A stretch of DNA of 64,000 nt from positions 384,001 to 448,000 of the forward strand of contig CAWJRG010000010.1 in the NCBI GenBank assembly GCA_963845185.1, in the 5' to 3' direction. Within the stretch, counting starts at the first letter, position 1. Every line of letters starts with the position of its first letter. This stretch comes from an uncultured bacterium (GTDB lineage: Bacteria > Oederibacteriota > PGYV01 > CAWJRG01). Position numbers and translations under genes: made by a program. Positions 1 through 64,000 of this stretch are shown here, piece after piece. The notes beneath the pieces were generated by a model. The model did no database searches. It was not told the origin of the DNA and was given only the letters and a program-made list of their open reading frames with translations.

Positions 1-721
1 CTTTGAGCTGTCTCTTGACATGCCTTTCGAACCACAGGTCTAATATGTAGTGTAGGTAGATGTTCGCCAGTAATGGGCTTAGTATTCCGCCCTGCGGCGT
101 CCCTTTATCCGTTTCGATAAACTTACCTTCTTCCATAATCCCTGCATTTAATATCCTGCCGATTAACCTTATCAGGTTTGTATCGGCAATCCTTTGCGTA
201 AGGCATTTCATTAGCCATTTGTGGTTTATGGTATCGAAAAACTTCTCAATGTCCATATCCACTACTGCGTTGACTGGCTTTGTCATTACTTCCTTATCCA
301 GAATTTTCAATGCCTGATGACAATTTCTGTCAGGCCTGAACCCGTAAGATACTTCGCTGAAGTCTACCTCAAAGATTGACTCAAGAATTTTCTTTACCCC
401 CATCTGGATTATCTTATCCTCGACGGCAGGTATTCCCAGCGGCCTCTTGTCTCCGTTTGTCTTGGGGATGTAGACGCGCCTTGTTGGTTGCGGTATGTAT
501 CTCCACGCCTTCATCCTATTGATTAAATCCTTGATATTTGCCTCTTTGTTGACTTCATATTCCTCTATCCTTACTCCGTCAATGCCCGGGGCTTTGTCCT
601 GTTTTAACTCCCCAAAGCACTCCATTAGAAACTCCTCATTGAGCAGGTGTATCAGCGATGTAAATCTCAATTTTGGATTTTCCTTTGCCCGCATTGTTAT
701 GGTCATAAGTTTTGTTGCCAT
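1..721 (-). CDS. ltrA: Group II intron-encoded reverse transcriptase/maturase, N-terminal part (runs off window start)
   Basis: Manual minus-strand translation from ATG at 721: MATKLMTITMRAKENPKLRFTSLIHLL...KAPGIDG...PQPTRRVYIPK...KRPLGIPAVEDKIIQ...SYGFRPDRNCHQAL...GTPQGGILSPLLANIYLHYILDLWF. These are the RT0-RT4 motifs. Absent from the ORF track because the stop lies outside the window. Confidence 0.95.
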   Translation of the reverse strand, partial: MATKLMTITMRAKENPKLRFTSLIHLLNEEFLMECFGELKQDKAPGIDGVRIEEYEVNKEANIKDLINRMKAWRYIPQPTRRVYIPKTNGDKRPLGIPAVEDKIIQMGVKKILESIFEVDFSEVSYGFRPDRNCHQALKILDKEVMTKPVNAVVDMDIEKFFDTINHKWLMKCLTQRIADTNLIRLIGRILNAGIMEEGKFIETDKGTPQGGILSPLLANIYLHYILDLWFERHVKRQLK

Positions 722-1218
722 TCCGTCTCCACCTCTGTGTGTGGCGGTTGTCTCCCTTATGTCCATACGCATTCCCTCTATCCCCTTTTCTCCATCTACT
801 TTCGTAGACTTCATCGATACTATGGGATAGTCAGACTGCCGGAACATCTTTTGCGGCTCCTTATCTTTTAGGATTTGTCGCCGCATACTCTCGTTTTGAG
901 GGTGTCCCGGCTCTCCCGAGTTCATATCTGCTCCTTGACATCTTGACACGGACTTAGACCCCGTCGGATTCCCACTCTCTCGCCTTTTTATGATTGTGGG
1001 ACTGCTGCCTGCTCTTTTATGAAAAATGTCGGCCTCCGACACGTTGGCGATTTCGGGGCTCAATACCTTCACTTGCGTTGTATCCCGATGTCTCCCGCCT
1101 TCCAGCTTCATTTAGCTCGTTGCCTCACTATTTGTGGAATTTGGTATTGGGCTGGCGGCTGACCTTTGCCCAGGCTGGACTTTCACCAGCGCGAACCGAT
1201 ACGCTTTTCTCGGCGCAC
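1..1218 (-). mobile_element. Group II intron, 5' portion (domains I-IV with RT ORF)
   Basis: Canonical 5' end GTGCGCCG at 1218 on the minus strand, then ~500 nt of non-coding structured sequence leading into the RT ORF. Confidence 0.9.
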
Positions 1219-1300
1219 TCATAATCCGCCTCCCTCTTATTATGTTATCTTTCAACAACCAACTTTCAACTGCTCAACTATCTGCTCTGCCGCGCAGCCG

Positions 1301-2239
1301 TTACCACGCCTTGCCTTCAAAAGCGTTGCTTCCTCCGAAGCCTCCGCCTGTTATATGGCACCAGTAGTCGTACACGGCCACGTCGATACTATCCTTAAAG
1401 GCAAAATATAAAAAAATATAAACAGGCAATGAAAGGCCTGCAAACATTTTAAAAGCCGTGACATATTCCGGGAAAAACATATTTGCGCGCTGCAGTATCA
1501 GGATGGCTGAGAATATTACAAAAGCCAGCCATGCCGTGTTTGAAACAGCAAAGCCTTTTTGCCCGAAAGGCATCCCTATCAGCCTGACAAAAATAAAATA
1601 CATTACCATGGGGAAATAAAAGACAAAAGAAATAGGCTCAATATAAAAAAGCTTTGTTATGGCGTAAAAAGGCTGGTTCAGGGATATCCTGTAAAGCTTG
1701 TCGTCAAGCGGCACATAATCCTCTTTCGACACGTTTGTCTTTTTTTGCCCGGAGCGCGTGTCGGCGATATAGCACAGCGTGCCTGCTATTTTGGTAAACA
1801 CTGTCTTGTCTCCCATGTACCACTTGCCGAGCAATGAATTCATCACGTCGTTCTGGAGTATGTCAATGTCTTCTGCGGGAATTATTGCTTTTGCTCCGTC
1901 CGTGCACAGGATAGCGCCTTTATTCCTTGCGCTGTCAACCCAGATTAATATTATCCTGTCTTCATTCTGCGGCTTCAGGCTCGCCAGGTACGCCTCTGCC
2001 CTTGCCTGCAAATCGTATTTCGTTTTGTCCTGGTCGTAATAAATGTCCAGTTTTATGCCGTAATTTCTCTCAAGCTGTCCGGCATAATCATAAAGCCTGG
2101 TATAAAACCCTACCAGGCCTTCGGGCAGGTTTGTAAAGGTTCCGGCGTTTACCGCCTGGAAAAGGGATATAAAGGCAACGAGCATAAACAGCCTTTTAAA
2201 AGTTTTTTCTTTGTTATTTTGAGAGTAAATGTTTTCCAT
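1301..2239 (-). CDS. TPM-domain-like membrane protein
   Basis: N-terminal signal/TM segment, soluble domain (ILIWVDSARNKGAILC), several C-terminal TM helices and a GGGFGG...W tail typical of TPM/YgcG proteins. Start placed at ATG 2239. Confidence 0.55.
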   Translation of the reverse strand: MENIYSQNNKEKTFKRLFMLVAFISLFQAVNAGTFTNLPEGLVGFYTRLYDYAGQLERNYGIKLDIYYDQDKTKYDLQARAEAYLASLKPQNEDRIILIWVDSARNKGAILCTDGAKAIIPAEDIDILQNDVMNSLLGKWYMGDKTVFTKIAGTLCYIADTRSGQKKTNVSKEDYVPLDDKLYRISLNQPFYAITKLFYIEPISFVFYFPMVMYFIFVRLIGMPFGQKGFAVSNTAWLAFVIFSAILILQRANMFFPEYVTAFKMFAGLSLPVYIFLYFAFKDSIDVAVYDYWCHITGGGFGGSNAFEGKAW

Positions 2240-2351
2240 GGCAGTATTATACCACATTACATTTGCCGTCCAATATTTTTTTAACTATACCAAGGATAAC
2301 GGAATGCAGACCTGCCGGGTTAATAAGAATTTCGCGAAGCAGGAATGAAAA

Positions 2352-2828
2352 TTATTGATAACCATACTGTGTATAATATACTCCACTTGAATCTGTCTGC
2401 GCGTTGTTTACAAACACATTGCCGGTAGTCAGATTGTACTTCCAACCGTCACCAGTGAGTGTGGTTGGCCCCTCGGTGCTTTGTGCTACAGCTTCAGTCG
2501 CAGCTGTAGCGCATGTCCCCGAAAGCGTATTCTGGCCCGAAAATATGCTTGCTGGATGTGTGACTTTTACGGCAGGTAAAGGCACCTTCATATAATTCAT
2601 AAAAAGCGCGTCTGTTATACACGTCGGCCAATTGCCCTGCTGGTCGCCATAATAAATGGAAATTGCCGATTTTATTGCGCCAATGTTTCCTTTTGTGGCC
2701 CCTTCCCTTGCCTTCTCCAGCATCTGAGCGAATTTCGGTATTGCCACTGCCGCAAGTATGCCGATAATGGCAACAACAATCATCAGCTCAATAAGGGTAA
2801 ATCCTTTTCTTGCTTTAGAAATTTTCAT
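2352..2828 (-). CDS. Type IV pilin / pseudopilin-like protein
   Basis: Prepilin N-methylation motif KG/FTLIELMIVVAIIGILAAVAIPKF. Confidence 0.9.
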   Translation of the reverse strand: MKISKARKGFTLIELMIVVAIIGILAAVAIPKFAQMLEKAREGATKGNIGAIKSAISIYYGDQQGNWPTCITDALFMNYMKVPLPAVKVTHPASIFSGQNTLSGTCATAATEAVAQSTEGPTTLTGDGWKYNLTTGNVFVNNAQTDSSGVYYTQYGYQ

Positions 2829-3042
2829 GTGTCCACCGCCTTTTAACCAGTATTGGTCAAGTACCAGTTAATCCAATTTTGAATTTATTTTATGGTTTAC
2901 TGTGCATCTTGTCAAGTTTGATTTTCAGAATTCCGGAACATATAAACAAAAAATTTCAGGAGCTTACGGCCCTGACTTTTATTTATATTACACTATTTTT
3001 ATAATTTATTTCCCAAATCAATATTTAGTATGCAACCATGGC

Positions 3043-6000
3043 TTATCTTAATACAATAATCGTGTCTGCCCTTGATTTTACTTTTGCTCCGCCTTTTTCC
3101 GCAGTTACTGTAAAGTAATATAACCCCGGAGCGAGGCCGCCGGTTTTGCTGCTGTCACATGTTAAAATCACCCCGTTCCCTGTTGGCCCCATTTCCGTTG
3201 CATCAAATGTCTCTTCCATTATCAGCCTTAACGCTTCTGTATATATCTTCAGCGTCATGCTGTCCGCACTGCCCGACGTGACATTAACCGCGATTTTCAG
3301 CTGCCCTATTGCCGGATTAAAAGGGTTCGGGTACGGCTTTACAGAGCCTATTTCCAGCGGCCCTGCAGGTGCCATTGTCGGCGTTATTGTAGGAGTCATT
3401 ACAGGCGTCTTTGTCGCTGAAGGCGCCGCGCATCCGTATATTTCAAAATTGTCTATCCATAAATCCACGCTTGCCTGCGGCGCTGTTGTCGTCTGGAACT
3501 GGAACTCTTTCGCGTTCTGCAGCACCGTATTCAGCGCCGCCGCTGTCCCCCATCCTGCCTGCTTTAACGACGTGAATGGTATGGTTATCTGCGACCATGC
3601 TGCCGGCGCCGTGAATGCATAGGCGTAGCTGTCCCACCCGTCCAGCTCTGTCCCGCTTGAGTTCGAGTAAGGCAGTTTTATTTCGCATGCCGCCCCGTTT
3701 CCTTTTGCATAAAACCTTATTCCCGCAGCACCGCTTAAGTCAGTCACCTGGTAACTCGGCGCTCCTGCTTTTGAATTCAGCTGCATTCCCATGCCTATGT
3801 ACCCGCTGGCTGCCACTGACCCTGTCATCTGCGCCGCGCAGTCAGATGCCCCGCCGTAACCCGGCGAGCTCATTTGGAACGATGTTGTCCCGCTTGTCAC
3901 GGGCCATACCGTGGACGACACGTCGTTATAAGTGTACCAGTACCCTCCCCACGCGTCCTGGTTATTGCAGTTTGCGTTTGTATCCACCATGCACAGGGTT
4001 GCTGATGCCGGCGTGTATGTGGGTGTAGGCCCATTTGGCGTATTTGTCGGCGTCGCCCCGCACCCGTATATTTCAAAATTGTCTATCCATAAATCCACGC
4101 TTGCCTGCGGCGCTGCCGTGGTCTGGAACGCTATCTCTTTCACGTTCTGCAGCACCGAAGTCAGCTGCACGTCTGTCCCCCACCCCGATGCCTGCGTAAA
4201 ATATGAAAAAGGTATGGTCACCTGTGTCCATCCGCCGGCCGGCGCAGTGAATAAATAAGAAAAATAATTGTATCCGTCCAGTTCCTTTCCCGCGGCGTCC
4301 GTGTAAGGTATGTTTATTGAATACGTCCTGCCATCCCCTTTTGTGTAAAACCTTATGCCTGTGGCGCCGCTTATGTTTGTAACCTGAAACGACGACCCCC
4401 CTGAGTTTGCGTTCAGCCCCAGGCCCATGCCTATAAACCCGCTGGCTGCCACTGACCCTGTCATCTGCGCCGCGCAGTCCGCGCCGCCGTCATACCCGGG
4501 AGAGCTCATTGTAAAAGCGCCTTTTACAGGCCATACCGTGGATGACACGTCGCCATATGTATACCAGTACCCTCCCCATGCGTTCTGGCTGCTGCAGTTT
4601 GCCATTTTATCCACCTGGCACGCGTCCGCAGCCGTGGGCGCTATGGTCAGTGTCACCGTGGGCGATATTACAGCTGTCGGTATGGGCGTATTGGTGGGCG
4701 TTGAACCCGGCGGGCAGAAACTGAATATTGATATGCTGTAAGCCGGGAAAGTAAATGAAAAACCTGATGAAACCGGGCCTAAACTGCTCGCCTGCGGAGG
4801 CAGGTCAGGGTCGGCGTATGCAGATGGGTTTACCGCGTGCCACGCGTAATTCTCTATATAATAAGGCGCGGTTGCCGCGCCGGCGAATGTGTATAAGTCA
4901 GCTGTCGAATTCACAGGATAATTGTTTATGGAAATACTGGTTGTGTATGAGTTTGAGGGGTCCTTGTTAATAACCATAAGGCTGAGCTTTCCGTCGCTTC
5001 TTTTGCAGGCGTACACGGGCAGGAGCGCCTGGTTTGACGACGCCGACACAAGTGTATTGCCGGCCGGGTCAGGCACTGAAAAATAATTGTTCATCATATA
5101 ATGCGCCCAGTATGCGGACCTCGGCTGGTATTTGTACTGCTGGAGGGTCTGCGTCCCGTCCTCCAGGTATCCCATATCATAATTTACAGCGTCCGCGTTG
5201 TTGTTCATTACGTCCCAGAAGTTTGCCTTTGCCGACCACCCGAAAGACTTGATGTATTCGCCAAGCCAGTTCGCCGCCCAGATGCCGTTAACGAGGCCGG
5301 TTGTAATAAAAGTCGTGCCTCCTGAATTGTACTCTGTCATCAACACGTCTTTTGTGCCGGGCGCGCCGAATATCCTTGTCTGTATCCCGTTTATAAACGA
5401 TTGCCAGTTTGTCCCGGAAGCCCAGTTGTCTGACTCAGCAAGCGTGACGGCTTCGTCTGTATTTGTCCAGTTCGGGTACAAATGGAAATCTATTCCGTCG
5501 CATAGCCCGAGTTGGCCCTGCGCCTGCAAAACCCGCAGGAACCCCTCTATATACGAGTATCCGTCATACAGTTCTGAATTATTTTCTATGGAAGATACAA
5601 CAGGCCCGTATATTTTAATAGCGGGGTCAGCGGCCTTCATTGCCAGGGCTATCTGTATGTATTTATTGGCGTAATACTCTGCGTCATCCGGGCCGCCTGT
5701 CTCCCACGCCCCGTCCTCCTCATTGCCGATGTGCCAGTATTTGATATTGTAGTGCTGCACATTATTGGCGTAGTTGACCCAGGCCGCTGCCTCCTGCGGC
5801 GTGCCTGAGCCGAAATTTACCGTGATGAGCGGTTCCACATTGCTGCCCATGTTATGGACTATTGTTATAAATTCCTCAAATCCAAAATCAGGGTGGCCTG
5901 CCGGGTTCGCGTCCTGGTTTGATATGTCGGTCGGCGAGGAAATAGTTTTTGTCTGTGTGTTGTAGTCATTTACGTTTACGGTCTGGGTGGTATTGTTGTA

Positions 6001-6735
6001 AAAAAGCATAACTTCGTTCAGCCTGTAGCCCGTGCCTGAGCTTGTTTTAAACACAAACCTCAGGTTACGCGTGGACAGCACGTTAAAAGACTGCACGTCC
6101 ACCCCTCCTGTACCGGCTGTCACGCTTTTAATTGTAGTCCAGTGGTTACCGGCTGCCTGGTGCGGCGCCCAGTCATAATCTCCTGTGTCTGTCCATCCCT
6201 GGATGTCATAGGACACCGCGTACGGCGAGCTCCAGTAAAGCACGGACGAGGTGACAAGGGTGTCGGAGTTGAAGTTTACTATGACGTACGGCTGCTGGCC
6301 GGCGTAAACATTGACCGTGTCCGAGCGCCACTGTGAAGCGTCCGAAGTATCCCCGTCGGTCAGTTTGGATGGTATATTATATGAGGACGATGTGCCCCTG
6401 TAATTGATAAGCCCCGGGAACCCGCGCGAATAAGCCGTTGACGACGGAACCCACACCCCGTCAGCGTTGTAGGCGCCAGTGCCGTTCCAGTGGTAATCAT
6501 CTGAAAGCGACCCGCCAGGGAACCTTAAAAACCTGCACCCTGCGTTGTAAACCTGATATGTCACGGCCGAATAACTGGCGTTTAGAATCCATATCATTGT
6601 ATTGTTGCCGTAAACATTGCCGTAATTAAAGCCGGCGACATCGGTGTTATAATCAACCAATATCGATGCTGTCGCGGCATAAACAGGGATTGAAATTACG
6701 GTTATTGCGATTATTAAAAAGCATTTTTTCAGCAT
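3043..6735 (-). CDS. Secreted multidomain glycoside hydrolase (clan A, GH51/GH79/GH44-like) with inserted F5/8-like domain, two CBM11/CIA30-like modules and a C-terminal YPNPF Ig-like domain
   Basis: Signal peptide; motifs RFPGGSLSDDYHW, ITVNFGSGTPQEAAAWV, YWHIGNE, MTEYN; duplicated WGGYWYTY...GIRFY...LWIDNFEIYG modules; TP linkers; PYPNPFNP...PGLYYF tail. Confidence 0.8.
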   Translation of the reverse strand: MLKKCFLIIAITVISIPVYAATASILVDYNTDVAGFNYGNVYGNNTMIWILNASYSAVTYQVYNAGCRFLRFPGGSLSDDYHWNGTGAYNADGVWVPSSTAYSRGFPGLINYRGTSSSYNIPSKLTDGDTSDASQWRSDTVNVYAGQQPYVIVNFNSDTLVTSSVLYWSSPYAVSYDIQGWTDTGDYDWAPHQAAGNHWTTIKSVTAGTGGVDVQSFNVLSTRNLRFVFKTSSGTGYRLNEVMLFYNNTTQTVNVNDYNTQTKTISSPTDISNQDANPAGHPDFGFEEFITIVHNMGSNVEPLITVNFGSGTPQEAAAWVNYANNVQHYNIKYWHIGNEEDGAWETGGPDDAEYYANKYIQIALAMKAADPAIKIYGPVVSSIENNSELYDGYSYIEGFLRVLQAQGQLGLCDGIDFHLYPNWTNTDEAVTLAESDNWASGTNWQSFINGIQTRIFGAPGTKDVLMTEYNSGGTTFITTGLVNGIWAANWLGEYIKSFGWSAKANFWDVMNNNADAVNYDMGYLEDGTQTLQQYKYQPRSAYWAHYMMNNYFSVPDPAGNTLVSASSNQALLPVYACKRSDGKLSLMVINKDPSNSYTTSISINNYPVNSTADLYTFAGAATAPYYIENYAWHAVNPSAYADPDLPPQASSLGPVSSGFSFTFPAYSISIFSFCPPGSTPTNTPIPTAVISPTVTLTIAPTAADACQVDKMANCSSQNAWGGYWYTYGDVSSTVWPVKGAFTMSSPGYDGGADCAAQMTGSVAASGFIGMGLGLNANSGGSSFQVTNISGATGIRFYTKGDGRTYSINIPYTDAAGKELDGYNYFSYLFTAPAGGWTQVTIPFSYFTQASGWGTDVQLTSVLQNVKEIAFQTTAAPQASVDLWIDNFEIYGCGATPTNTPNGPTPTYTPASATLCMVDTNANCNNQDAWGGYWYTYNDVSSTVWPVTSGTTSFQMSSPGYGGASDCAAQMTGSVAASGYIGMGMQLNSKAGAPSYQVTDLSGAAGIRFYAKGNGAACEIKLPYSNSSGTELDGWDSYAYAFTAPAAWSQITIPFTSLKQAGWGTAAALNTVLQNAKEFQFQTTTAPQASVDLWIDNFEIYGCAAPSATKTPVMTPTITPTMAPAGPLEIGSVKPYPNPFNPAIGQLKIAVNVTSGSADSMTLKIYTEALRLIMEETFDATEMGPTGNGVILTCDSSKTGGLAPGLYYFTVTAEKGGAKVKSRADTIIVLR

Positions 6736-6797
6736 GTCCCCATGGTCTCCATCTCTTCTTATGTTAAAAGGATATTATATAAATACAGCTGAATTTT

Positions 6798-7319
6798 TTA
6801 TTGTTTGTTGAGGATCAGCGCGTTGGTGTTCGTGTACGTGCCGGTGCAGTATAAAATGCAGTCCCACATGTTCCACGTGCCTGTAATATTATGCGTCGTA
6901 AAATTCCCTTTGAAAGTTATGCCGTTGTTGTCGTCAACTGCGTTCAGCGAGGAACTGCTTATGGTCCCCACCATGCCATCCGGAGTCACAAGCGGCACAT
7001 AGCCGTCACTTCCGCCGTTACAGCTGCTCTGCACCGTCTGGTAATTTGAGGTTGAATAATTCAATGAAATATTGACCTTGTTTGAATCGCCGTTGTATTT
7101 CGTAATAACCCACGTCATTGTCCAGCTTGCCTGCGCCGTTGTTTCAGGCACGCCGTTCATGCCGTTGCAAAAATCGCTCTGGTAATAAAATGTCACGGGA
7201 ATTGATGTTTTCCATGTGCCGATGAGATTCCTCGCCGGAGACAATAAGGAAGTCAGGCTGCATCCCACCATGAAAAGGGCAATAACTACAGCCAGCAAAA
7301 ACAATAATAACTTTTTCAT
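6798..7319 (-). CDS. Hypothetical lipoprotein
   Basis: Lipobox FMVG/C after a hydrophobic stretch; GGAGG RBS. Confidence 0.75.
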   Translation of the reverse strand: MKKLLLFLLAVVIALFMVGCSLTSLLSPARNLIGTWKTSIPVTFYYQSDFCNGMNGVPETTAQASWTMTWVITKYNGDSNKVNISLNYSTSNYQTVQSSCNGGSDGYVPLVTPDGMVGTISSSSLNAVDDNNGITFKGNFTTHNITGTWNMWDCILYCTGTYTNTNALILNKQ

Positions 7320-7569
7320 TTGCGCCTCCTGTTTTCCTTTTTGATTTACTTAATTCTATTTATATGATTAATTGTTATCTTATATAGCATAATTGATAAT
7401 TTAGTTTCTGTCAAGTATTTTGTTTGATTTTTTAAATCTTCCTCAAATACTATAATTCATTTTAATAGCTTAATTATTGGCATTTAGCAGCTATTTAAAT
7501 GAACAAGCCCGTAGCTTGCGGCCACGGGCTTGTTACAATAATTTTATAACTTACTATTTAAAAACAAAT

Positions 7570-8550
7570 TTAATAAGTACGGGCAAAACGGAATCCGTAA
7601 TCTAACATCGCATAATACGGGTTTTCAATGCCGCGGTTGCCCACCGGCATTACAGCCGCGCTATTGTCAAAACAGCCACCCCTTGCCACCCGGATGTCTG
7701 TAAGTGCGGCTCCTCTATAATCAGTGGATGTGCCGGGATAATTTCCAAAACAGTCCCAGCACCATTCATAAACATTTCCTGACATATCATAAATGCCAAG
7801 CGCGTTCGGTTTTTTGCTGCCTACGTCATGCGTAGCAGACCCTGAATCCTCGCTGCACCATCCTACAAGCTCCGTTGCCGTTAAATCGGTATAATCATCA
7901 GTCGCGCCGCTGGCATAATCATACGGCGTCCAGCTTGACCCGTCTATGTAGCTTGCCGCACACTGATATTCGCCTTCTGTAGGCAGCCTGTATCCGTTCG
8001 CGCTCCAATTCACAAACGGGTTATCATAACTCCCTGCTGTTGTATTTATGCTGGCTCCATATGCCCCGTCTGTAGAATCCTCGATGGGCGTGGTAAAACC
8101 AGCTTCAGAATAATACACAGGCGTCAGCCCTGTTTTCAGACTGTACGCGTTGCACCAGACTATAGTATCCCGCCAGTTCACCATTATTACAGGCTGAAAT
8201 TTTGCTGCTGTCGGCGCTGCTCCGTCTGTCCCGCTGCTGCCCTCCCTGCCTGCATTTTGAAAAGTAAAACCGTTGTTGATGGCCCATTGATAAACCGTGT
8301 ACCACAACTCATATGTCACCTGGTACTTACCGATTTTAAAAGCAGAAATTGTATGGGTGAAGCCGTTTGTCCCGTCAGTTTGGTAAAATGTGCCGCCTGG
8401 AACCGATACAAGCGCTGAAGAATCAATCGTAGGTACAGGAGTCGCAGCCGGGGTTGTAGGCGATGAATTCTTTTTACTGCTGCAGCCTGTTATAATACTG
8501 AATAAAACAACAAATGCAATTAAAACAAAAAACAATACTGATTTTTTCAT
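7570..8550 (-). CDS. Lipoprotein with FGE-sulfatase (SUMF1/EgtB/PvdO, C-type lectin fold) domain
   Basis: Lipobox ITG/C; motifs YRLPTEGEY, KPNALGIYDMSGNVYEWCWD, RGG...GFR. Start at MKKSV (8550) with GGAGG RBS. Confidence 0.9.
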   Translation of the reverse strand: MKKSVLFFVLIAFVVLFSIITGCSSKKNSSPTTPAATPVPTIDSSALVSVPGGTFYQTDGTNGFTHTISAFKIGKYQVTYELWYTVYQWAINNGFTFQNAGREGSSGTDGAAPTAAKFQPVIMVNWRDTIVWCNAYSLKTGLTPVYYSEAGFTTPIEDSTDGAYGASINTTAGSYDNPFVNWSANGYRLPTEGEYQCAASYIDGSSWTPYDYASGATDDYTDLTATELVGWCSEDSGSATHDVGSKKPNALGIYDMSGNVYEWCWDCFGNYPGTSTDYRGAALTDIRVARGGCFDNSAAVMPVGNRGIENPYYAMLDYGFRFARTY

Positions 8551-8632
8551 CTGAAGCCTCCAGTTTTTACATTCGGTATTTGGTATTTTGGATTCAAATT
8601 CATGAATGCTGAATGCCAAATTGTTTTAAAAC

Positions 8633-9865
8633 CTACTGCGCCCACCACACGTCATTATAATAAACAGCGCCATTATCCCAGCCGGCTATTACCCACATAA
8701 CATTGTTGTAAACAACACTTGTATGATAGGTTCTTACGGCAAATCCTGCCGCTGACGTTGCTTCTATCCATGTTATTCCGTCGCTTGAGTTCCATATATC
8801 GTTCAAGAAACCACATGCTCCTGCCCCGCCTATCACCCAAATTAAGTTATTATATACCACGCTCGTATGGCCGTATCTCGCGCAAAATGCCGCGCCTGTT
8901 GTTGCAGGTGCCCAGTTTTTGCCGTCGGTTGAGCTCCAAACATCATTGTACCAGGCGCTGCCGTCTACACCGCCTATTACCCACATTTCATTTTTGAATA
9001 CAACGCCGGAAAGATTCTGCCTGGCGTTGAAAGAAGCCGCTGTTGTGGTGCATCCCCAGTTTTTACCATCGCTTGAATACCACGCGTCATTTAAAAAACT
9101 GCTCCCATAACCGCCTATCACCCACATTTCATTGTTGAACACAACGCTGGTATGGTATGTCCTTGGTGTAAATGCGCCTGCGGTCGTGGTGCATCCCCAA
9201 TTCACGCCGTTGCTGGAATACCAGACATCGCTGTGTACGCCGCTCCATGCACCGCCTATTACCCACATTAAATTATTGTATACCACACTTGTATGTCCGT
9301 ACCTTACGCTGAATGCAGCGGATGCATTTGCTTCGTACCATGTAGTACCATTGCTGGAATACCATATGTCGTTGTAGTATTTACTGGCATCCATTCCGCC
9401 TATAACCCACATTTCATTGTTATATACCACGCTGGTATGGTTGCCCCTTGCGTTGAATCCTGGCGCCGCTGTCGATAACGCCCACATGCTGCCGGATACA
9501 GGAGTGTATGTAATCGTAGCTGTTACTGTAACCGTGGGTGATATTGCCGGAGTAGAGGAAATAGTAAAAGTTGGCGTCCTTATCGTAGCTGTTGCTGTAA
9601 TCGTGGGCGATATTGCCGGAGTAGAGGAAATAGTAAAAGTTGGCGTCCTTGTGGATGTCTTGGACCAATTCGGAGTGCCTGTAAACATTGCAGCCGTGGC
9701 TGTCTGGTGCAGTACAGCGTTTGTTGCGCTGGCAGCTGCAGTTTGTGTCATATTAGGCGTGTCTGTCGCCTGCGGTGCAACAGGGTTGCTTTTCTTCTTT
9801 GAGCAGGAATTGGAAAGGATTGCCAATAATAGAATTGCAATTGCGATTATCACGAGCTTTTTCAT
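8633..9865 (-). CDS. Lipoprotein with Thr-rich linker and Kelch-like beta-propeller
   Basis: LSNS/C lipobox; repeated HTSVVYNNxMWVIGG...NDVWYSSDG blades. True start MKKL at 9865. Confidence 0.85.
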   Translation of the reverse strand: MKKLVIIAIAILLLAILSNSCSKKKSNPVAPQATDTPNMTQTAAASATNAVLHQTATAAMFTGTPNWSKTSTRTPTFTISSTPAISPTITATATIRTPTFTISSTPAISPTVTVTATITYTPVSGSMWALSTAAPGFNARGNHTSVVYNNEMWVIGGMDASKYYNDIWYSSNGTTWYEANASAAFSVRYGHTSVVYNNLMWVIGGAWSGVHSDVWYSSNGVNWGCTTTAGAFTPRTYHTSVVFNNEMWVIGGYGSSFLNDAWYSSDGKNWGCTTTAASFNARQNLSGVVFKNEMWVIGGVDGSAWYNDVWSSTDGKNWAPATTGAAFCARYGHTSVVYNNLIWVIGGAGACGFLNDIWNSSDGITWIEATSAAGFAVRTYHTSVVYNNVMWVIAGWDNGAVYYNDVWWAQ

Positions 9866-9955
9866 GATTAATGCCTCCCTTTTTAATATTTTCATATATT
9901 TTATCATTTATCCTGCTTCTGTCAAACAAAAAAGCCCGGAGGTCATCCGGGCCTT
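9866..9955 (-). promoter_or_regulatory. Repeated terminator + sigma70 promoter + RBS module (copy 1 of 6)
   Basis: GCCCGG-loop-CCGGGC-TTTTTTG followed by TTGACA-16nt-TAAAAT (TG-extended) and GGGAGGCATTAATCATG. Near-identical copies at ~11473-11560, 14107-14193, 17526-17615, 19174-19265 and 24135-24222. Confidence 0.85.
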
Positions 9956-10014
9956 TTATAATTCCTTAATCAACTATCCACTTTCACCTGCTCAACTTTC
10001 CCGCGCATCGCGCG

Positions 10015-11472
10015 CTACTGGCTCCACCACGAATCTGTCGGAAAAACATCGTAACTGCCCCATCCGTTCACTATCCACATTGCGTTGTTAAACACAACGC
10101 AGCTTGCGCCTGCCCTCGCGCTGAAAGCAGCGCCGGAAGTCGCCTGCGTCCAGTTAAACCCGTTGTCCGAGTACCATACGTCATTGGTGCTGTTGTTCCC
10201 GGCTATTGCCAGCGTCTGGCCGGCAATGACCCATATCTTATTGTTATATACCACGCATGCGGCCAGAAACCTAGGCGTAAAGCCGGCGTTCCCCGTAGCG
10301 CCTGCCCAGTTTGCTCCGTCCGTGGACCACCAGACGTCGTTATAGAATATATTTTCTATGTTGTTGTATCCGCCGGTCAGCCACATGGACCCGTTAAATG
10401 CCACGCATGAAGGCCCTGCCCTTTTAATGAAAGGGGCCTCCGCTGTTGCCTCCTGCCAGTTTGCTCCGTCAGATGAATACCAGACGTCGTTAAAATAGCC
10501 AACGCTGTCGCCTCCTGCTATCAACCACATTTTATTGTCATATACCACGCTGGCATGATAGCCCCTTAAGCCAAACGCCGCAGATGCGGTTGCCTCCTGC
10601 CAGTTTGCGCCGTCGTTTGAATACCATACGTCATTACAATAGCCTCCATAAATATTGCCTCCAATTACCCACATTTCGTTATTGAATACTACGCTGGAAT
10701 GATAGGCTCTGCCGCTAAACCCGGCGCCTGCCGTTGCCTGCGTCCAGTTTGCGCCGTTGTTCGAATACCAGACATCGTTGTATAAATAGCGTGTTCCGGA
10801 AAGATAATATACCCCTCCTATGAGCCACATATTATTATTGTAAACCAGGCTCGTATATTCTCCCCTTCCGCTTATTCCTGTAGTGCCGGTTGCTTGCGTC
10901 CATACGCTGCCGGGCACAGGAGTAATAGTCGGGGTGTATGTCGGGGTTGAAGTGCTTGTCCACAAAGCAGCCGCGGCTGTCTGCTGTTGCGCAACTATTG
11001 TCGCTATTGCCGCAGCAGTCTGTGTCGCATTTGGCGTTTGGGTATCTGTATATTCCGGCGTGACAGTAAACGTGCTCGTCGGGCTGTATCCTGCCGCTGC
11101 CGCTGTCTGCTGTGCCGCTATGCTCGTGGCTATCGCAGCTGATGTCTGCGTGGCATTTGGCGTAAGAGTATCAGTAAACGTGCTTGTCGGGCTAAAGCCC
11201 GCGGCTGCGGCTGTCTGCTGGGCAGCTATGATAGTTTCTATAGCCGCTATTGTCTGGCTTGCATTTGGAGTTGCCGTTATTGTCGGCGTGTTCGTAGGCG
11301 AGTAAAGTTTAATCGCCATTGTCTGCGTGGCGTTCGCGTTTGCCGTCGCCGCCAGTATCGCGCCAACTGTGCCCTGCACGTCCGGCGTGGATGGAGTTTT
11401 TGTTTTTGAGCAGGAATTGGAAAGGATTATGAATGATAAAATTGCGATTGCGGTTATCAAGGTTTTTTTCAT
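10015..11472 (-). CDS. Lipoprotein with 3-unit T/A/Q stalk and Kelch-like beta-propeller
   Basis: LSNS/C lipobox; three AQQTAAAA units; MWLIGG...NDVWYS blades. Start MKKT at 11472. Confidence 0.85.
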   Translation of the reverse strand: MKKTLITAIAILSFIILSNSCSKTKTPSTPDVQGTVGAILAATANANATQTMAIKLYSPTNTPTITATPNASQTIAAIETIIAAQQTAAAAGFSPTSTFTDTLTPNATQTSAAIATSIAAQQTAAAAGYSPTSTFTVTPEYTDTQTPNATQTAAAIATIVAQQQTAAAALWTSTSTPTYTPTITPVPGSVWTQATGTTGISGRGEYTSLVYNNNMWLIGGVYYLSGTRYLYNDVWYSNNGANWTQATAGAGFSGRAYHSSVVFNNEMWVIGGNIYGGYCNDVWYSNDGANWQEATASAAFGLRGYHASVVYDNKMWLIAGGDSVGYFNDVWYSSDGANWQEATAEAPFIKRAGPSCVAFNGSMWLTGGYNNIENIFYNDVWWSTDGANWAGATGNAGFTPRFLAACVVYNNKIWVIAGQTLAIAGNNSTNDVWYSDNGFNWTQATSGAAFSARAGASCVVFNNAMWIVNGWGSYDVFPTDSWWSQ

Positions 11473-11612
11473 GATTAATGCCTCCAGTTTGATATTTTTA
11501 TATATTTTATCATTTACCCCGCTTCTGTCAAACAAAAAAGCCCGGAGTTTCGCCTCGGGCCTGTATTCTTTAATTGAGCTTTGAACTTTGAACCTTGAGC
11601 TTGGCAGTCAAC

Positions 11613-12179
11613 TTACGGGTGGAATTTTTCGACTCTGTAATTCCCGCTGTCCACTACATACACGTTCCCGCTGCTGTCTACTGCTACTCCATAAGGACTG
11701 TTAAACTGGCCATTGCCGGTCCCGTAACTGCCCCATTGCGAAATATACACGCCTGTATTGCTGAATTTTTCTATCCTGTTGTTGCCTTGATCTACAACAA
11801 ACACATTTCCATTGCTGTCCACTGCTATCCCCTTTGGCCCGTTAAACTGCCCGTTGCCGCTTCCCTGAGTGCCCCACACGGTTACAAACATCGCGGTCAT
11901 GGTAGCTGTTGCGTTTGCGTTGGCTACCATGGTGCATATTGCCTGGGCCGTCTGTGTAGCGTTCGGCTAGGCAGTTGACGTTGCCGTGACTGTCGGCGTG
12001 TGCGCGGCCACGGTCTGCGTCTCCTGCGCCGCCATCTGCGTGTCCACCGCCTCCACCGTCGCCTGCACGTTCTGCGTGGGCTGGGGCGTCGGTGCCGCAG
12101 GGTTGCTTGTCTTGCTGCAGCCTGCCAATGCCAAAATAACCGCCAAAACCACAGCCATGCACATTAATATTTTTTTCAT
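11613..12179 (-). pseudogene. Short NHL-repeat lipoprotein interrupted by an in-frame TAG (11967-11969)
   Basis: ORFs 11967-12191 and 11613-11930 share a frame: ...TATSTA*PNATQTAQAICTMVANANATATMTAMFVTVWGTQGSGNGQF, followed by two NHL repeats. Confidence 0.75.
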
Positions 12180-12252
12180 TATGTTCTCCATTTATTTTTA
12201 GCTTTGGCTGAATGCCGAATGCCAAATTCCGAATCCAAAATGTTATTTAAGC

Positions 12253-14106
12253 CTATGGTTTAAATTTTTGGATTATGCCACGATATCGATCCGACACATA
12301 AACATCCCCGTTGTTGTCTGTTGCCATATAAGCGGGGTTGAGAAAATATCCATTCCCGGATCCTCCATAACCGCCCCATGAAGTTATAAACCCTCCGGAT
12401 GACGTATATTCCTCGATTCTAACCGGCCCATTTCCCACTCCGTTATTATTCAGCACATACACAGTTCCGCTGCTATCTACAGTTATTCCATAATCCGACA
12501 CGTTTTCAAAACCATCGCCCCATGAAGTTATAAACCCCCCCGATGATGTAAATTTCTGGATTCTTTCATTATTAGAATCCGCGACATACACATCACCTGC
12601 GCTGTCTATAGCTATCCCAACTGGCCACGAAAACTGTCCGTTATCGGTTCCGGCGCTTCCCCATGATGTTATGAATGTTCCGGATGATGTGAATTCCTCT
12701 ATCCTGTTATTACCCATATCCGTGGCATATACGTTACCGCTACTCATATTTACAGCTATTCCAATATAATAATCGAATCCATTTCCCCAGACAGTATCAG
12801 AAGGCCAAAAATTCCCGTCTCCGAATCCTTGACCTCCCCATGCAGTTATGTATTGACCTGCGGTTGTAAATTTCACTATTAACCCAGTGTCGATATTCCC
12901 GACGTATACATTACCGGCGTTGTCCAGAGCTAAGCCGGTGGACATTCCCATGCTCGGCCAACTGTTTATAGCTGCTCCCGATGAAGTGAATTCCTGTATT
13001 GTGCCATTTTGCGAGGCAGCAAACACATTTCCGCCGTTGTCAACTGCCAGTCCCTGCGCGCTGTCGAAACTCCATTGTGTCTGGAACATCGCCGTCATTG
13101 TCGCTGTTTGCTGCACCGCGGCAGTGGCTGCCGCCGCCGCTGCCGTCTGCTGTGCTGCGGCTGTCGCTATCTGCTGCGCCGCGGCAGTTGCCGAACAAAT
13201 TGCCACCGCCGTTTCCGTACCCTGTATCTGCGCTGTTTGCGTGGCATATACCTGTGCCGTTGATGTTGCCTGCACCTGCGCTATTTCTGTCGCGAGCGCT
13301 TGAATTGCCTGCGCTGTTGCAGTAGCTATTGCATTAGCGTCAGGGGTTGGAGTATTTGTGATAGTCGGCGTATTAGTCGCAGTGCTTGTGCTTGTCCAAC
13401 CCGCCGCCGCTGCTGTCTGCTGCTGCGCCACTATCGTAGCTATTGCTGCTGCTGTCTCTGTGGCGTTCGGTGTGAGCGTGTATGTGTCAGTCGGCACCGT
13501 AGTATAGGTATTCGTAGCGCTGTAGCCTGCCGCTACTGCCGTCTGCTGCTGCGCTATCATTGTCAGTATGGCCGCCGCTGTCTGCGTCGCGTTTGGCGTC
13601 ATTGTATTTGTAAAAGTGCTTGTTGCTGTATATCCTGCCGCTGCCGCTGTCTGCTGCTGCGCAACTGCCGTAAAAATCGCTGCCATTGTCTGAGTCGCAT
13701 TCGGCGTAAGAGTATCAGTAAACGTGCTTGTAGGGCTGTATCCCGCGGCAGCCGCTGTCTCTTGCTGCGCTATTATAGTAAGTATAGCTGCCTGCGTAAG
13801 CGCCACATTCGGCGTGCTGGTGGCAGTATACCCTGCCGAAATAGCTGTCTGTTGCTGGGCAATCATGGTAAGTACTGCCGCTTCTGTCTGGGCAATGTTC
13901 GGTGTCGCGCTGATTGTCGGAGTTGATGTTGGCGAATACAATTTTATGATTTCAGTCTGAGTGGCGTTTGCGTTTGCCGCTGCTGTCAGCGCCGCGTTCA
14001 CCGTGGCTGCCACGTCCGGCGTAGACGGGGTTTTTGTTTTCGAGCAGGAATTGGAAAGGATTGTGAGTAGTAAGATTGTGACTGCGATTATCCCAAACTT
14101 TTTCAT
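12253..14106 (-). CDS. Lipoprotein with 5-unit T/A/Q stalk and NHL-repeat propeller
   Basis: LSNS/C lipobox; five AQQxTA units; GIAIDSAGDVYVADSNNERIQKF repeats. Start MKKF at 14106. Confidence 0.85.
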   Translation of the reverse strand: MKKFGIIAVTILLLTILSNSCSKTKTPSTPDVAATVNAALTAAANANATQTEIIKLYSPTSTPTISATPNIAQTEAAVLTMIAQQQTAISAGYTATSTPNVALTQAAILTIIAQQETAAAAGYSPTSTFTDTLTPNATQTMAAIFTAVAQQQTAAAAGYTATSTFTNTMTPNATQTAAAILTMIAQQQTAVAAGYSATNTYTTVPTDTYTLTPNATETAAAIATIVAQQQTAAAAGWTSTSTATNTPTITNTPTPDANAIATATAQAIQALATEIAQVQATSTAQVYATQTAQIQGTETAVAICSATAAAQQIATAAAQQTAAAAAATAAVQQTATMTAMFQTQWSFDSAQGLAVDNGGNVFAASQNGTIQEFTSSGAAINSWPSMGMSTGLALDNAGNVYVGNIDTGLIVKFTTAGQYITAWGGQGFGDGNFWPSDTVWGNGFDYYIGIAVNMSSGNVYATDMGNNRIEEFTSSGTFITSWGSAGTDNGQFSWPVGIAIDSAGDVYVADSNNERIQKFTSSGGFITSWGDGFENVSDYGITVDSSGTVYVLNNNGVGNGPVRIEEYTSSGGFITSWGGYGGSGNGYFLNPAYMATDNNGDVYVSDRYRGIIQKFKP

Positions 14107-14289
14107 GATTAATGCCTCCCTTTTAATATTTTCATATATTTTATCATTTATCCCGTTTCTGTCAAACAAAAAAGCCCGGAGCTTTCGCCCGGGCCCGTTG
14201 CTGTTTTTATTTGGATTTTGAATCAAAAATTCCTAGTTATCAATCGCCAATTTTCAATGAAAAACAATTCAGAAAAACAGGTTCAGCTA

Positions 14290-15588
14290 TTATTGGACAG
14301 AAATCGAAAATGCCATTGTGCTGTGTGTGCCGTCGCCGACAAGGTCGGTCCTGGTTGCCCCTGTCCAAAAGCATCCGGTATATAACACTGCGGAACTTGA
14401 AACATAATATCCGGCTATATAGGGCGTGCCTCCTGAGACAAATATCGAAGTTGCCTGACTTCCATATTGGCCCGCGCCTGCGCCTACAGTCAGGTGGTAC
14501 TTTACATTTCCTGCCCAGTAACACGGGGTATAAGGCATTATGTCATATCCTGCGGCATATACCGAGCCATCCTGTGTGACATATATTGATTTTACCCATC
14601 CTGCGGTTAAATCCATAGGAGTAAGCCATATACAATTGGCATTCATCCAGTAACACGGGGATTGCGTGCCGCCGGTGTTTAAATCACCGCCAACATACAC
14701 TGTCCCGTTTGATACAACTACAGAAGATGCTTCAGCACCATTCGGGCTGGTTTGAGGGAGAGCGCCCAGCGCATTTCCATTCCATACGCAGGGCACGTAG
14801 TTTGTACCGTCATAATAATAACCCGCTGTATATATCGTGCCATTCGCTTCATATATCGAGTTCGCGTATCCGTTTACGCTGTTGCAGTAAAGGTCGGTTT
14901 TTACGCCTCCTGCCCAGTAGCATGGCACGTTAATGGTGCCGTTGCTGTAACCTCCGGCTGCGTATACCGTTCCATTATCGGCAAAAATCGAATTGGCGTA
15001 GCCTCCGCCGCTAAGGTCGGTCCTGATGCCGTTTGCCCAGTAGCATGCGCCGTTAACCAAGCCTCCGCCTATATACATTACACCGCCGGATATGTATATT
15101 GAAGATGCTGACCCTGCGTTGACCCCGCCGTCAAGGTCGGTCTTTACTGTCCCTGTCCAGTAACACGGGATACTTTTTGTGCCGTTATCATAATTTCCGC
15201 ACGTATATACGATGGGTGTTGCGGTCGGCGTCGCTGTAGAGGACACAATTGCCGTCAATGTCGCGCTTGGCTGAATTGCCGTAATTGTTTGTGTTATTAA
15301 AGCTGTTATTGTCGTGGTTGCAGATGCTGTAAACGGGATTTGCAGGGTATTTGTTTCAGTGAATGTAACACCGAAATTCATTGTTGCGGTTTGCGTCTGT
15401 GTTTTTGGCACGTGCGTATTTGTTGATGTCGGAGTCGCAGCGGGAATGGACGGAGTTTTTGTCAGTGTGCTTATAATTTGTGCAGTATTAGTCGCCGCAG
15501 GCGGCGTCGGCGAAGGCATTTTTTTGCATCCAATGGCGATTATTATCCCGGTTAAAAGTATAAGTGCCGGAATCAGGATTTTTTTCAT
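14290..15588 (-). CDS. Lipoprotein with Thr-rich linker and PCYW-repeat beta-propeller-like head
   Basis: AIG/C lipobox; repeated ANSIxxxNGTVYxAGY...PCYW. Confidence 0.75.
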   Translation of the reverse strand: MKKILIPALILLTGIIIAIGCKKMPSPTPPAATNTAQIISTLTKTPSIPAATPTSTNTHVPKTQTQTATMNFGVTFTETNTLQIPFTASATTTITALITQTITAIQPSATLTAIVSSTATPTATPIVYTCGNYDNGTKSIPCYWTGTVKTDLDGGVNAGSASSIYISGGVMYIGGGLVNGACYWANGIRTDLSGGGYANSIFADNGTVYAAGGYSNGTINVPCYWAGGVKTDLYCNSVNGYANSIYEANGTIYTAGYYYDGTNYVPCVWNGNALGALPQTSPNGAEASSVVVSNGTVYVGGDLNTGGTQSPCYWMNANCIWLTPMDLTAGWVKSIYVTQDGSVYAAGYDIMPYTPCYWAGNVKYHLTVGAGAGQYGSQATSIFVSGGTPYIAGYYVSSSAVLYTGCFWTGATRTDLVGDGTHSTMAFSISVQ

Positions 15589-15705
15589 GATTTAACCTCC
15601 CTTTATTTATTTCGTTCTATAGCAATTATACCCCCTTAAAACCGCCCTGTCAAGCAGGGTAAATCCCGCCAATTTTAAAGAGTACGGGGGGTATTATCAT
15701 TCGTT

Positions 15706-15790
15706 GTAGAGACGTTTTGCAAAACGTCTCTACGTTTAATCATAAATCCTCTTTTATTTAAAGTAGAGACACGCCATGGCGTGTCTCTAC
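15706..15790. repeat. Two GTAG-family REP-like palindromes
   Basis: GTAGAGACGTTTTGCAAAACGTCTCTAC (15706-15733) and GTAGAGACACGCCATGGCGTGTCTCTAC (15763-15790). Confidence 0.8.
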
Positions 15791-15899
15791 TTATATCCCA
15801 TCCATATAAACAAAAAAGCCCGGAGTTTGACCCGGGCCTTTTATAATTCCTTAATCAACTATCCACTTTCATCTGTTCAACTTTCCCGCGCATCGCGCG

Positions 15900-17525
15900 T
15901 CACTGGCACTGCCTTATCTCTGTCCACGCATGAATGTCGGTTGTGGTCCCGTTGCCAAGCTGCCCGTAACCGTTATACCCTGTGGCCCACAGGCTGTCAT
16001 CGTCCTTTAACGCGAGACTATGATAATATCCGCATGATATTGTGCTCACTCCTGTCAGCAATTGCGTCCATGTGGTTAAATTCGTCGTGGTCCCATTGCC
16101 AAGCTGCCCGACACTATTATATCCCGTTGCCCACAAACTGCCGTCGCTCTTTAGCGCGATGCTATGCTCATCTCCGCATGCTATCGCGCTCACTCCTGTC
16201 AGCACCTGCGTCCATGTATGAATGTCGGTTGTGGTCCCGTTGCCAAGCTGCCCGACAGCGTTATTCCCTGTGACCCACAGGCTGCCGTCGCTCTTTAACG
16301 CGAGGCTATGCAAATATCCGCATGATATCGCGCTCACTCCTGTCAGCACCTGCGTCCATGCATGAATGTCGGCTGTGGTCCCGTTGCCAAGTTGACCGGT
16401 GACGTTCCACCCCGTGGCCCACAGGCTGCCGTCGCTCTTTAACGCGAGGCTATGGTAGAATCCGCCGGCTATCCCGCTAACTCCTGTCAGCACCTGTGTC
16501 CATGTGTTTAAATTCGTTGTGTTCCCGTTGCCAAGCTGCCCGTAGGGATTATACCCTGTGGCCCACAGGCTTCCGTCGTTCTTTAACGCAAGGCTATGAT
16601 TATATCCACATGATATCGCGCTCACTCCTGTTAAAACCTGCTCCCATGTATTTCTCTGGGTTGTGGTCCCGTCGCCAAGCTGACCGTCGATGTTATACCC
16701 GGTAACCCACAGGCTGCCGTCGCTCTTTAAAACTAAACTGTGCTGTGACCCTGCCGCTATGGCGCTCACTCCTGTCAGCACCTGCGTCCATGTGTTTAGA
16801 TTCGTTGTGGTCCCGTTGCCAAGCTGACCGTTAGTATTATATCCCGTTGCCCACAAACTGCCGCCGTCCTTTAACGCGAGGCTATTATATACTCCGCCAG
16901 TTATTGACAAAGCCTGGAAAGGCACGCATGTCTGCGTCGGCGTCGAAGTGTACGTGCCTGTCGCCGTGTATCCGGCAGCAGCCGCTGTCTGCTGCTGCGC
17001 AACTATTGTCGCTATTGCCGCCGCTGTCTGCGTCTGGTCCGGTGTATCTATATTAGTAGGTGTTGTTGTTATCGTAGGCGTTATTGTAAAAGTGCCTGTT
17101 GACGTGTACCCGCCCGCTGCTGCTGTCTGCTGCTGCGCAACTATTGTCGCTATTGCCGCCGCTGTCTGCGTAGCATTCGGCGTAAGTGTATTTGTATAAG
17201 TGCTTGTCGCGGTAAATAAATACGCAATATAAGTTTGCGTTATCGCGGCTATTTTCGTCTGCGTGGCGTTTGCCGCGCCTACTGCTGTGATTATTACGGC
17301 CACTGTCTGCGTCATATTCGGCGTCATAGTGCTTGTCGGCGTTACAGTGGGTGAATATAATTTTATCACCTGCGTCTGCGTGGCGTTTGCGTTTGCCTGC
17401 GTGGTCATTATAGCGCCGACTGTGCCCTGCACGTCAGGTGTGGACGGTGTTTTTGTCTTTGAACAGGAATTGGAAAGGATTGTGAGTAGTAAAATTGCGG
17501 TTGCGATTATCCCAAACTTTTTCAT
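15900..17525 (-). CDS. Lipoprotein with T/A/Q stalk and RCC1-repeat propeller
   Basis: LSNS/C lipobox; ~7 HSLALKSDGSLWATGYNxxGQLGNG repeats. Start MKKF at 17525. Confidence 0.9.
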   Translation of the reverse strand: MKKFGIIATAILLLTILSNSCSKTKTPSTPDVQGTVGAIMTTQANANATQTQVIKLYSPTVTPTSTMTPNMTQTVAVIITAVGAANATQTKIAAITQTYIAYLFTATSTYTNTLTPNATQTAAAIATIVAQQQTAAAGGYTSTGTFTITPTITTTPTNIDTPDQTQTAAAIATIVAQQQTAAAAGYTATGTYTSTPTQTCVPFQALSITGGVYNSLALKDGGSLWATGYNTNGQLGNGTTTNLNTWTQVLTGVSAIAAGSQHSLVLKSDGSLWVTGYNIDGQLGDGTTTQRNTWEQVLTGVSAISCGYNHSLALKNDGSLWATGYNPYGQLGNGNTTNLNTWTQVLTGVSGIAGGFYHSLALKSDGSLWATGWNVTGQLGNGTTADIHAWTQVLTGVSAISCGYLHSLALKSDGSLWVTGNNAVGQLGNGTTTDIHTWTQVLTGVSAIACGDEHSIALKSDGSLWATGYNSVGQLGNGTTTNLTTWTQLLTGVSTISCGYYHSLALKDDDSLWATGYNGYGQLGNGTTTDIHAWTEIRQCQ

Positions 17526-17640
17526 GATTAATGCCTCCCTTTTAATATTTTCATATATTTTATCATTTATCCCGTTTCTGTCAAACAAAAAAGCCCGGAA
17601 CTTCCGTCCGGGCTTAGATAATATTTATAATTTGCTGTTA

Positions 17641-19173
17641 TTATTGGCGTGTAACAACACGTATGCCGTTGCCAACTATAGATGAGTCGGCCGGGAAGTC
17701 GTCCCAACGGAAGCCAACCTGGAGGTTGGACGCGTCATAGTGATAGTTACCACCCCTCATTATACGGTTAGAGCCGCTCGTTGCGCCTTTATAATCAATT
17801 TCACCAGCGGCAGGATAAGCCGCATACCAATCCCAGCACCACTCGTATAAATTGCCCGACATATCATAGATGCCCAGGGCATTTGGCGCTTTAGTGCCCA
17901 CAGGCTGTGTTCCGCCGCTTGCATTAAAAAGAAACCACGCTACAAGCGCAGTTGCTGTCGTGTCAGAATAAACGTCTGTTGCGCCGCTTGCATAGTTGGG
18001 CGGAGTGCCTGTATAACTTGCCGCGTACTGGTACTCGCCTTCTGTAGGCAGCCTGTAACCGTTCGCGGCCCAGTTCACATACGGATTATCAAAACATCCG
18101 GCGGCAGTACAGGTAGTAGTGCTATAGCTCCCGCTTACAGATGATGTAATTGGCTGGGCAAATGCCGAGTCATAATAGTAAACAGGCGTTAAACCCTTAT
18201 ATTGGCTATATGCGTTACACCACACTATGGCATCCCTCCAGTTTATCTTTGTTACCGGCTGATTTACAGTAACCGGCGCTGCCCCGGGTGTCCCGCTGCC
18301 TGCCTCCTCCATGCCATAATTTTGAAATGCATAACTTGTGGCCCATATGCGCACCGTGTACCATAAATTATAGGTCAGCAGGTATTTCCCTATATTAAAA
18401 GCAGAAATTGTATGCGCAAAACTGTTTCCGCTTGTATCTTCCTGTACATATGTCCCGCCCGGAACCGAAACAAGTACTGAATAATCAATCGTAGCAGTTG
18501 GTGTTGCCGTAAAAGTAGGCGTCACTGTTGGTGTAGCCGTTATCGTCGTTGTAGCTGTCCATAAAGCCGCTGCTGCTGTCTGCTGCTGGGCCACTATCGT
18601 CGCTATTGCCGCGGCTGTCTGCGTCTGGTCCGGCGTATTTATGTTGGTAGGTGTTGCTGTTATTGTAGGCGTTATTGTAACAGTGCATGTCGCGGTATAT
18701 CCGACTGCCGCTGCTGTTTGCTGCTGCGCAATCATTGTCAAAATCGAAGCGGCTGTCTGTGTCGCGTTCGGCGTCAACGTATTTGTAAAAGTGCTTGTCG
18801 CGGTATATCCGGCCGCTGCTGCTGTCTGTTGCTGCGCTATTATAGTAAGTACAGCTGCCTGCGTAAGCGCCACATTCGGCGTGCCGGTGGCAGTATACCC
18901 TGCTGAAATAGCTGTCTGCTGCTGGGCAATCATTGTGAGCACTGCCGCTTCTGTCTGGGCAATGTTCGGTGTCGCGCTGATTGTCGGAGTCGATGTCGGC
19001 GAATACAGCTTTATTATTTCTGTCTGTGTGGCGTTTGTCCCTGCTGCCGCTGTCAATGCCGCGTTTACCGTAGCTGCCACATTTGGCGTGGACGGGTTGT
19101 TTGTTTTCGAGCAGGAATTGGAAAGGATTGCGAATAATAGAATTCCGGCTGCGATTATCCCGGGCTTTTTCAT
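17641..19173 (-). CDS. Lipoprotein with 4-unit T/A/Q stalk and FGE-sulfatase domain
   Basis: LSNS/C lipobox; four AQQQTA units; YRLPTEGEY and PNALGIYDMSGNLYEWCWD. Confidence 0.9.
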   Translation of the reverse strand: MKKPGIIAAGILLFAILSNSCSKTNNPSTPNVAATVNAALTAAAGTNATQTEIIKLYSPTSTPTISATPNIAQTEAAVLTMIAQQQTAISAGYTATGTPNVALTQAAVLTIIAQQQTAAAAGYTATSTFTNTLTPNATQTAASILTMIAQQQTAAAVGYTATCTVTITPTITATPTNINTPDQTQTAAAIATIVAQQQTAAAALWTATTTITATPTVTPTFTATPTATIDYSVLVSVPGGTYVQEDTSGNSFAHTISAFNIGKYLLTYNLWYTVRIWATSYAFQNYGMEEAGSGTPGAAPVTVNQPVTKINWRDAIVWCNAYSQYKGLTPVYYYDSAFAQPITSSVSGSYSTTTCTAAGCFDNPYVNWAANGYRLPTEGEYQYAASYTGTPPNYASGATDVYSDTTATALVAWFLFNASGGTQPVGTKAPNALGIYDMSGNLYEWCWDWYAAYPAAGEIDYKGATSGSNRIMRGGNYHYDASNLQVGFRWDDFPADSSIVGNGIRVVTRQ

Positions 19174-19392
19174 GATTAATGCCTCCCTTTAAATAATTTT
19201 CATATATTTTATCATTTACTCCGCCCCTGTCAAACAAAAAAAGCCCGGAGCTTTCGCCCCGGGGCTGTTGTTTTTAATATTATTCCATTTGGCATTTCTT
19301 TAATATTTCCTTCCGAACATCTTTAAGAACTATGTTTGAACTCTTTTTGAACTCCTTGCGGACATCCTCAAAGAACTCTTTCCGGGCGTTAT

Positions 19393-20628
19393 TTAGGTTT
19401 GATGCTGTTTTTCCAGTATTTTTTCCGTATTCATAAAAAATTCTTCTGCTTCAAGACATTTCGTATCTGATTTATCATGTTTTTTCATGAAAGACACAAC
19501 AACTTTTTCCGTGTTTTTATACCTGTTCGAAAAAATATCCAGCGCAGCCGCGGCCTTGCCTGGATCCCCGGATTTTACTTCCACTGCAATGAGTCTGCCG
19601 CCTATGCTTAATACATAATCAACCTCAAAGTCTCTTTCACGCCAATAAAACAGCTCTCCGCCCTGTTCCTGGGCCAGCCAGTATAATCTGGAACCGACAG
19701 CGTTTTCAAACAGCCTTCCCCGGTAAGCAAGGTCTTTAAACGATTGTTTAAAAGTACGGTTGTTTACGACGCTTATTATTGAATTATCAAGGGAAAGTAT
19801 TTTGGGGCTTGAACTTTTCTGTTTTATCCTGCTTCCGCTGTATTTATCAAGCGGAACAAGAAAAAAAGCATTTGCCATTAATCTTAAATAAAAAGCTATT
19901 GTGGTGGTGTTACCCGCATCCTGCAGTTGCCCCAGCATTTTTTGATAACTGAGTATTTCAGCAGGGTGATTAAGGCAAAGCGCAAAAGCCTGCCTTAACA
20001 AAGCAGGTTTTGTGACCGGATTCATAAGCAGGACATCTTTTGCTATTACAGTTTCAATTATGGCGTCCTTTATATATATTGCCCATCGTCTTATATTTTT
20101 TCTGATTTTTGCGGCCCCGGGATACCCGCCGTAATAAATATAATCATTTAGGGTAAATTTAAAAAATTCTTTGCACTCCTCATAAGACCAGTGGCTGTGC
20201 CTGTTTATTTCAAATCTTCCGGCAAGGCTTTCTGTCAATCCGCGCTGCATTAACAAAGATGACGAGCCTAAAATTACTATTCTTACGCGTGCCTGTTCTC
20301 TTTCATTCTTATCGTAAACATATTTTAGAGTATTGCTCCACCCGGGTATTTTCTGTATTTCATCTATTATTAACAACGTCTCGCGCTTAATCCGTTTCGC
20401 GGCATCGGCGGCAGTGTTATTTAATTCAATTATCCAGTTTCTGCTCTCCGCGCCGGGCGCGTCTGCGGTCGCGTAAAAACTCGGCCCCTTCCAACTGTCT
20501 TTAATCTGCAATACGAGCGTAGTTTTGCCCGTCTGCCTAGGCCCAATTAAAGCCTGTATAAACCGCGGCCCCCGGTTTAATTTTCCATTTATCTCTTTGT
20601 ACTGTTTTTTCCGCAAATATATTTTCAT
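19393..20628 (-). CDS. AAA-family ATPase (AAA_14 + DUF4143)
   Basis: Walker A GPRQTGKT, Walker B LIIDEIQK, ESLAGR, C-terminal EVDYV...AVEVKS nuclease-like motif. Confidence 0.9.
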   Translation of the reverse strand: MKIYLRKKQYKEINGKLNRGPRFIQALIGPRQTGKTTLVLQIKDSWKGPSFYATADAPGAESRNWIIELNNTAADAAKRIKRETLLIIDEIQKIPGWSNTLKYVYDKNEREQARVRIVILGSSSLLMQRGLTESLAGRFEINRHSHWSYEECKEFFKFTLNDYIYYGGYPGAAKIRKNIRRWAIYIKDAIIETVIAKDVLLMNPVTKPALLRQAFALCLNHPAEILSYQKMLGQLQDAGNTTTIAFYLRLMANAFFLVPLDKYSGSRIKQKSSSPKILSLDNSIISVVNNRTFKQSFKDLAYRGRLFENAVGSRLYWLAQEQGGELFYWRERDFEVDYVLSIGGRLIAVEVKSGDPGKAAAALDIFSNRYKNTEKVVVSFMKKHDKSDTKCLEAEEFFMNTEKILEKQHQT

Positions 20629-20693
20629 TGTGTTTTATTCTATCACGCGCTAAAAACCTTGTCAACAATTTGCTCAGTCAATTGAGCAAATTG
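20629..20693 (-). promoter_or_regulatory. Sigma70 promoter of the ATPase with adjacent 11-bp perfect inverted repeat
   Basis: TTGACA-17nt-TAGAAT, 8 nt before ATG; CAATTTGCTCA-6nt-TGAGCAAATTG at 20666-20693. Confidence 0.7.
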
Positions 20694-20826
20694 CAGTTCA
20701 ATATTATACGCAAATAGTACTATCCCTGACTATTCCCCGGGTTATTCGACGGATAAAAGTCATCGTGATACTCCAAAATATGTTTTTTTCAAAAGGCAAA
20801 GAGGAGTGCTCAACTATTATAAATCT

Positions 20827-20934
20827 CCCTGCGGCAGAGACCGCAGGGTATTCTAAAGGCATTGATGATTTGAGTAACCTACGGTTTCTCAAACTCTTCC
20901 CTTACAAGGAAACCCCGTGGCAAGACCGACGGGG
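20827..20934. repeat. Paired hairpins resembling IS200/IS605-type ends (non-autonomous)
   Basis: CCCTGCGGCAGAGACCGCAGGG and CCCCGTGGCAAGACCGACGGGG, ~65 nt apart, with no transposase. Confidence 0.5.
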
Positions 20935-20964
20935 AATATGTTTATTTAATCTGTCCAGACTGTA

Positions 20965-21619
20965 ATCGAGTAGGAGTCTGGCGATTAGTTCACCAGCCGT
21001 CCTCTCACACCACCCTGCATGCGGTTCCGCACAGGGCGGTTCCTGAAAATTATAAACAATTTATGCAGCTAACGGTTTATCCTTCAACCATCCGTTTCCT
21101 GACATCTTTTGTTCCGGGTTACTTAACTCTGCGTTTAGTCCTGGCTCGATTGACACACTCGTTAACATCCATGGCTGATTCCGTCAGCCTCCTATGTGCA
21201 GAGCGGAGGGTTTCTATCCTCTCTTGCTGCGTCTCCTCGTCCTGTAGGTTTCAAAGTTTCTTTTTCTCCCTGTTTTCAAGTTCTGCCCTTCGTTTGTGGC
21301 CTCAAACTACTATGGCTTCTGCTGACTCCTCGAATTTTCCTTCGAGGTCTCCCCAGATATCACACTCCCGCTTTCACGCTTATGCCTGCCGCATCTACGT
21401 CCGTACCTCCCGTGCAAGTACTGGACTTTAGAGACATTGGCCTCCTCATCCGATACGTCCGCCTTATATGCGGTTTCTGTTCGTCAGGCCAGCGCTTTGC
21501 CTTTGGCTTCCTGCGGATTCCACCTCACGGTGGACACCCTTGCCATTAAGCTAACGATTCCCCTTGCCGGGTTCGTGAGGAACTTTCATCCCTTATCGGA
21601 TGTGCGCTGCTGGGCGTAC
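20965..21619 (-). mobile_element. ORF-less class C (IIC) group II intron inserted after an intrinsic terminator
   Basis: 5' end GTACGCCCAGC at 21619 directly after GGCCCGGGCGAAAGTCCGGGCTTTTTGTTTG. Domain V/VI GAACCGCCCTGTGCGGAACCGCATGCAGGGTGGTGTGAGAGG...CCTACTCGAT ends at 20965. About 655 nt, no RT ORF. Confidence 0.88.
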
Positions 21620-21814
21620 CAAACAAAAAGCCCGGACTTTCGCCCGGGCCTTTTGCTTTATATTATTCTATTCTGTATTCTGCATTCAGCAAACCATCCA
21701 ACCCTCCGGCCTTCCATTCCTCCGCCTTTATTGCCCCGGGCTTATTACTTTTGCTTTATTCTATATTATATATGGCCTTTGGAATACCGATTACCAAATT
21801 CCAAATCTAAAATA

Positions 21815-22237
21815 TTACGGTTTGAACACTTCAACTATATTATTCCCATAATCTGCGACATACACGTTCCCGCTGCTGTCTACTGCTATTCCTTCAGGTG
21901 CAGAAAACTGCCCGTTACCGGTGCAGCAGCTGCCCCAGGAAGTCACAAACATCGCGGTCATGGTAGCTGTTGCGTTTGCGTTGGCTACCATGGTGCATAT
22001 TGCCTGGGCCGTCTGTGTAGCGTTCGGCTAGGCAGTTGACGTTGCCGTGACTGTCGGCGTGTGCGCGGCCACGGTCTGCGTCTCCTGCGCCGCCATCTGC
22101 GTGTCCACCGTCGCCTGCACGTTCTGCGTGGGCTGGGGCGTCGGTGCCGCAGGGTTGCTGGACTTGGAGCACGCCGGAATAATAACCATTATTAAAATTG
22201 TGGTGAAAGTTAAGAGCGCAAATCTGTTTTTTATCAT
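21815..22237 (-). pseudogene. Short single-NHL lipoprotein interrupted by an in-frame TAG (22028-22030)
   Basis: IPA/C lipobox; ...TATSTA*PNATQTAQAICTMVANANATATMTAMFVTSWGSCCTGNGQFSAPEGIAVDSSGNVYVADYGNNIVEVFKP*; 141 codons in one frame. Confidence 0.75.
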
Positions 22238-22286
22238 TTCAACTCCTCCTATTTATTTCGCCGTATATTTTAAAAACAGCGAAATT

Positions 22287-24134
22287 CTATTGGCTGAACA
22301 CCTCTACATACGGGTCGGCATCCGGATCAACAACATACACTTTGCCGCTGTTGCCAACGGCAATGGCCCACGGATACGCAAACTGCACCGAACTGCCCCA
22401 CATTGTTATAAAATCCAGGTTTGACGTAAATTTCTGCACATCTAAACCTTGAAGATCAACGACATACACATTTCCGCTATTGTCCACTGTTACTCCCTGG
22501 GGATTCTCAAACTGCCCTGGCCCGTTCCCATAAGTTCCCCCAATCCCTTGTACAAATACTCCCATTGACGTGAATTTCCATAGCCCTTCGAGATTAACTA
22601 CATATACATAATTTCCGCTGTTGTCTATGGCTATTCCTGCTGGGAAAGTAGAACTTGTCCAAAGAGGATAACTCCACGACTTTATTAACTCTCCCGTTGG
22701 CGAATATTCCATGACATTATAGCCGGCAAAGACATAGATGTTGCCACTGTTGTCTACTGCTATTGTTTTATTGTCAGTAATACCAGCCAGTGTTTTTATG
22801 CATTCACCTGTTGATGTGAATTCAAATACTCCGCCATTATCAATTAAATAAACATTACCGCTGTTGTCCACCGTTATTCCATCAGGTGGCATATAAAAAT
22901 TCCAGCCGCAGGCGCTGCCGTCCCATGCAATTATAAATTGACCGGCTGACGTAAACTCCTCTATTCTCTTATTGCCTGAGTCCGAGACATACACATTCCC
23001 GTTGTTTTTGTTTACGGCCACGCCACCGGGAACGTAAAGCTGCCCGTCTCCGGAACCGGGGCTGCCCCATGCCGACATGTTCATTGCGGTCATTGTTGCC
23101 GTTTCCTGCGCATTCACCTGCGCTGTTGCCGTTGCCTGCGCATTTGCCTGTGCTGTGGCTGTTTCCTGTGCCTGCGCCTGCGCCGTTTCCGCTGCCTGTT
23201 CCGTCGCAGTTTCTGCCGGTGGCAGCGCTGCCGCTGTCTGCGTCGCCTGCGCCTGCGCTGTTGCTGTGCCAACCACCTGCGCTGTTAACTCTGCCTGCGC
23301 TGCGGCTGTCGCCTGCGCCTGTGCCGTTGCTGTGCCAACCACCTGCGCCGTTAACTCTGCCTGAGCCTGCGTTGTGGCCGTTGCCTGCACCTGCATTATG
23401 GCAGTTAAAGTTGCCTGCGCCTGCGCCGTTGCGCCTGCCGTCAGCAGTATTACAGCTGTCTGTGTAGCCGGCGCCTCTGCCGTCTGCTGTGCCTGCGCGG
23501 TTGCTGTTTCCTGCGTCTGAATTGCCGCTGCTGTCTGCTGCTGCGCCACTATCGTGGCTATTGCCGCCGCTGTCTGCGTCGCGTTTGGCGTAAGAGTATA
23601 TGTATCAGCCAGCACAGCGGTATAAGTACTTGTTGCGCTGTACCCTGCCGCCGCCGCTGTCTGCTGCTGCGCAACTATTGTCGCGATCGCGGCTGCTGTC
23701 TGCGTGGCATTCGGCGTGAGCGTGAAAGTAAATGTAGGCGTCGCGGTATATCCTGCCGCGCCTGCCGTCTGCTGCTGGGCTACAAGCGTCAAAATTGCCG
23801 CTGCTGTCTGCGTAGCGTTCAGCGTCGGGGTAAGCGTAAATGTTACTGTAACGGTATATCCTGCCGCGCCCGCTGTCTGCTGCTGGGCTACAAGCGTCAA
23901 AATTGCCGCTGCTGTCTGCGTAGCGTTCGGAGTATCCGTGATTGTCGGCGTATTTGTCGGTGAATACAGCTTTATTATCATTGTCTGAGTGGCGTTTGCG
24001 TTTGCCTGCGTGGTCATTATTGCGCCGACCGTGCCCTGCACATCGGGCGTGGACGGTGTTTTTGTTTTCGAGCAGGAATTGGAAAGGATTGCGAATAATA
24101 GAATTCCGACTGCGATTATACCGAACTTTTTCAT
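22287..24134 (-). CDS. Lipoprotein with long T/A/Q stalk and NHL-repeat propeller
   Basis: LSNS/C lipobox; four AQQQTA units plus an ATAQAQ region; NHL repeats. Confidence 0.85.
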   Translation of the reverse strand: MKKFGIIAVGILLFAILSNSCSKTKTPSTPDVQGTVGAIMTTQANANATQTMIIKLYSPTNTPTITDTPNATQTAAAILTLVAQQQTAGAAGYTVTVTFTLTPTLNATQTAAAILTLVAQQQTAGAAGYTATPTFTFTLTPNATQTAAAIATIVAQQQTAAAAGYSATSTYTAVLADTYTLTPNATQTAAAIATIVAQQQTAAAIQTQETATAQAQQTAEAPATQTAVILLTAGATAQAQATLTAIMQVQATATTQAQAELTAQVVGTATAQAQATAAAQAELTAQVVGTATAQAQATQTAAALPPAETATEQAAETAQAQAQETATAQANAQATATAQVNAQETATMTAMNMSAWGSPGSGDGQLYVPGGVAVNKNNGNVYVSDSGNKRIEEFTSAGQFIIAWDGSACGWNFYMPPDGITVDNSGNVYLIDNGGVFEFTSTGECIKTLAGITDNKTIAVDNSGNIYVFAGYNVMEYSPTGELIKSWSYPLWTSSTFPAGIAIDNSGNYVYVVNLEGLWKFTSMGVFVQGIGGTYGNGPGQFENPQGVTVDNSGNVYVVDLQGLDVQKFTSNLDFITMWGSSVQFAYPWAIAVGNSGKVYVVDPDADPYVEVFSQ

Positions 24135-24302
24135 GATTAATTCCTCCCTTTTAATGTTTTCTATATTTTATCACTTATCCCGCTTCTGTCAAACAAAAAA
24201 GCCCGGAGTCTATGCCCCGGGCCTGTTGTTTTTGCATTTATCTATTCTGTATTCGGCATTCAGCATTCAAGCATTCGAATCCAGAATCCCAAATCTTAAA
24301 GA

Positions 24303-25475
24303 TTACGGATGGAATTTTTCGATTCTATTATTTATAGTGTCTGCAACATACACGTTTCCGCTGCTGTCTATTGCTATTCCAGTAGGCTCACTAAACTGCC
24401 CGTTGCTTGTTCCATAACTTCCCCATTGCGTGATATACGTGCCCGTGCTGGTGAATTCCTGGATTCTATAATTGTTTACGTCCGTTACATATACGTTTCC
24501 GCTGCTGTCTATTGCTATCCACCCGGCGCCATTAAACGACCCATTGCCGCTTCCGGGAGTTGTTGCAGAACTGCCCCATTGTGATATATATGCGCCTGTG
24601 CTGGTGAATTCTTCGATTCTGTTATTATAATAATCTGCAACATATACATCTCCGCTGCTGTTTATTGCTATTCCGACAGGCTCATCAAACTGCCCGTTGG
24701 TTATTCCGGGACTGCCCCATTGTGTGATATATGCGCCCGTACTGCTGAATTCTTCGATTCTGTTGCCATTTGTGTCTGAAATATACACGTTTCCGTTGCT
24801 GTCTGTTGCTATTCCCTGGGGATGATTAAACTGCCCGTTGCCCGTTCCTAAACTACCCCATTGTGTGATATATGCGCCTGTACTGCTGAATTCTTCGATT
24901 CTGCTGTTTCCATAGTCTGCAACATACACATTCCCGCTGCTGCCTACTGCTATTCCAGCAGGACCTCTACTGCCAGCAATAGCCCCAAACTGCCCAATGC
25001 CGTTTCCAAAACTGCCCCATTGAGTTATATATGTGCCTGCACTGTTAAATTTCTGGATCCTGTAATTTAAAGTATCTGCAACATATACATCTCCGCTGCT
25101 ATCTACCGCCACTCCATAAGGATAATAAAACTGCCCGTTGCCGCTTCCCTGGCTGCTCCATGTGGTTACAAACATTACGGTCATTGTCGCTGTCTGCTGC
25201 GCTGAAGTTCCGGCTGTCTGCAGCGCAATAGCTGTTTGTGTCGCATTTGCCTGCGCCGTGGTTGTCTGCTGTGCCTGTGCCGTGGCTGTTTCCTGCGCCG
25301 ATAGCCCGGCTGTCTGCAAATAAACTGCCGTGGCTGTTGCCGCCGCAGCCTGCGCTGTGGCTGTCATGTTGGGTGTGTTTGTTGCTGCAGGACGGGTAGG
25401 GGTAGGCAATTTTTTGCAATTGAATATAATTATGAATACAAATAGAATTAATGCCGGGATTAAGATTTTTTTCAT
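24303..25475 (-). CDS. NHL-repeat lipoprotein
   Basis: IFN/C lipobox; six WGSxGxGNGQFxxPxGIAxDSSGNVYVAD repeats. Confidence 0.9.
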   Translation of the reverse strand: MKKILIPALILFVFIIIFNCKKLPTPTRPAATNTPNMTATAQAAAATATAVYLQTAGLSAQETATAQAQQTTTAQANATQTAIALQTAGTSAQQTATMTVMFVTTWSSQGSGNGQFYYPYGVAVDSSGDVYVADTLNYRIQKFNSAGTYITQWGSFGNGIGQFGAIAGSRGPAGIAVGSSGNVYVADYGNSRIEEFSSTGAYITQWGSLGTGNGQFNHPQGIATDSNGNVYISDTNGNRIEEFSSTGAYITQWGSPGITNGQFDEPVGIAINSSGDVYVADYYNNRIEEFTSTGAYISQWGSSATTPGSGNGSFNGAGWIAIDSSGNVYVTDVNNYRIQEFTSTGTYITQWGSYGTSNGQFSEPTGIAIDSSGNVYVADTINNRIEKFHP

Positions 25476-25962
25476 TTAATGCCTCCCTTGATTTCGTTTA
25501 CTTTGCCAAGCCGTCAACAGGCGCAGGTAAAGTATTACGAAATCATGTACCCGCTCAAGTCCGAGCCGCAGGTCCGGACAAGCGGTAAATTATTAATTGG
25601 TAATTGTTATAATTATACCCCCTTAAAAACGCCCTGTCAAGCAGGGTAAATTTGCCCAATTTAAATGAAATATAATCTGCCAGCGCAAAAAAGCCCGGAG
25701 CTTTGCCCCGGGCTTGTATCTATTACACGCGCTTAAAAAGTCTTTTCGTTATCTTTCCGCCAATCCGACGAAAATCCCTGCCAAAATTTCCCAGATAAAG
25801 TTATTTGCTGCTGCGATAAATTAATTTTATATAGTAATTTTTGTCATTAATAAACAGCGCGGAAGATGTCTTGAATATGCCCTTGACAAAGATATGAAGT
25901 TGACTATATTATTGCTATAATTTTATATGTTATAATAGAATCACCAGTAAAAAGGAGGGTTT

Positions 25963-26769
25963 ATGAAACATTTAAAATTAATTTCCCTGTCGGGTATTCT
26001 TATTGCTTTTACAATATTTTCAGCATCAGTGAGAGCCGATGAAGACTCATATGCTTCATATGAAAATTATTCAAGTATCCTTATTAAAATGCAATGGAAT
26101 ATATCATCTTCTTCCGACATTTTTTCACCGGCACTATATGGAGGTGGATTTTTCTATAATAGCCCTGTCTTTAATTTCGGCGGGTATGCCGGTTATCTTT
26201 ATAATAATTCTGTATATGGATCATTCGGCACAGCCAGCGGCCTTGGCGCTGAAATAAAGGCCGGAATAAATCTGCTTAAATATTTCAATTCGCAGGCGGA
26301 TTATTGTGTAATAGACGCAAATTATGAGCACAGTGATTTTTTTTCCAAAACAACAACGACTATTTGGCACCTCGAACAAGGAAAGAGCCTTTTCACAATT
26401 TGCCCCTACGCAGGCGCTGATTATAACAACTGGACCGAATATTTCCCGGAGCAAATTCAAATCAATGCTATGGAAAATATATTATTTTTCGAGATAGAGT
26501 TGAAAAATAAATTCTTTTATAAAGATTATCCGGCTGTAAGTTTTCGCGAGGCTTATATGAATTTATGTGATTTCCGTTTTATTGCGCGCTTATTTTATGA
26601 CATTTCAAACGGGGCGTCATATACAAACAGAAACATTCCAGGAATGATGTTTACTCTTAACGACGCGATGCTTTCTTTTTCATACGCCTATTATTTTAAC
26701 GGGCTCTCAAGGATATTCCTTGGCGTTGATTTTCCAATAGACATATTTACGCCGGAACCGAATTATTAA
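25963..26769 (+). CDS. Hypothetical exported protein (aromatic-rich, possible outer-membrane protein)
   Basis: Signal peptide; AGGAGG RBS; upstream TTGACT...TATAAT promoter-like boxes. Confidence 0.7.
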   Translation: MKHLKLISLSGILIAFTIFSASVRADEDSYASYENYSSILIKMQWNISSSSDIFSPALYGGGFFYNSPVFNFGGYAGYLYNNSVYGSFGTASGLGAEIKAGINLLKYFNSQADYCVIDANYEHSDFFSKTTTTIWHLEQGKSLFTICPYAGADYNNWTEYFPEQIQINAMENILFFEIELKNKFFYKDYPAVSFREAYMNLCDFRFIARLFYDISNGASYTNRNIPGMMFTLNDAMLSFSYAYYFNGLSRIFLGVDFPIDIFTPEPNY

Positions 26770-26969
26770 ATACGGCATTGCCCTTATGCCAGCGCCATGC
26801 GCTTTGCCATAATTTTTTTTGTATGAACCAGTAATTCCCGTTAAGCATTCATTGCCAAGCAGTGAATTTTTAAAAGTCTTAGCGCAATTAAAAAAGCCCG
26901 GAGCTTGCGGCCCCGGGCTTTTATATGATATTCGTGCTTAAAACTGCTTAAAAATGCTGTTTTTTTAGG

Positions 26970-27464
26970 CTAAAACCGTGCCTCAAGCAGTGTTAAGCCT
27001 GCAATACTTTTATCGTGCTTGTTAATATCCATTGGATTTTCCGACGTTATATTGCTGCAGGTATAATTATATTTATCTATGGCATCATAGATAAAAGTTG
27101 TTTGAAGAATGCTTGACGCTACACCCAACAGGACAAGAGGCAAACAAATATAATTCGGCTGCCCTTTATGCAGTACCAGCACAAGGTCATCAACGGCAAA
27201 ATAAAGCGCGGGTATGTCGAACACAAACATTGCTATCCTGGCTATCCTTGCATTCCTGAGCGAATCCATGGCCGCGGGGCAGCCTTTTATAACAGGCTCT
27301 ATCTGTGGGGCAGCCCAGCCCCAGTCCCATCCCAGTTCTTTCCCGTCATATAAATACTGCACCGCCAGCCCGTTTGTTGATTCTGTAATTTTATTTGTTT
27401 CAGCCGCGCGTACTGGCGAAAACAGCATAATTATCATGATTATGAATATGTATTTATTTTTCAC
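26970..27464 (-). CDS. Hypothetical exported/membrane protein
   Basis: Signal peptide plus a hydrophobic hairpin; C-terminal F. Confidence 0.65.
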   Translation of the reverse strand: MKNKYIFIIMIIMLFSPVRAAETNKITESTNGLAVQYLYDGKELGWDWGWAAPQIEPVIKGCPAAMDSLRNARIARIAMFVFDIPALYFAVDDLVLVLHKGQPNYICLPLVLLGVASSILQTTFIYDAIDKYNYTCSNITSENPMDINKHDKSIAGLTLLEARF

Positions 27465-27678
27465 AAATGTCCACCTTTTCTGTTCATTTTTTTAGTACTG
27501 ATGATTGTGATTTTTTCTGATTTGAAAAAGGATTATACAGTCCGACTGTTGCAAAGTCAATTTATCTTTTAAATGCGTATCACATGCCTGTAAAACAGGG
27601 ATATGATTTGTATATTATGCCGTGTATATAACCGGCGTTGAACCCCATCCTCCAACTACGTTCCTGCCTGCGTCGCAG

Positions 27679-28440
27679 TTAAACCCGAAATGAAAATATT
27701 TTTTTCCGGGTTCGAAGCCTGCCGCTCTTGATGACTCCCGGATTTTGTTTGTCTTTTAAGGACAGCGCGTTTCCGGTCAGCAGGGCAAAAAATACCACAT
27801 CCTGGTTTTGAGGCTCATACACGGCATCATCTTTCCTTGATATTCCGTAAATGACAGCCGGCCCTGTGCCTGACGAAAACATTGAGCTGTCATTTATGTA
27901 ATCGCAGTTATCTTCGGCGCTTTTTCCTTTGGCTGGAGCAGGCACCGGACTTTTAGCGGATATGCCCACACCCCAGTCTATGGCCATTGCATGGCTGTAA
28001 TTCATCGTCAGTTTCTGCTTGCTTCCTGCCGCAGTAATTTCCACTATTGTGCCTTTTTTTGCCGGTAATTTCGTTTCAAAATATGCTTTCGAGCATGGCT
28101 TTATGCTGATTGTTTCCGTTAGGCCGTCAATGTAAATCGCAACGTCGCCGCTATAGGATTTTGACACGGCAAAAACCCCTGCAGTGTCCGCGGCATGTAT
28201 GTCCTCGGACTGCCAGTATTCGATAAAGGCAAACAGCCCGTACGGCAATTCGCCCTTATACAGCTCGTCACACAGTTTGCCCGGCTCTTCGCCCTCCTGC
28301 TGCGCCTGAGGATTGCCGCCGTAACTCTGCCCAAGCAGGTTCCCAAGTACATTGTCAAGACCCAGTTTTTTCACCACACTTCCGCGCAAGTGACCGAAAA
28401 TCTTTTCCACTATCTGCTGAATTATGTCCTTTTCCGCCAT
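27679..28440 (-). CDS. Hypothetical protein downstream of cpaB
   Basis: 253-aa ORF with GGAGG RBS, co-oriented with the Tad cluster. Confidence 0.65.
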   Translation of the reverse strand: MAEKDIIQQIVEKIFGHLRGSVVKKLGLDNVLGNLLGQSYGGNPQAQQEGEEPGKLCDELYKGELPYGLFAFIEYWQSEDIHAADTAGVFAVSKSYSGDVAIYIDGLTETISIKPCSKAYFETKLPAKKGTIVEITAAGSKQKLTMNYSHAMAIDWGVGISAKSPVPAPAKGKSAEDNCDYINDSSMFSSGTGPAVIYGISRKDDAVYEPQNQDVVFFALLTGNALSLKDKQNPGVIKSGRLRTRKKIFSFRV

Positions 28441-28541
28441 TTTACGCCTCCGTTTCTACATAATTTTCAATGTCATTAATTCTCAATTGTCAATTAACAG
28501 CCTTTCATTGAAAACTAATAATTCTTAATTAATAATTTCAC

Positions 28542-29333
28542 TCACTCTTCCCTTTTTTTCAGCATCATGTCGCTGTTTAATTCCTGCTTCAGCTTTTCCT
28601 CGTCGCCTTTTTCATTTGCCTTTATCTGGTTTATGAGCTCGTTTATTGACGCGAGCCTGATTTTCTCCTTTGCCGTGTCGCCCACCGGCCTCAACGAAAG
28701 GCTTATCCTGCCTTTTTCCCTGGCAAAAACCAGCAGTTCAGTCTCTTCAGGCGTGAGCGCGAGCGTCACCGCGCTGTAATTTGCTTCTTTTGACGCGCTT
28801 CCAGAAAAATCGTTGCCTGCCGCTATCACCCTCACCGCCTGCAGTATGGTGGCAGTGACCGTATAAACTTTTTTATTTTCGTTTATTTCGAAAGTAAGCA
28901 CCACATCCACGTAATCGCCTGCTTTGACCATGTAGTCAACCAAGCTTTGCTCGTCCACTGCTATGCTCACGGCCCTCATGCCCGTGGGTATGGCCGTGTT
29001 TAATTTTTCCGCGCTTTCGGAAATCTTGTTCATCATTATGGGCTCTCCCTTGATGAAAGGCACCAGCGTGATTTTGTTTTTCGCCTTTTGAAAGTCAAGC
29101 ACGTGCGCCGACGTGATGAAATTTTTCGGCATCTCCTTGTATTCGACATTTTCCCTTTTTATTTCAGCGTAAGCCGGGATGTAATCCGCTGCCACCAGCA
29201 CCTTGACCGGCTCCATTTTCGACATGACGCTTTGTTCCATGCCTGTGATATAAAAATAACCCAGCCCAGCCGCTATCAATCCGGCTGTAACCGCTATTAA
29301 AAAAAGCCTTCGTTCAGGTTTTTCGCTTGCCAT
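28542..29333 (-). CDS. cpaB: Flp pilus assembly protein CpaB/RcpC
   Basis: N-terminal TM, SAF domain (VLVAADYIPAY), GMRAVSIAVD...GDYVDV...VTLALTPEE. Confidence 0.92.
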   Translation of the reverse strand: MASEKPERRLFLIAVTAGLIAAGLGYFYITGMEQSVMSKMEPVKVLVAADYIPAYAEIKRENVEYKEMPKNFITSAHVLDFQKAKNKITLVPFIKGEPIMMNKISESAEKLNTAIPTGMRAVSIAVDEQSLVDYMVKAGDYVDVVLTFEINENKKVYTVTATILQAVRVIAAGNDFSGSASKEANYSAVTLALTPEETELLVFAREKGRISLSLRPVGDTAKEKIRLASINELINQIKANEKGDEEKLKQELNSDMMLKKREE

Positions 29334-29357
29334 ATAAACCTCCTGTAAATTTTATTA

Positions 29358-30458
29358 TTACATTTTTATATTGTCTATTGCCGAAGCCGTTGACGGAATC
29401 AGGTTCACAACTTTTATAAGCAGCTGCGCCGCGGTATCTTCCGAGATATCCTCCATGCTGCCGGTCTCCTTGCATAAATCAATAAGCTTGCCGAAAGTAT
29501 CTATGGTGCTGTTACCCTTGCCGAGCATTGAAATTATCTGCCTTACGCTGTCGAAATTTTCCAGGCTGTATTTGCCTTCCACCACGTCCTGCGCCGTGCT
29601 TATATCCTGGCTTGTAATGCCGTACTTTGACAGGGCTCCATTTCCTTTTTGGTCTATAAAACCCGCTATCTGGTCCTGGGCCACCTGCCCCTCGCTTGTC
29701 ACAGCATCTATTTTATCCACAGCCCCGCCGATTTTCGATATGAAATCCGCGTTTGCGAGTATCATATTAAGGAATTTTTCCATTATATCGAGCATGCCGC
29801 TGCCCTGCTCGTCTCTGTTATTTTGGCCGTTGCCTGTAATATCGAGTTTGGAATTGATGTTTACCGGGTTTGGCGCGTTTCCTATGTTCAGGCTTCCGGG
29901 CATGTTCTTGTCCAGCCCCAGGCTGTTGTCGCTTAGCCCGAGTTTGGTATCGCTGCTCAGCAGGCTGTTGTTTTCTTCGGACAGCAGGTTCAGTTTGGCG
30001 GTATAACCTGAGCTTGCAGTAACCCCTGCGCCCGTATATGAAAAGTCATTGCCTGTGTTAAATTGGGTATAATTAAGCGCTGCTGCTCTCATTTCGTCTG
30101 TCATGCCTGTAAAATCCTGGTTGCTGGCCACTATTTTCCTGATTGCAGCGAAATATTGCTTTAAATCAATGTGATTAGGCGCGCCGGTTGCCTTTAAAAT
30201 CTTCAAAATCATGCTTGCCACCCTTATTTTCTGGAGCCAGCCCTGGATCTGCCCTATAGGCAAAGTATTTTGTATTGCCCCGGTTATGTCCTGGCCTGCG
30301 GTTTTAATATCGCCAAAAACTCCGTTCGATACAAAAGGCGACATGACAAATTTCGCTATTATTTCGCCGTACGACATGTCTGCCGCGGCAAAACCGGCGC
30401 CGGCGGACAGGATAAGGCCGACTATAAAGGCCGCCTTCAGCCTATTATTGTGAGCCAT
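29358..30458 (-). CDS. Hypothetical exported protein in Tad cluster
   Basis: Signal peptide; overlaps the upstream gene. Confidence 0.7.
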   Translation of the reverse strand: MAHNNRLKAAFIVGLILSAGAGFAAADMSYGEIIAKFVMSPFVSNGVFGDIKTAGQDITGAIQNTLPIGQIQGWLQKIRVASMILKILKATGAPNHIDLKQYFAAIRKIVASNQDFTGMTDEMRAAALNYTQFNTGNDFSYTGAGVTASSGYTAKLNLLSEENNSLLSSDTKLGLSDNSLGLDKNMPGSLNIGNAPNPVNINSKLDITGNGQNNRDEQGSGMLDIMEKFLNMILANADFISKIGGAVDKIDAVTSEGQVAQDQIAGFIDQKGNGALSKYGITSQDISTAQDVVEGKYSLENFDSVRQIISMLGKGNSTIDTFGKLIDLCKETGSMEDISEDTAAQLLIKVVNLIPSTASAIDNIKM

Positions 30459-31168
30459 TGCTCCCCTCCGGAATAATAAATGTTGAAAAGGTATTGTTTT
30501 TTTGCTTTTTGTATCATGTAAGACACGCTGTCTTTTTCCTCTTTTTCGTACAAAATTTCCCAGCCCTGTTTCTTAAAAAAATCCCTGTAATAATCTTTTA
30601 CCGCATTGCCTGAATAAGCCACCCTGTAAAAATTGCCGAAACCGGCGGTTTTGCCCGAAGAGAGCATTTCTATGCTTAAGATTTTTTCCGCGCCCGGAAA
30701 ATGCGCAAGGCCGTCGTCAAAGCCCTTGAATTTATCCGGATTCATGCCGCCCCTGATTTTTACCTTCACCACTTCGGTTTTGCTTTTGCCGTTTACAGCT
30801 GTTATTAAAGTCCCGTTGTTCTTTTCATCCCTGAAAAAAACATAGTCGTAATCGTAAACCGGCGTTTCCCTGCCGCTGTTTATAAAAAATTTCGCCATGC
30901 TGTCAATGCCAGCGTTGTCTATCACAATATATTTTTTCTGCCGGGCCAGCGCAATGTAATACCCTATTATGTCGCCTGCGTCTTTGTCGCTTTCGTACCG
31001 TGTGGCTTCCAGTTTCCTGTCATTTATTTTCATTTCTACCTGGTTTGTTTTCTTCGCGTTAAAATTATACTGCAGGGAGTCCGGTGTGCCCTCCATTATG
31101 TCGAAAACGCCTGCGCAAGTCTGGCGGCAAAAGCATAAAAATAAAATTAAGGCGGCTATTTTCTTCAT
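30437..31168 (-). CDS. Hypothetical exported protein in Tad cluster
   Basis: Signal peptide; ATGA-type coupling to the TadE-like gene. Confidence 0.7.
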   Translation of the reverse strand: MKKIAALILFLCFCRQTCAGVFDIMEGTPDSLQYNFNAKKTNQVEMKINDRKLEATRYESDKDAGDIIGYYIALARQKKYIVIDNAGIDSMAKFFINSGRETPVYDYDYVFFRDEKNNGTLITAVNGKSKTEVVKVKIRGGMNPDKFKGFDDGLAHFPGAEKILSIEMLSSGKTAGFGNFYRVAYSGNAVKDYYRDFFKKQGWEILYEKEEKDSVSYMIQKAKKQYLFNIYYSGGEQWLTIIG

Positions 31169-31680
31169 TGTGTCCCCTCGCTGTACTGGCCCGTGTATTC
31201 CTTGTCTAGTTTTATTGTATCAGTAACCTTAAAGGTAAAGCTTCCGCCGGTAGCTGTAAAAAGGCTTGTGCTTAAATCCAGTGCGCTTTTCCCCGTAATA
31301 ACCGTGAACAGGTTAAAAAGTCCCTGCTTGTAATCAAGCTGCACATCCGTGCCGGTAAACTTTTTCAGAAGGTTCATTTGCCCCATTTGCCCGAATCCCG
31401 CATCGCCCGACTGCTGGGTGCCCGAGTAAGTCACAGAAACCCCGTTGGCCATTCCCAGCTTTTTCCCCATCTCGTTTGCGAATGCCTGTATGTCGTTTCC
31501 CTGGTCAGCGTCCGACGCCACAAAAAGCATGGTTTCCCTCTCGAGCATCGCGAGCTGTATTTTTTTCATCAGGAGCACGGTAAACTGGAATATCGCAATA
31601 AAAAACAGGATAAGCAGCGGAAGGACTATTACCATCTCGGTCATCGCCTGCCCCTTATTGGACTTTAATATTTTTTTCAA
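31165..31680 (-). CDS. tadE: TadE/TadF-like pseudopilin
   Basis: KG/QAMTEMVIVLPLLILFFIAIFQF. Confidence 0.85.
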   Translation of the reverse strand: MKKILKSNKGQAMTEMVIVLPLLILFFIAIFQFTVLLMKKIQLAMLERETMLFVASDADQGNDIQAFANEMGKKLGMANGVSVTYSGTQQSGDAGFGQMGQMNLLKKFTGTDVQLDYKQGLFNLFTVITGKSALDLSTSLFTATGGSFTFKVTDTIKLDKEYTGQYSEGTQ

Positions 31681-31736
31681 ACCATCCTCCTGAAAATATT
31701 TTTGTTATATACCTGCAAACTTTTGCACGAAAATCT

Positions 31737-32771
31737 TTAGTGCAATAAAATGTCATTGCTTGCCTGGCCGGACAGGATATTTATATACTTTAAATAGTCT
31801 TTTAGTTTCGCAAGTGTCTGTAACTGCTGCATTTTTGGCAGCATAACATGCCTTATTTTAGGCGTATATCCGGCGCCGTTAATGTCCCATATTGACATTG
31901 ACCCTCCGTCAATGGTCGTCATGGCTGTGCTCAGCAAAAAAGCAGGCTTGATTTCATTGCCCTTGTCGTCGGTTAAAAAGCCCGAGCTTAAAAGCTGTTT
32001 TACCCCGGTTTTAATTGAAACAACCTGCACTGTATGTATGCCTGTCTCTTCTATGGTAAGAGGTATTGATTTTGATTTCCGTTTTCTTTCCACTTTTCTT
32101 ATTACATATCGCGGGCCGCCGTATACTTTTACGCCGTTGGTAGTACGGCATCCCGCATTGGTCTTCCAGCTTTTGCCGTTTTCAAGATGCACTTCGCTTT
32201 GATTAAAAGTATACCTTTTGCCGTCAACGTCGCTGTCAAAGTAATATGTCACTTCCTCGTTTTCCGTATCATCTATGTATCTCCGCTCAACGTTAAAAGA
32301 AGGGTTAAACCCCTGGTCGCTGAATTCTTCCGTATTGAAAAGCGGCACGTCAACAACCCCGTTTCTCATGCCGTTGCGCAAAACCAGCATTGCCGTCATC
32401 ATGGCAGCCGGCTTTATTTTCCATTTTCCATAACCGCCTGTGCCGGCAAATACATCCTGGAGTTTTTGCACTATCTGCGGTATTTTTTCCGCCTCAGGCA
32501 CTTCCAGAATCGTAAGTACTCCGGCCACTGCAGCTGAACACAGGAGTATCTTGTTGCTGAGGGAAAGTATGTTCAGACTCCTGGCGTACCATAACCCGGC
32601 TTCCATGGCGCCTGAGTCAGCTATATTTTGCATGTGTATTTTCTCGTAAATCAGATTGCCAGACTCTATGACCGCTATCGCGATTATAAAAAGCACAACC
32701 AGCGCCACAAGCGCCGGCACGATAACCTGGCCCTTGTTCTTCGGCGACAATCTTATTTTAATCACGTTCAT
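31737..32771 (-). CDS. tadG: TadG-like pilus assembly protein (Tad N-terminal domain)
   Basis: KGQVIVPAL...ESGNLIYEKIHMQNIADSGAM. Confidence 0.8.
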   Translation of the reverse strand: MNVIKIRLSPKNKGQVIVPALVALVVLFIIAIAVIESGNLIYEKIHMQNIADSGAMEAGLWYARSLNILSLSNKILLCSAAVAGVLTILEVPEAEKIPQIVQKLQDVFAGTGGYGKWKIKPAAMMTAMLVLRNGMRNGVVDVPLFNTEEFSDQGFNPSFNVERRYIDDTENEEVTYYFDSDVDGKRYTFNQSEVHLENGKSWKTNAGCRTTNGVKVYGGPRYVIRKVERKRKSKSIPLTIEETGIHTVQVVSIKTGVKQLLSSGFLTDDKGNEIKPAFLLSTAMTTIDGGSMSIWDINGAGYTPKIRHVMLPKMQQLQTLAKLKDYLKYINILSGQASNDILLH

Positions 32772-33334
32772 AATCCCCAGAACCCGGGATGATACCTCAT
32801 TACGGAACAGGCATTTATTGTGTAAACCGGAAAGCCGGATTCTGCCGCCAGGATATCTCCGGAATTTGAGGAACTTTTTTGAAATAGCCCGAAAATTTTA
32901 TTTACAAACGGCACTTTTAACGGCATGTCGTATGTTACGCTTACGGCTATAAACCTGCCTGCTGAACTCTTTATTGAATTGTCCCATCGCCAGCTTACAT
33001 TTGCGCCTTTGAATTTCCCGAGAAAAAATCCCTGCAGCGAATCAGCGCTCATTCCGGATAGAGTCGTCAGCATGCTGCCTGAAGGGTTGTTTGCCGCCGT
33101 CATCATGCCTTCCAGTATGCTGTCCGCTTTTGGCACCTGTGTGTATCTTTCAAGCGTATAAGTAGGATAGGCCACTGCCACTCTTGCGAGCATATACGCG
33201 GAATACTGCAGCATCATTTTATTTATGAATATCATGGAAAGCTGCACTATCCCCAGCACAAGCAAAATGAAAACAGGCAGGATTAAGACAAACTCAACCA
33301 TGCTCTGGGCTTTTTTGCTTTTTATTAACTTCAA
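32768..33334 (-). CDS. tadE: TadE-like pseudopilin
   Basis: KA/QSMVEFVLILPVFILLVLGIVQL. Confidence 0.85.
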   Translation of the reverse strand: MKLIKSKKAQSMVEFVLILPVFILLVLGIVQLSMIFINKMMLQYSAYMLARVAVAYPTYTLERYTQVPKADSILEGMMTAANNPSGSMLTTLSGMSADSLQGFFLGKFKGANVSWRWDNSIKSSAGRFIAVSVTYDMPLKVPFVNKIFGLFQKSSSNSGDILAAESGFPVYTINACSVMRYHPGFWGL

Positions 33335-33358
33335 AAATTAACCTCCGGATAAAACAGC

Positions 33359-33385
33359 TAGGGGCAATACGCGAATTGCCCCTAC
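33359..33385. repeat. GTAG-type REP-like palindrome / hairpin after flp
   Basis: Minus strand GTAGGGGCAATTCGCGTATTGCCCCTA. Confidence 0.6.
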
Positions 33386-33407
33386 TGCACTCTTTGTCCC
33401 TGGTTAT

Positions 33408-33596
33408 TTACTGCCCGGCTGTTCCGTTCTTTATTCCGTTATCTACCTGCGATCCCACCGCGTTGCCGGAGTTGCTGAAGGCGTCTTTTATTTTCCCGCC
33501 GAAGAGCTTGACTCCCGCGATAACAAGTATTGCAATCAGGGCAATTATCAAAATATACTCGGTCATTGCCTGTCCTTTCCTTTCGCTTATTTTCAT
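33408..33596 (-). CDS. flp: Flp/Fap type IVb pilin
   Basis: KG/QAMTEYILIIALIAI, 62 aa, GGAGG RBS. Confidence 0.92.
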   Translation of the reverse strand: MKISERKGQAMTEYILIIALIAILVIAGVKLFGGKIKDAFSNSGNAVGSQVDNGIKNGTAGQ

Positions 33597-33611
33597 TTTC
33601 GCACCTCCCTT

Positions 33612-33776
33612 CTATGGTATTGGTAATGAAAATATGAAAACAAAGGTTTCAAAATACCTGGATAAAATAAAACGCCCAAACTGGATGCCCGCTATGCACA
33701 TGATGCCTACAATAGCCGTCAGCAGCACGTATTCCGTGAACGCCTGTCCCCGCATACCCCGCAATAGTTTCCGCAT
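33612..33776 (-). CDS. Second Flp-like pilin
   Basis: MRKLLRGMRG/QAFTEYVLLTAIVG...SLPIP; start re-placed at 33776. Confidence 0.7.
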   Translation of the reverse strand: MRKLLRGMRGQAFTEYVLLTAIVGIMCIAGIQFGRFILSRYFETFVFIFSLPIP

Positions 33777-34326
33777 TTTACCGCTCTTCAATGATTGTGA
33801 TTTTTGAAATATTGTAGTTAGCGGGATTTTCGATATGCTTTTTTGCTTCAAAATGGGATTTCCAGGAATAAAGGTTGGAGAGTGCGCTTCCTTTCGCATT
33901 GTAATAAACGTTAGAAAGCGGCTTGCTTTGTGCTTGAAATACTAAAACTTTACGTTTTTCCCTCATATCTTTTCACACCTTTCGCGCCATAAAATACCGG
34001 TTTTATTTAAAAAGTAATTTATTTGCTCCCTTTTTTATCATCTGCCCTTAATTTTAGGAAATATCCCGCGGGTTGTCAAGGATTATAATAAATAATGCGG
34101 GGGGATTTTACCTTTTCTGCAGATTATCATTGTTATTATCCGTGTTTTCCATTGCGCCTATTTTTTCCAGCATTCGTGCCGCTTCGGTATTGCCGGCATC
34201 AATCGCAAATGCTTGTATTTTCTAAATAATGTTAACTAATATACATACCGTAATAAGTATTTTTGTCATAGTATTCTATATAAGAATAATTACTTAGAAA
34301 AGGAAAGGCTTCCCCCAGGTAGAGCG

Positions 34327-34887
34327 TTATTTAGTCTTTGAAGGTCCATAATTTAGGTCTTTAAGTTTGTGTATTCTGCTTAGTTTAAATAAACGTAAAA
34401 ACCAATTACATGAGTAATATTTTTTCCCCGTAGTATCTTCTGCTTTAATTACTATATCATTAAAATTATAATTTTTAAGTAAATCATATGATTTTTTATA
34501 TGTTATACCGTCATTAGGTAGAATTTGACGTAATCTATCAGCTTCATCTAGAGTTATTTTAATAAACTTAATGATTTTATCTATATTAATTAATAAATAA
34601 ACATCACTTATCTTTATTGGTTTGTTTCCTTTGTTTATAACAGAAACATTAAAAAATTTTTCGATTTTCCAATCTATTTTATTTTTATCATTAGATATAA
34701 ATTCATTATCATTAAATAGATCATCATAGCTTCCTGTCGGTTCTTCATATATTTCTGATATTTTAATCTTAACAATTATTTTATTTTCCTTAAAATGTCT
34801 AATTTCTTGATATAATGAAATAAATAAAGCTGACGCACTGGTAAACCCTGTCCAAAAAATAGGTTGTTTTAAAAAATTAAAATTCAT
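34327..34887 (-). CDS. Hypothetical protein with N-terminal TM (AT-rich island)
   Basis: 186-aa ORF, very AT-rich. Confidence 0.6.
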   Translation of the reverse strand: MNFNFLKQPIFWTGFTSASALFISLYQEIRHFKENKIIVKIKISEIYEEPTGSYDDLFNDNEFISNDKNKIDWKIEKFFNVSVINKGNKPIKISDVYLLINIDKIIKFIKITLDEADRLRQILPNDGITYKKSYDLLKNYNFNDIVIKAEDTTGKKYYSCNWFLRLFKLSRIHKLKDLNYGPSKTK

Positions 34888-34899
34888 TTTAACGATTCC

Positions 34900-35145
34900 T
34901 CAACGCTTCAATAGCACAACAATTATAGCGGTTATTGCGCTTATAACTGAAGCTATTGCCGATACTAAAGTAATTATCCAAAGTTTAGATTCTCTTAATG
35001 ACCTTTCAGCTTCAATTACACGTCTCTGAATTTCAGCATCATCAGCATTACACGGAATGCTTTCCTGAGAAACAGAACCCATAGTATTTACTCCTAACTC
35101 AATTGCGCGTTTTTTTAATTCATCACCAACTAATAATTTTTTCAT
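34900..35145 (-). CDS. Small hypothetical membrane protein
   Basis: MKKLLVGDELKK... with C-terminal TM; AGGAG RBS. Confidence 0.55.
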   Translation of the reverse strand: MKKLLVGDELKKRAIELGVNTMGSVSQESIPCNADDAEIQRRVIEAERSLRESKLWIITLVSAIASVISAITAIIVVLLKR

Positions 35146-35418
35146 AATTATCTCCTTATAAATCAAAAATTCTCTTCGATTCAGATTAAAAAATCATTAA
35201 AAAAAGAAGCCGGATTTCTAACTAAAATTTTAGGATTTTGAAACATATATTTGATATCGTCTATAACTTCGTAAAGCTCGCCCAATTCATTGTTTTTATA
35301 AGCGGCAACGTATACCTTCATATAAAAAGTTTTCTCCTGGGCGTGGTGCTCGGGCCCGAACAGGGAAATGATAAAGCCTTTAAACTGGTCCACGGTCATT
35401 TGCGGTTTGTATCACCTA

Positions 35419-36411
35419 TTAAGTTTTTTTAGTACTTATCAGGTCCGGGTCAAAACTACTTTGTTCATTAAGTTTTTTAAAAGCTTCTACATCAAAAGTT
35501 TTTTTGGTAATACTATCAACAGTTTTGATTTCTTTTGTAGTTTGAACAGGAGCTTTTATCCACCCTTGAAATTGAGGGTTGTTTTCATATTCCTTTAATA
35601 TAGTTAGTATTTTAAATTTAAGTCCATCAATATTTGAAAAATATGCACATAATTTACTATCCAAAAGTTTCTTTTTAAAGTTTTTATACAATTTTACATT
35701 GTCTTTTTCTTCAAAATCTTTGTTTTCCGAAGTTTTTATAGCTACATACTCTTTATCCATTAATAACGTAAAAGGCTTTTTCTTTAATTTTTTTGCATAA
35801 TTATATTCTAATTCAACATAGCTTCGGCCATGTCGTTTATAAATGCTTCCATATCTTCCTCCAACAATTAACATAAATGTATCAGAATCTTGAATCCATT
35901 TCTGTATTGTTTTCCATTGTGATTCATCATTTGCTGTAAATAGTTCCATGCCGGCAGGTATATGACCCGCTTGTAAAACAGCTCCTACGGCTGCTTGTCG
36001 CTCGGCTTCCATTAATTTATAAGTAGAAGATATAAAGACTTGTATTTTTTTCTTTTGATTTTGAAGCACCCTTATTTCTTTCTTTTCTACTTGCCGGTCT
36101 ATATCTAAAGGTTCTTCATTAAAATCATCTTTTGCAGATTTCAATATTTCAATGCCTTTTTTTGTATCACCAACTTTATTTTCTTTAACATTAAAATCAA
36201 ACTCTTTTAGAAAGACATTATTTGATTTAAATAGGCGCTGTAAAAATAATTTTACTTCAACTTTCCATTTACAAAAAAATACACTTTGTACTGTATAATC
36301 ATTTTTTGTTGTATCAATGCCAATTATTAAAGGTTGTTTTTTAGTTTCTAATAGCAAAATTCCGCGAGTAATAAGTGAATCAAACCTATCGTTAATCCTA
36401 TTTTTATCCAT
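35419..36411 (-). CDS. DUF4062 domain protein
   Basis: QVFISSTY...ERQAAV...GHIPAGMELF...IVGGRYGS...SYVELEYNYA. Confidence 0.88.
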   Translation of the reverse strand: MDKNRINDRFDSLITRGILLLETKKQPLIIGIDTTKNDYTVQSVFFCKWKVEVKLFLQRLFKSNNVFLKEFDFNVKENKVGDTKKGIEILKSAKDDFNEEPLDIDRQVEKKEIRVLQNQKKKIQVFISSTYKLMEAERQAAVGAVLQAGHIPAGMELFTANDESQWKTIQKWIQDSDTFMLIVGGRYGSIYKRHGRSYVELEYNYAKKLKKKPFTLLMDKEYVAIKTSENKDFEEKDNVKLYKNFKKKLLDSKLCAYFSNIDGLKFKILTILKEYENNPQFQGWIKAPVQTTKEIKTVDSITKKTFDVEAFKKLNEQSSFDPDLISTKKT

Positions 36412-36439
36412 GTATTTTCTTTTCCTTTTCCTTTAAAAT

Positions 36440-39373
36440 TTATTCTAACGATTCCTCAACGATTTTTATTTCTTCTTTATCTGAAATTTCGTAAAGTTCA
36501 TAAATTTTTCGGTCAATCTCTTTATCAACAGCTTGTATTTCATTTTCTCTATTCGATTTAGATTCATTTAATGACAATATTTTTTCTACCAAACTAATAA
36601 TTTCAACAACTAAATCTTTATTGGTATTATTTAATTTAATTATTGGTATTTGTTCAATACTTTCAGGATAAACATTTAAATTATAACCTAGAAAATTATT
36701 AAAATAGAAGTTTATTAGTTTTGAATTAATTAATCCTAACAAGAATTTAAGTGAATATTCCCTTGAAAGTTCTATATCGTTTTTTTCAATATTTATTTTT
36801 CTTTTACCTAAAAAAGATTTATCTTTATTTTCAATATTATATTTTAGGATTACACAACTTAATGAGTCATCTGAATAGTATTTTTTATTATCATAAACAG
36901 CTTTAATACCTTCTACACCTGTAACTTTTGAAATAAAAATTTTTTCTGATTCAAATAATTCCTCGAAAGCTGGCCTATATAATTTTGTTTTATCATATAA
37001 CAACCATTTATCCGCCCAATCAAGTTTATATCTACTTATATTTTTACCTTTAATCATTTTTTTACAAAAATCATTTATTTTATTATCCAAATGAAATTGT
37101 TCTACTGGAACCCCTCGAGCTCCCCATGAAGCTATAGCTACTTTCCCCAAATTAATACTATTCTCTTTTATTTTATTAATAATACCAATTGTTTTTTTAG
37201 AAAAAGCGTCTATTCGATACATATTTTCCGGAATTTCATAGAATTCTTTTTGTTTAATTTTATCAGTTTTATTGCCGTCATATACGGAAATGATATTGCC
37301 ATTTCTTTGCGCCTGGTCAGAACACTTTTCAATTATTAAAACAATATTTTTAACAGCAACGCCTTCAAATACATTTGTTTTAAATAAATTATAAATATTT
37401 ATTATTTTACAGTTATCTAAAATGTATTTACGTAATTTTTGGCCATAATCTTGAGTAAGAAATGGGTAAGGTATAATAAAGCCCAATAAACCGCCTTCTT
37501 TAAGTAGCAATATAGATTTTTCAATGAAAGCTATATATATATCAAATCTTTTTAGCGAAGTTTCGTAAAATTTCATATAAAAAGCAAGTTCTTCATCTTC
37601 AAGATTTTCAACGTTAATATATGGCGGATTTCCTATAATAAAATCAAAGCCATTATCACTAAGTGCTTCACAAAAGGAAATCTCAAAATTAAAAGGTCTA
37701 ATTTTTTCAATGTCTTTGAAATTTTCCTTTAACAGATTCCGGGAATTAATTTTTAATTGTTCTTCCAAAACAAGTATTTTTTTATAAAGTTTTTCCTTTA
37801 CTTCATCATCTGTGGTTTTATGAAAATGTTTTTTTAATTCTAATATGTCATTTATAAGTTCTTTACTATTAGAATTGGAGCTAAGCAAAGTTGTTTCTTT
37901 AATTACTTCTTCTGAAATTAATGAATTTCCACAACGAATATTTAATTTCATATTAGGCAATAATTTTTTCCCTTTTATATTTTGATACTTAATTCCTTCT
38001 AAGGTTTTAATTACTAAATTCAGTTTTGAAATTTCAACAGCTCTTTCATCTAAATCAACGCCATAAATATTGTTTTGTAATATTTTTTTTCTTAAATCGA
38101 AATCAAATAACAATGTTCCTCCAGCAATCCGCCTATAATGAAAGAGTAATTCTTCAAATACCTTTATAAGGAAAGAACCACTACCGCAAGCAGGGTCTAA
38201 TACTTTTATCTTTTTAAGATCCTCTTCAGTCTTAATTTTTGATAGTTTGGGTCTAATGGTATTTTCAATTATGTATTGAACGATGCTTTCGGGTGTGTAA
38301 TAAATACCTTGTTTTTTCTTTTTCTTTTTACCTTCTTCTTCGTCTAAAGATATACTTTTTTTACTTTTTTTAAGCAATTCACCTAAATAATTTTCGTAAA
38401 CTTCACCAATGATATTTACAGATAATTTTGAGAAATTAATAGAAGCTAGTTCTCGAATTATTGGAATAATAATAGCATCGTCAAGGTCAAGTTTAGTACA
38501 TTCATCTATAGCAAAAATTTCCGAATTAAAACGCTCATCCATTTCTTTAAAAACAATATTTTTTAATTCGTCATATATGTTTTTCTTTGAGTGTAATATT
38601 GCGTGTAGTTTGTCTTGCCCAATTATTTGATTGTCGGAACAGTAATCAATAAAAATAAGCTTATCTATAATTTTTTGTACAATTAATTCAATCTGCGTGG
38701 AGTTATAATGTTTTGAATATTTTTTTAAAATATATGTGCGTAATTGTTCTCTCCAATTTTTAAGTTTTATAAAAAAATCATTCTTAATTTCTTCTTGTTC
38801 AGGATAATATACAGAATTTAAGTCCCAACGCCCTTGTTCCTTAATTAGATTTTTTTTCGTTAATTTTGATAAAAACTCAATGCCTTGAGGTGATAATATA
38901 TTGATATAATTTTTTTTATCTACCTTATCCCATAGAATTGAATGAAAAGCATATTTTGTATCATTATAAAGTCTTTTCAAATGTGTATTGAAAACACGCC
39001 ATTCAATAAAATTTGTAAGAATACCCCAGTAAATACCTTCTGCTTCACAGTAACTATAAAGTTGTTCTGCATACGTTGTATCTTGATTAGTTCCATTAAG
39101 TTTATCACTTTTAGAAGCGTCTTTCGTTTCAATAACTTGTATAGTATTGCCTTCATCGTCTTTTAATAAAATATCCGGTCTTTTACCAGTTTTGACTTCT
39201 TGTCCTTCATTAATGAAAATATTATTTTTTTCCCAGCCTAAAATTTTTAGTAAATCCAAAAGATAATTTGCTTGAATATTTTCTTCTGAGGATTCAACGG
39301 CATTATTTTCTTTAAAATCATTTAATAATTTTTCAATTTTTTGTTTAGTTATTTTCAAAATTTTATTATTCAT
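36440..39373 (-). CDS. Type IIG restriction-modification enzyme (endonuclease + N6-adenine MTase + TRD)
   Basis: N-terminal RPDILL...IETK; GIYYTP; VLDPACGSGSFL; IIGNPPY; TaqI-C-like LLGLINSKLINFYF. Confidence 0.92.
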   Translation of the reverse strand: MNNKILKITKQKIEKLLNDFKENNAVESSEENIQANYLLDLLKILGWEKNNIFINEGQEVKTGKRPDILLKDDEGNTIQVIETKDASKSDKLNGTNQDTTYAEQLYSYCEAEGIYWGILTNFIEWRVFNTHLKRLYNDTKYAFHSILWDKVDKKNYINILSPQGIEFLSKLTKKNLIKEQGRWDLNSVYYPEQEEIKNDFFIKLKNWREQLRTYILKKYSKHYNSTQIELIVQKIIDKLIFIDYCSDNQIIGQDKLHAILHSKKNIYDELKNIVFKEMDERFNSEIFAIDECTKLDLDDAIIIPIIRELASINFSKLSVNIIGEVYENYLGELLKKSKKSISLDEEEGKKKKKKQGIYYTPESIVQYIIENTIRPKLSKIKTEEDLKKIKVLDPACGSGSFLIKVFEELLFHYRRIAGGTLLFDFDLRKKILQNNIYGVDLDERAVEISKLNLVIKTLEGIKYQNIKGKKLLPNMKLNIRCGNSLISEEVIKETTLLSSNSNSKELINDILELKKHFHKTTDDEVKEKLYKKILVLEEQLKINSRNLLKENFKDIEKIRPFNFEISFCEALSDNGFDFIIGNPPYINVENLEDEELAFYMKFYETSLKRFDIYIAFIEKSILLLKEGGLLGFIIPYPFLTQDYGQKLRKYILDNCKIINIYNLFKTNVFEGVAVKNIVLIIEKCSDQAQRNGNIISVYDGNKTDKIKQKEFYEIPENMYRIDAFSKKTIGIINKIKENSINLGKVAIASWGARGVPVEQFHLDNKINDFCKKMIKGKNISRYKLDWADKWLLYDKTKLYRPAFEELFESEKIFISKVTGVEGIKAVYDNKKYYSDDSLSCVILKYNIENKDKSFLGKRKINIEKNDIELSREYSLKFLLGLINSKLINFYFNNFLGYNLNVYPESIEQIPIIKLNNTNKDLVVEIISLVEKILSLNESKSNRENEIQAVDKEIDRKIYELYEISDKEEIKIVEESLE

Positions 39374-39547
39374 TAATCCTCCTTCAAATTGTCTTACTTT
39401 ACCACTTTTCTATTATTTTCTCAATTATTTTCGAGAGGCAAATAAAAAAAAGGCTTCGAGGTGTATAAAATTATTCATCTTTGACTTGTCTTAATATCCC
39501 TTAAATTTTTATCTTTAATTGCGACATTTATGTTATATAGGTTATAT

Positions 39548-39949
39548 TTATTTAATTTTTTTCCCAGGTCGCCATGTAGTTTCTTTAACAAGCTTGCCAT
39601 GCTTCCACTTTATTAAGCTAACAATTCCGGTACTGCTATCAAAATCCAATTCCCAACCATCTTTAACACCTTCAACATACGGAACAATTTTATCTATCAA
39701 TCCGCTAAAATCTTTATGGATTTCACCTTCGGTTGTATCATCCGGATTCAATCCATCAAAAATATTCCAGAGGTCTGAATTAACTTCACTATTTTTTGTT
39801 TCACGTCGTTGTTGTTGTTTTAGTTGCTGCTGTTGCTCATTATCTTGCTGATACCCCAGCAAAAAAAGTGCAGTCGCGTCATTAGAGTAGGCAAGATAAC
39901 TTGAGGATAAAAATATAATTATCATTAATAGTTTTAAATAAATTTTCAT
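39548..39949 (-). CDS. Hypothetical exported protein
   Basis: Signal peptide; GGAGG RBS; poly-Q stretch. Confidence 0.65.
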   Translation of the reverse strand: MKIYLKLLMIIIFLSSSYLAYSNDATALFLLGYQQDNEQQQQLKQQQRRETKNSEVNSDLWNIFDGLNPDDTTEGEIHKDFSGLIDKIVPYVEGVKDGWELDFDSSTGIVSLIKWKHGKLVKETTWRPGKKIK

Positions 39950-40229
39950 TTTTCCCTCCTGATTAAAAATTGCATTTTATATTTATATAATATATCTGAA
40001 TATGTTTTAAACCATATTCACGAAGTTATTTATCACCTCTTAATATAAAATACACCCCAAAATAAAAAAGTCAATAGGATATAATAAAAAAGGGCTCCGT
40101 GTTTGTTAGGTGTGCAAATGATATAGAGGGTATATCAAAAGGTGTGAACGGAGCCCTTTGTAATTTTCATTTGTAAACCAACTTAATATCTTTGTCAATA
40201 ATAAATTCTTTACACCTTTTTTTACGGGA

Positions 40230-42119
40230 TCATTTAGACTGCTCCTGCGTAGGTTCTTCCATACCTTCGGGCGGTGCCACGGTTGACTTTAACTCTTCAA
40301 TCTTCGCTTTTATCTCCTTGTCGCCCGGGTTCATTTTAGAATACTTTTCATCGAACTCTACCGCACCCGTATAATCACCCAGATTCTCTTCGCATTCTCC
40401 CATATACTTGTAAATTTCCGCCTGGTCTCCGTGTTGCTCCCTGGTTTTTTCAAGCCACATAAACGCGCTTGCGTTGTCCCCTTGTGCGAAATATTGCATT
40501 GCATTTTTCCACTCACTGCTCTCATTATACGGGCCGCGCGCTATGACAGCGGGTTTGGTTGTATTATTGTCCGCGCCGGGCGCTATGGCAATTTGCTTCT
40601 GCGCTTTCAAGGAATATGCATTATTGATGTGCATAGCATGTACTATCTTCTTCATGCCAAGCCGCAGGACAAAGGCGCCTGCTACAACAGCAACAGCCAT
40701 GGCTATAAGTATTGTGTTTCGCGCGATGGCAGAGCCATTCGGAATTTGGGATTTGGCATTTAGCATTCCAGAGCTTTCAACCTCTTGAATTTCTTGAGCT
40801 TTTGAACCTTGAGCATTGAGCTCTTGAACCTTTTCTTCATCCTTTTGCGCATTTGAACTTTGATCCTGCGCTTGCTTTCTGCGGGTGTACAGGCCGTATA
40901 AAAACACGGCAACTGATTTCAATATTTTGCCGGAAAAAGTCTTTGGCGTGTGGCCCGAGGCGGCGGTCAAAATATTTTTAACAAGGTCAAGGGAATTCAA
41001 TTTGGGATTTTCAGAGTTTGGGATTTGGAATTTACTTACCATACCCTCACTTTGAACCCCTTGAGCTTTTGAACCTTGAACCTCTCCTTCCACCTCTTCC
41101 CGGAGCGCCTCAGCCTCTTGTTGCCTTTTGGCATCCTTATCCGCTTTGCCAATAGCGATATCATATATAGAGGGCAGTTCGTTCTCAAATTCGTTAGCGT
41201 CGCCGGCCTGTCCCGGCCTCTCCTTTAGTTCCAGCCTTTTTAATCCAGCCATAGCGCTGTAAAACGCCATAAGCGCCTCAGGCTCGGACAGGTTCATTAT
41301 TACCTGGTACCCATGGGGCTTCATGCGCACCTGTATGTTTTTCGGGGCCTTAGACCAACGCCCGGCGTTTGGGTCATTCGGGTCAAACCTCTGGTTCTTT
41401 GCCCCTTTAACCTTTGAGGTCTTTCCGTCAGCCGGGAATGTCTCAGGAGCATTGCCTTTATTTACCCATTCTACCAGTTTCTCTGCCTGCTTAACCGTCA
41501 TTTTGCGGTCAAACACGACCTTTAAAGCCTGTTCGACTGTATCCTGGTCATTTGGTTGTCCTTTGGCAAGGGCTGTCAACATCATTACAACGGCCACCGG
41601 CAGCTGCCAGTCTTTGGATTTTACCGAATTTCGGTAAATCATTTCCTGTGCTGATTTATTCAATATTGACAAGGCTTTTATGGCATTACTTACCTCTTGT
41701 TGGCTGAGTGCAACTCTATCAGCTATCTGTATTTGGGTCAGGTCAGGGTGTTTTTCCATGTAATCGGCAATATACCTGTACTTGTCCAGCCAGTGGTATG
41801 GCTCCCCATTATTGTTCATGAATCCCTTCAGGGAAAAGTCCTCCCTGCCACCCGTAAATACTTCAGCCTCTATCTCGGTCCAGCCAAGTTTCATGGCTGC
41901 CCGCAGGCGCCTCTCGCCCTCAAAAAGCTCGTACCCGGCAAGCTCTTTGCCGGTGCACCCCTGCGAGGCTGTGTCCTGGGCGGTCAGTTCGCGGACTTTC
42001 ACGGATTCGAGCTGGCCGTTTGCCTTCATGGACGCAGCAAGGCTGTCAATACCGTCGGGGTTGATAAAATGCCTGGGATTTTCGGGATTAAAGCGGATTT
42101 TTGAGATTTGAATTTTCAT
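40230..42119 (-). CDS. ParB/RepB/Spo0J N-terminal domain protein with HTH, TM segment and C-terminal TPR
   Basis: NPENPR...LAASMKANGQLE...EGERRLRA (ParB Box II-like); LTQIQIADRVALSQQEVSN HTH; ILIAMAVAVVAGAFVL TM; IYKYMGECEENLGDYTGAV TPR. Confidence 0.8.
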   Translation of the reverse strand: MKIQISKIRFNPENPRHFINPDGIDSLAASMKANGQLESVKVRELTAQDTASQGCTGKELAGYELFEGERRLRAAMKLGWTEIEAEVFTGGREDFSLKGFMNNNGEPYHWLDKYRYIADYMEKHPDLTQIQIADRVALSQQEVSNAIKALSILNKSAQEMIYRNSVKSKDWQLPVAVVMMLTALAKGQPNDQDTVEQALKVVFDRKMTVKQAEKLVEWVNKGNAPETFPADGKTSKVKGAKNQRFDPNDPNAGRWSKAPKNIQVRMKPHGYQVIMNLSEPEALMAFYSAMAGLKRLELKERPGQAGDANEFENELPSIYDIAIGKADKDAKRQQEAEALREEVEGEVQGSKAQGVQSEGMVSKFQIPNSENPKLNSLDLVKNILTAASGHTPKTFSGKILKSVAVFLYGLYTRRKQAQDQSSNAQKDEEKVQELNAQGSKAQEIQEVESSGMLNAKSQIPNGSAIARNTILIAMAVAVVAGAFVLRLGMKKIVHAMHINNAYSLKAQKQIAIAPGADNNTTKPAVIARGPYNESSEWKNAMQYFAQGDNASAFMWLEKTREQHGDQAEIYKYMGECEENLGDYTGAVEFDEKYSKMNPGDKEIKAKIEELKSTVAPPEGMEEPTQEQSK

Positions 42120-42427
42120 GTTAAAACCCTCCTTTGATTCTTTTTTTAAAATATTATCATTTTACACCTAATAAAACAGGCCGATTTTAGGAAATATAAC
42201 GTGGGTTGTCAAGAATTATTTAAAGAATTGAAATTAACGCTTATTGGATAAAAAATTGAGTTGACAAGCTAAGACAGGTTTGTAATTTATTAAATTAATT
42301 AAAAATCGTTCTCCCCGCCTTTAAAATTCGAATACCAGGCATCATCATAATAACTAAGGCTCCCCTGTGCCGGGATATGTTCCCAGACATTTTTTATAAT
42401 GTAACCTCCTGTTTGTTGTTTTAAAAA

Positions 42428-44572
42428 TTACTGTTGAATAATTATTTGCTCATTTTTGATGGTTATATTATTTATTTTATATAAATCAGTACTTACAACG
42501 CCTTCGTCAAAGAGCGAGTTATATTCATTCAATCTGTTATCAACAATTATACCCGGCAAAGGAAAACCATTAATTTTATAGTAAGTATATTTAAAACGCG
42601 GCTCATTGTTTATATCAAGATATGGTTTTACAGCATATTCATAAGTTTTATTTTTTCTTATGCCGCTATAAACAATATTTCCTTTTTCAAATCGAATTAC
42701 AGGATTTTCAATCTTATTTACCCTGTATCGGATAAATGTTGAAAAAATCTTAAAATTATTATCATTTAATTTCATTCCATAATTTTTACTAAATTTTTCA
42801 AAATCATTTTGACTTATTATCAGTTCGTTTACTTCAACTGCATCAAAAGTGGACAATTCCATGTTACCGTTAAACATTGTAAATCCGGCATTTTTGACAT
42901 TTAAATCTATTTTACTTATCCGGAATATTTGTTCATTTTTATTAAATTTATTTCCTATTATGCACCCGTCTGATACAAGCCTAATATCTGTTCCGCTCTG
43001 GTTTTGACTTACTGCCTTAACATTTACCCCTTTGATAAATGGAAACATTCTCTTGAATACTATATTAGCTTCTTCCTTATTCACAAACCTGTTTTGCCTT
43101 TTAAAAATAAACGCATTTGTTCCATCAGGAAGCGGATACTTTGCCATTTTCTTGAAACCGGTATACTTGCCCGATAATAGTAAATCTGTTATTTTTTTTC
43201 GTTCATCAAATCTTCCGGATTCAAGCCCGTTATCTTTGTCTTTTATCAGGACATAATCTGTAAAATAAGGAAATTTATCGCTTTCAGTAACAGCAATGTT
43301 GTATTTACCGCTTAGCACTTTAAACCCCATTGTGTAATTATTTATATAACAAAAATCCGGCATAACACATAAACGGGTTTTGCCTTTTGAATCAGACTTA
43401 ACGTCGGAAAGCATTTGTTCAATTTTCCAATCAGATTCTGATGGCCATATTTTTATAGGCCAGTTTTGAATAATATTAAAATTACTTACAATGTATATTG
43501 CCATGGACAAAACAACTACAGTTGTCGTAGTAATTATGCCTGCGATTTTGTTTTTTATTATATAAATCAAATAAGACGTCAATATTGCCGCAAAAGGCAG
43601 AATTGGCATCAAATATCTGCCTTGCTTGTTTTTTATTAGAAAAAAAATTGTAAGCGGCACAATAACATACATCACGTACTTCCTGTTTTTTTCATCCAAA
43701 ATCATGATAACAATTGCTGCCATCAATAAAAAAATAAATATTGGATTCATAGAACCGGCCAGTGCCTGAAAACAGAGTGCCAAACTCTTTAAAGATAATA
43801 CAGGAGGCGCGTTTTGTAAGTCAGCTCCGCTATATGCTGCAAATTTTAATATGTCATATGCAGTGAACCCGTTCTCGATATACCATGCACCGCATATAAG
43901 TATTGAGGAAACAGCAAAAATAGCTAGATTTTTCAGCCTGTCCCCCATCTTCTCCCTGTTGAATACCTGCAATTCCAATATTAATGGGGTTATTGCATAA
44001 ATAATAAATGTCCATTTTGTAAGCATTCCAATTCCGGCTGTTATACCCGCAAGAAAAGAACAGACACCCGATTTAAAATTTTCAGTTCTTAATATGAGAT
44101 AAATATATATGGCTGTAACTGAAGCCAGCGGAACGTCAAGCATAAAATAATGTCCTTCGGTAATTAATGCCGGATATGCCGCTGCTATTGACGCTGCGGC
44201 AATAGCGCTTTTAAACCCAAAAATCCGCCTGGTAAAAAGAAATACTCCTGTTATTAACAGTAATTGAAATAAAATAATTATATATGTAAACCCGTCTTCG
44301 TTGCTTCCAAATACCCGCGCTGAAACCGAACCAGCTATCGGAACAAACGGCGGATAATAGCGGTTTATTGATAAAAAAGCGTCCGGAAAATCGCGCGGCT
44401 TGGTTATGCGGAATTGCTCAGCATTTTTAAGATGCAATGATTCATCCCATCGTTGCGGGGTATTATCCATCCTTAGCCATAAGACATTAGATATTGCAAT
44501 AAATATAAGTAATGAAACCAAAATAGAAATTTTTATTATTGTTAAATTATTTCCTATTTTTAATTCGGGCAT
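42428..44572 (-). CDS. ArnT/PMT-like (GT-C, GT39/83) membrane glycosyltransferase
   Basis: WDESLH, YYPP, FMLDVPL, GMLTKWT, KQGRY; many TM helices. Confidence 0.8.
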   Translation of the reverse strand: MPELKIGNNLTIIKISILVSLLIFIAISNVLWLRMDNTPQRWDESLHLKNAEQFRITKPRDFPDAFLSINRYYPPFVPIAGSVSARVFGSNEDGFTYIIILFQLLLITGVFLFTRRIFGFKSAIAAASIAAAYPALITEGHYFMLDVPLASVTAIYIYLILRTENFKSGVCSFLAGITAGIGMLTKWTFIIYAITPLILELQVFNREKMGDRLKNLAIFAVSSILICGAWYIENGFTAYDILKFAAYSGADLQNAPPVLSLKSLALCFQALAGSMNPIFIFLLMAAIVIMILDEKNRKYVMYVIVPLTIFFLIKNKQGRYLMPILPFAAILTSYLIYIIKNKIAGIITTTTVVVLSMAIYIVSNFNIIQNWPIKIWPSESDWKIEQMLSDVKSDSKGKTRLCVMPDFCYINNYTMGFKVLSGKYNIAVTESDKFPYFTDYVLIKDKDNGLESGRFDERKKITDLLLSGKYTGFKKMAKYPLPDGTNAFIFKRQNRFVNKEEANIVFKRMFPFIKGVNVKAVSQNQSGTDIRLVSDGCIIGNKFNKNEQIFRISKIDLNVKNAGFTMFNGNMELSTFDAVEVNELIISQNDFEKFSKNYGMKLNDNNFKIFSTFIRYRVNKIENPVIRFEKGNIVYSGIRKNKTYEYAVKPYLDINNEPRFKYTYYKINGFPLPGIIVDNRLNEYNSLFDEGVVSTDLYKINNITIKNEQIIIQQ

Positions 44573-44709
44573 TTCAATTCCTCCGTTGTGCAATATATAC
44601 CTTGGATATAAAACTGTTCTTATTTCAAACAGTTTATCACAAATTATTTTGCGGGTTGCAGCAAATTAGACCTTGTTTTTTGCAGAACCTCGTCAATCGA
44701 AGTTTACAA

Positions 44710-45833
44710 CTAATCTTCCCTCCCCATCATTTCCCCATACATTTTTAAATGCTTCATTGCAATATCATTCCACTCCGGCACCATCTTTTTCGTCCTTTTC
44801 CTGCGGCCTGTGAAATCCATTGCGGTCTTTAGTTCTTCCGGTGAGCCGGGTTTCACGTAATATATATTTTCACCGGGATAAAACCCGTGCTTATCCCTGC
44901 TTGCCGTCACTATGTACGTATCCTGTTGCGCAGCGGCGAGAAAACTGCCGTTGCGCGGGGACAGGCCGCCTTTAAACGGGAACACGCATAAATCCGCAGA
45001 AGCCAGCCACTGCGCTATTTTTTGCGGGCCAAGCCCGGGAATGAACTTAATTTGCCCGAATACGCCTGCTTCAATTGCCTTTTGTTTCCACTCTGCCTGA
45101 AATGCCTCTGATTCATTGACGCGGCCAAGGTGCACCCATTTGAACTTAAGGAAATCAAAAGCTTTTACAATCTCGTCAAAACCTTTGGCCCCGGTTATAA
45201 ACCCGAATGTTACCATTAATTTCCGGCCTTTCCTGAGCCCTGCCTGTTTTTGTATTTTTTTCTTTTCGCTGCCTTTTAAAACTGCCTTTGGTATTTTTGA
45301 GCCTATTTCTATCACTTTTTTTGCCCTGTTGCCGAGCGCTGCCGCAATCAGCATGCCGGTTGTTTTCATGTTTTCCTCTTCCACAAAAACTGCTGCGTCG
45401 GAGAACGCGAGGTTTATTGCCAGCCTCAGCCTGCCGGTAAATTTCAGGCGCTTTAAAGGCTCGTGCAGCATGGACACCACTTTCACGCCCGGCATGAAAA
45501 TTTTTATCAGCATGGGTAAAAGGTTTGTGCCGGGATTTTTCCTGTACTGCGTGTTTGGATACTGGAAATGCGCTATGTTATGTCAGGTTTCAGTCCCTTT
45601 ATCCTTTTCAGAATGCTGAAAACATTACCTGCTTTCCATGAATTTACTTCAGGATACACCGATGGGTTCCCGCCTGACTTTTTTATACCGAGGTAAGATG
45701 ACGTCAGCACTGACACGCCAGCGCCGCTGCGCGCGAGCGTTTCAGCAAGTAAAGACGTGTAGTCCCCTATGCCGCACACCTCAGGCGGGTAGCTGCCTAT
45801 TACAAACAGCACGTTCAAATTATTTTTCTTCAT
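44710..45833 (-). pseudogene. GT4 glycosyltransferase, copy 1, frameshifted by a 5-nt duplication
   Basis: GSYPPEVCGIGDYT N-terminus and TFGFI/ADLCVFPF C-terminus lie in different frames; extra TATGT at ~45574-45583 relative to copy 2. Confidence 0.85.
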
Positions 45834-46172
45834 ACTGCCCCATCCTGTTGTTAAAAAAATCCGCATAACTATTTCTTTATTATTTGCCTATAGAGTATTA
45901 TCATTTGCCACCTAATAAATTAGTTTAATTTTATGAAATACCCTGCGGGTTGTCAAGAATTATTTAAAAAATTGAAATTAACGCTTATTGGATAAAAAAT
46001 TGATTTGGCAAGCTTGGGTTTTTAAGGTTGCGCTTGGAAGGAAAAAGTATTAAGATTCGAACAAAAGGAGCACAATAATGGCAAATATAATACTGAAAAA
46101 AGAAACAGAAATAATGCAAGTCATTTATAGCAAATGCAGGTCAATTAGAAAAGCAAGTGTGGTATCGGCAGC

Positions 46173-47693
46173 TTGAATAAACCCATTTTTAAATTAAATA
46201 CAATTATTATTATCCTTTTGTATACCATTCCTGCGGCAATTGCTGTATTTTTTCTTTTTGGCAACCTCGGCAATCGATACCTGTGGCAGGATGAGGCAGT
46301 AACGGCTTTTGTCGGCAAGACTGTAATCCAGCGGGGACTACCGTACGGGGATGACGGACTGAATATCGTAACGCAAAACGACAGATGTGATTGGGGAAAC
46401 GGCAGGATATGGAAATGGCATCCATGGCTTCAGTTTTACATAGCCGCGGCTTCCATGAAGCTTTTTGGATTTGATTCCTTTGGCGCAAGGTTCCTGTTTT
46501 CCCTTTTCGGGTTGTTTACAATAATAATTTTATATTTTTTCGCCATGGAACTGTTTTCAGATAAAAAAATCGCCTTTTTCTCGGCGCTATTGCTTATTGT
46601 CACGGTGCCTTTCATGCTGATTTCCAGGCAATGCAGGTATTACAGCCTGTTAAACTTCTTTTTTTTATTGACCCTCCTGGGTTATATTAGGGCAATAAAA
46701 GGGAGAAAATACGGTTATACGCTTTTTGCAGTCGCCATGTTTTTTCTTTTTCATACGCAGTATGTATATTGCGCGCCTGCCGCAGGAGCCGTACTGCTGC
46801 ATGCGTTTTTATACCATAAAAACCGGTTGAAAATTCTGGCTGTAATAATGGCCTGCGTTTTTATCATAAGTTTCCCAATGTACCAGTTTTTTTATAAATC
46901 AAATTTTCTCACAAAAAATTTCATTTGGGATATGTTGAAAAGGATTCATTCGTACTTTTTTTATTATACATCCTTTATTTTAAAATATATACTGCCTGGT
47001 TATATGGTGGCTATTGGTGGACTACTGCTTTTTATAAAGATTAAAAACGATAAAAGTTATTTTTTTCGGACAGACGGCATGCAGGAAGGATTAAGCCTTG
47101 TTTTCTTCTTAATAGTTTTTACATTCATATTTCTCTTCACAGGGCGCAATGATTATTCCAGGTATATCGAGCCGTTAATACCATTTTTTGCCCTGATAAC
47201 GGCCGTGATTTTAATTAAATCCGCGCAGATTACTCCTGTCATCCCGGCAGTACTCATTGTTTTATTGTTAAACACTTATAATATAAAAGATTTTTTATAT
47301 GAACTTACCCATAATTATGATGGGCCAATAAAAGGCATATCAAAATACCTGAATGAAAACGCGAAAAAAGGTGATATAGTCGCTATGGCGGGATACGGCG
47401 ATATAGCAATTAAATTCCATACGGGATTAAGAGTGGTTGGCGGAGAATCAAAAGACTTGAATAAGCAGGATATACTAAATGCAAAATGGGTGATAGTAAG
47501 GAAACATACGGTGTATGACAGGGATGAATTCTCAAAAAATGAAATTTTAAGTCTGGTTGACCTCAAAAAATACAAAAAGATAGTAATAAATTACCCTGAT
47601 ACAACATTTGAAACCAGGGAAAATCCCGAAGAGCACATGTTTAAGACCGACACAAAAGAAGACAGGGTTGTAATTTACGAAAAAATGAATTAA
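46173..47693 (+). CDS. ArnT/PMT-like (GT-C) membrane glycosyltransferase
   Basis: LWQDEAVT, WHPWLQFY, RQCRYYS; many TM helices. Confidence 0.8.
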   Translation: MNKPIFKLNTIIIILLYTIPAAIAVFFLFGNLGNRYLWQDEAVTAFVGKTVIQRGLPYGDDGLNIVTQNDRCDWGNGRIWKWHPWLQFYIAAASMKLFGFDSFGARFLFSLFGLFTIIILYFFAMELFSDKKIAFFSALLLIVTVPFMLISRQCRYYSLLNFFFLLTLLGYIRAIKGRKYGYTLFAVAMFFLFHTQYVYCAPAAGAVLLHAFLYHKNRLKILAVIMACVFIISFPMYQFFYKSNFLTKNFIWDMLKRIHSYFFYYTSFILKYILPGYMVAIGGLLLFIKIKNDKSYFFRTDGMQEGLSLVFFLIVFTFIFLFTGRNDYSRYIEPLIPFFALITAVILIKSAQITPVIPAVLIVLLLNTYNIKDFLYELTHNYDGPIKGISKYLNENAKKGDIVAMAGYGDIAIKFHTGLRVVGGESKDLNKQDILNAKWVIVRKHTVYDRDEFSKNEILSLVDLKKYKKIVINYPDTTFETRENPEEHMFKTDTKEDRVVIYEKMN

Positions 47694-48803
47694 ATTTTTA
47701 TAATTTCTCTATACATTTTTAAATGCTTCCCTGCAATATCCTCCCACTCCGGCACTAATTTTTTAGTCCTTTTGCTTTTCCCCCTGAAATCCATGGCTTT
47801 TTTTAGTTCTTCTGCCGGGCCGGGTTTCACGTAATATATATTTTCACCGGGATAAAACCCGTGCTTATCCCTGCTTGCCGTCACTATGTACGTATCCTGT
47901 TGCGCAGCGGCGAGAAAAACTGCCGTTGCGCGGGGAAAGGCCGCCTTTAAACGGGAACACGCATAAATCCGCAGAAGCCAGCCACTGCGCTATTTGCTGC
48001 GGGCCGAGCCCGGGAATGAACTTAATTTGCCCGAATACGCCTGCTTCTGTTGCCTTTTGCTTCCACTCCAGCTGAAATGCCTCTGATTCATTGACTCTGC
48101 CAAGGTGCACCCATCTGAACTTTTTGCTGTCAAAAGCCCTGATAAGCTCGTCAAAACCTTTGGCTGCGGTTATAAACCCGAATGTTACCATTAGTTTCTG
48201 GCCTTTTTTAAGCCCTGCCTGTTTTTGTATTTTTTCCTTTTCGCTGCCTTTTAAAACTGCCTTTGGTATGTTTGAGCCTATTTCTATCACTTTTTTTGCC
48301 CTGTTGCCGAGCGCTGCCCCAATCAGCAGGCCGGTTGTTTTCATGTTTTCCTCTTCCACAAAAACTGCTGCGTCGGAGAACGCGAGGTTTATTGCCAGCC
48401 TCAGCCTGCCGGTAAATTTGAGGCGTTTTAAAGGTTCGTGCAGCGTTGACACGACTTTCACCCCGGGCACAAAAATTTTTATCAGCATTGGCAAAAGGTT
48501 TGTGCCGAGGTTTTTCCTGTATTGCGTGTTCGGATACTGGAAATGCGCTATGTCAGGCTTCAGTTCCCTTATTCTTTTCAATATGCTGAAAACATTGCCT
48601 GCTTTCCATGATTTTACTTCAGGATAGACTGCCGGGTTTGCTTTGGATTTTTTTATGCCAAGGTAAGATGACGTCAGCACCGACACGCCAGCGCCGGTGC
48701 GCGCGAGCGCCCCGGCAAGCAAAGAAGTATAGTCTCCTATGCCGCACACCTCGGGCGGAAAACTGCCTGTTACAAACAGCACGTTAAAATTATTTTTCTT
48801 CAT
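47690..48803 (-). pseudogene. GT4 glycosyltransferase, copy 2, frameshifted by +1 in a T-run
   Basis: Nearly identical to copy 1. Plus strand GAGAAAAACTG (~47912-47922) versus GAGAAAACTG in copy 1 shifts the C-terminal ~70 codons. Confidence 0.8.
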
Positions 48804-49671
48804 ACTGCCCCATCCTGTTGTTAAAAAAATCCGCAAAAGCCCTGAGCACGTATTTTAAGTTCTGCCTGTTTTTAAATATGGCGCCGAGCAAAGGCCAGCG
48901 CACGCACCACGCCGCAACAAAAAAAAGGAAAGCCGGGAAATGCTTGCGCGATATATAAAGCCTGTTGCGTGTGAAATAATAAAGCCTTAAAGGCGAGTCA
49001 GGGAAGGTTTTTGAAACCTTGTGGTACACTGTTGAGTCCGCTGCCATGGTTACTGCCATGCCTGATTTTTTTATCCGCGCGCATATGTCTGTTTCCTCGA
49101 ACAGAAGAAAGAGTTTTTCGTCAAGCATGCCTGCTTTTTCTATTGCCTGCCTTGACAGCATCATGCTGCAGCCCGATACATAGTCGAGGCGCGCGCCGTC
49201 AAGGACCTTGATGCCCGTGTCCTGTTTGTTCTCCAAATAATGCGACGTAGTGCCGCTGAACTTGCGATAAATCCCGCCCGCGAACCACGTTGTTTTTTTG
49301 TCAGGGTAGCACAGTATCCTGGAGCCTGCCGCGCCTGTCCCCGGTTTTTTCTCAAACGCGCTGAGCAGGCCGCTGCACGCGGATTTGTCAGCCAGCGTGT
49401 CGTTGTTCAGTATCCATATGTAATCTGCGCCCTGCTCCATGGCGCGGCTTATGCCCGCGTTGTTCCCGCCGGCGTAGCCGAGATTAGCCGCAAGTTCCAG
49501 GTAGCTTATGTCAGGGTGCGCCTGCTTTATTTTTTCCAGAGAGCCGTCATGCGAGCCATTGTCCACGCACAATATGGAAACCTGCGTGTCCTGCGATTTA
49601 AGCGGCGTTATGCACTCTATGGTGTCGGAAAAATTTTTCCATGTGAGCACAACTGCAAAAACTTTTGCCAT
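48790..49671 (-). CDS. GT2 family glycosyltransferase (rhamnosyltransferase-like)
   Basis: VDNGSHDGS, NLGYAGGNN, ILNNDT, EETDIC. Confidence 0.9.
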   Translation of the reverse strand: MAKVFAVVLTWKNFSDTIECITPLKSQDTQVSILCVDNGSHDGSLEKIKQAHPDISYLELAANLGYAGGNNAGISRAMEQGADYIWILNNDTLADKSACSGLLSAFEKKPGTGAAGSRILCYPDKKTTWFAGGIYRKFSGTTSHYLENKQDTGIKVLDGARLDYVSGCSMMLSRQAIEKAGMLDEKLFLLFEETDICARIKKSGMAVTMAADSTVYHKVSKTFPDSPLRLYYFTRNRLYISRKHFPAFLFFVAAWCVRWPLLGAIFKNRQNLKYVLRAFADFFNNRMGQYEEK

Positions 49672-49852
49672 TTTTAATCCTGCCTTTTCAGTGGAACCCC
49701 GTTGACGAGAGTCGGCGGCACCTTTAAAATCCACTGGAGCATTATAATCATCTCGCGACGTCCCCGAAGCGTCAAAGCGTAGCGGGGCCGGAGGTTCTCA
49801 TAAGTTCCCTCCGGAAAGGCTATAGTCCCGAGCGAAGTCGAGCGGATATTAT

Positions 49853-51154
49853 TCATCCCTCAACCGGAGTTGTGGGGATTTCTTTCCGGATGAATCCGAG
49901 CGCGAGCAGCCCGAAAAAATAAATTGAGTCCTCTATAAAATAAAACTCCTTGCCGAAAAATCCCGACGCCAGCCAGCCTGCCAGCCAGCACAGGCTTGCA
50001 AGCGCAAAGGCGTCTCCTGCTGCCCTGCGCGCCAGGAAAATGACCGAGGAGCCGAAAAAAAACAGCGCTGCCAGGAGGCCTAAAGCCCCGGACGCCAGCG
50101 CTATGCCGAGGTAAAACGAATGCGGGGATTCTATCAGCGCCGCCATTCCCTTGTTGATGCCATCAAAAACATACTGCGGGTCATTGTGGATTTTTATGCC
50201 ATACGTTGCGAAGCCCGTGCCTGTCCACAGGGACTTATTGAGCATGTCCATGGCAGCTGCCTGCAGTTTTGCCCTTTCAGAAAACAAAATATCCTGCTCC
50301 GAGCTCGCCAGCCTCTGGCGCATTGCCGGCACAAAAAGCATAAATGCAATGTAAAGCACGGCAAAAAGAAGCAGCGGCGCCGCTGCCTTTGCCCTTTGCA
50401 TTCCTGCTGCGGGCTTGAATTTAACTGTTGCCATTACTGCCAGGGAAACAAATACCGCGATAATGTTCGAGCGCGAAAAAGTCAGGATAAGCGCGGCCAT
50501 TGCTGCTGCCAGCAGCAGCAGCCAGAAGATGATTTTTGATTTGTCAGCCCTGAAATAAAAATACGCGGTTATGAAGGTTATGAAAAAAAGCATGTAATTG
50601 GAAAAATAATTGGTGTCGCAGAAAATCCCGCCCAGCCTCAGGCTGCCGTTATAATTCCAGTGCACAAGGCTGCCTGCCTTGAAAATGCGGAAAAACCAGT
50701 CCGCGGAATTCCCGGGAAAAAGCTCCAGAAATGCCGCTGCCGTGCTTATTATGCCTGTAACGAGCAGTACTTTTGCCAGGGTTTCCCTTCCTGAGTCATG
50801 CTGAAACGCGCTTAAACACGCGCAAAAAACCAGCATTGCAACTGCCGGGTTAAGCGCGTATTTCAGGTTTTGCAGCCGCGGCTCCCTGAAAAAAGCCAGG
50901 ATCACCCCGTATAAAACGCAGGCGCAGATAAAAAGAAGCTCCCTTGGCAGAGTGTTTTTTTCCCTGCGCAGCAGGCGCAAAAGCCACGCAAGGATGAAAA
51001 TAAAAGCAAGCGCCTTTGTGAGCGTAAAGGTATTCAGGCCCGGCAGTTTGACAGAAAAAGGCAAAAGCAGGTAAAAAGAAAATGACGCGTAAAGCGCCAG
51101 CCCCAGCCAAAAGCAAACCCTGTCTAAAATGTCTTTTTTTGCATCGTTGTCCAT
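49853..51154 (-). CDS. O-antigen ligase/polymerase family (Wzy_C/WaaL-like) protein
   Basis: Many TMs; RLGGIF, LTFSRS, GTGFATY, PHSFYL. Confidence 0.85.
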   Translation of the reverse strand: MDNDAKKDILDRVCFWLGLALYASFSFYLLLPFSVKLPGLNTFTLTKALAFIFILAWLLRLLRREKNTLPRELLFICACVLYGVILAFFREPRLQNLKYALNPAVAMLVFCACLSAFQHDSGRETLAKVLLVTGIISTAAAFLELFPGNSADWFFRIFKAGSLVHWNYNGSLRLGGIFCDTNYFSNYMLFFITFITAYFYFRADKSKIIFWLLLLAAAMAALILTFSRSNIIAVFVSLAVMATVKFKPAAGMQRAKAAAPLLLFAVLYIAFMLFVPAMRQRLASSEQDILFSERAKLQAAAMDMLNKSLWTGTGFATYGIKIHNDPQYVFDGINKGMAALIESPHSFYLGIALASGALGLLAALFFFGSSVIFLARRAAGDAFALASLCWLAGWLASGFFGKEFYFIEDSIYFFGLLALGFIRKEIPTTPVEG

Positions 51155-51158
51155 ATTT

Positions 51159-52631
51159 TTACTGCCTTTTTTTCAGCACGTACCTGATGTCCTCAACATA
51201 AGTCCTTGCGTTGAGCGCGAAGCAGACTGCGGCATAAACGGCGATTGCAAGGCACGCGAAAATTATCAGCAGGAAGAGGTTTTTCACCGGGTGCATTCCC
51301 GCAAGCCATTGTATGAGCGGGACAGTCAGGCAAAAAGCAGCCACAGGCGCAAAGAGCGCGCTTATCGGCTTGAACCCGTAGTCCCTTGCCGCGTCAGCCA
51401 TGTACTTGAACGAAGTGAGGTTCATGAGCAGGTTCGCCATGCCAAAGCCCGCTATGCCGAACTTCGGCACGAGAAAGACAGAGAGCAGCCACATCGTACC
51501 GGCCCAGACAAAGGAATACCTGAAATTATAGCCTGCCCTGCCCATGGCGTTAAACGCCGCGACAAGCGGGTATATCGCGGCAAGTATGAAATTTATCGGT
51601 ATAAAGTACTTGAAAAGCACGAGCGCGCTGGCCCATTTATCAGTATAAATTATGTGCGTTATCGGCCCGCTCAGCGACAGTATTACGCATGAAAATCCCG
51701 CTATCAACAGCGCGTTCAGGCGCACGGTGGTGTTCAGCACGCGGCTGAACTTCTCTTTGTCCTGCTGCAGCTTGGAAAAAAGCGGGAAAAGGACCCTGGA
51801 CAATATGGCTGACGCGAGCAGCGGGTAGTTTGCGACCGAAGTCGCCCAGTTGATAAGTCCCACGGAAGCGGTGCCCAGCATCGGCGCGATGACAACCGGT
51901 ATGAAGCTGTCCTTTGCCATGTTTACGAAGTGCACGCCCTGGAAAGAAAGGCCGAAAGGAAGGATGGGCTTGATGAGCCTGAAGTTCCATTTAAACCGCG
52001 GCTTGAACCTGGCGAAAAAGAATACAAATAAAAGCATGCAAATGTTTTTCACAGCGAGCCCGGCGATAAGCGAGAAAACCCCTTTGTGCATGAGCGCCAG
52101 CGTCACCGCGGTTGCCTGGAAAGCCACGACCTCTATGACTTCGAGCGCGGCAATCCTCGCAAAAGAAAGCTTGCGCTCCATCATCATGACCGGTATTATC
52201 CTGAAAGAAACCAGGTAGTAGGATACTATGGAAATGCGTATGAGCCAGATTGTCGACCTGTCGGCGAAAAGCCCGCCAGCAAAAAACGAGGCGATGAGCA
52301 GAAGCACGGCTATGCCTGCCATCACTACCTGTTGGAAGGAAAACACGGCGTCAATGGCACGTTCGGAAACCTTGCCCGGCTTCCTGATGAGCGCGCTTCC
52401 CAGGCCGCCGTCCCCCACGTACGTCAGAAAATTTATGACAAAAAGTATTATGAAATATATCCCGAAGTCCGAGGGCATGAGCACCCTCGCAAGCGCCACC
52501 TGCCCGGCAAAATTCACCAGGTTCATGGCAGCCTGCCTGAATATCATGAAAAACGCCGCTCTTGAAGCTTTATGCCTCAGCTCGGACATTGCCGCCAACT
52601 TTGCGGCCCCCTGCGTTTTTTTCTTTCCCAA
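51159..52631 (-). CDS. wzx: Wzx-type oligosaccharide flippase (start may be 52589)
   Basis: LARVLMPSDFG, DGGLGSALIR, ~12 TMs. Confidence 0.88.
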   Translation of the reverse strand: MGKKKTQGAAKLAAMSELRHKASRAAFFMIFRQAAMNLVNFAGQVALARVLMPSDFGIYFIILFVINFLTYVGDGGLGSALIRKPGKVSERAIDAVFSFQQVVMAGIAVLLLIASFFAGGLFADRSTIWLIRISIVSYYLVSFRIIPVMMMERKLSFARIAALEVIEVVAFQATAVTLALMHKGVFSLIAGLAVKNICMLLFVFFFARFKPRFKWNFRLIKPILPFGLSFQGVHFVNMAKDSFIPVVIAPMLGTASVGLINWATSVANYPLLASAILSRVLFPLFSKLQQDKEKFSRVLNTTVRLNALLIAGFSCVILSLSGPITHIIYTDKWASALVLFKYFIPINFILAAIYPLVAAFNAMGRAGYNFRYSFVWAGTMWLLSVFLVPKFGIAGFGMANLLMNLTSFKYMADAARDYGFKPISALFAPVAAFCLTVPLIQWLAGMHPVKNLFLLIIFACLAIAVYAAVCFALNARTYVEDIRYVLKKRQ

Positions 52632-52658
52632 AAGCGGCTGCCTGATATTGCCACGGTT

Positions 52659-53006
52659 TTAGTCCCCTATCATTTTTCTTATTATGTTTATATGGTCTTC
52701 CTTTATCACCAGGAATTCCATGCCAGACCTGTATTTTTTTATGCTGTCGTCGAATTTCGACCACTTGACTTCGGCAAAGGTGGCTATCGGCTCATGCTCG
52801 TCCTCGAGCATTATGTCCAGCCTCAGCATCTGGTCGGGGTTGAGGGTTTCGTCGCACAAAAGCTGTATGCCCATTATGCTAATGTCCGCGCTGTCAACCG
52901 TCTTTTTCGGCGGCTCCCAGCCCGGCTTGTCAATGTCGGAATTGGAAATTATTTTATACACCACTTTCAATTTTTTATTTGCCCTCTTATGCCTTCTTCT
53001 TTCCAT
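52659..53006 (-). CDS. PilZ domain protein (c-di-GMP binding)
   Basis: ERRRHKR and DISIMG motifs. Confidence 0.9.
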   Translation of the reverse strand: MERRRHKRANKKLKVVYKIISNSDIDKPGWEPPKKTVDSADISIMGIQLLCDETLNPDQMLRLDIMLEDEHEPIATFAEVKWSKFDDSIKKYRSGMEFLVIKEDHINIIRKMIGD

Positions 53007-53176
53007 GAATAATTCTCCCTGGGCATTGCACTGCTCCTGTTTCGGCGCTTCATTTGAACTGCGCCTTTTAATTTGCTTTATAACTAATTATATACTTTTA
53101 TCATTAAAATATCAAGGATATGTGTGGTGAAAAATGACGGCAAAGAATTTTGATATCGCCTACCGACTTTTTAAAC

Positions 53177-54115
53177 TTACAATTTTTCATATGATTCTGT
53201 TCTATTGTGCCGCCTCGCAAGTTCGCTCGCATATTTGAAACCTAAACTATTCTTGTTTGCTTCTGCCCAATCAGTCAGTTTGGTTTCTCCTGTTGGATGC
53301 GAATTGACACATAAAAGTCCGTCCATTAACCCCTTTATTTCTTCTTTTGTAATTACCACATCCCTAACAATCTTGCCCAAAATCCATCCCGCTATATATC
53401 CCCAAAAAGGTGGAATTGAAACAAGCAGCCGTTTCTTACCGATTATCCTGCCAATAATTTCAACAAGTTCTCTGTAAGAAAATGTTTCAGGACCAATAGC
53501 ATCTATAATTGCATTCTCTGATTTCTCACCTTTTTCAACTGCTAATTTTGCTAAATCATCAACATAAATTGGCTGTAATCGATATTTCCCATCCCCAAAT
53601 ATACCCATAACGGGCAGGTATCGCAGCATCCAAGCAATATTATTAATCAATATGTCTTCCTTTCCAAAAAGGACAGCAGGACGCAAAATAGCATACGAAA
53701 TTCCTAACTCTATTAATGCTTTTTCCAATTTTGCCTTGCCATTAAAATACGGCAATTTCGAATTTTCTGAAGGGTTCGTAATACTTATATGGACTATTTT
53801 CTGAACTCCTGCTTCTTCTGCCGCTTGAAACATCTTTAAAGTATTTTCAACCGCTGTTGTGTGGTTAAAATCTCTGTAATCAAACCTCACCCAATAAGTA
53901 TTGTACAGAACCTTTGTCCCTTTTAATGATTCAACAATTTTATTTTTGTCATTAAAATTAAAGGGATAGGATTTAATTTTCCCTTCAAATTGATTTGTCC
54001 TATCAGGTGAATTGGTAAGCGTATAGACATCATAACCCTTATTTAATAATCGTCTTGCTATGTATTTCCCCGAATATCCAAATGCTCCTGTTACAACATG
54101 TTTTACTACGGTCAT
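53177..54115 (-). CDS. NAD(P)-dependent epimerase/atypical SDR (NDUFA9-like)
   Basis: VTGAFGYSG; YFNGK; LQPIYVDDLA. Confidence 0.88.
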   Translation of the reverse strand: MTVVKHVVTGAFGYSGKYIARRLLNKGYDVYTLTNSPDRTNQFEGKIKSYPFNFNDKNKIVESLKGTKVLYNTYWVRFDYRDFNHTTAVENTLKMFQAAEEAGVQKIVHISITNPSENSKLPYFNGKAKLEKALIELGISYAILRPAVLFGKEDILINNIAWMLRYLPVMGIFGDGKYRLQPIYVDDLAKLAVEKGEKSENAIIDAIGPETFSYRELVEIIGRIIGKKRLLVSIPPFWGYIAGWILGKIVRDVVITKEEIKGLMDGLLCVNSHPTGETKLTDWAEANKNSLGFKYASELARRHNRTESYEKL

Positions 54116-54215
54116 TCTTTCCCCTTTCTTTTATCTAACCTGCCCCTATTTTATCACCTTAAATTTTAATGGCAAACCAAATAATTGATATATATCTTTG
54201 CTTTATCAGTTTATG

Positions 54216-55037
54216 TTATCTTGGTTCTGATATTTTTTTTGATAAACCATATACATCTCCATTATAAGTCCATTCCTGAATAGTTTTGTAGACATTACCT
54301 TTTTCAAAAATTTGTTCAATATAAACCTTCGGATAAACACTTGCAGTATCCGGAATAATACTTAAATATCCGTCTGTTTTAGTCAGGTTTTTATAATTAT
54401 CCTGAAACCAAAGGCCGTAGGACAAATCAAATATTTTGTAAAAATCCATATCCTTTAATTTATATATCTGGTAACTCTGGTCACTAATTCCACCATTCCC
54501 ATAATGTGTATCTAAGACACCAATAAAAATAGTTTTTGAATCAGAATATATTGTTTGCGAATCAAATCCGCTTTCAAAATGTTCGTTTAGTTCAATTTCA
54601 GCAACTGTATTCAGTTTTGAATCGCAAAGAATATAGCCATCAAATACACAATTACCGCAATCTCCATTTTCCGAGTAATGAAAAACATACGGAGCATTCT
54701 TAATTTGAGTCTTATATCCTGCCTTAATTTCTGTATTTAACATTTCATCTTTAGTTTGCTTGAAAGTCCTATTCCATTCTTCATTGTAATGGCTTTCTAT
54801 AGGGTGCATTTCAGTATATAGGTTAACGATGTTTTCTTTCGAAGGCGAATTTAAATCGCTTGCTGTTATCGTAGGCAAATTAACAATTATACTTGTCGGA
54901 GTTCCCGTAAATGTTGCAGTCGTTTTAGCTGATATTTTAGATATTCCTGAAGTTGTAGCATTAGAGTTCCCAGATGCAGATATCGTAAATTTAAACAGTA
55001 TCATAATTAACGTTGCTAAAATTAATACTTTTTTCAT
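54216..55037 (-). CDS. Hypothetical exported protein
   Basis: Signal peptide; T/S-rich N-terminus. Confidence 0.65.
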   Translation of the reverse strand: MKKVLILATLIMILFKFTISASGNSNATTSGISKISAKTTATFTGTPTSIIVNLPTITASDLNSPSKENIVNLYTEMHPIESHYNEEWNRTFKQTKDEMLNTEIKAGYKTQIKNAPYVFHYSENGDCGNCVFDGYILCDSKLNTVAEIELNEHFESGFDSQTIYSDSKTIFIGVLDTHYGNGGISDQSYQIYKLKDMDFYKIFDLSYGLWFQDNYKNLTKTDGYLSIIPDTASVYPKVYIEQIFEKGNVYKTIQEWTYNGDVYGLSKKISEPR

Positions 55038-55086
55038 TCTTTCCCCTTTCTTTTTTAACCTACCCCTATTCTGCCAGCTCTGTTTT

Positions 55087-55728
55087 TTACATTATCCCCT
55101 CTACTTCTTTATTCATCCTTTCAAAAAAATCCTTCATATACTCATGCCTTTTCTGCGCCATGCGCCTGCCGGCGCTGGTAAGCATGCGGCTTTTAACCTT
55201 GCGCAGCTTTACCATATACTCCCTGTATGCCGTGTCTTCTGCCGTATATGGTTTTGTCATGCTTATGTCAGTGCCTTTGCTGTTATGGAGTTTGGCGCCT
55301 ATTTCGCCCGCGAATAAAAAAGCCCTTCCTATGCCGACCGCGCCGATAGAATCCAGCTTGTCCGCGTCAAAAAGCACTTTTGCCTCAAGCGTGTCAGGCC
55401 TGTTTTTGCCCCTGAACCTGTGGCTCGCTATGCATTGGGTAATTTGTTTTATTTTTTCCGCTCCGAATTTGTGCCTTTTCAGCATATGCCCCACTATTGC
55501 GGCGCCGCGCTCCGCGTGGTCTATCCTGCCGCTTGACTTGTCCTCGCAGCTGCGCGCTATGTCGTGTAGGATTGCCGCGTATTTTATTGTTTCAATATCA
55601 GCTTTTTCTTTTTTGCCTATGCGCAGCGCCAGCTTAAACACCCTTTCAGTGTGCTCCCAGTCGTGGCTGCCCTTGGACCAGGAAAACATTTTCTTTGCTT
55701 CTGTTTTGATTTTATTGAAGGTGTCCAT
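55087..55728 (-). CDS. HD domain phosphohydrolase
   Basis: HDWEH...LHDI...DADKLD. Confidence 0.92.
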   Translation of the reverse strand: MDTFNKIKTEAKKMFSWSKGSHDWEHTERVFKLALRIGKKEKADIETIKYAAILHDIARSCEDKSSGRIDHAERGAAIVGHMLKRHKFGAEKIKQITQCIASHRFRGKNRPDTLEAKVLFDADKLDSIGAVGIGRAFLFAGEIGAKLHNSKGTDISMTKPYTAEDTAYREYMVKLRKVKSRMLTSAGRRMAQKRHEYMKDFFERMNKEVEGIM

Positions 55729-55742
55729 AAGATATGCCTGCT

Positions 55743-56546
55743 TTATTCCAGGCTTTTTTTGCTGCGGGTTTTCTGTAGCTCTATATCCGCTTTCCTGTTT
55801 TCCAGCATGGAAAGCGACAGCTCTATGTTTTCCTCAACCTCATATGTGCTCATGGTGCCTATTGCCACCATGTCTATTTCCCTTATGCTCGACCACACAA
55901 AATGAAGCCCGGTCGGCGGCATTATCCTTCCGGCAGCGAGCGGTTTTATAATCATAACCGGCTTTTTCGCTTCGCTGATTGTTTTTGCTATCCAGTCTGT
56001 TTCCACCTGGCACAAGAACCCTTCCGCGTTGTAAGGCTGCAAATAGGTTTCCACGTCAAGGCCGTTCTTGTCAGCGTAAACTATTGCCTCGGGCATGTGC
56101 GTGGAAAGCCCGGGTATCATGCCGCGCTCGCGCACAGCCTTAAGCCACGGCTCAATGCCTTTTATGTCCTGCTTGGCGCGGCTGATAAAAATATCGGTTA
56201 TTGACTGGTGGGGAAAGCAGAATACCGCCCCGTTTTCCTTGGCCCAGTCAATGCTTTTCATCTCGCTCACTGTGCAGATAAAATTGATTTTTTTGCCGGA
56301 TTTGTCCTGCGCGTCCCTGATTGCGCCGGCCAGCATGTCATTCGCCGGCCCCATTACCGCGTCAATGCCGTATTTTAAATAGGTTAAAAGTATTCCGGTT
56401 ATTTTTTCGCGGGTAAAAAAATCCTTTATGAACTTGTCTTTGGCGGCTGATATGTGCGAGTATCCCAAAAACCAGTTTGTGCCGCAGATCATGCGCGGCA
56501 TTGAAATCCCCCCAACAATTGTCCTTGGAAAAAACTTATCCGCCAT
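55743..56546 (-). CDS. Conserved hypothetical protein, aldo/keto-reductase-like fold
   Basis: GTNWFLGYSH, PGLSTH, IKPLAAGR; start MADKF. Confidence 0.65.
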   Translation of the reverse strand: MADKFFPRTIVGGISMPRMICGTNWFLGYSHISAAKDKFIKDFFTREKITGILLTYLKYGIDAVMGPANDMLAGAIRDAQDKSGKKINFICTVSEMKSIDWAKENGAVFCFPHQSITDIFISRAKQDIKGIEPWLKAVRERGMIPGLSTHMPEAIVYADKNGLDVETYLQPYNAEGFLCQVETDWIAKTISEAKKPVMIIKPLAAGRIMPPTGLHFVWSSIREIDMVAIGTMSTYEVEENIELSLSMLENRKADIELQKTRSKKSLE

Positions 56547-56547
56547 A

Positions 56548-56928
56548 TTATATCTCGGCAAGCCAGTCTTTGGCTTTTTCAATGTCGTCAAAAAGCACCA
56601 GGTTTTTCCTGCCTGTAAACTCCGCTACAACGGAGTAAATCGCGGTTTTCAGGCCCTCAACGCCTATTATCGCGGTCATCCTCATATAAGGCTTGTTGTG
56701 GGCCGCGAAGTCTTTAAGCGCCTTGACAATATCAGGGTCAAAATCGCTGTCAGTCACGTCCATGAGCCCGAGCCCTGTCCCCGGCTTTATTTGTTTTTCA
56801 ATCATGCCCTTTGTCTGCTCCAAGGCTTTTAATATGTCCTTTTTCTGGGAATTTGAAAAATCCATGAAAAGTATTTTTTTCCCCTTGTGCTCGATAAATT
56901 CAGTTTTTGGCATTTCCTTCACCTTCAA
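56548..56928 (-). CDS. Small STAS/SpoIIAA-like hypothetical protein
   Basis: FIEHKGKKILFMDFS...FDDIEKAKDWL. Confidence 0.65.
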   Translation of the reverse strand: MKVKEMPKTEFIEHKGKKILFMDFSNSQKKDILKALEQTKGMIEKQIKPGTGLGLMDVTDSDFDPDIVKALKDFAAHNKPYMRMTAIIGVEGLKTAIYSVVAEFTGRKNLVLFDDIEKAKDWLAEI

Positions 56929-56948
56929 TATTTTAAATCTCTCGAAGT

Positions 56949-57097
56949 GTCATTGCAAGAGTTAAAAAGTCCAGTGGACTTATTAACGGGTAGTTACATT
57001 ATATTATCATGATAAAGACTGCCCCGAAGCGACGAAGCAATCCCGCATTTAAAAGAAAAACCGAGATTGCCACGCTCCCTTTGGTCGCTAGCAATGA
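56949..57097. repeat. GTCATTGC...GCAATGAC palindromic repeat element with nested hairpin insert
   Basis: Terminal IR GTCATTGC/GCAATGAC; internal GCAATC/GATTGC stem. Confidence 0.65.
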
Positions 57098-57136
57098 CAA
57101 ATTATCGAATTTTTCAGCAACCTGCTAAAATACCTT

Positions 57137-57892
57137 TTAAAGCTTCATTATATTGAAAGCCCACGTTCCTATGGCTATCAGCGCAACGTCAAACCCGAGG
57201 ATAATAATTAAATTCTGCATGTACGGCATCGCCGCAAAGCTCGCGCCAAGTATCGCGCTCCGCAGCCCGTCCACAGCGTATGACGCGGGGTCAATGCGCG
57301 TCAGTATCCTGAGCCACACAGGCAGCTTGTCCAGCGGGAAAAGCGCGCCGGACAAAAGGAACAGCGGGTAAACAATAAAGCCTGAAAGTATCGCGTAACC
57401 CTCCGGGCTTTCCATGAAAGAGCCTATGATGAGCCCGAAGCTCACAAGCCCCATTGCAAGCAGGACAAGCATTATGATTGAGAGCAAAATGCCCACGGCC
57501 GTGTACGGTATGCCGAGGAAAAAACCTATGATAAGAAGTATGAAAGCCTGTAGCAGGGCGTCTGTCATGCATCCCACGACCTTGCCCATGAAAATGGTTG
57601 TCCTTGAAAGCGGCGCTATGAGCACCTCCTTTAAAAAATCTATTTTCCTGTCCCACACTATATACGCGCCGTTGAATATCCCGCTGAATATCACGAGCAT
57701 GGCGAGGAACCCCGGGAAAATAAAGTGCTGGTAATTTACGTCTGGCTTCGTGATAGAGCCCATGCCCCCGCCGAAAACAAGGTACCAGAAGAGCGGCATG
57801 AATACCGAGGAAATGACCCTTATTTTTTCCTTGGTAAAAACCTTGAATTCCCTGTACCAGATGGCGTATATGCCTTTTAATGTCTTTTTCAT
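57137..57892 (-). CDS. ABC-2 type transporter permease
   Basis: DRKIDFLKEVLIAPLSR; LSGALFP; DPASYAVDGLR. Confidence 0.92.
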   Translation of the reverse strand: MKKTLKGIYAIWYREFKVFTKEKIRVISSVFMPLFWYLVFGGGMGSITKPDVNYQHFIFPGFLAMLVIFSGIFNGAYIVWDRKIDFLKEVLIAPLSRTTIFMGKVVGCMTDALLQAFILLIIGFFLGIPYTAVGILLSIIMLVLLAMGLVSFGLIIGSFMESPEGYAILSGFIVYPLFLLSGALFPLDKLPVWLRILTRIDPASYAVDGLRSAILGASFAAMPYMQNLIIILGFDVALIAIGTWAFNIMKL

Positions 57893-57894
57893 GT

Positions 57895-58866
57895 TCATTT
57901 GTTCTGTCTCGCCTTTGTCATGGCGCGCAAATGCTCCATGCCGGTCCCTTCCTCTTCCCTGATTTCCTTGCCTGTATAATACAGGAAGACGTCGTTTAAA
58001 TCCGGTGAGTGCGCCTGCACATACGCCACTTCGCCCGCGGCGCGCAGCAGCTCAGGAAGGTTCTTGGCAGACTCCTCCACCGATATCTGCGTGAACGCGC
58101 CCTGCTTTTCCACGCTTTTCACAAAAGCAAGCTTTTTAATCGCGATAATATTCAGCGCGTCGCCTTTTAAGAGAACAATATCCCCGCCCAAAGCGTGCTT
58201 TAAGTTATCCGGCGTGTCAAGCGCCACTATCATGCCGTGGTCTATTATGGCTACCCTGTTGCACAGGTGGTCAGCCTCTTCCATATAATGAGTGGTAACA
58301 ACTATGGTCATGCCCGTGTTTTTGGCAAGCGACATTATGTATTCCCATATATGCTCCCTTGTCTGAGGGTCGAGCCCGAGCGTGGGCTCGTCAAGGAACA
58401 GTATTTTCGGCTCGTGCAGCAGCCCGCGCGCTATTTCCATCCTCCTGCGCATGCCGCCCGAGTATGTCCTGACCATGTCGTTTTTCCTTTTCTGCAAATC
58501 GACAAGGGACAGGACATCGTCTATTTTTTTGTTTATTATGCCCATGGGCAGGTTGTAAAGCAGGGCGTGCAGCTTTAAATTCTCGTATGCGGATAAAAGC
58601 TCGTCCGAGCTCGGGTCCTGGAACACCATGCCTATTGACGATCTCACCTCGCTAGGCTTTGCGACAACGTCAAAGCCGTTCACCGTCGCGCTGCCGGAGG
58701 TCGGCTTCAGCAAAGTGGAAAGCATCATCAGGGTCGTGGTCTTGCCCGCGCCGTTTGGGCCCAGGAGGCCGAAAATCTCGCCCTGCCTGACGCTGAAGCT
58801 TATGCTGTTGACCGCGGCCAGCTCTCCGTAATTCTTTGTAAGGTTTGTTATTGTTATGGCATCCAT
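57895..58866 (-). CDS. ABC transporter ATP-binding protein (DrrA-like)
   Basis: GPNGAGKT, YSGGM, LFLDEPT. Confidence 0.95.
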   Translation of the reverse strand: MDAITITNLTKNYGELAAVNSISFSVRQGEIFGLLGPNGAGKTTTLMMLSTLLKPTSGSATVNGFDVVAKPSEVRSSIGMVFQDPSSDELLSAYENLKLHALLYNLPMGIINKKIDDVLSLVDLQKRKNDMVRTYSGGMRRRMEIARGLLHEPKILFLDEPTLGLDPQTREHIWEYIMSLAKNTGMTIVVTTHYMEEADHLCNRVAIIDHGMIVALDTPDNLKHALGGDIVLLKGDALNIIAIKKLAFVKSVEKQGAFTQISVEESAKNLPELLRAAGEVAYVQAHSPDLNDVFLYYTGKEIREEEGTGMEHLRAMTKARQNK

Positions 58867-58938
58867 AGTGGAAAGATTATATTATAAAAAAAAGATTTGT
58901 CAATGACTGCGTACCTGCTATGCTTGATAAATAAAAAA

Positions 58939-59168
58939 GTGTGTAATTTCAATTCTTATTATTGTCTAAAAAAAATTTCCCCTCTCCCTCGACTGAGTTA
59001 AATATCCCTGTGGGATATTTAACGGGTAGAAGTCATCTTTGTAATGCAAAATATGCTTTTTCTACCCACGGGCAGGGTGAGGGTGAGGATTTTGATGGTT
59101 TCTCCGCACCCCTCACTCTGACTCTCTCCCGCAGGGGGGAGAGAGGTTATTTGTTTTTGAAATTACAC
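58939..59168. mobile_element. MITE-like element copy 1
   Basis: Terminal IRs GTGTAATTTCAA/TTGAAATTACAC; internal CCCTCTCCC/GGGTGAGGG/CCCTCAC palindromes. Confidence 0.65.
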
Positions 59169-59362
59169 AAAAATTAAGTCAGCATCGTACCTGCTATGTT
59201 TGATAAACAAAAAAGCCCGGAGAAAAATCCTCCGGGCTTTTTGTAGCTTATTATTTCTAGTTTCTTGTTTCCTGTTAACTCACCTATCACCTTTCGCCTA
59301 TCTCTTGCTTTTTATCACTTACCCCTTACCCCATCCCACTTGGCACTTTTATCTTCCGGCAC

Positions 59363-60361
59363 TTAATTCGACCACCACACGTTGTTATAATTAACAGTGA
59401 CGTTAGTTCCTGCTATTACCCACATTTCATTGTTATACACTACACTCGTATGGCCCACTCTCGGGCTGAATCCCGCGTTTCCTGTCGTTTCAGTCCAGTT
59501 TGTTCCGTCGCTCGAATGCCATATGTCATTTAAAAAACTGCTGCTTCCATTTTGCCCTGCTATCACCCACATTTCATTGTCAAATACCAGAACCGTAGGA
59601 GCTATCCGTGCGCCAAAATTCGCGCCGGACGTTGCCTGATTCCATGTTATTCCGTCACTTGAACTCCACACATCACTTAAATAAGTGGCGCCGTCGAGCC
59701 CTGCCGCTATCCACATCTTATTGTTATAAACCACGCTCACAAAATAACACCTTGGGCTGAAGCCTCCTGAAGCCGTTGCCCGCACCCAGTTTACTCCGTC
59801 GCTTGAGCTCCATGCATCACTCAAATAGCCGGTGGAAATGCCATATCCGCTTATTACCCACATCGCATTATTATATACTACGCTTGCATGCCCGTTTCTG
59901 GCAGAAAATGCCGCTGCCGTCGTGGTGCAACCCCAGCTTATACCGTCGCTTGAATACCATACATCGTTTAGATAGCCTCCGGTAAAGCCACCTATCACCC
60001 ACATTTCATTATTAAACACAACGCTTGTGTGTAATTTCCTTGGGACAAACCCTGCTGCTGCCGTCGCCTGGTTCCATGTTGCCCCGTCGCTTGAGCTCCA
60101 TACATCACTTTTCAGGCCGCCCGAATCATTGCCGGCTATCACCCACATTTTATTATTTAACACAACGCTCGTGTGGGCATTTCTTGCGCTAAAAAGCGCC
60201 GCAGAAGTTGCTTTTGTCCAGTTAAGGCCCGGGACCGGGGTATTTGTAGGCGTGGCTGTTGAGGCAGTCGGCGGCGCAGTAGGTGTTTTTATTTTCCTGC
60301 ATGCGTTTGCCAAAGTTAAAATAATAATTACTAAAAATATTGCCGTCAGTATTTTTTTCAT
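59363..60361 (-). CDS. Kelch-like beta-propeller lipoprotein
   Basis: ANA/C lipobox; HTSVV...MWVIAG...DVWSSSDG repeats; close paralog of 8633-9865. Confidence 0.88.
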   Translation of the reverse strand: MKKILTAIFLVIIILTLANACRKIKTPTAPPTASTATPTNTPVPGLNWTKATSAALFSARNAHTSVVLNNKMWVIAGNDSGGLKSDVWSSSDGATWNQATAAAGFVPRKLHTSVVFNNEMWVIGGFTGGYLNDVWYSSDGISWGCTTTAAAFSARNGHASVVYNNAMWVISGYGISTGYLSDAWSSSDGVNWVRATASGGFSPRCYFVSVVYNNKMWIAAGLDGATYLSDVWSSSDGITWNQATSGANFGARIAPTVLVFDNEMWVIAGQNGSSSFLNDIWHSSDGTNWTETTGNAGFSPRVGHTSVVYNNEMWVIAGTNVTVNYNNVWWSN

Positions 60362-60362
60362 G

Positions 60363-60974
60363 TTAAAACTCCTTTTTTAAGGCCAGCTTGACCTGCCCTT
60401 TATTTGGGTCATAGCCTGCCGAAATATTTACAGGGAAAGCGGCGTGGATAAAAAACACGTCGGCTAAAGTGTATATCACCGCAGCGCCGGCCAGGCTGCT
60501 GAATAATACCATGGTATTTTGCTTGCTTTGCGCGTTATCCATATCCCCCAGCAGTGTCTGGTAATTCTGCTGGGTTGTGTAGTTTATTTGCGCGTATAAA
60601 TTGTTATAACTATCAAGCGTGTTGTTATAATCAAGATATTCGTATGCTGATATGCCGACAAGGGCCAGGTCAACTATCACCATGGCGATTGATGCGGGGT
60701 AAATTGATGTTTTTGGTTTTTCTTCAGGCTGAATCGCTGCTGCCTGCTTTTGCACGTTTGATTTTTTGACTATTTGCTCAAGCTTGACTATAAAGCTCCC
60801 GAGCTGCGTGGTGGGATTTTCCGAGAAAGCTTCCTTGTAATATTTCAGCGCCTCATTGTAATTGCCTGCCATGTAAGCTTCTTTGCCCTTGTTCATGTCC
60901 TGGCTGTAATCCGCAAACGCGCTGCTCCCCAAAAGCATAATTAACACAAAAAGACTAACCAGGAATTTCTTCAT
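60363..60974 (-). CDS. Exported TPR-containing membrane protein
   Basis: Signal peptide; GKEAYMAGNYNEALKYY; two hydrophobic segments. Confidence 0.7.
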   Translation of the reverse strand: MKKFLVSLFVLIMLLGSSAFADYSQDMNKGKEAYMAGNYNEALKYYKEAFSENPTTQLGSFIVKLEQIVKKSNVQKQAAAIQPEEKPKTSIYPASIAMVIVDLALVGISAYEYLDYNNTLDSYNNLYAQINYTTQQNYQTLLGDMDNAQSKQNTMVLFSSLAGAAVIYTLADVFFIHAAFPVNISAGYDPNKGQVKLALKKEF

Positions 60975-61111
60975 TTTTTAACCTTCCCATTTTTTATTTA
61001 AATAAAGTATATAACAGTTTCTTCCGTTTGTCAAAGCCAAAGCATTTTCGATATTGTCTTTATTAGTGTGTAATTTCAATTCTATTATAATTAGAAAGAG
61101 AAACCCCTTCT

Positions 61112-62387
61112 CTGAAAAGGCTTGTCAAGCACAAATCCAAGTATAAGGGCTAAAATGTTAATTAACCTTCTCTTCGCCGCAGTTCTTTTCACCCGGCATT
61201 ATAACAAATCAAATTAAGGCCCTCTAACCTCTCCCACAGCCCAGAAGATTTACTGACTCAGGGGAAAACAGAGCGGCCTATAAGTATATTTTTTATATAT
61301 CCTTTCTTCATAACCACGATTTTCTTTGAGCATTTTAAATATTATTTCTGCCATGTGCCTTGCAACTGCTATTATTGCCTTGTTTGAACCTCTGCGGCTT
61401 TTTACGTTCAAGTATATTGATTTAAAATACAAAGAACTTCTTACCGCTGTCCAAGCTGCTTCTACAAACGCACATTTTAAATGTTTGTTTGCCTGCCTTA
61501 TTATCGGACCTCTATGTATTGTTTTATTACTCGCATATTCGCTTGGAACCAATCCGGCATATGACGCTAATCGTTTTGCCTTAGAGAATCTATTTATATC
61601 AACTATTTCAAACGCCACTACCTTTGAAAGAACTTCTCCAAATCCAGGTACCGTCTTTATTATTTCCACATATCTATCTTTCCCTGTCATTTCTTTTGCA
61701 AGTTTTTCTGTTGCCTTTATTCCTGTATTAAGTTCGTCCACCAAATGCATCTCGAGGTTCAGCAATTCACGTTCGCTTTTTACCAGTTCGACTCTTTCTA
61801 TTGTGTCCCTGCCTTTTTTCCCAAACAAATCGCTGTGTACGCTTGTATCTATATGGTTCCTTGTCAATAACTGGTGCACCCTATTTTTTACAGCTGTCCG
61901 TGTGCTCACCAGGAATTGCCTCTCTCTTAATATGTTCTTCTTAAGCCTTATTTCCTTCGACGGCACATATACTTCCGGTATTAAATTTGCTCTCAACAAA
62001 TGGGCCAATATCTCCGAATCCCTTACATCGTTTTTTATCTGGCTTTCCGCTATCGCTCTCAGCTTCTGCGCATGCGCCAATTTTGTCTTTACGCCGAGTT
62101 CCTCCAAAAGGTCGTACACTACTCCCCAGCAGTACGTTGTCTCAATTACCGCTTCGCATTCCTCTCCAATCTCAGCCAGCATTTTCTTAAAATCCTCTGT
62201 CCTGTTTGAAAGAGCTCCTCTAAATCTGACTTGACCTTCTTTTGTCACCGCTGTAACATAAGACACGTTCTTGTGCACGTCCACACCAAGATACAACATA
62301 CGGCACCTCCTAGGTTTTTAATGTTGTGGGTGCTAACACACGCCACGTTACCATTATACCTGGGGGTGCCTTCTTTTCATATTACCT
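61112..62387 (-). mobile_element. IS110-family (IS1111-type layout) insertion sequence
   Basis: Subterminal IR TGAAAAG/CTTTTCA; CT dinucleotide at both junctions; short 5' and longer 3' non-coding regions. Confidence 0.8.
61250..62299 (-). CDS. IS110 family transposase/recombinase
   Basis: YLGVDVHK, IET, KNDVRD (DEDD); TVPGFG; SYAGLVPSEYAS; AIIAVAR. Confidence 0.95.
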   Translation of the reverse strand: MLYLGVDVHKNVSYVTAVTKEGQVRFRGALSNRTEDFKKMLAEIGEECEAVIETTYCWGVVYDLLEELGVKTKLAHAQKLRAIAESQIKNDVRDSEILAHLLRANLIPEVYVPSKEIRLKKNILRERQFLVSTRTAVKNRVHQLLTRNHIDTSVHSDLFGKKGRDTIERVELVKSERELLNLEMHLVDELNTGIKATEKLAKEMTGKDRYVEIIKTVPGFGEVLSKVVAFEIVDINRFSKAKRLASYAGLVPSEYASNKTIHRGPIIRQANKHLKCAFVEAAWTAVRSSLYFKSIYLNVKSRRGSNKAIIAVARHMAEIIFKMLKENRGYEERIYKKYTYRPLCFPLSQ

Positions 62388-62542
62388 CTCCCTTGATGGG
62401 AGAGGGACAGGGTGAGGGTGATAATTCCTATATTTCCTCCGCCCCCTCTCTCTTACTCTCTCCCTCAAGGGGCGAGAGTCTGTTTGTTTTTGAAATTACA
62501 CACAATAGTGTACACTAACGCATCTTCAAGGCAAATATTATA

Positions 62543-64000
62543 TTAACGAATCACGAATATCGTGCCCATTTTTAATATATCGGACTTTAACTTGATTATA
62601 TAATAATACACCCCTGGAGATACTGGGCTGCCGTATGAATTCCTGCCGTTCCAGTACACATCCGGAGTCTGCGCCGTCAGTGAAATTACAAGCTCCACTG
62701 ATATTGTGTAAATGTATATGTTTGCGCCGATAGGCAGGTTGATGATTTTTAAAGTCCCATCAAATGCTTTGCCGGGGCTGAAAGGGTTGGGATAAATAAT
62801 AATGTCACCAATGGGATATGGAGTAGGTGTTGGCGTGATTGTAGGCGATATTGTTATAGTGGGCGTTATGCTTGATGTGGGTGTTTGTGTTGAAGTAATC
62901 GTGCCGGTCGGCGATATTGTATAAGTTGGGGTCGGGGTAAACGTTTCCGTTATTGTTAATGTCGCTGTGTCCGTATAAGTAATTGTATAGGTTGACGTCA
63001 CGGTATAAGTCGGCGTTAATGTATAAGTCCGTGTTATTGTAGCAGTGTTTGTACTTGTGCTTGTAGTTGTGGCGGTGTATGTATTTGTATATGTGCATGT
63101 AGGAGACTTTGTGTTTGTATAAGTTGGCGTCGGGCTGGCGCATGCGCCGAATTCCTGGATTCTGTAATTGTATGTATCTGCAATATATATATTGCCGTTG
63201 CTGGACACTGCTACTGCTTCAGGCCAATTAAACTGCCCGGCACTGCTTCCAGCACTGCCCCATTGTGTTATATATACCCCGCTTGATGTGAATTTCTGTA
63301 TCCTGTTGTTGTTCATATCTATCACATATATGTTCCCGCTGCTGTCCGTGGCTATTCCAGTAGGATCATTGAACTGCCCTGCCCCGCTCCCGGCGCTGCC
63401 CCATTGTGTTATATATACACCGCTTGATGTGAATTTCTGTATCCTGTTGTTCACCATATCAGTCACATAAATATTTCCGCTATTATCAATGGCTATGTTA
63501 ATAGGTGAATTAAATTGTCCATTACCGTTACCAAGACTTCCCCATTGTGCTAAATAATTTCCGGCCGAATCAAATTTTTGTATCCTGTTGTTAATTGTAT
63601 CCGCAACATACACGTTTCCGCTGCTGTCCGTGACTAATCCGTGGGGAGTACTGAATTGCCCGTTGCCGCTTCCAGCGCTGCCCCATTGAGTTATATATGC
63701 TCCGCTTGATGTAAATTTCTCTATCCTGTTATTCCAGCTATCCGAAACATAAATATTGCTGCTGCTGTCCGCGGTTACTCCGCAAGGATGATTAAACTGC
63801 CCGTTGCCGCTTCCAGAACTACCCCATTGAGTTATATAACTTCCACTTGAAGTGAATTCCTGTATCCTGCTATTGTCTATATCCGCCACATAAATATTGC
63901 CGCTGCTGTCTACGGCTAAATTCCACGGAGAATTAAATTGCCCATTGCCGGTTCCCAAAATACCCCATGCCGTGATAAAACAGGGCGGTGGTACAGCTTC
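62543..64000 (-). CDS. NHL-repeat protein with Thr-rich linker and C-terminal YPNPF/FlgD-like Ig domain (N-terminus outside window)
   Basis: Six NHL repeats; TPT linker; IYPNPF...WNGRN...SPGVYYY. The frame continues to the window end. Confidence 0.88.
   Translation of the reverse strand, partial: EAVPPPCFITAWGILGTGNGQFNSPWNLAVDSSGNIYVADIDNSRIQEFTSSGSYITQWGSSGSGNGQFNHPCGVTADSSSNIYVSDSWNNRIEKFTSSGAYITQWGSAGSGNGQFSTPHGLVTDSSGNVYVADTINNRIQKFDSAGNYLAQWGSLGNGNGQFNSPINIAIDNSGNIYVTDMVNNRIQKFTSSGVYITQWGSAGSGAGQFNDPTGIATDSSGNIYVIDMNNNRIQKFTSSGVYITQWGSAGSSAGQFNWPEAVAVSSNGNIYIADTYNYRIQEFGACASPTPTYTNTKSPTCTYTNTYTATTTSTSTNTATITRTYTLTPTYTVTSTYTITYTDTATLTITETFTPTPTYTISPTGTITSTQTPTSSITPTITISPTITPTPTPYPIGDIIIYPNPFSPGKAFDGTLKIINLPIGANIYIYTISVELVISLTAQTPDVYWNGRNSYGSPVSPGVYYYIIKLKSDILKMGTIFVIR

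Follow-up and report, generated by a model that had tools for sequence, protein, structure and literature searches.

Why do putative lipoprotein genes whose heads belong to unrelated folds open, within one locus, with the same block of DNA? The question is raised by positions 6798-25475 of a 64,000-nt stretch of contig CAWJRG010000010.1 (the whole stretch is called the window here, and all coordinates are positions in it). ORF listing and a scan for signal peptides and cysteines yielded 12 co-oriented minus-strand genes in this region, each with a signal peptide ending in Cys, in agreement with the about 12 co-oriented lipoprotein genes counted in a first-pass annotation. The genes are named after their start codons (25475, 24134, 22237, 19173, 17525, 15588, 14106, 12179, 11472, 9865, 8550 and 7319). 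Ten of them are intact, and the short NHL genes s12179 and s22237 each contain an in-frame TAG. The row is broken by a non-lipoprotein gene with its own promoter, encoding a DUF4143/AAA_14 ATPase (DUF4143 AAA ATPase; 19393..20628, minus strand), and by an ORF-less group II intron (~20965-21619).

Six genes (9865, 11472, 14106, 17525, 19173 and 24134) open with a common block of ~160 nt, in which the alignment shows, in this order, a hairpin (GCCCGG..CCGGGC), T6-7, GTTTGACA, 16 nt, TG-n-TAAAAT, GGGAGG, ATG and the leader MKK..ILSNSCSK. The cassette copies lie on the minus strand at 9800..9955 (copy 1), 11407..11562 (copy 2), 14041..14196 (copy 3), 17460..17615 (copy 4), 19108..19263 (copy 5) and 24069..24224 (copy 6); the last comprises hairpin, T-run, TTGACA-16-TAAAAT with TG, GGGAGG and the signal peptide MKKFGIIAVGILLFAILSNSC. 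A profile of the block, compared with the genome of 3,496,445 bases, recovered exactly six copies (E 3e-53 to 2.3e-48; next match E 1.6e-4). The mean pairwise identity was 84% from hairpin to ribosome-binding site, 84% in the signal peptide and 27% just upstream of the hairpin, at which the homology has a sharp 5' edge. The sequence core around the promoter is invariant in all six copies, SKTKTPSTP is conserved after the Cys, and copies 3 and 4 (genes 14106 and 17525) have 98 exact nt in common. The block had earlier been described as almost identical in six genes; the number and the promoter core stand, but the wording overstates a mean identity of 84%. Past the cassette, homology between paralogs continues into the coding sequence and through the stalk for 400-700 nt. 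Codon pairs for the same residue were identical in 193/240 cases (0.80) in the signal peptide versus 2901/5289 (0.55) in the stalk units, and this extra conservation of the cassette at the nucleotide level could reflect homogenising conversion instead of regulatory constraint.

Each cassette promoter has the form TTGACA-16-TGnTAAAAT, scores 11/12 and is preceded by a hairpin and T-run (6/6). Independent transcription, as first proposed for every unit, is supported for the six cassette genes by their own near-consensus promoters and upstream terminators, but not throughout the array, since three gene pairs have no terminator in between and are probably co-transcribed.

Pfam assigned the heads of the cassette genes to Kelch (two), NHL (two), RCC1 and FGE-sulfatase, i.e., to four unrelated folds, as the first-pass annotation had done. 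From the 5' end of the array, all on the minus strand, g25475 (24303..25475) encodes a six-blade NHL lipoprotein with a type-B leader MKKILIPALILFVFIIIFNC; its own promoter (12/12) lies at 25640-25612 and a hairpin at ~25713-25686. It is followed by g24134 (22287..24134), with leader, four stalk units, a TAQ-rich low-complexity region and an NHL head; s22237 (21817..22237), with one NHL blade, its own leader and the TAG at 22028-22030; and g19173 (17641..19173), with leader, four stalk units and an FGE-sulfatase (C-type-lectin-like) head, the sole stalked gene among the six FGE genes of the genome. Next are g17525 (15900..17525), with leader, two to three stalk units and an RCC1 propeller, and g15588 (14290..15588), with a type-B leader, a Thr-rich linker, its own 12/12 promoter (15653-15625) and a repeat-built head for which Pfam and NCBIfam scans gave no match. 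Gene g14106 (12253..14106) has a leader, five stalk units, an Ala/Gln/Thr-rich region and an NHL head; s12179 (11613..12179) has two NHL blades, the lipobox LAGC and the TAG at 11967-11969. Kelch propellers are encoded by g11472 (10015..11472; leader, three stalk units) and g9865 (8633..9865; cassette leader, one degenerate stalk unit), the latter with a 23-aa tandem repeat, TPTFTISSTPAISPT, at 9513-9650 (minus strand). No terminator separates g9865 from g8550 (7570..8550), which encodes an FGE-sulfatase lipoprotein with its own leader (IITGC). The last gene, g7319 (6798..7319), encodes a small lipoprotein (MVGC) without a match in the Pfam family scan.

The stalk unit comprises 36 aa, TPNATQTAAAIATIVAQQQTAAAAGY. 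Stalk units are absent from genes 25475, 15588, 8550 and 7319, and the counts per gene agree with the zero to five copies reported at first. In eight stalk units a 16-residue core is identical in protein and 22-25 of 25 residues are alike, whereas the DNA is only 76-91% alike (mean nucleotide identity 81% over 28 pairs), which argues that strong purifying selection, not homogenisation, keeps them. The visible junctions fall at the boundary between signal peptide and mature protein, within the Thr/Pro linker that follows the final stalk unit and at the stop codon, not within units; the earlier proposal, in which the stalk repeats act as crossover sites, is not supported, the units being more than spacers for crossovers. 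The repeat is also present behind two leaders other than the cassette leader, and in a gene elsewhere in the genome (C9) that combines a different leader with a CBM-like head, the stalk has 90.6% identity with that of g24134 across 287 nt. The stalk unit occurred in about a dozen protein clusters among 1.84 billion, and is a new, very narrowly distributed repeat. Two structure predictions of the presumed stalk gave pLDDT values of only 32.9 and 37.7.

Leaders, stalks and heads do not share one history. Among 46 informative sites in five genes, the splits (14106,17525)/(19173,24134), seen up to nt +93, give way to (14106,19173)/(17525,24134) from nt +97 on, which places a breakpoint at the signal-peptide/mature boundary (max-chi2 permutation p=2e-4; PHI-like p=0.0056). 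On the N-terminal tree of 11 proteins, head type requires five changes (shuffled mean 5.6), and AU tests on this tree reject clades by head type (NHL p=0.014, RCC1 p=1.6e-4, FGE p<<0.001). The N-terminal pairings noticed at the outset, of g14106 (NHL) with g19173 (FGE) and of g11472 (Kelch) with g17525 (RCC1) and g24134 (NHL), were found as stated, and the comparison of N-terminal and head phylogenies with breakpoint tests, suggested at the same time, gave discordance. Between the two NHL heads that follow a stalk the identity is only 33.6%, lower than that of each to its best unstalked relative at another place in the genome (46.6% and 41.7%). At the other end of the genes, the 3'UTR and hairpin of g17525 (RCC1; 15907-15808) are 92% identical over 100 nt to those of g11472 (Kelch). 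Since most paralogous segments are 70-90% identical, most exchanges are old.

Regarding the short NHL genes, positions 21945-22160 (s22237) are identical to 11884-12108 (s12179) save for one 9-nt indel (216/225 nt), the longest exact match being 166 nt, and this tract is flanked by unrelated leaders and by a blade with pS 0.33; recent gene conversion is indicated. Together with the 98-nt match between cassettes, the 166-nt match shows that exchange is still ongoing, and a faster process of exchange may be relevant at the population level. The first-pass reading of the array as a recombination-driven diversification system thus fits as far as mosaic modules and recent conversion are concerned, whereas nothing shows a dedicated or programmed system.

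The same hairpin-promoter-leader-stalk design was found on a contig of a related metagenome organism, at ~80-89% nucleotide identity. In this relative, the RCC1 gene of L011 carries the N-terminus of g11472 (Kelch), with 79.4% identity over 457 nt and the same hairpin-promoter; the comparison with related genomes that had been recommended thus placed the stalk of a Kelch gene of the window on an RCC1 head. In P0006, an FGE head stands on an N-terminus resembling that of g17525 (RCC1).

We consider it probable that the array belongs to a lineage-specific family of presumed outer-surface lipoproteins, in which one 5' cassette was spread by recombination onto long-diverged binding domains. The cassette consists of terminator hairpin, strong sigma-70-type promoter, strong ribosome site, Cys-ending signal peptide, the first ~10 mature residues and variable stalk units. 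Its spread would have proceeded via duplication, gene conversion, and illegitimate or homologous recombination, and its recipients would be domains diverged long beforehand, namely Kelch, NHL and RCC1 propellers, FGE/C-type-lectin-like domains and a CBM11-like module at another site in the genome. We infer surface exposure, co-expression, ligand binding and a spacer role of the stalk: the cassette would let all the proteins be expressed, exported and lipid-anchored in the same way, the stalk would space the head from the membrane, and the heads would confer differing ligand specificities. A common cassette for expression and anchoring, joined to differing heads, argues for a co-regulated repertoire of binders that is probably displayed simultaneously, not switched.

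The closest parallel is offered by the Erp proteins (OspE/F-related, 'upstream homology box') of Borrelia burgdorferi. In the part of PMC10016077 that covers them, these paralogs are described as having promoter DNA, leader and first mature residues in common, with the remaining parts of the ORFs of independent origin and recombining among paralogs, i.e., one promoter, leader and localisation sequence joined to many unrelated external parts; the same part describes them as surface-exposed, co-expressed binders of different ligands. Unlike Erp, the array forms a chromosomal tandem on a 908-kb contig (one locus per cp32 prophage plasmid in Erp), its proteins carry a 36-aa repeat stalk between leader and head, its heads have large folds recognisable as propellers or lectins, and its host is an uncultured freshwater-sediment diderm; Pfam and NCBIfam scans of the array revealed no OspE/F-type family, only Kelch, NHL, RCC1 and FGE. 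The likeness is, on our reading, one of working principle and not of membership. The array is thus probably an Erp-like, presumably co-regulated repertoire of surface binders that arose from duplication, conversion and domain shuffling. The pattern is that of ordinary recombination among gene copies, known already from Lyme-disease spirochetes and mycoplasmas, and the mechanism is not new.

The design principle of Erp and Vpma, one expression and export cassette with many unrelated surface domains, would then not be limited to host-associated pathogens, the host here being a free-living uncultured sediment bacterium whose surface is shaped by such cassette sharing. Three exchangeable layers (leader, stalk and head) are seen, with conservation on both flanks of the head, the stalk repeat is testable as a display spacer, and the array offers a clean natural case for studying the assembly of binding repertoires by gene conversion and domain shuffling. 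A further-reaching reading, which we regard as doubtful, takes the array as a natural 'plug-and-display' locus, in which the 5' cassette and the 3'UTR/terminator serve as homology arms, heads and stalks are still being exchanged, and the 36-aa unit is a new functional envelope module, such as a helical spacer glycosylated at the N-A-T sequon or an element that associates with itself. The natural population would then hold many combinations of heads and stalks, with a distinct surface-binding repertoire in each lineage, and the exact tracts of 166 and 98 nt would be the freshest traces of exchange.

Programmed antigenic or phase variation, in which cassette and 3' flank would act as recombination sites that allow frequent exchange of heads or stalks, or on/off switching, as in Mycoplasma vpma/vsp/vsa, vlp or pilE/pilS-type cassettes, is unlikely. 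A conserved 5' UTR and signal peptide before divergent bodies is the hallmark of vpma/vsp in the section of PMC2268961 on these loci, the 3'UTR and hairpin are common to two unrelated heads, the exact paralog tracts of 166 and 98 nt point to recent conversion, and the two truncated, TAG-interrupted NHL genes are readable as donor fragments. However, all six cassette genes keep an 11/12 promoter and a ribosome site, so that silent copies are absent, all array genes are co-oriented, and most paralogous segments have diverged to the 70-90% identity given above. The search for silent promoterless cassettes found none, the promoters recovered being six of 11/12 and two of 12/12. An inverted-repeat search of the array gave 11 pairs, none of which brackets a promoter or gene; the best (44 nt, 86%) lies in low-complexity 3' UTR sequence. 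Tyrosine or serine recombinases were found neither in 14 proteins of the array and its flanks nor in 26 of the 36 other listed window ORFs, in accord with the initial remark that no dedicated recombinase is visible in the array; the sole transposase found (IS110) lies ~36 kb away.

Among the mycoplasma systems, Vpma of M. agalactiae and Vsp of M. bovis resemble the array as clustered families with conserved 5' UTR and signal peptide and differing, repeat-containing mature parts, as far as the same section of PMC2268961 describes them. In Vpma/Vsp, one promoter is moved by Xer1/Mbr-mediated inversions and the recombinase gene lies beside the locus, whereas the array genes each have a promoter, point in one direction and were found with no recombinase. 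An inversion switch of the Vpma/Vsp/Vsa type was rejected on these eight promoters, on the scanned proteins and on the lack of bracketing inverted repeats. In the Vlp system of M. hyorhinis, each gene has its own promoter before a conserved leader. Switching of Vlp occurs by changes in homopolymer length in the -35/-10 spacer, according to that section of PMC2268961. Homopolymers in the array region reach 7 nt at most; the -35/-10 spacers are free of such tracts, their 16 nt having runs of at most 4 nt, and a slipped-strand switch of the Vlp type was rejected.

That the common block stems from a small mobile element with a promoter (MITE-like or borne by the terminator hairpin) that inserts before lipoprotein genes, and not from gene duplication and conversion, is very unlikely. 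Its sharp 5' boundary at the hairpin, the local amplification of the hairpin type (of 14 regex matches genome-wide, 11 lie in the window's span) and a group II intron directly after one such hairpin would suit an insertion, but the block lacks a 3' end of its own, terminal inverted repeats and a target duplication, homology running on for the several hundred nt noted above, and the six copies are confined to one locus and one orientation. Moreover, hairpin and T-run can be explained as a plain intrinsic terminator that serves the upstream gene, and the cassette-type hairpin also occurs without the promoter part, at 15842-15813 and 21649-21630.

An assembly artefact, with the near-identical modules or the identical tract being chimeric joins in a metagenome-assembled genome, is highly improbable. 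The assembly of this uncultured organism comprises 11 contigs and repeats may mislead assemblers, but the cassettes differ mutually by ~16% and are easily told apart, the array lies inside a 908-kb contig without any N, and the same design was recovered independently on the contig of the related organism. In a public run, which may not be independent of the assembly, seven small contigs were identical to the array with no other letters, and one of them (11787-11937) spans the edge of the tract common to s12179 and s22237.

FGE-sulfatase and C-type-lectin folds are common targets of DGRs, and with RT genes in the genome and hairpins between the genes, one may think of a DGR, or of a cassette array of the integron type, with the FGE or propeller heads as its targets, but this is scarcely credible: the RT matches in the genome number six, all of 142.1 bits and one within the group II intron at the window's start, no DGR and no template repeat for the FGE heads were found (in both FGE genes, the final 261 nt have matches in other FGE paralogs only, at <=84%), and an integron was rejected on genes with their own promoters, on short terminator hairpins (~22-26 nt, not attC-like) and on the lack of an integrase (IntI) among the scanned window proteins.

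Regarding lipidation and export, the lipobox consensus is [LVI][ASTVI][GAS]C; the six cassette genes read LSNSC, off this consensus, whereas s12179 (LAGC) and g8550 (ITGC) fit. The Cys at the end of the signal peptide is invariant across all members and relatives, and the genome encodes two Lgt, LspA and Omp85/BamA. Lipidation of the cassette proteins is suggested by this invariant Cys ending a hydrophobic stretch and by the canonical lipoboxes of neighbours.

The group II intron between s22237 and the ATPase gene (20965..21619, minus strand) has a GTACG 5' end at ~21619 and domains V-VI at 21041-20965, and matched the Rfam models RF02001 (139.3 bits), RF01998 (53.3 bits) and RF00029 (43.7 bits). 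It starts 10-11 nt after the hairpin and T-run of a terminator (21649-21630, minus strand), and by this position and its build, in an element without an IEP, it is IIC-like and a putative member of group IIC. Introns of this group habitually sit after terminators, as the abstract of PMC1702495 states.

The array of probable surface lipoproteins occupies positions 6798-25475 and consists of 12 co-oriented minus-strand genes, the products of which start with MKK or MIK, followed by a hydrophobic stretch and a Cys (ORF listing and signal-peptide/Cys scan). The first-pass annotation had described about 12 such genes ending in unrelated heads (C-terminal domains), which agrees with the Pfam assignments: NHL heads in g25475, g24134, g14106 (genes are named by the position of the start codon) and two short genes, s12179 and s22237; FGE-sulfatase heads in g19173 and g8550; an RCC1 head in g17525; and Kelch heads in g11472 and g9865. 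The products of g15588 and g7319 yielded no family match in Pfam or NCBIfam. The head of g15588 (14290-15588, minus strand) is made up of repeats, each about 45 aa long (PCYW..G..TDL...ANSIY), and its neighbours in the ESM Atlas were unnamed clusters only, scoring 0.96. Ten of the 12 genes are intact; an in-frame TAG is present in the two short NHL genes. The row is broken up by a gene for a DUF4143 AAA ATPase (19393-20628, minus strand) and by the ORF-less group II intron described below. Lgt (two copies), LspA and an Omp85/BamA protein are encoded in the genome, so the organism is regarded as a diderm with lipoprotein machinery.

Six genes (g9865, g11472, g14106, g17525, g19173 and g24134; copies 1-6) begin with a shared 5' cassette, which in the alignment has the order hairpin GCCCGG-loop-CCGGGC, six to seven T residues, GTTTGACA, 16 nt, TG-n-TAAAAT, approximately 25 nt, GGGAGG, ATG and MKK..ILSNSCSK. 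In a consensus scan each of the six promoters matched at 11 of 12 positions and carried the TG extension, and the hairpins scored as terminator-like sites. Among the copies, mean pairwise identity is 27% immediately before the hairpin, rises to 84% between the hairpin and the RBS, stays at 84% over the signal peptide and falls to 66% across the following 83 nt. A block common to six genes had been proposed and was recovered, but its description as almost identical is too strong for a mean identity of 84%, though copies 3 and 4 have 98 exact nt in common. The 3.50-Mb, 11-contig genome contains exactly six copies (motif search and nhmmer profile; E-values 3e-53 to 2.3e-48, next match 1.6e-4). 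Nucleotide conservation of the cassette exceeds the needs of the protein, a sign of regulatory constraint, of conversion or of both. In 40 related genomes of the same order or phylum the cassette was not found, and matches there were confined to stretches of at most 53 nt in the hairpin or promoter. Two other genes, g25475 and g15588, have leaders of another, looser type (MKKILIPALIL...) and promoters matching at 12 of 12 positions; leaders of this type also occur in the array of a related organism. The GCCCGG..CCGGGC type of terminator is locally amplified, with 11 of 14 regex matches in the genome falling inside the window span.

The array genes are mosaic at every module boundary. At the boundary between signal peptide and mature protein, informative sites support the grouping (g14106,g17525)+(g19173,g24134) up to nt +93 and (g14106,g19173)+(g17525,g24134) from nt +97 (46 informative sites in five cassette genes; maximum chi-square permutation p=2e-4, PHI-like p=0.0056). 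In a tree built from the N-terminal 75 residues of the mature part of 11 proteins, head type required five changes (minimum 3; shuffled mean 5.6). AU tests rejected monophyly by head type for NHL (p=0.014), RCC1 (p=1.6e-4) and FGE (p<<0.001), which upholds the earlier claim that N-terminal subtypes do not follow head type. The two stalked NHL heads are only 33.6% identical, and each resembles unstalked relatives at other genomic loci more closely (46.6% and 41.7%); thus a young N-terminal module has been joined to long-diverged heads. Only one of the six FGE genes in the genome is stalked. Downstream of the heads, the 3'UTR and hairpin following g11472 (Kelch) and g17525 (RCC1) share 92% identity over the 100 nt that begin at the stop codon, and at least these two heads are therefore flanked by conserved sequence on both sides. 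The closest pair of stalks (the repeat regions between leader and head) is that of g24134 and a stalked gene on contig 9, with 90.6% identity over 287 nt; their leaders and heads differ.

Contigs of the related metagenome organism, the conserved genes of which are approximately 80-89% identical to those of the source genome, have an array of their own, which runs NHL, stalked RCC1, CBM-like, NHL, NHL and RCC1. Its RCC1 gene has the same hairpin-promoter as the window cassette, an N-terminus that corresponds to that of the Kelch gene in the window (79.4% identity over 457 nt) and a head with 67.5% identity to the head of g17525. Some junctions are stable, since the contig-9 gene and its counterpart in the relative keep the same junction (83.5% identity over 1233 nt).

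The stalk repeat has a period of 108 nt, each unit comprising a conserved core of approximately 25 aa, TPNATQTAAAIATIVAQQQTAAAAGY, and behind it a Thr-rich linker. When a profile of 16 units was searched against the 26,246 six-frame ORFs of the genome, seven proved to contain units, five of them cassette genes with 5, 4, 4, 3 and 2-3 units. The sixth cassette gene, g9865, has one degenerate unit only, plus a distinct 23-aa repeat; these counts are in line with the range of 0-5 copies per gene reported previously. Outside the array, stalked genes with a different leader and promoter are located on contig 9 (CBM11-like head, leader ...SGSC) and contig 5 (Kelch head, leader ...PQAC). In eight units a 16-residue core is identical in the protein (22-25 of 25 residues alike), but the DNA is 76-91% alike (mean 81%, 28 pairs), and where the residue is the same, the codons agree in 55% of pairs in the stalk versus 80% in the signal peptide, which argues that the unit is kept by selection at the peptide level and not by recent homogenisation. 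Neither Pfam nor NCBIfam contained a match to the stalk, and the best hit of a profile search of the PDB had an E-value of 0.23. AlphaFold2 gave no usable model for g19173 alone (pLDDT 32.9) or for the N-terminal 195 residues with a five-row alignment (pLDDT 37.7); a pattern of a helix and a short strand per unit is only a hint. The family has a very narrow distribution: nine proteins at E≤1e-3 came from a word-indexed search (8000 scored candidates), and again nine, one of them apparently spurious, from an exhaustive profile search that covered 1.84 billion representatives. Four loci belong to a single metagenome. No relatives were found in 185,579 species genomes by two scans (0/85 and 0/91 candidate stretches). 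All true matches have the same plan, namely a leader with Cys, stalk units and then an FGE, NHL, RCC1 or CBM-like head. An N-A-T sequon (TPNATQT) opens nearly every unit, and ANANATQT lies ahead of the first one; glycosylation of the stalk would be conceivable. A glycan locus with ArnT-like enzymes is located at 42-52 kb of the window.

The two short NHL genes are truncated, s12179 (11613-12179, minus strand) having two blades and s22237 (21817-22237, minus strand) one, and both carry the same in-frame TAG. They have in common a tract of 225 nt (11884-12108) and 216 nt (21945-22160), respectively, which is identical save for a 9-nt indel (longest exact run 166 nt). On one side of it the leaders are unrelated, and on the other lies a blade whose pS is 0.33. 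The shared TAG lies inside this tract, at the position that the first Thr/Leu of a stalk unit would occupy, and the reading frame is open beyond it in both genes. Evidently a nonsense allele was copied by recent conversion between paralogs 10 kb apart; the pair look like a conversion-spread allele and not like recoding, because TAG is an ordinary stop in the neighbouring genes.

In the proposed working, the cassette would supply strong common transcription and translation signals and a predicted export/lipidation signal, the stalk would space the head away from the membrane, and the heads (propellers, lectin-like FGE domains and, elsewhere, CBM11-like modules) would together provide differing putative binding specificities. 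We infer that the cell may display binders of glycans or particles as a co-regulated set. Tandem duplication, unequal exchange within the 108-nt repeats and, in the Thr/Pro-coding linkers, conversion or illegitimate joining probably enlarged the family, which still exchanges short tracts. The closest known kind, by analogy, is the Erp family of Borrelia ('upstream homology box'), in which one promoter/leader/localisation sequence is combined with many unrelated external parts, and the members are co-expressed and recombine between paralogs (PMC10016077). The array would work alike without belonging to that family, since it shows no homology to Erp, is chromosomal and has a stalk in addition. 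Its interest lies in the tandem copy number, the leader/stalk/head modularity in which the head has conserved sequence on either side, the fresh conversion tract and the new, strongly selected stalk repeat.

The observation of the array was thus confirmed, whereas its interpretation as recombination-driven diversification held in part, for the mosaicism, and not for a dedicated or programmed system. A conserved 5'UTR and signal peptide are also features of the Mycoplasma Vpma/Vsp systems, which use one promoter and an Xer1-type recombinase (PMC2268961); neither a single shared promoter nor, among the scanned proteins, such a recombinase was found here. An inversion switch was rejected in view of the co-orientation of all the array genes, the separate promoter of each of the six cassette genes and the eleven inverted-repeat pairs, which are short and bracket nothing meaningful. 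The absence of a dedicated recombinase, already remarked upon, extends to 14 array and flank proteins and 26 further window ORFs (26 of the 36 listed flank ORFs), among which no recombinase family was found. Mobile-element genes in the window are an IS110 transposase (61253-62299) and a group II RT (2-1111). A DGR acting on the FGE heads was rejected: no template repeat was found, and the six RTs of the genome are identical-score copies, one located in a group II intron. A slipped-strand switch was likewise rejected, the region having no run of more than 7 nt and no such run in a promoter spacer. An integron is dismissed, as the scanned window proteins include no integrase/recombinase family and the genes have their own promoters. 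Independent transcription of each unit, as originally suggested, is supported for the six cassette genes by their own promoters but probably does not apply throughout, since no hairpin separates g24134/s22237, g14106/s12179 and g9865/g8550, which are probably bicistronic units. Public data yielded one run, with 0.06 of the sampled words, and no RNA run. Over 6700-25600 its reads gave 20 small pieces, at least seven of which (87-173 nt) were identical to the window; joints occurred only in the intron and one Kelch repeat, and the pieces carry no information on alternative junctions or expression.

An ORF-less group II intron of approximately 650 nt (about 20965-21619, minus strand; Rfam RF02001 139 bits, RF01998 53 bits, RF00029 44 bits) begins 10-11 nt past an array-type terminator hairpin (hairpin and intron 20965-21649). 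This fits the position after terminators ascribed to group IIC introns in PMC1702495. Regarding a possible seventh promoter split by the intron, the match to the cassette extends only through TTTTTGTTTG, and the sequence beyond the intron is unlike the cassette. The intron is single-copy in the genome, save for a 157-nt stretch of 78% identity on contig 1, and of the introns with the six identical-score RT genes, the one typed by Rfam (949-1183 of the window) matches a different ribozyme subtype.

The array adjoins a gene for a 1230-aa secreted protein (3043-6735, minus strand) with a weak arabinofuranosidase-like region, two CBM11/CIA30-like modules, which the head of the contig-9 stalked gene resembles, and a C-terminal PNPFNP-type domain. 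A Kelch gene (59366-60361) and an NHL gene (62546-63457) lie on either side of the IS110-family transposase. NHL repeats are massively expanded genome-wide: of 484 candidates 150 matches were scored, spread over dozens of ORFs that reach approximately 2100 aa. Low-complexity, degenerate sequence rich in GGA/TTTGG (TTTGGATTCGGAATTTGGCATTC and the like) comes directly behind the coding region of several NHL and Kelch genes, after the stop codon, in both organisms (approximately 24240-24300, 12200-12250, 8575-8625 and 21780-21815 in the window, and 1030-1120 in L011, a contig of the relative); one pair was detected as a 44-nt inverted repeat.
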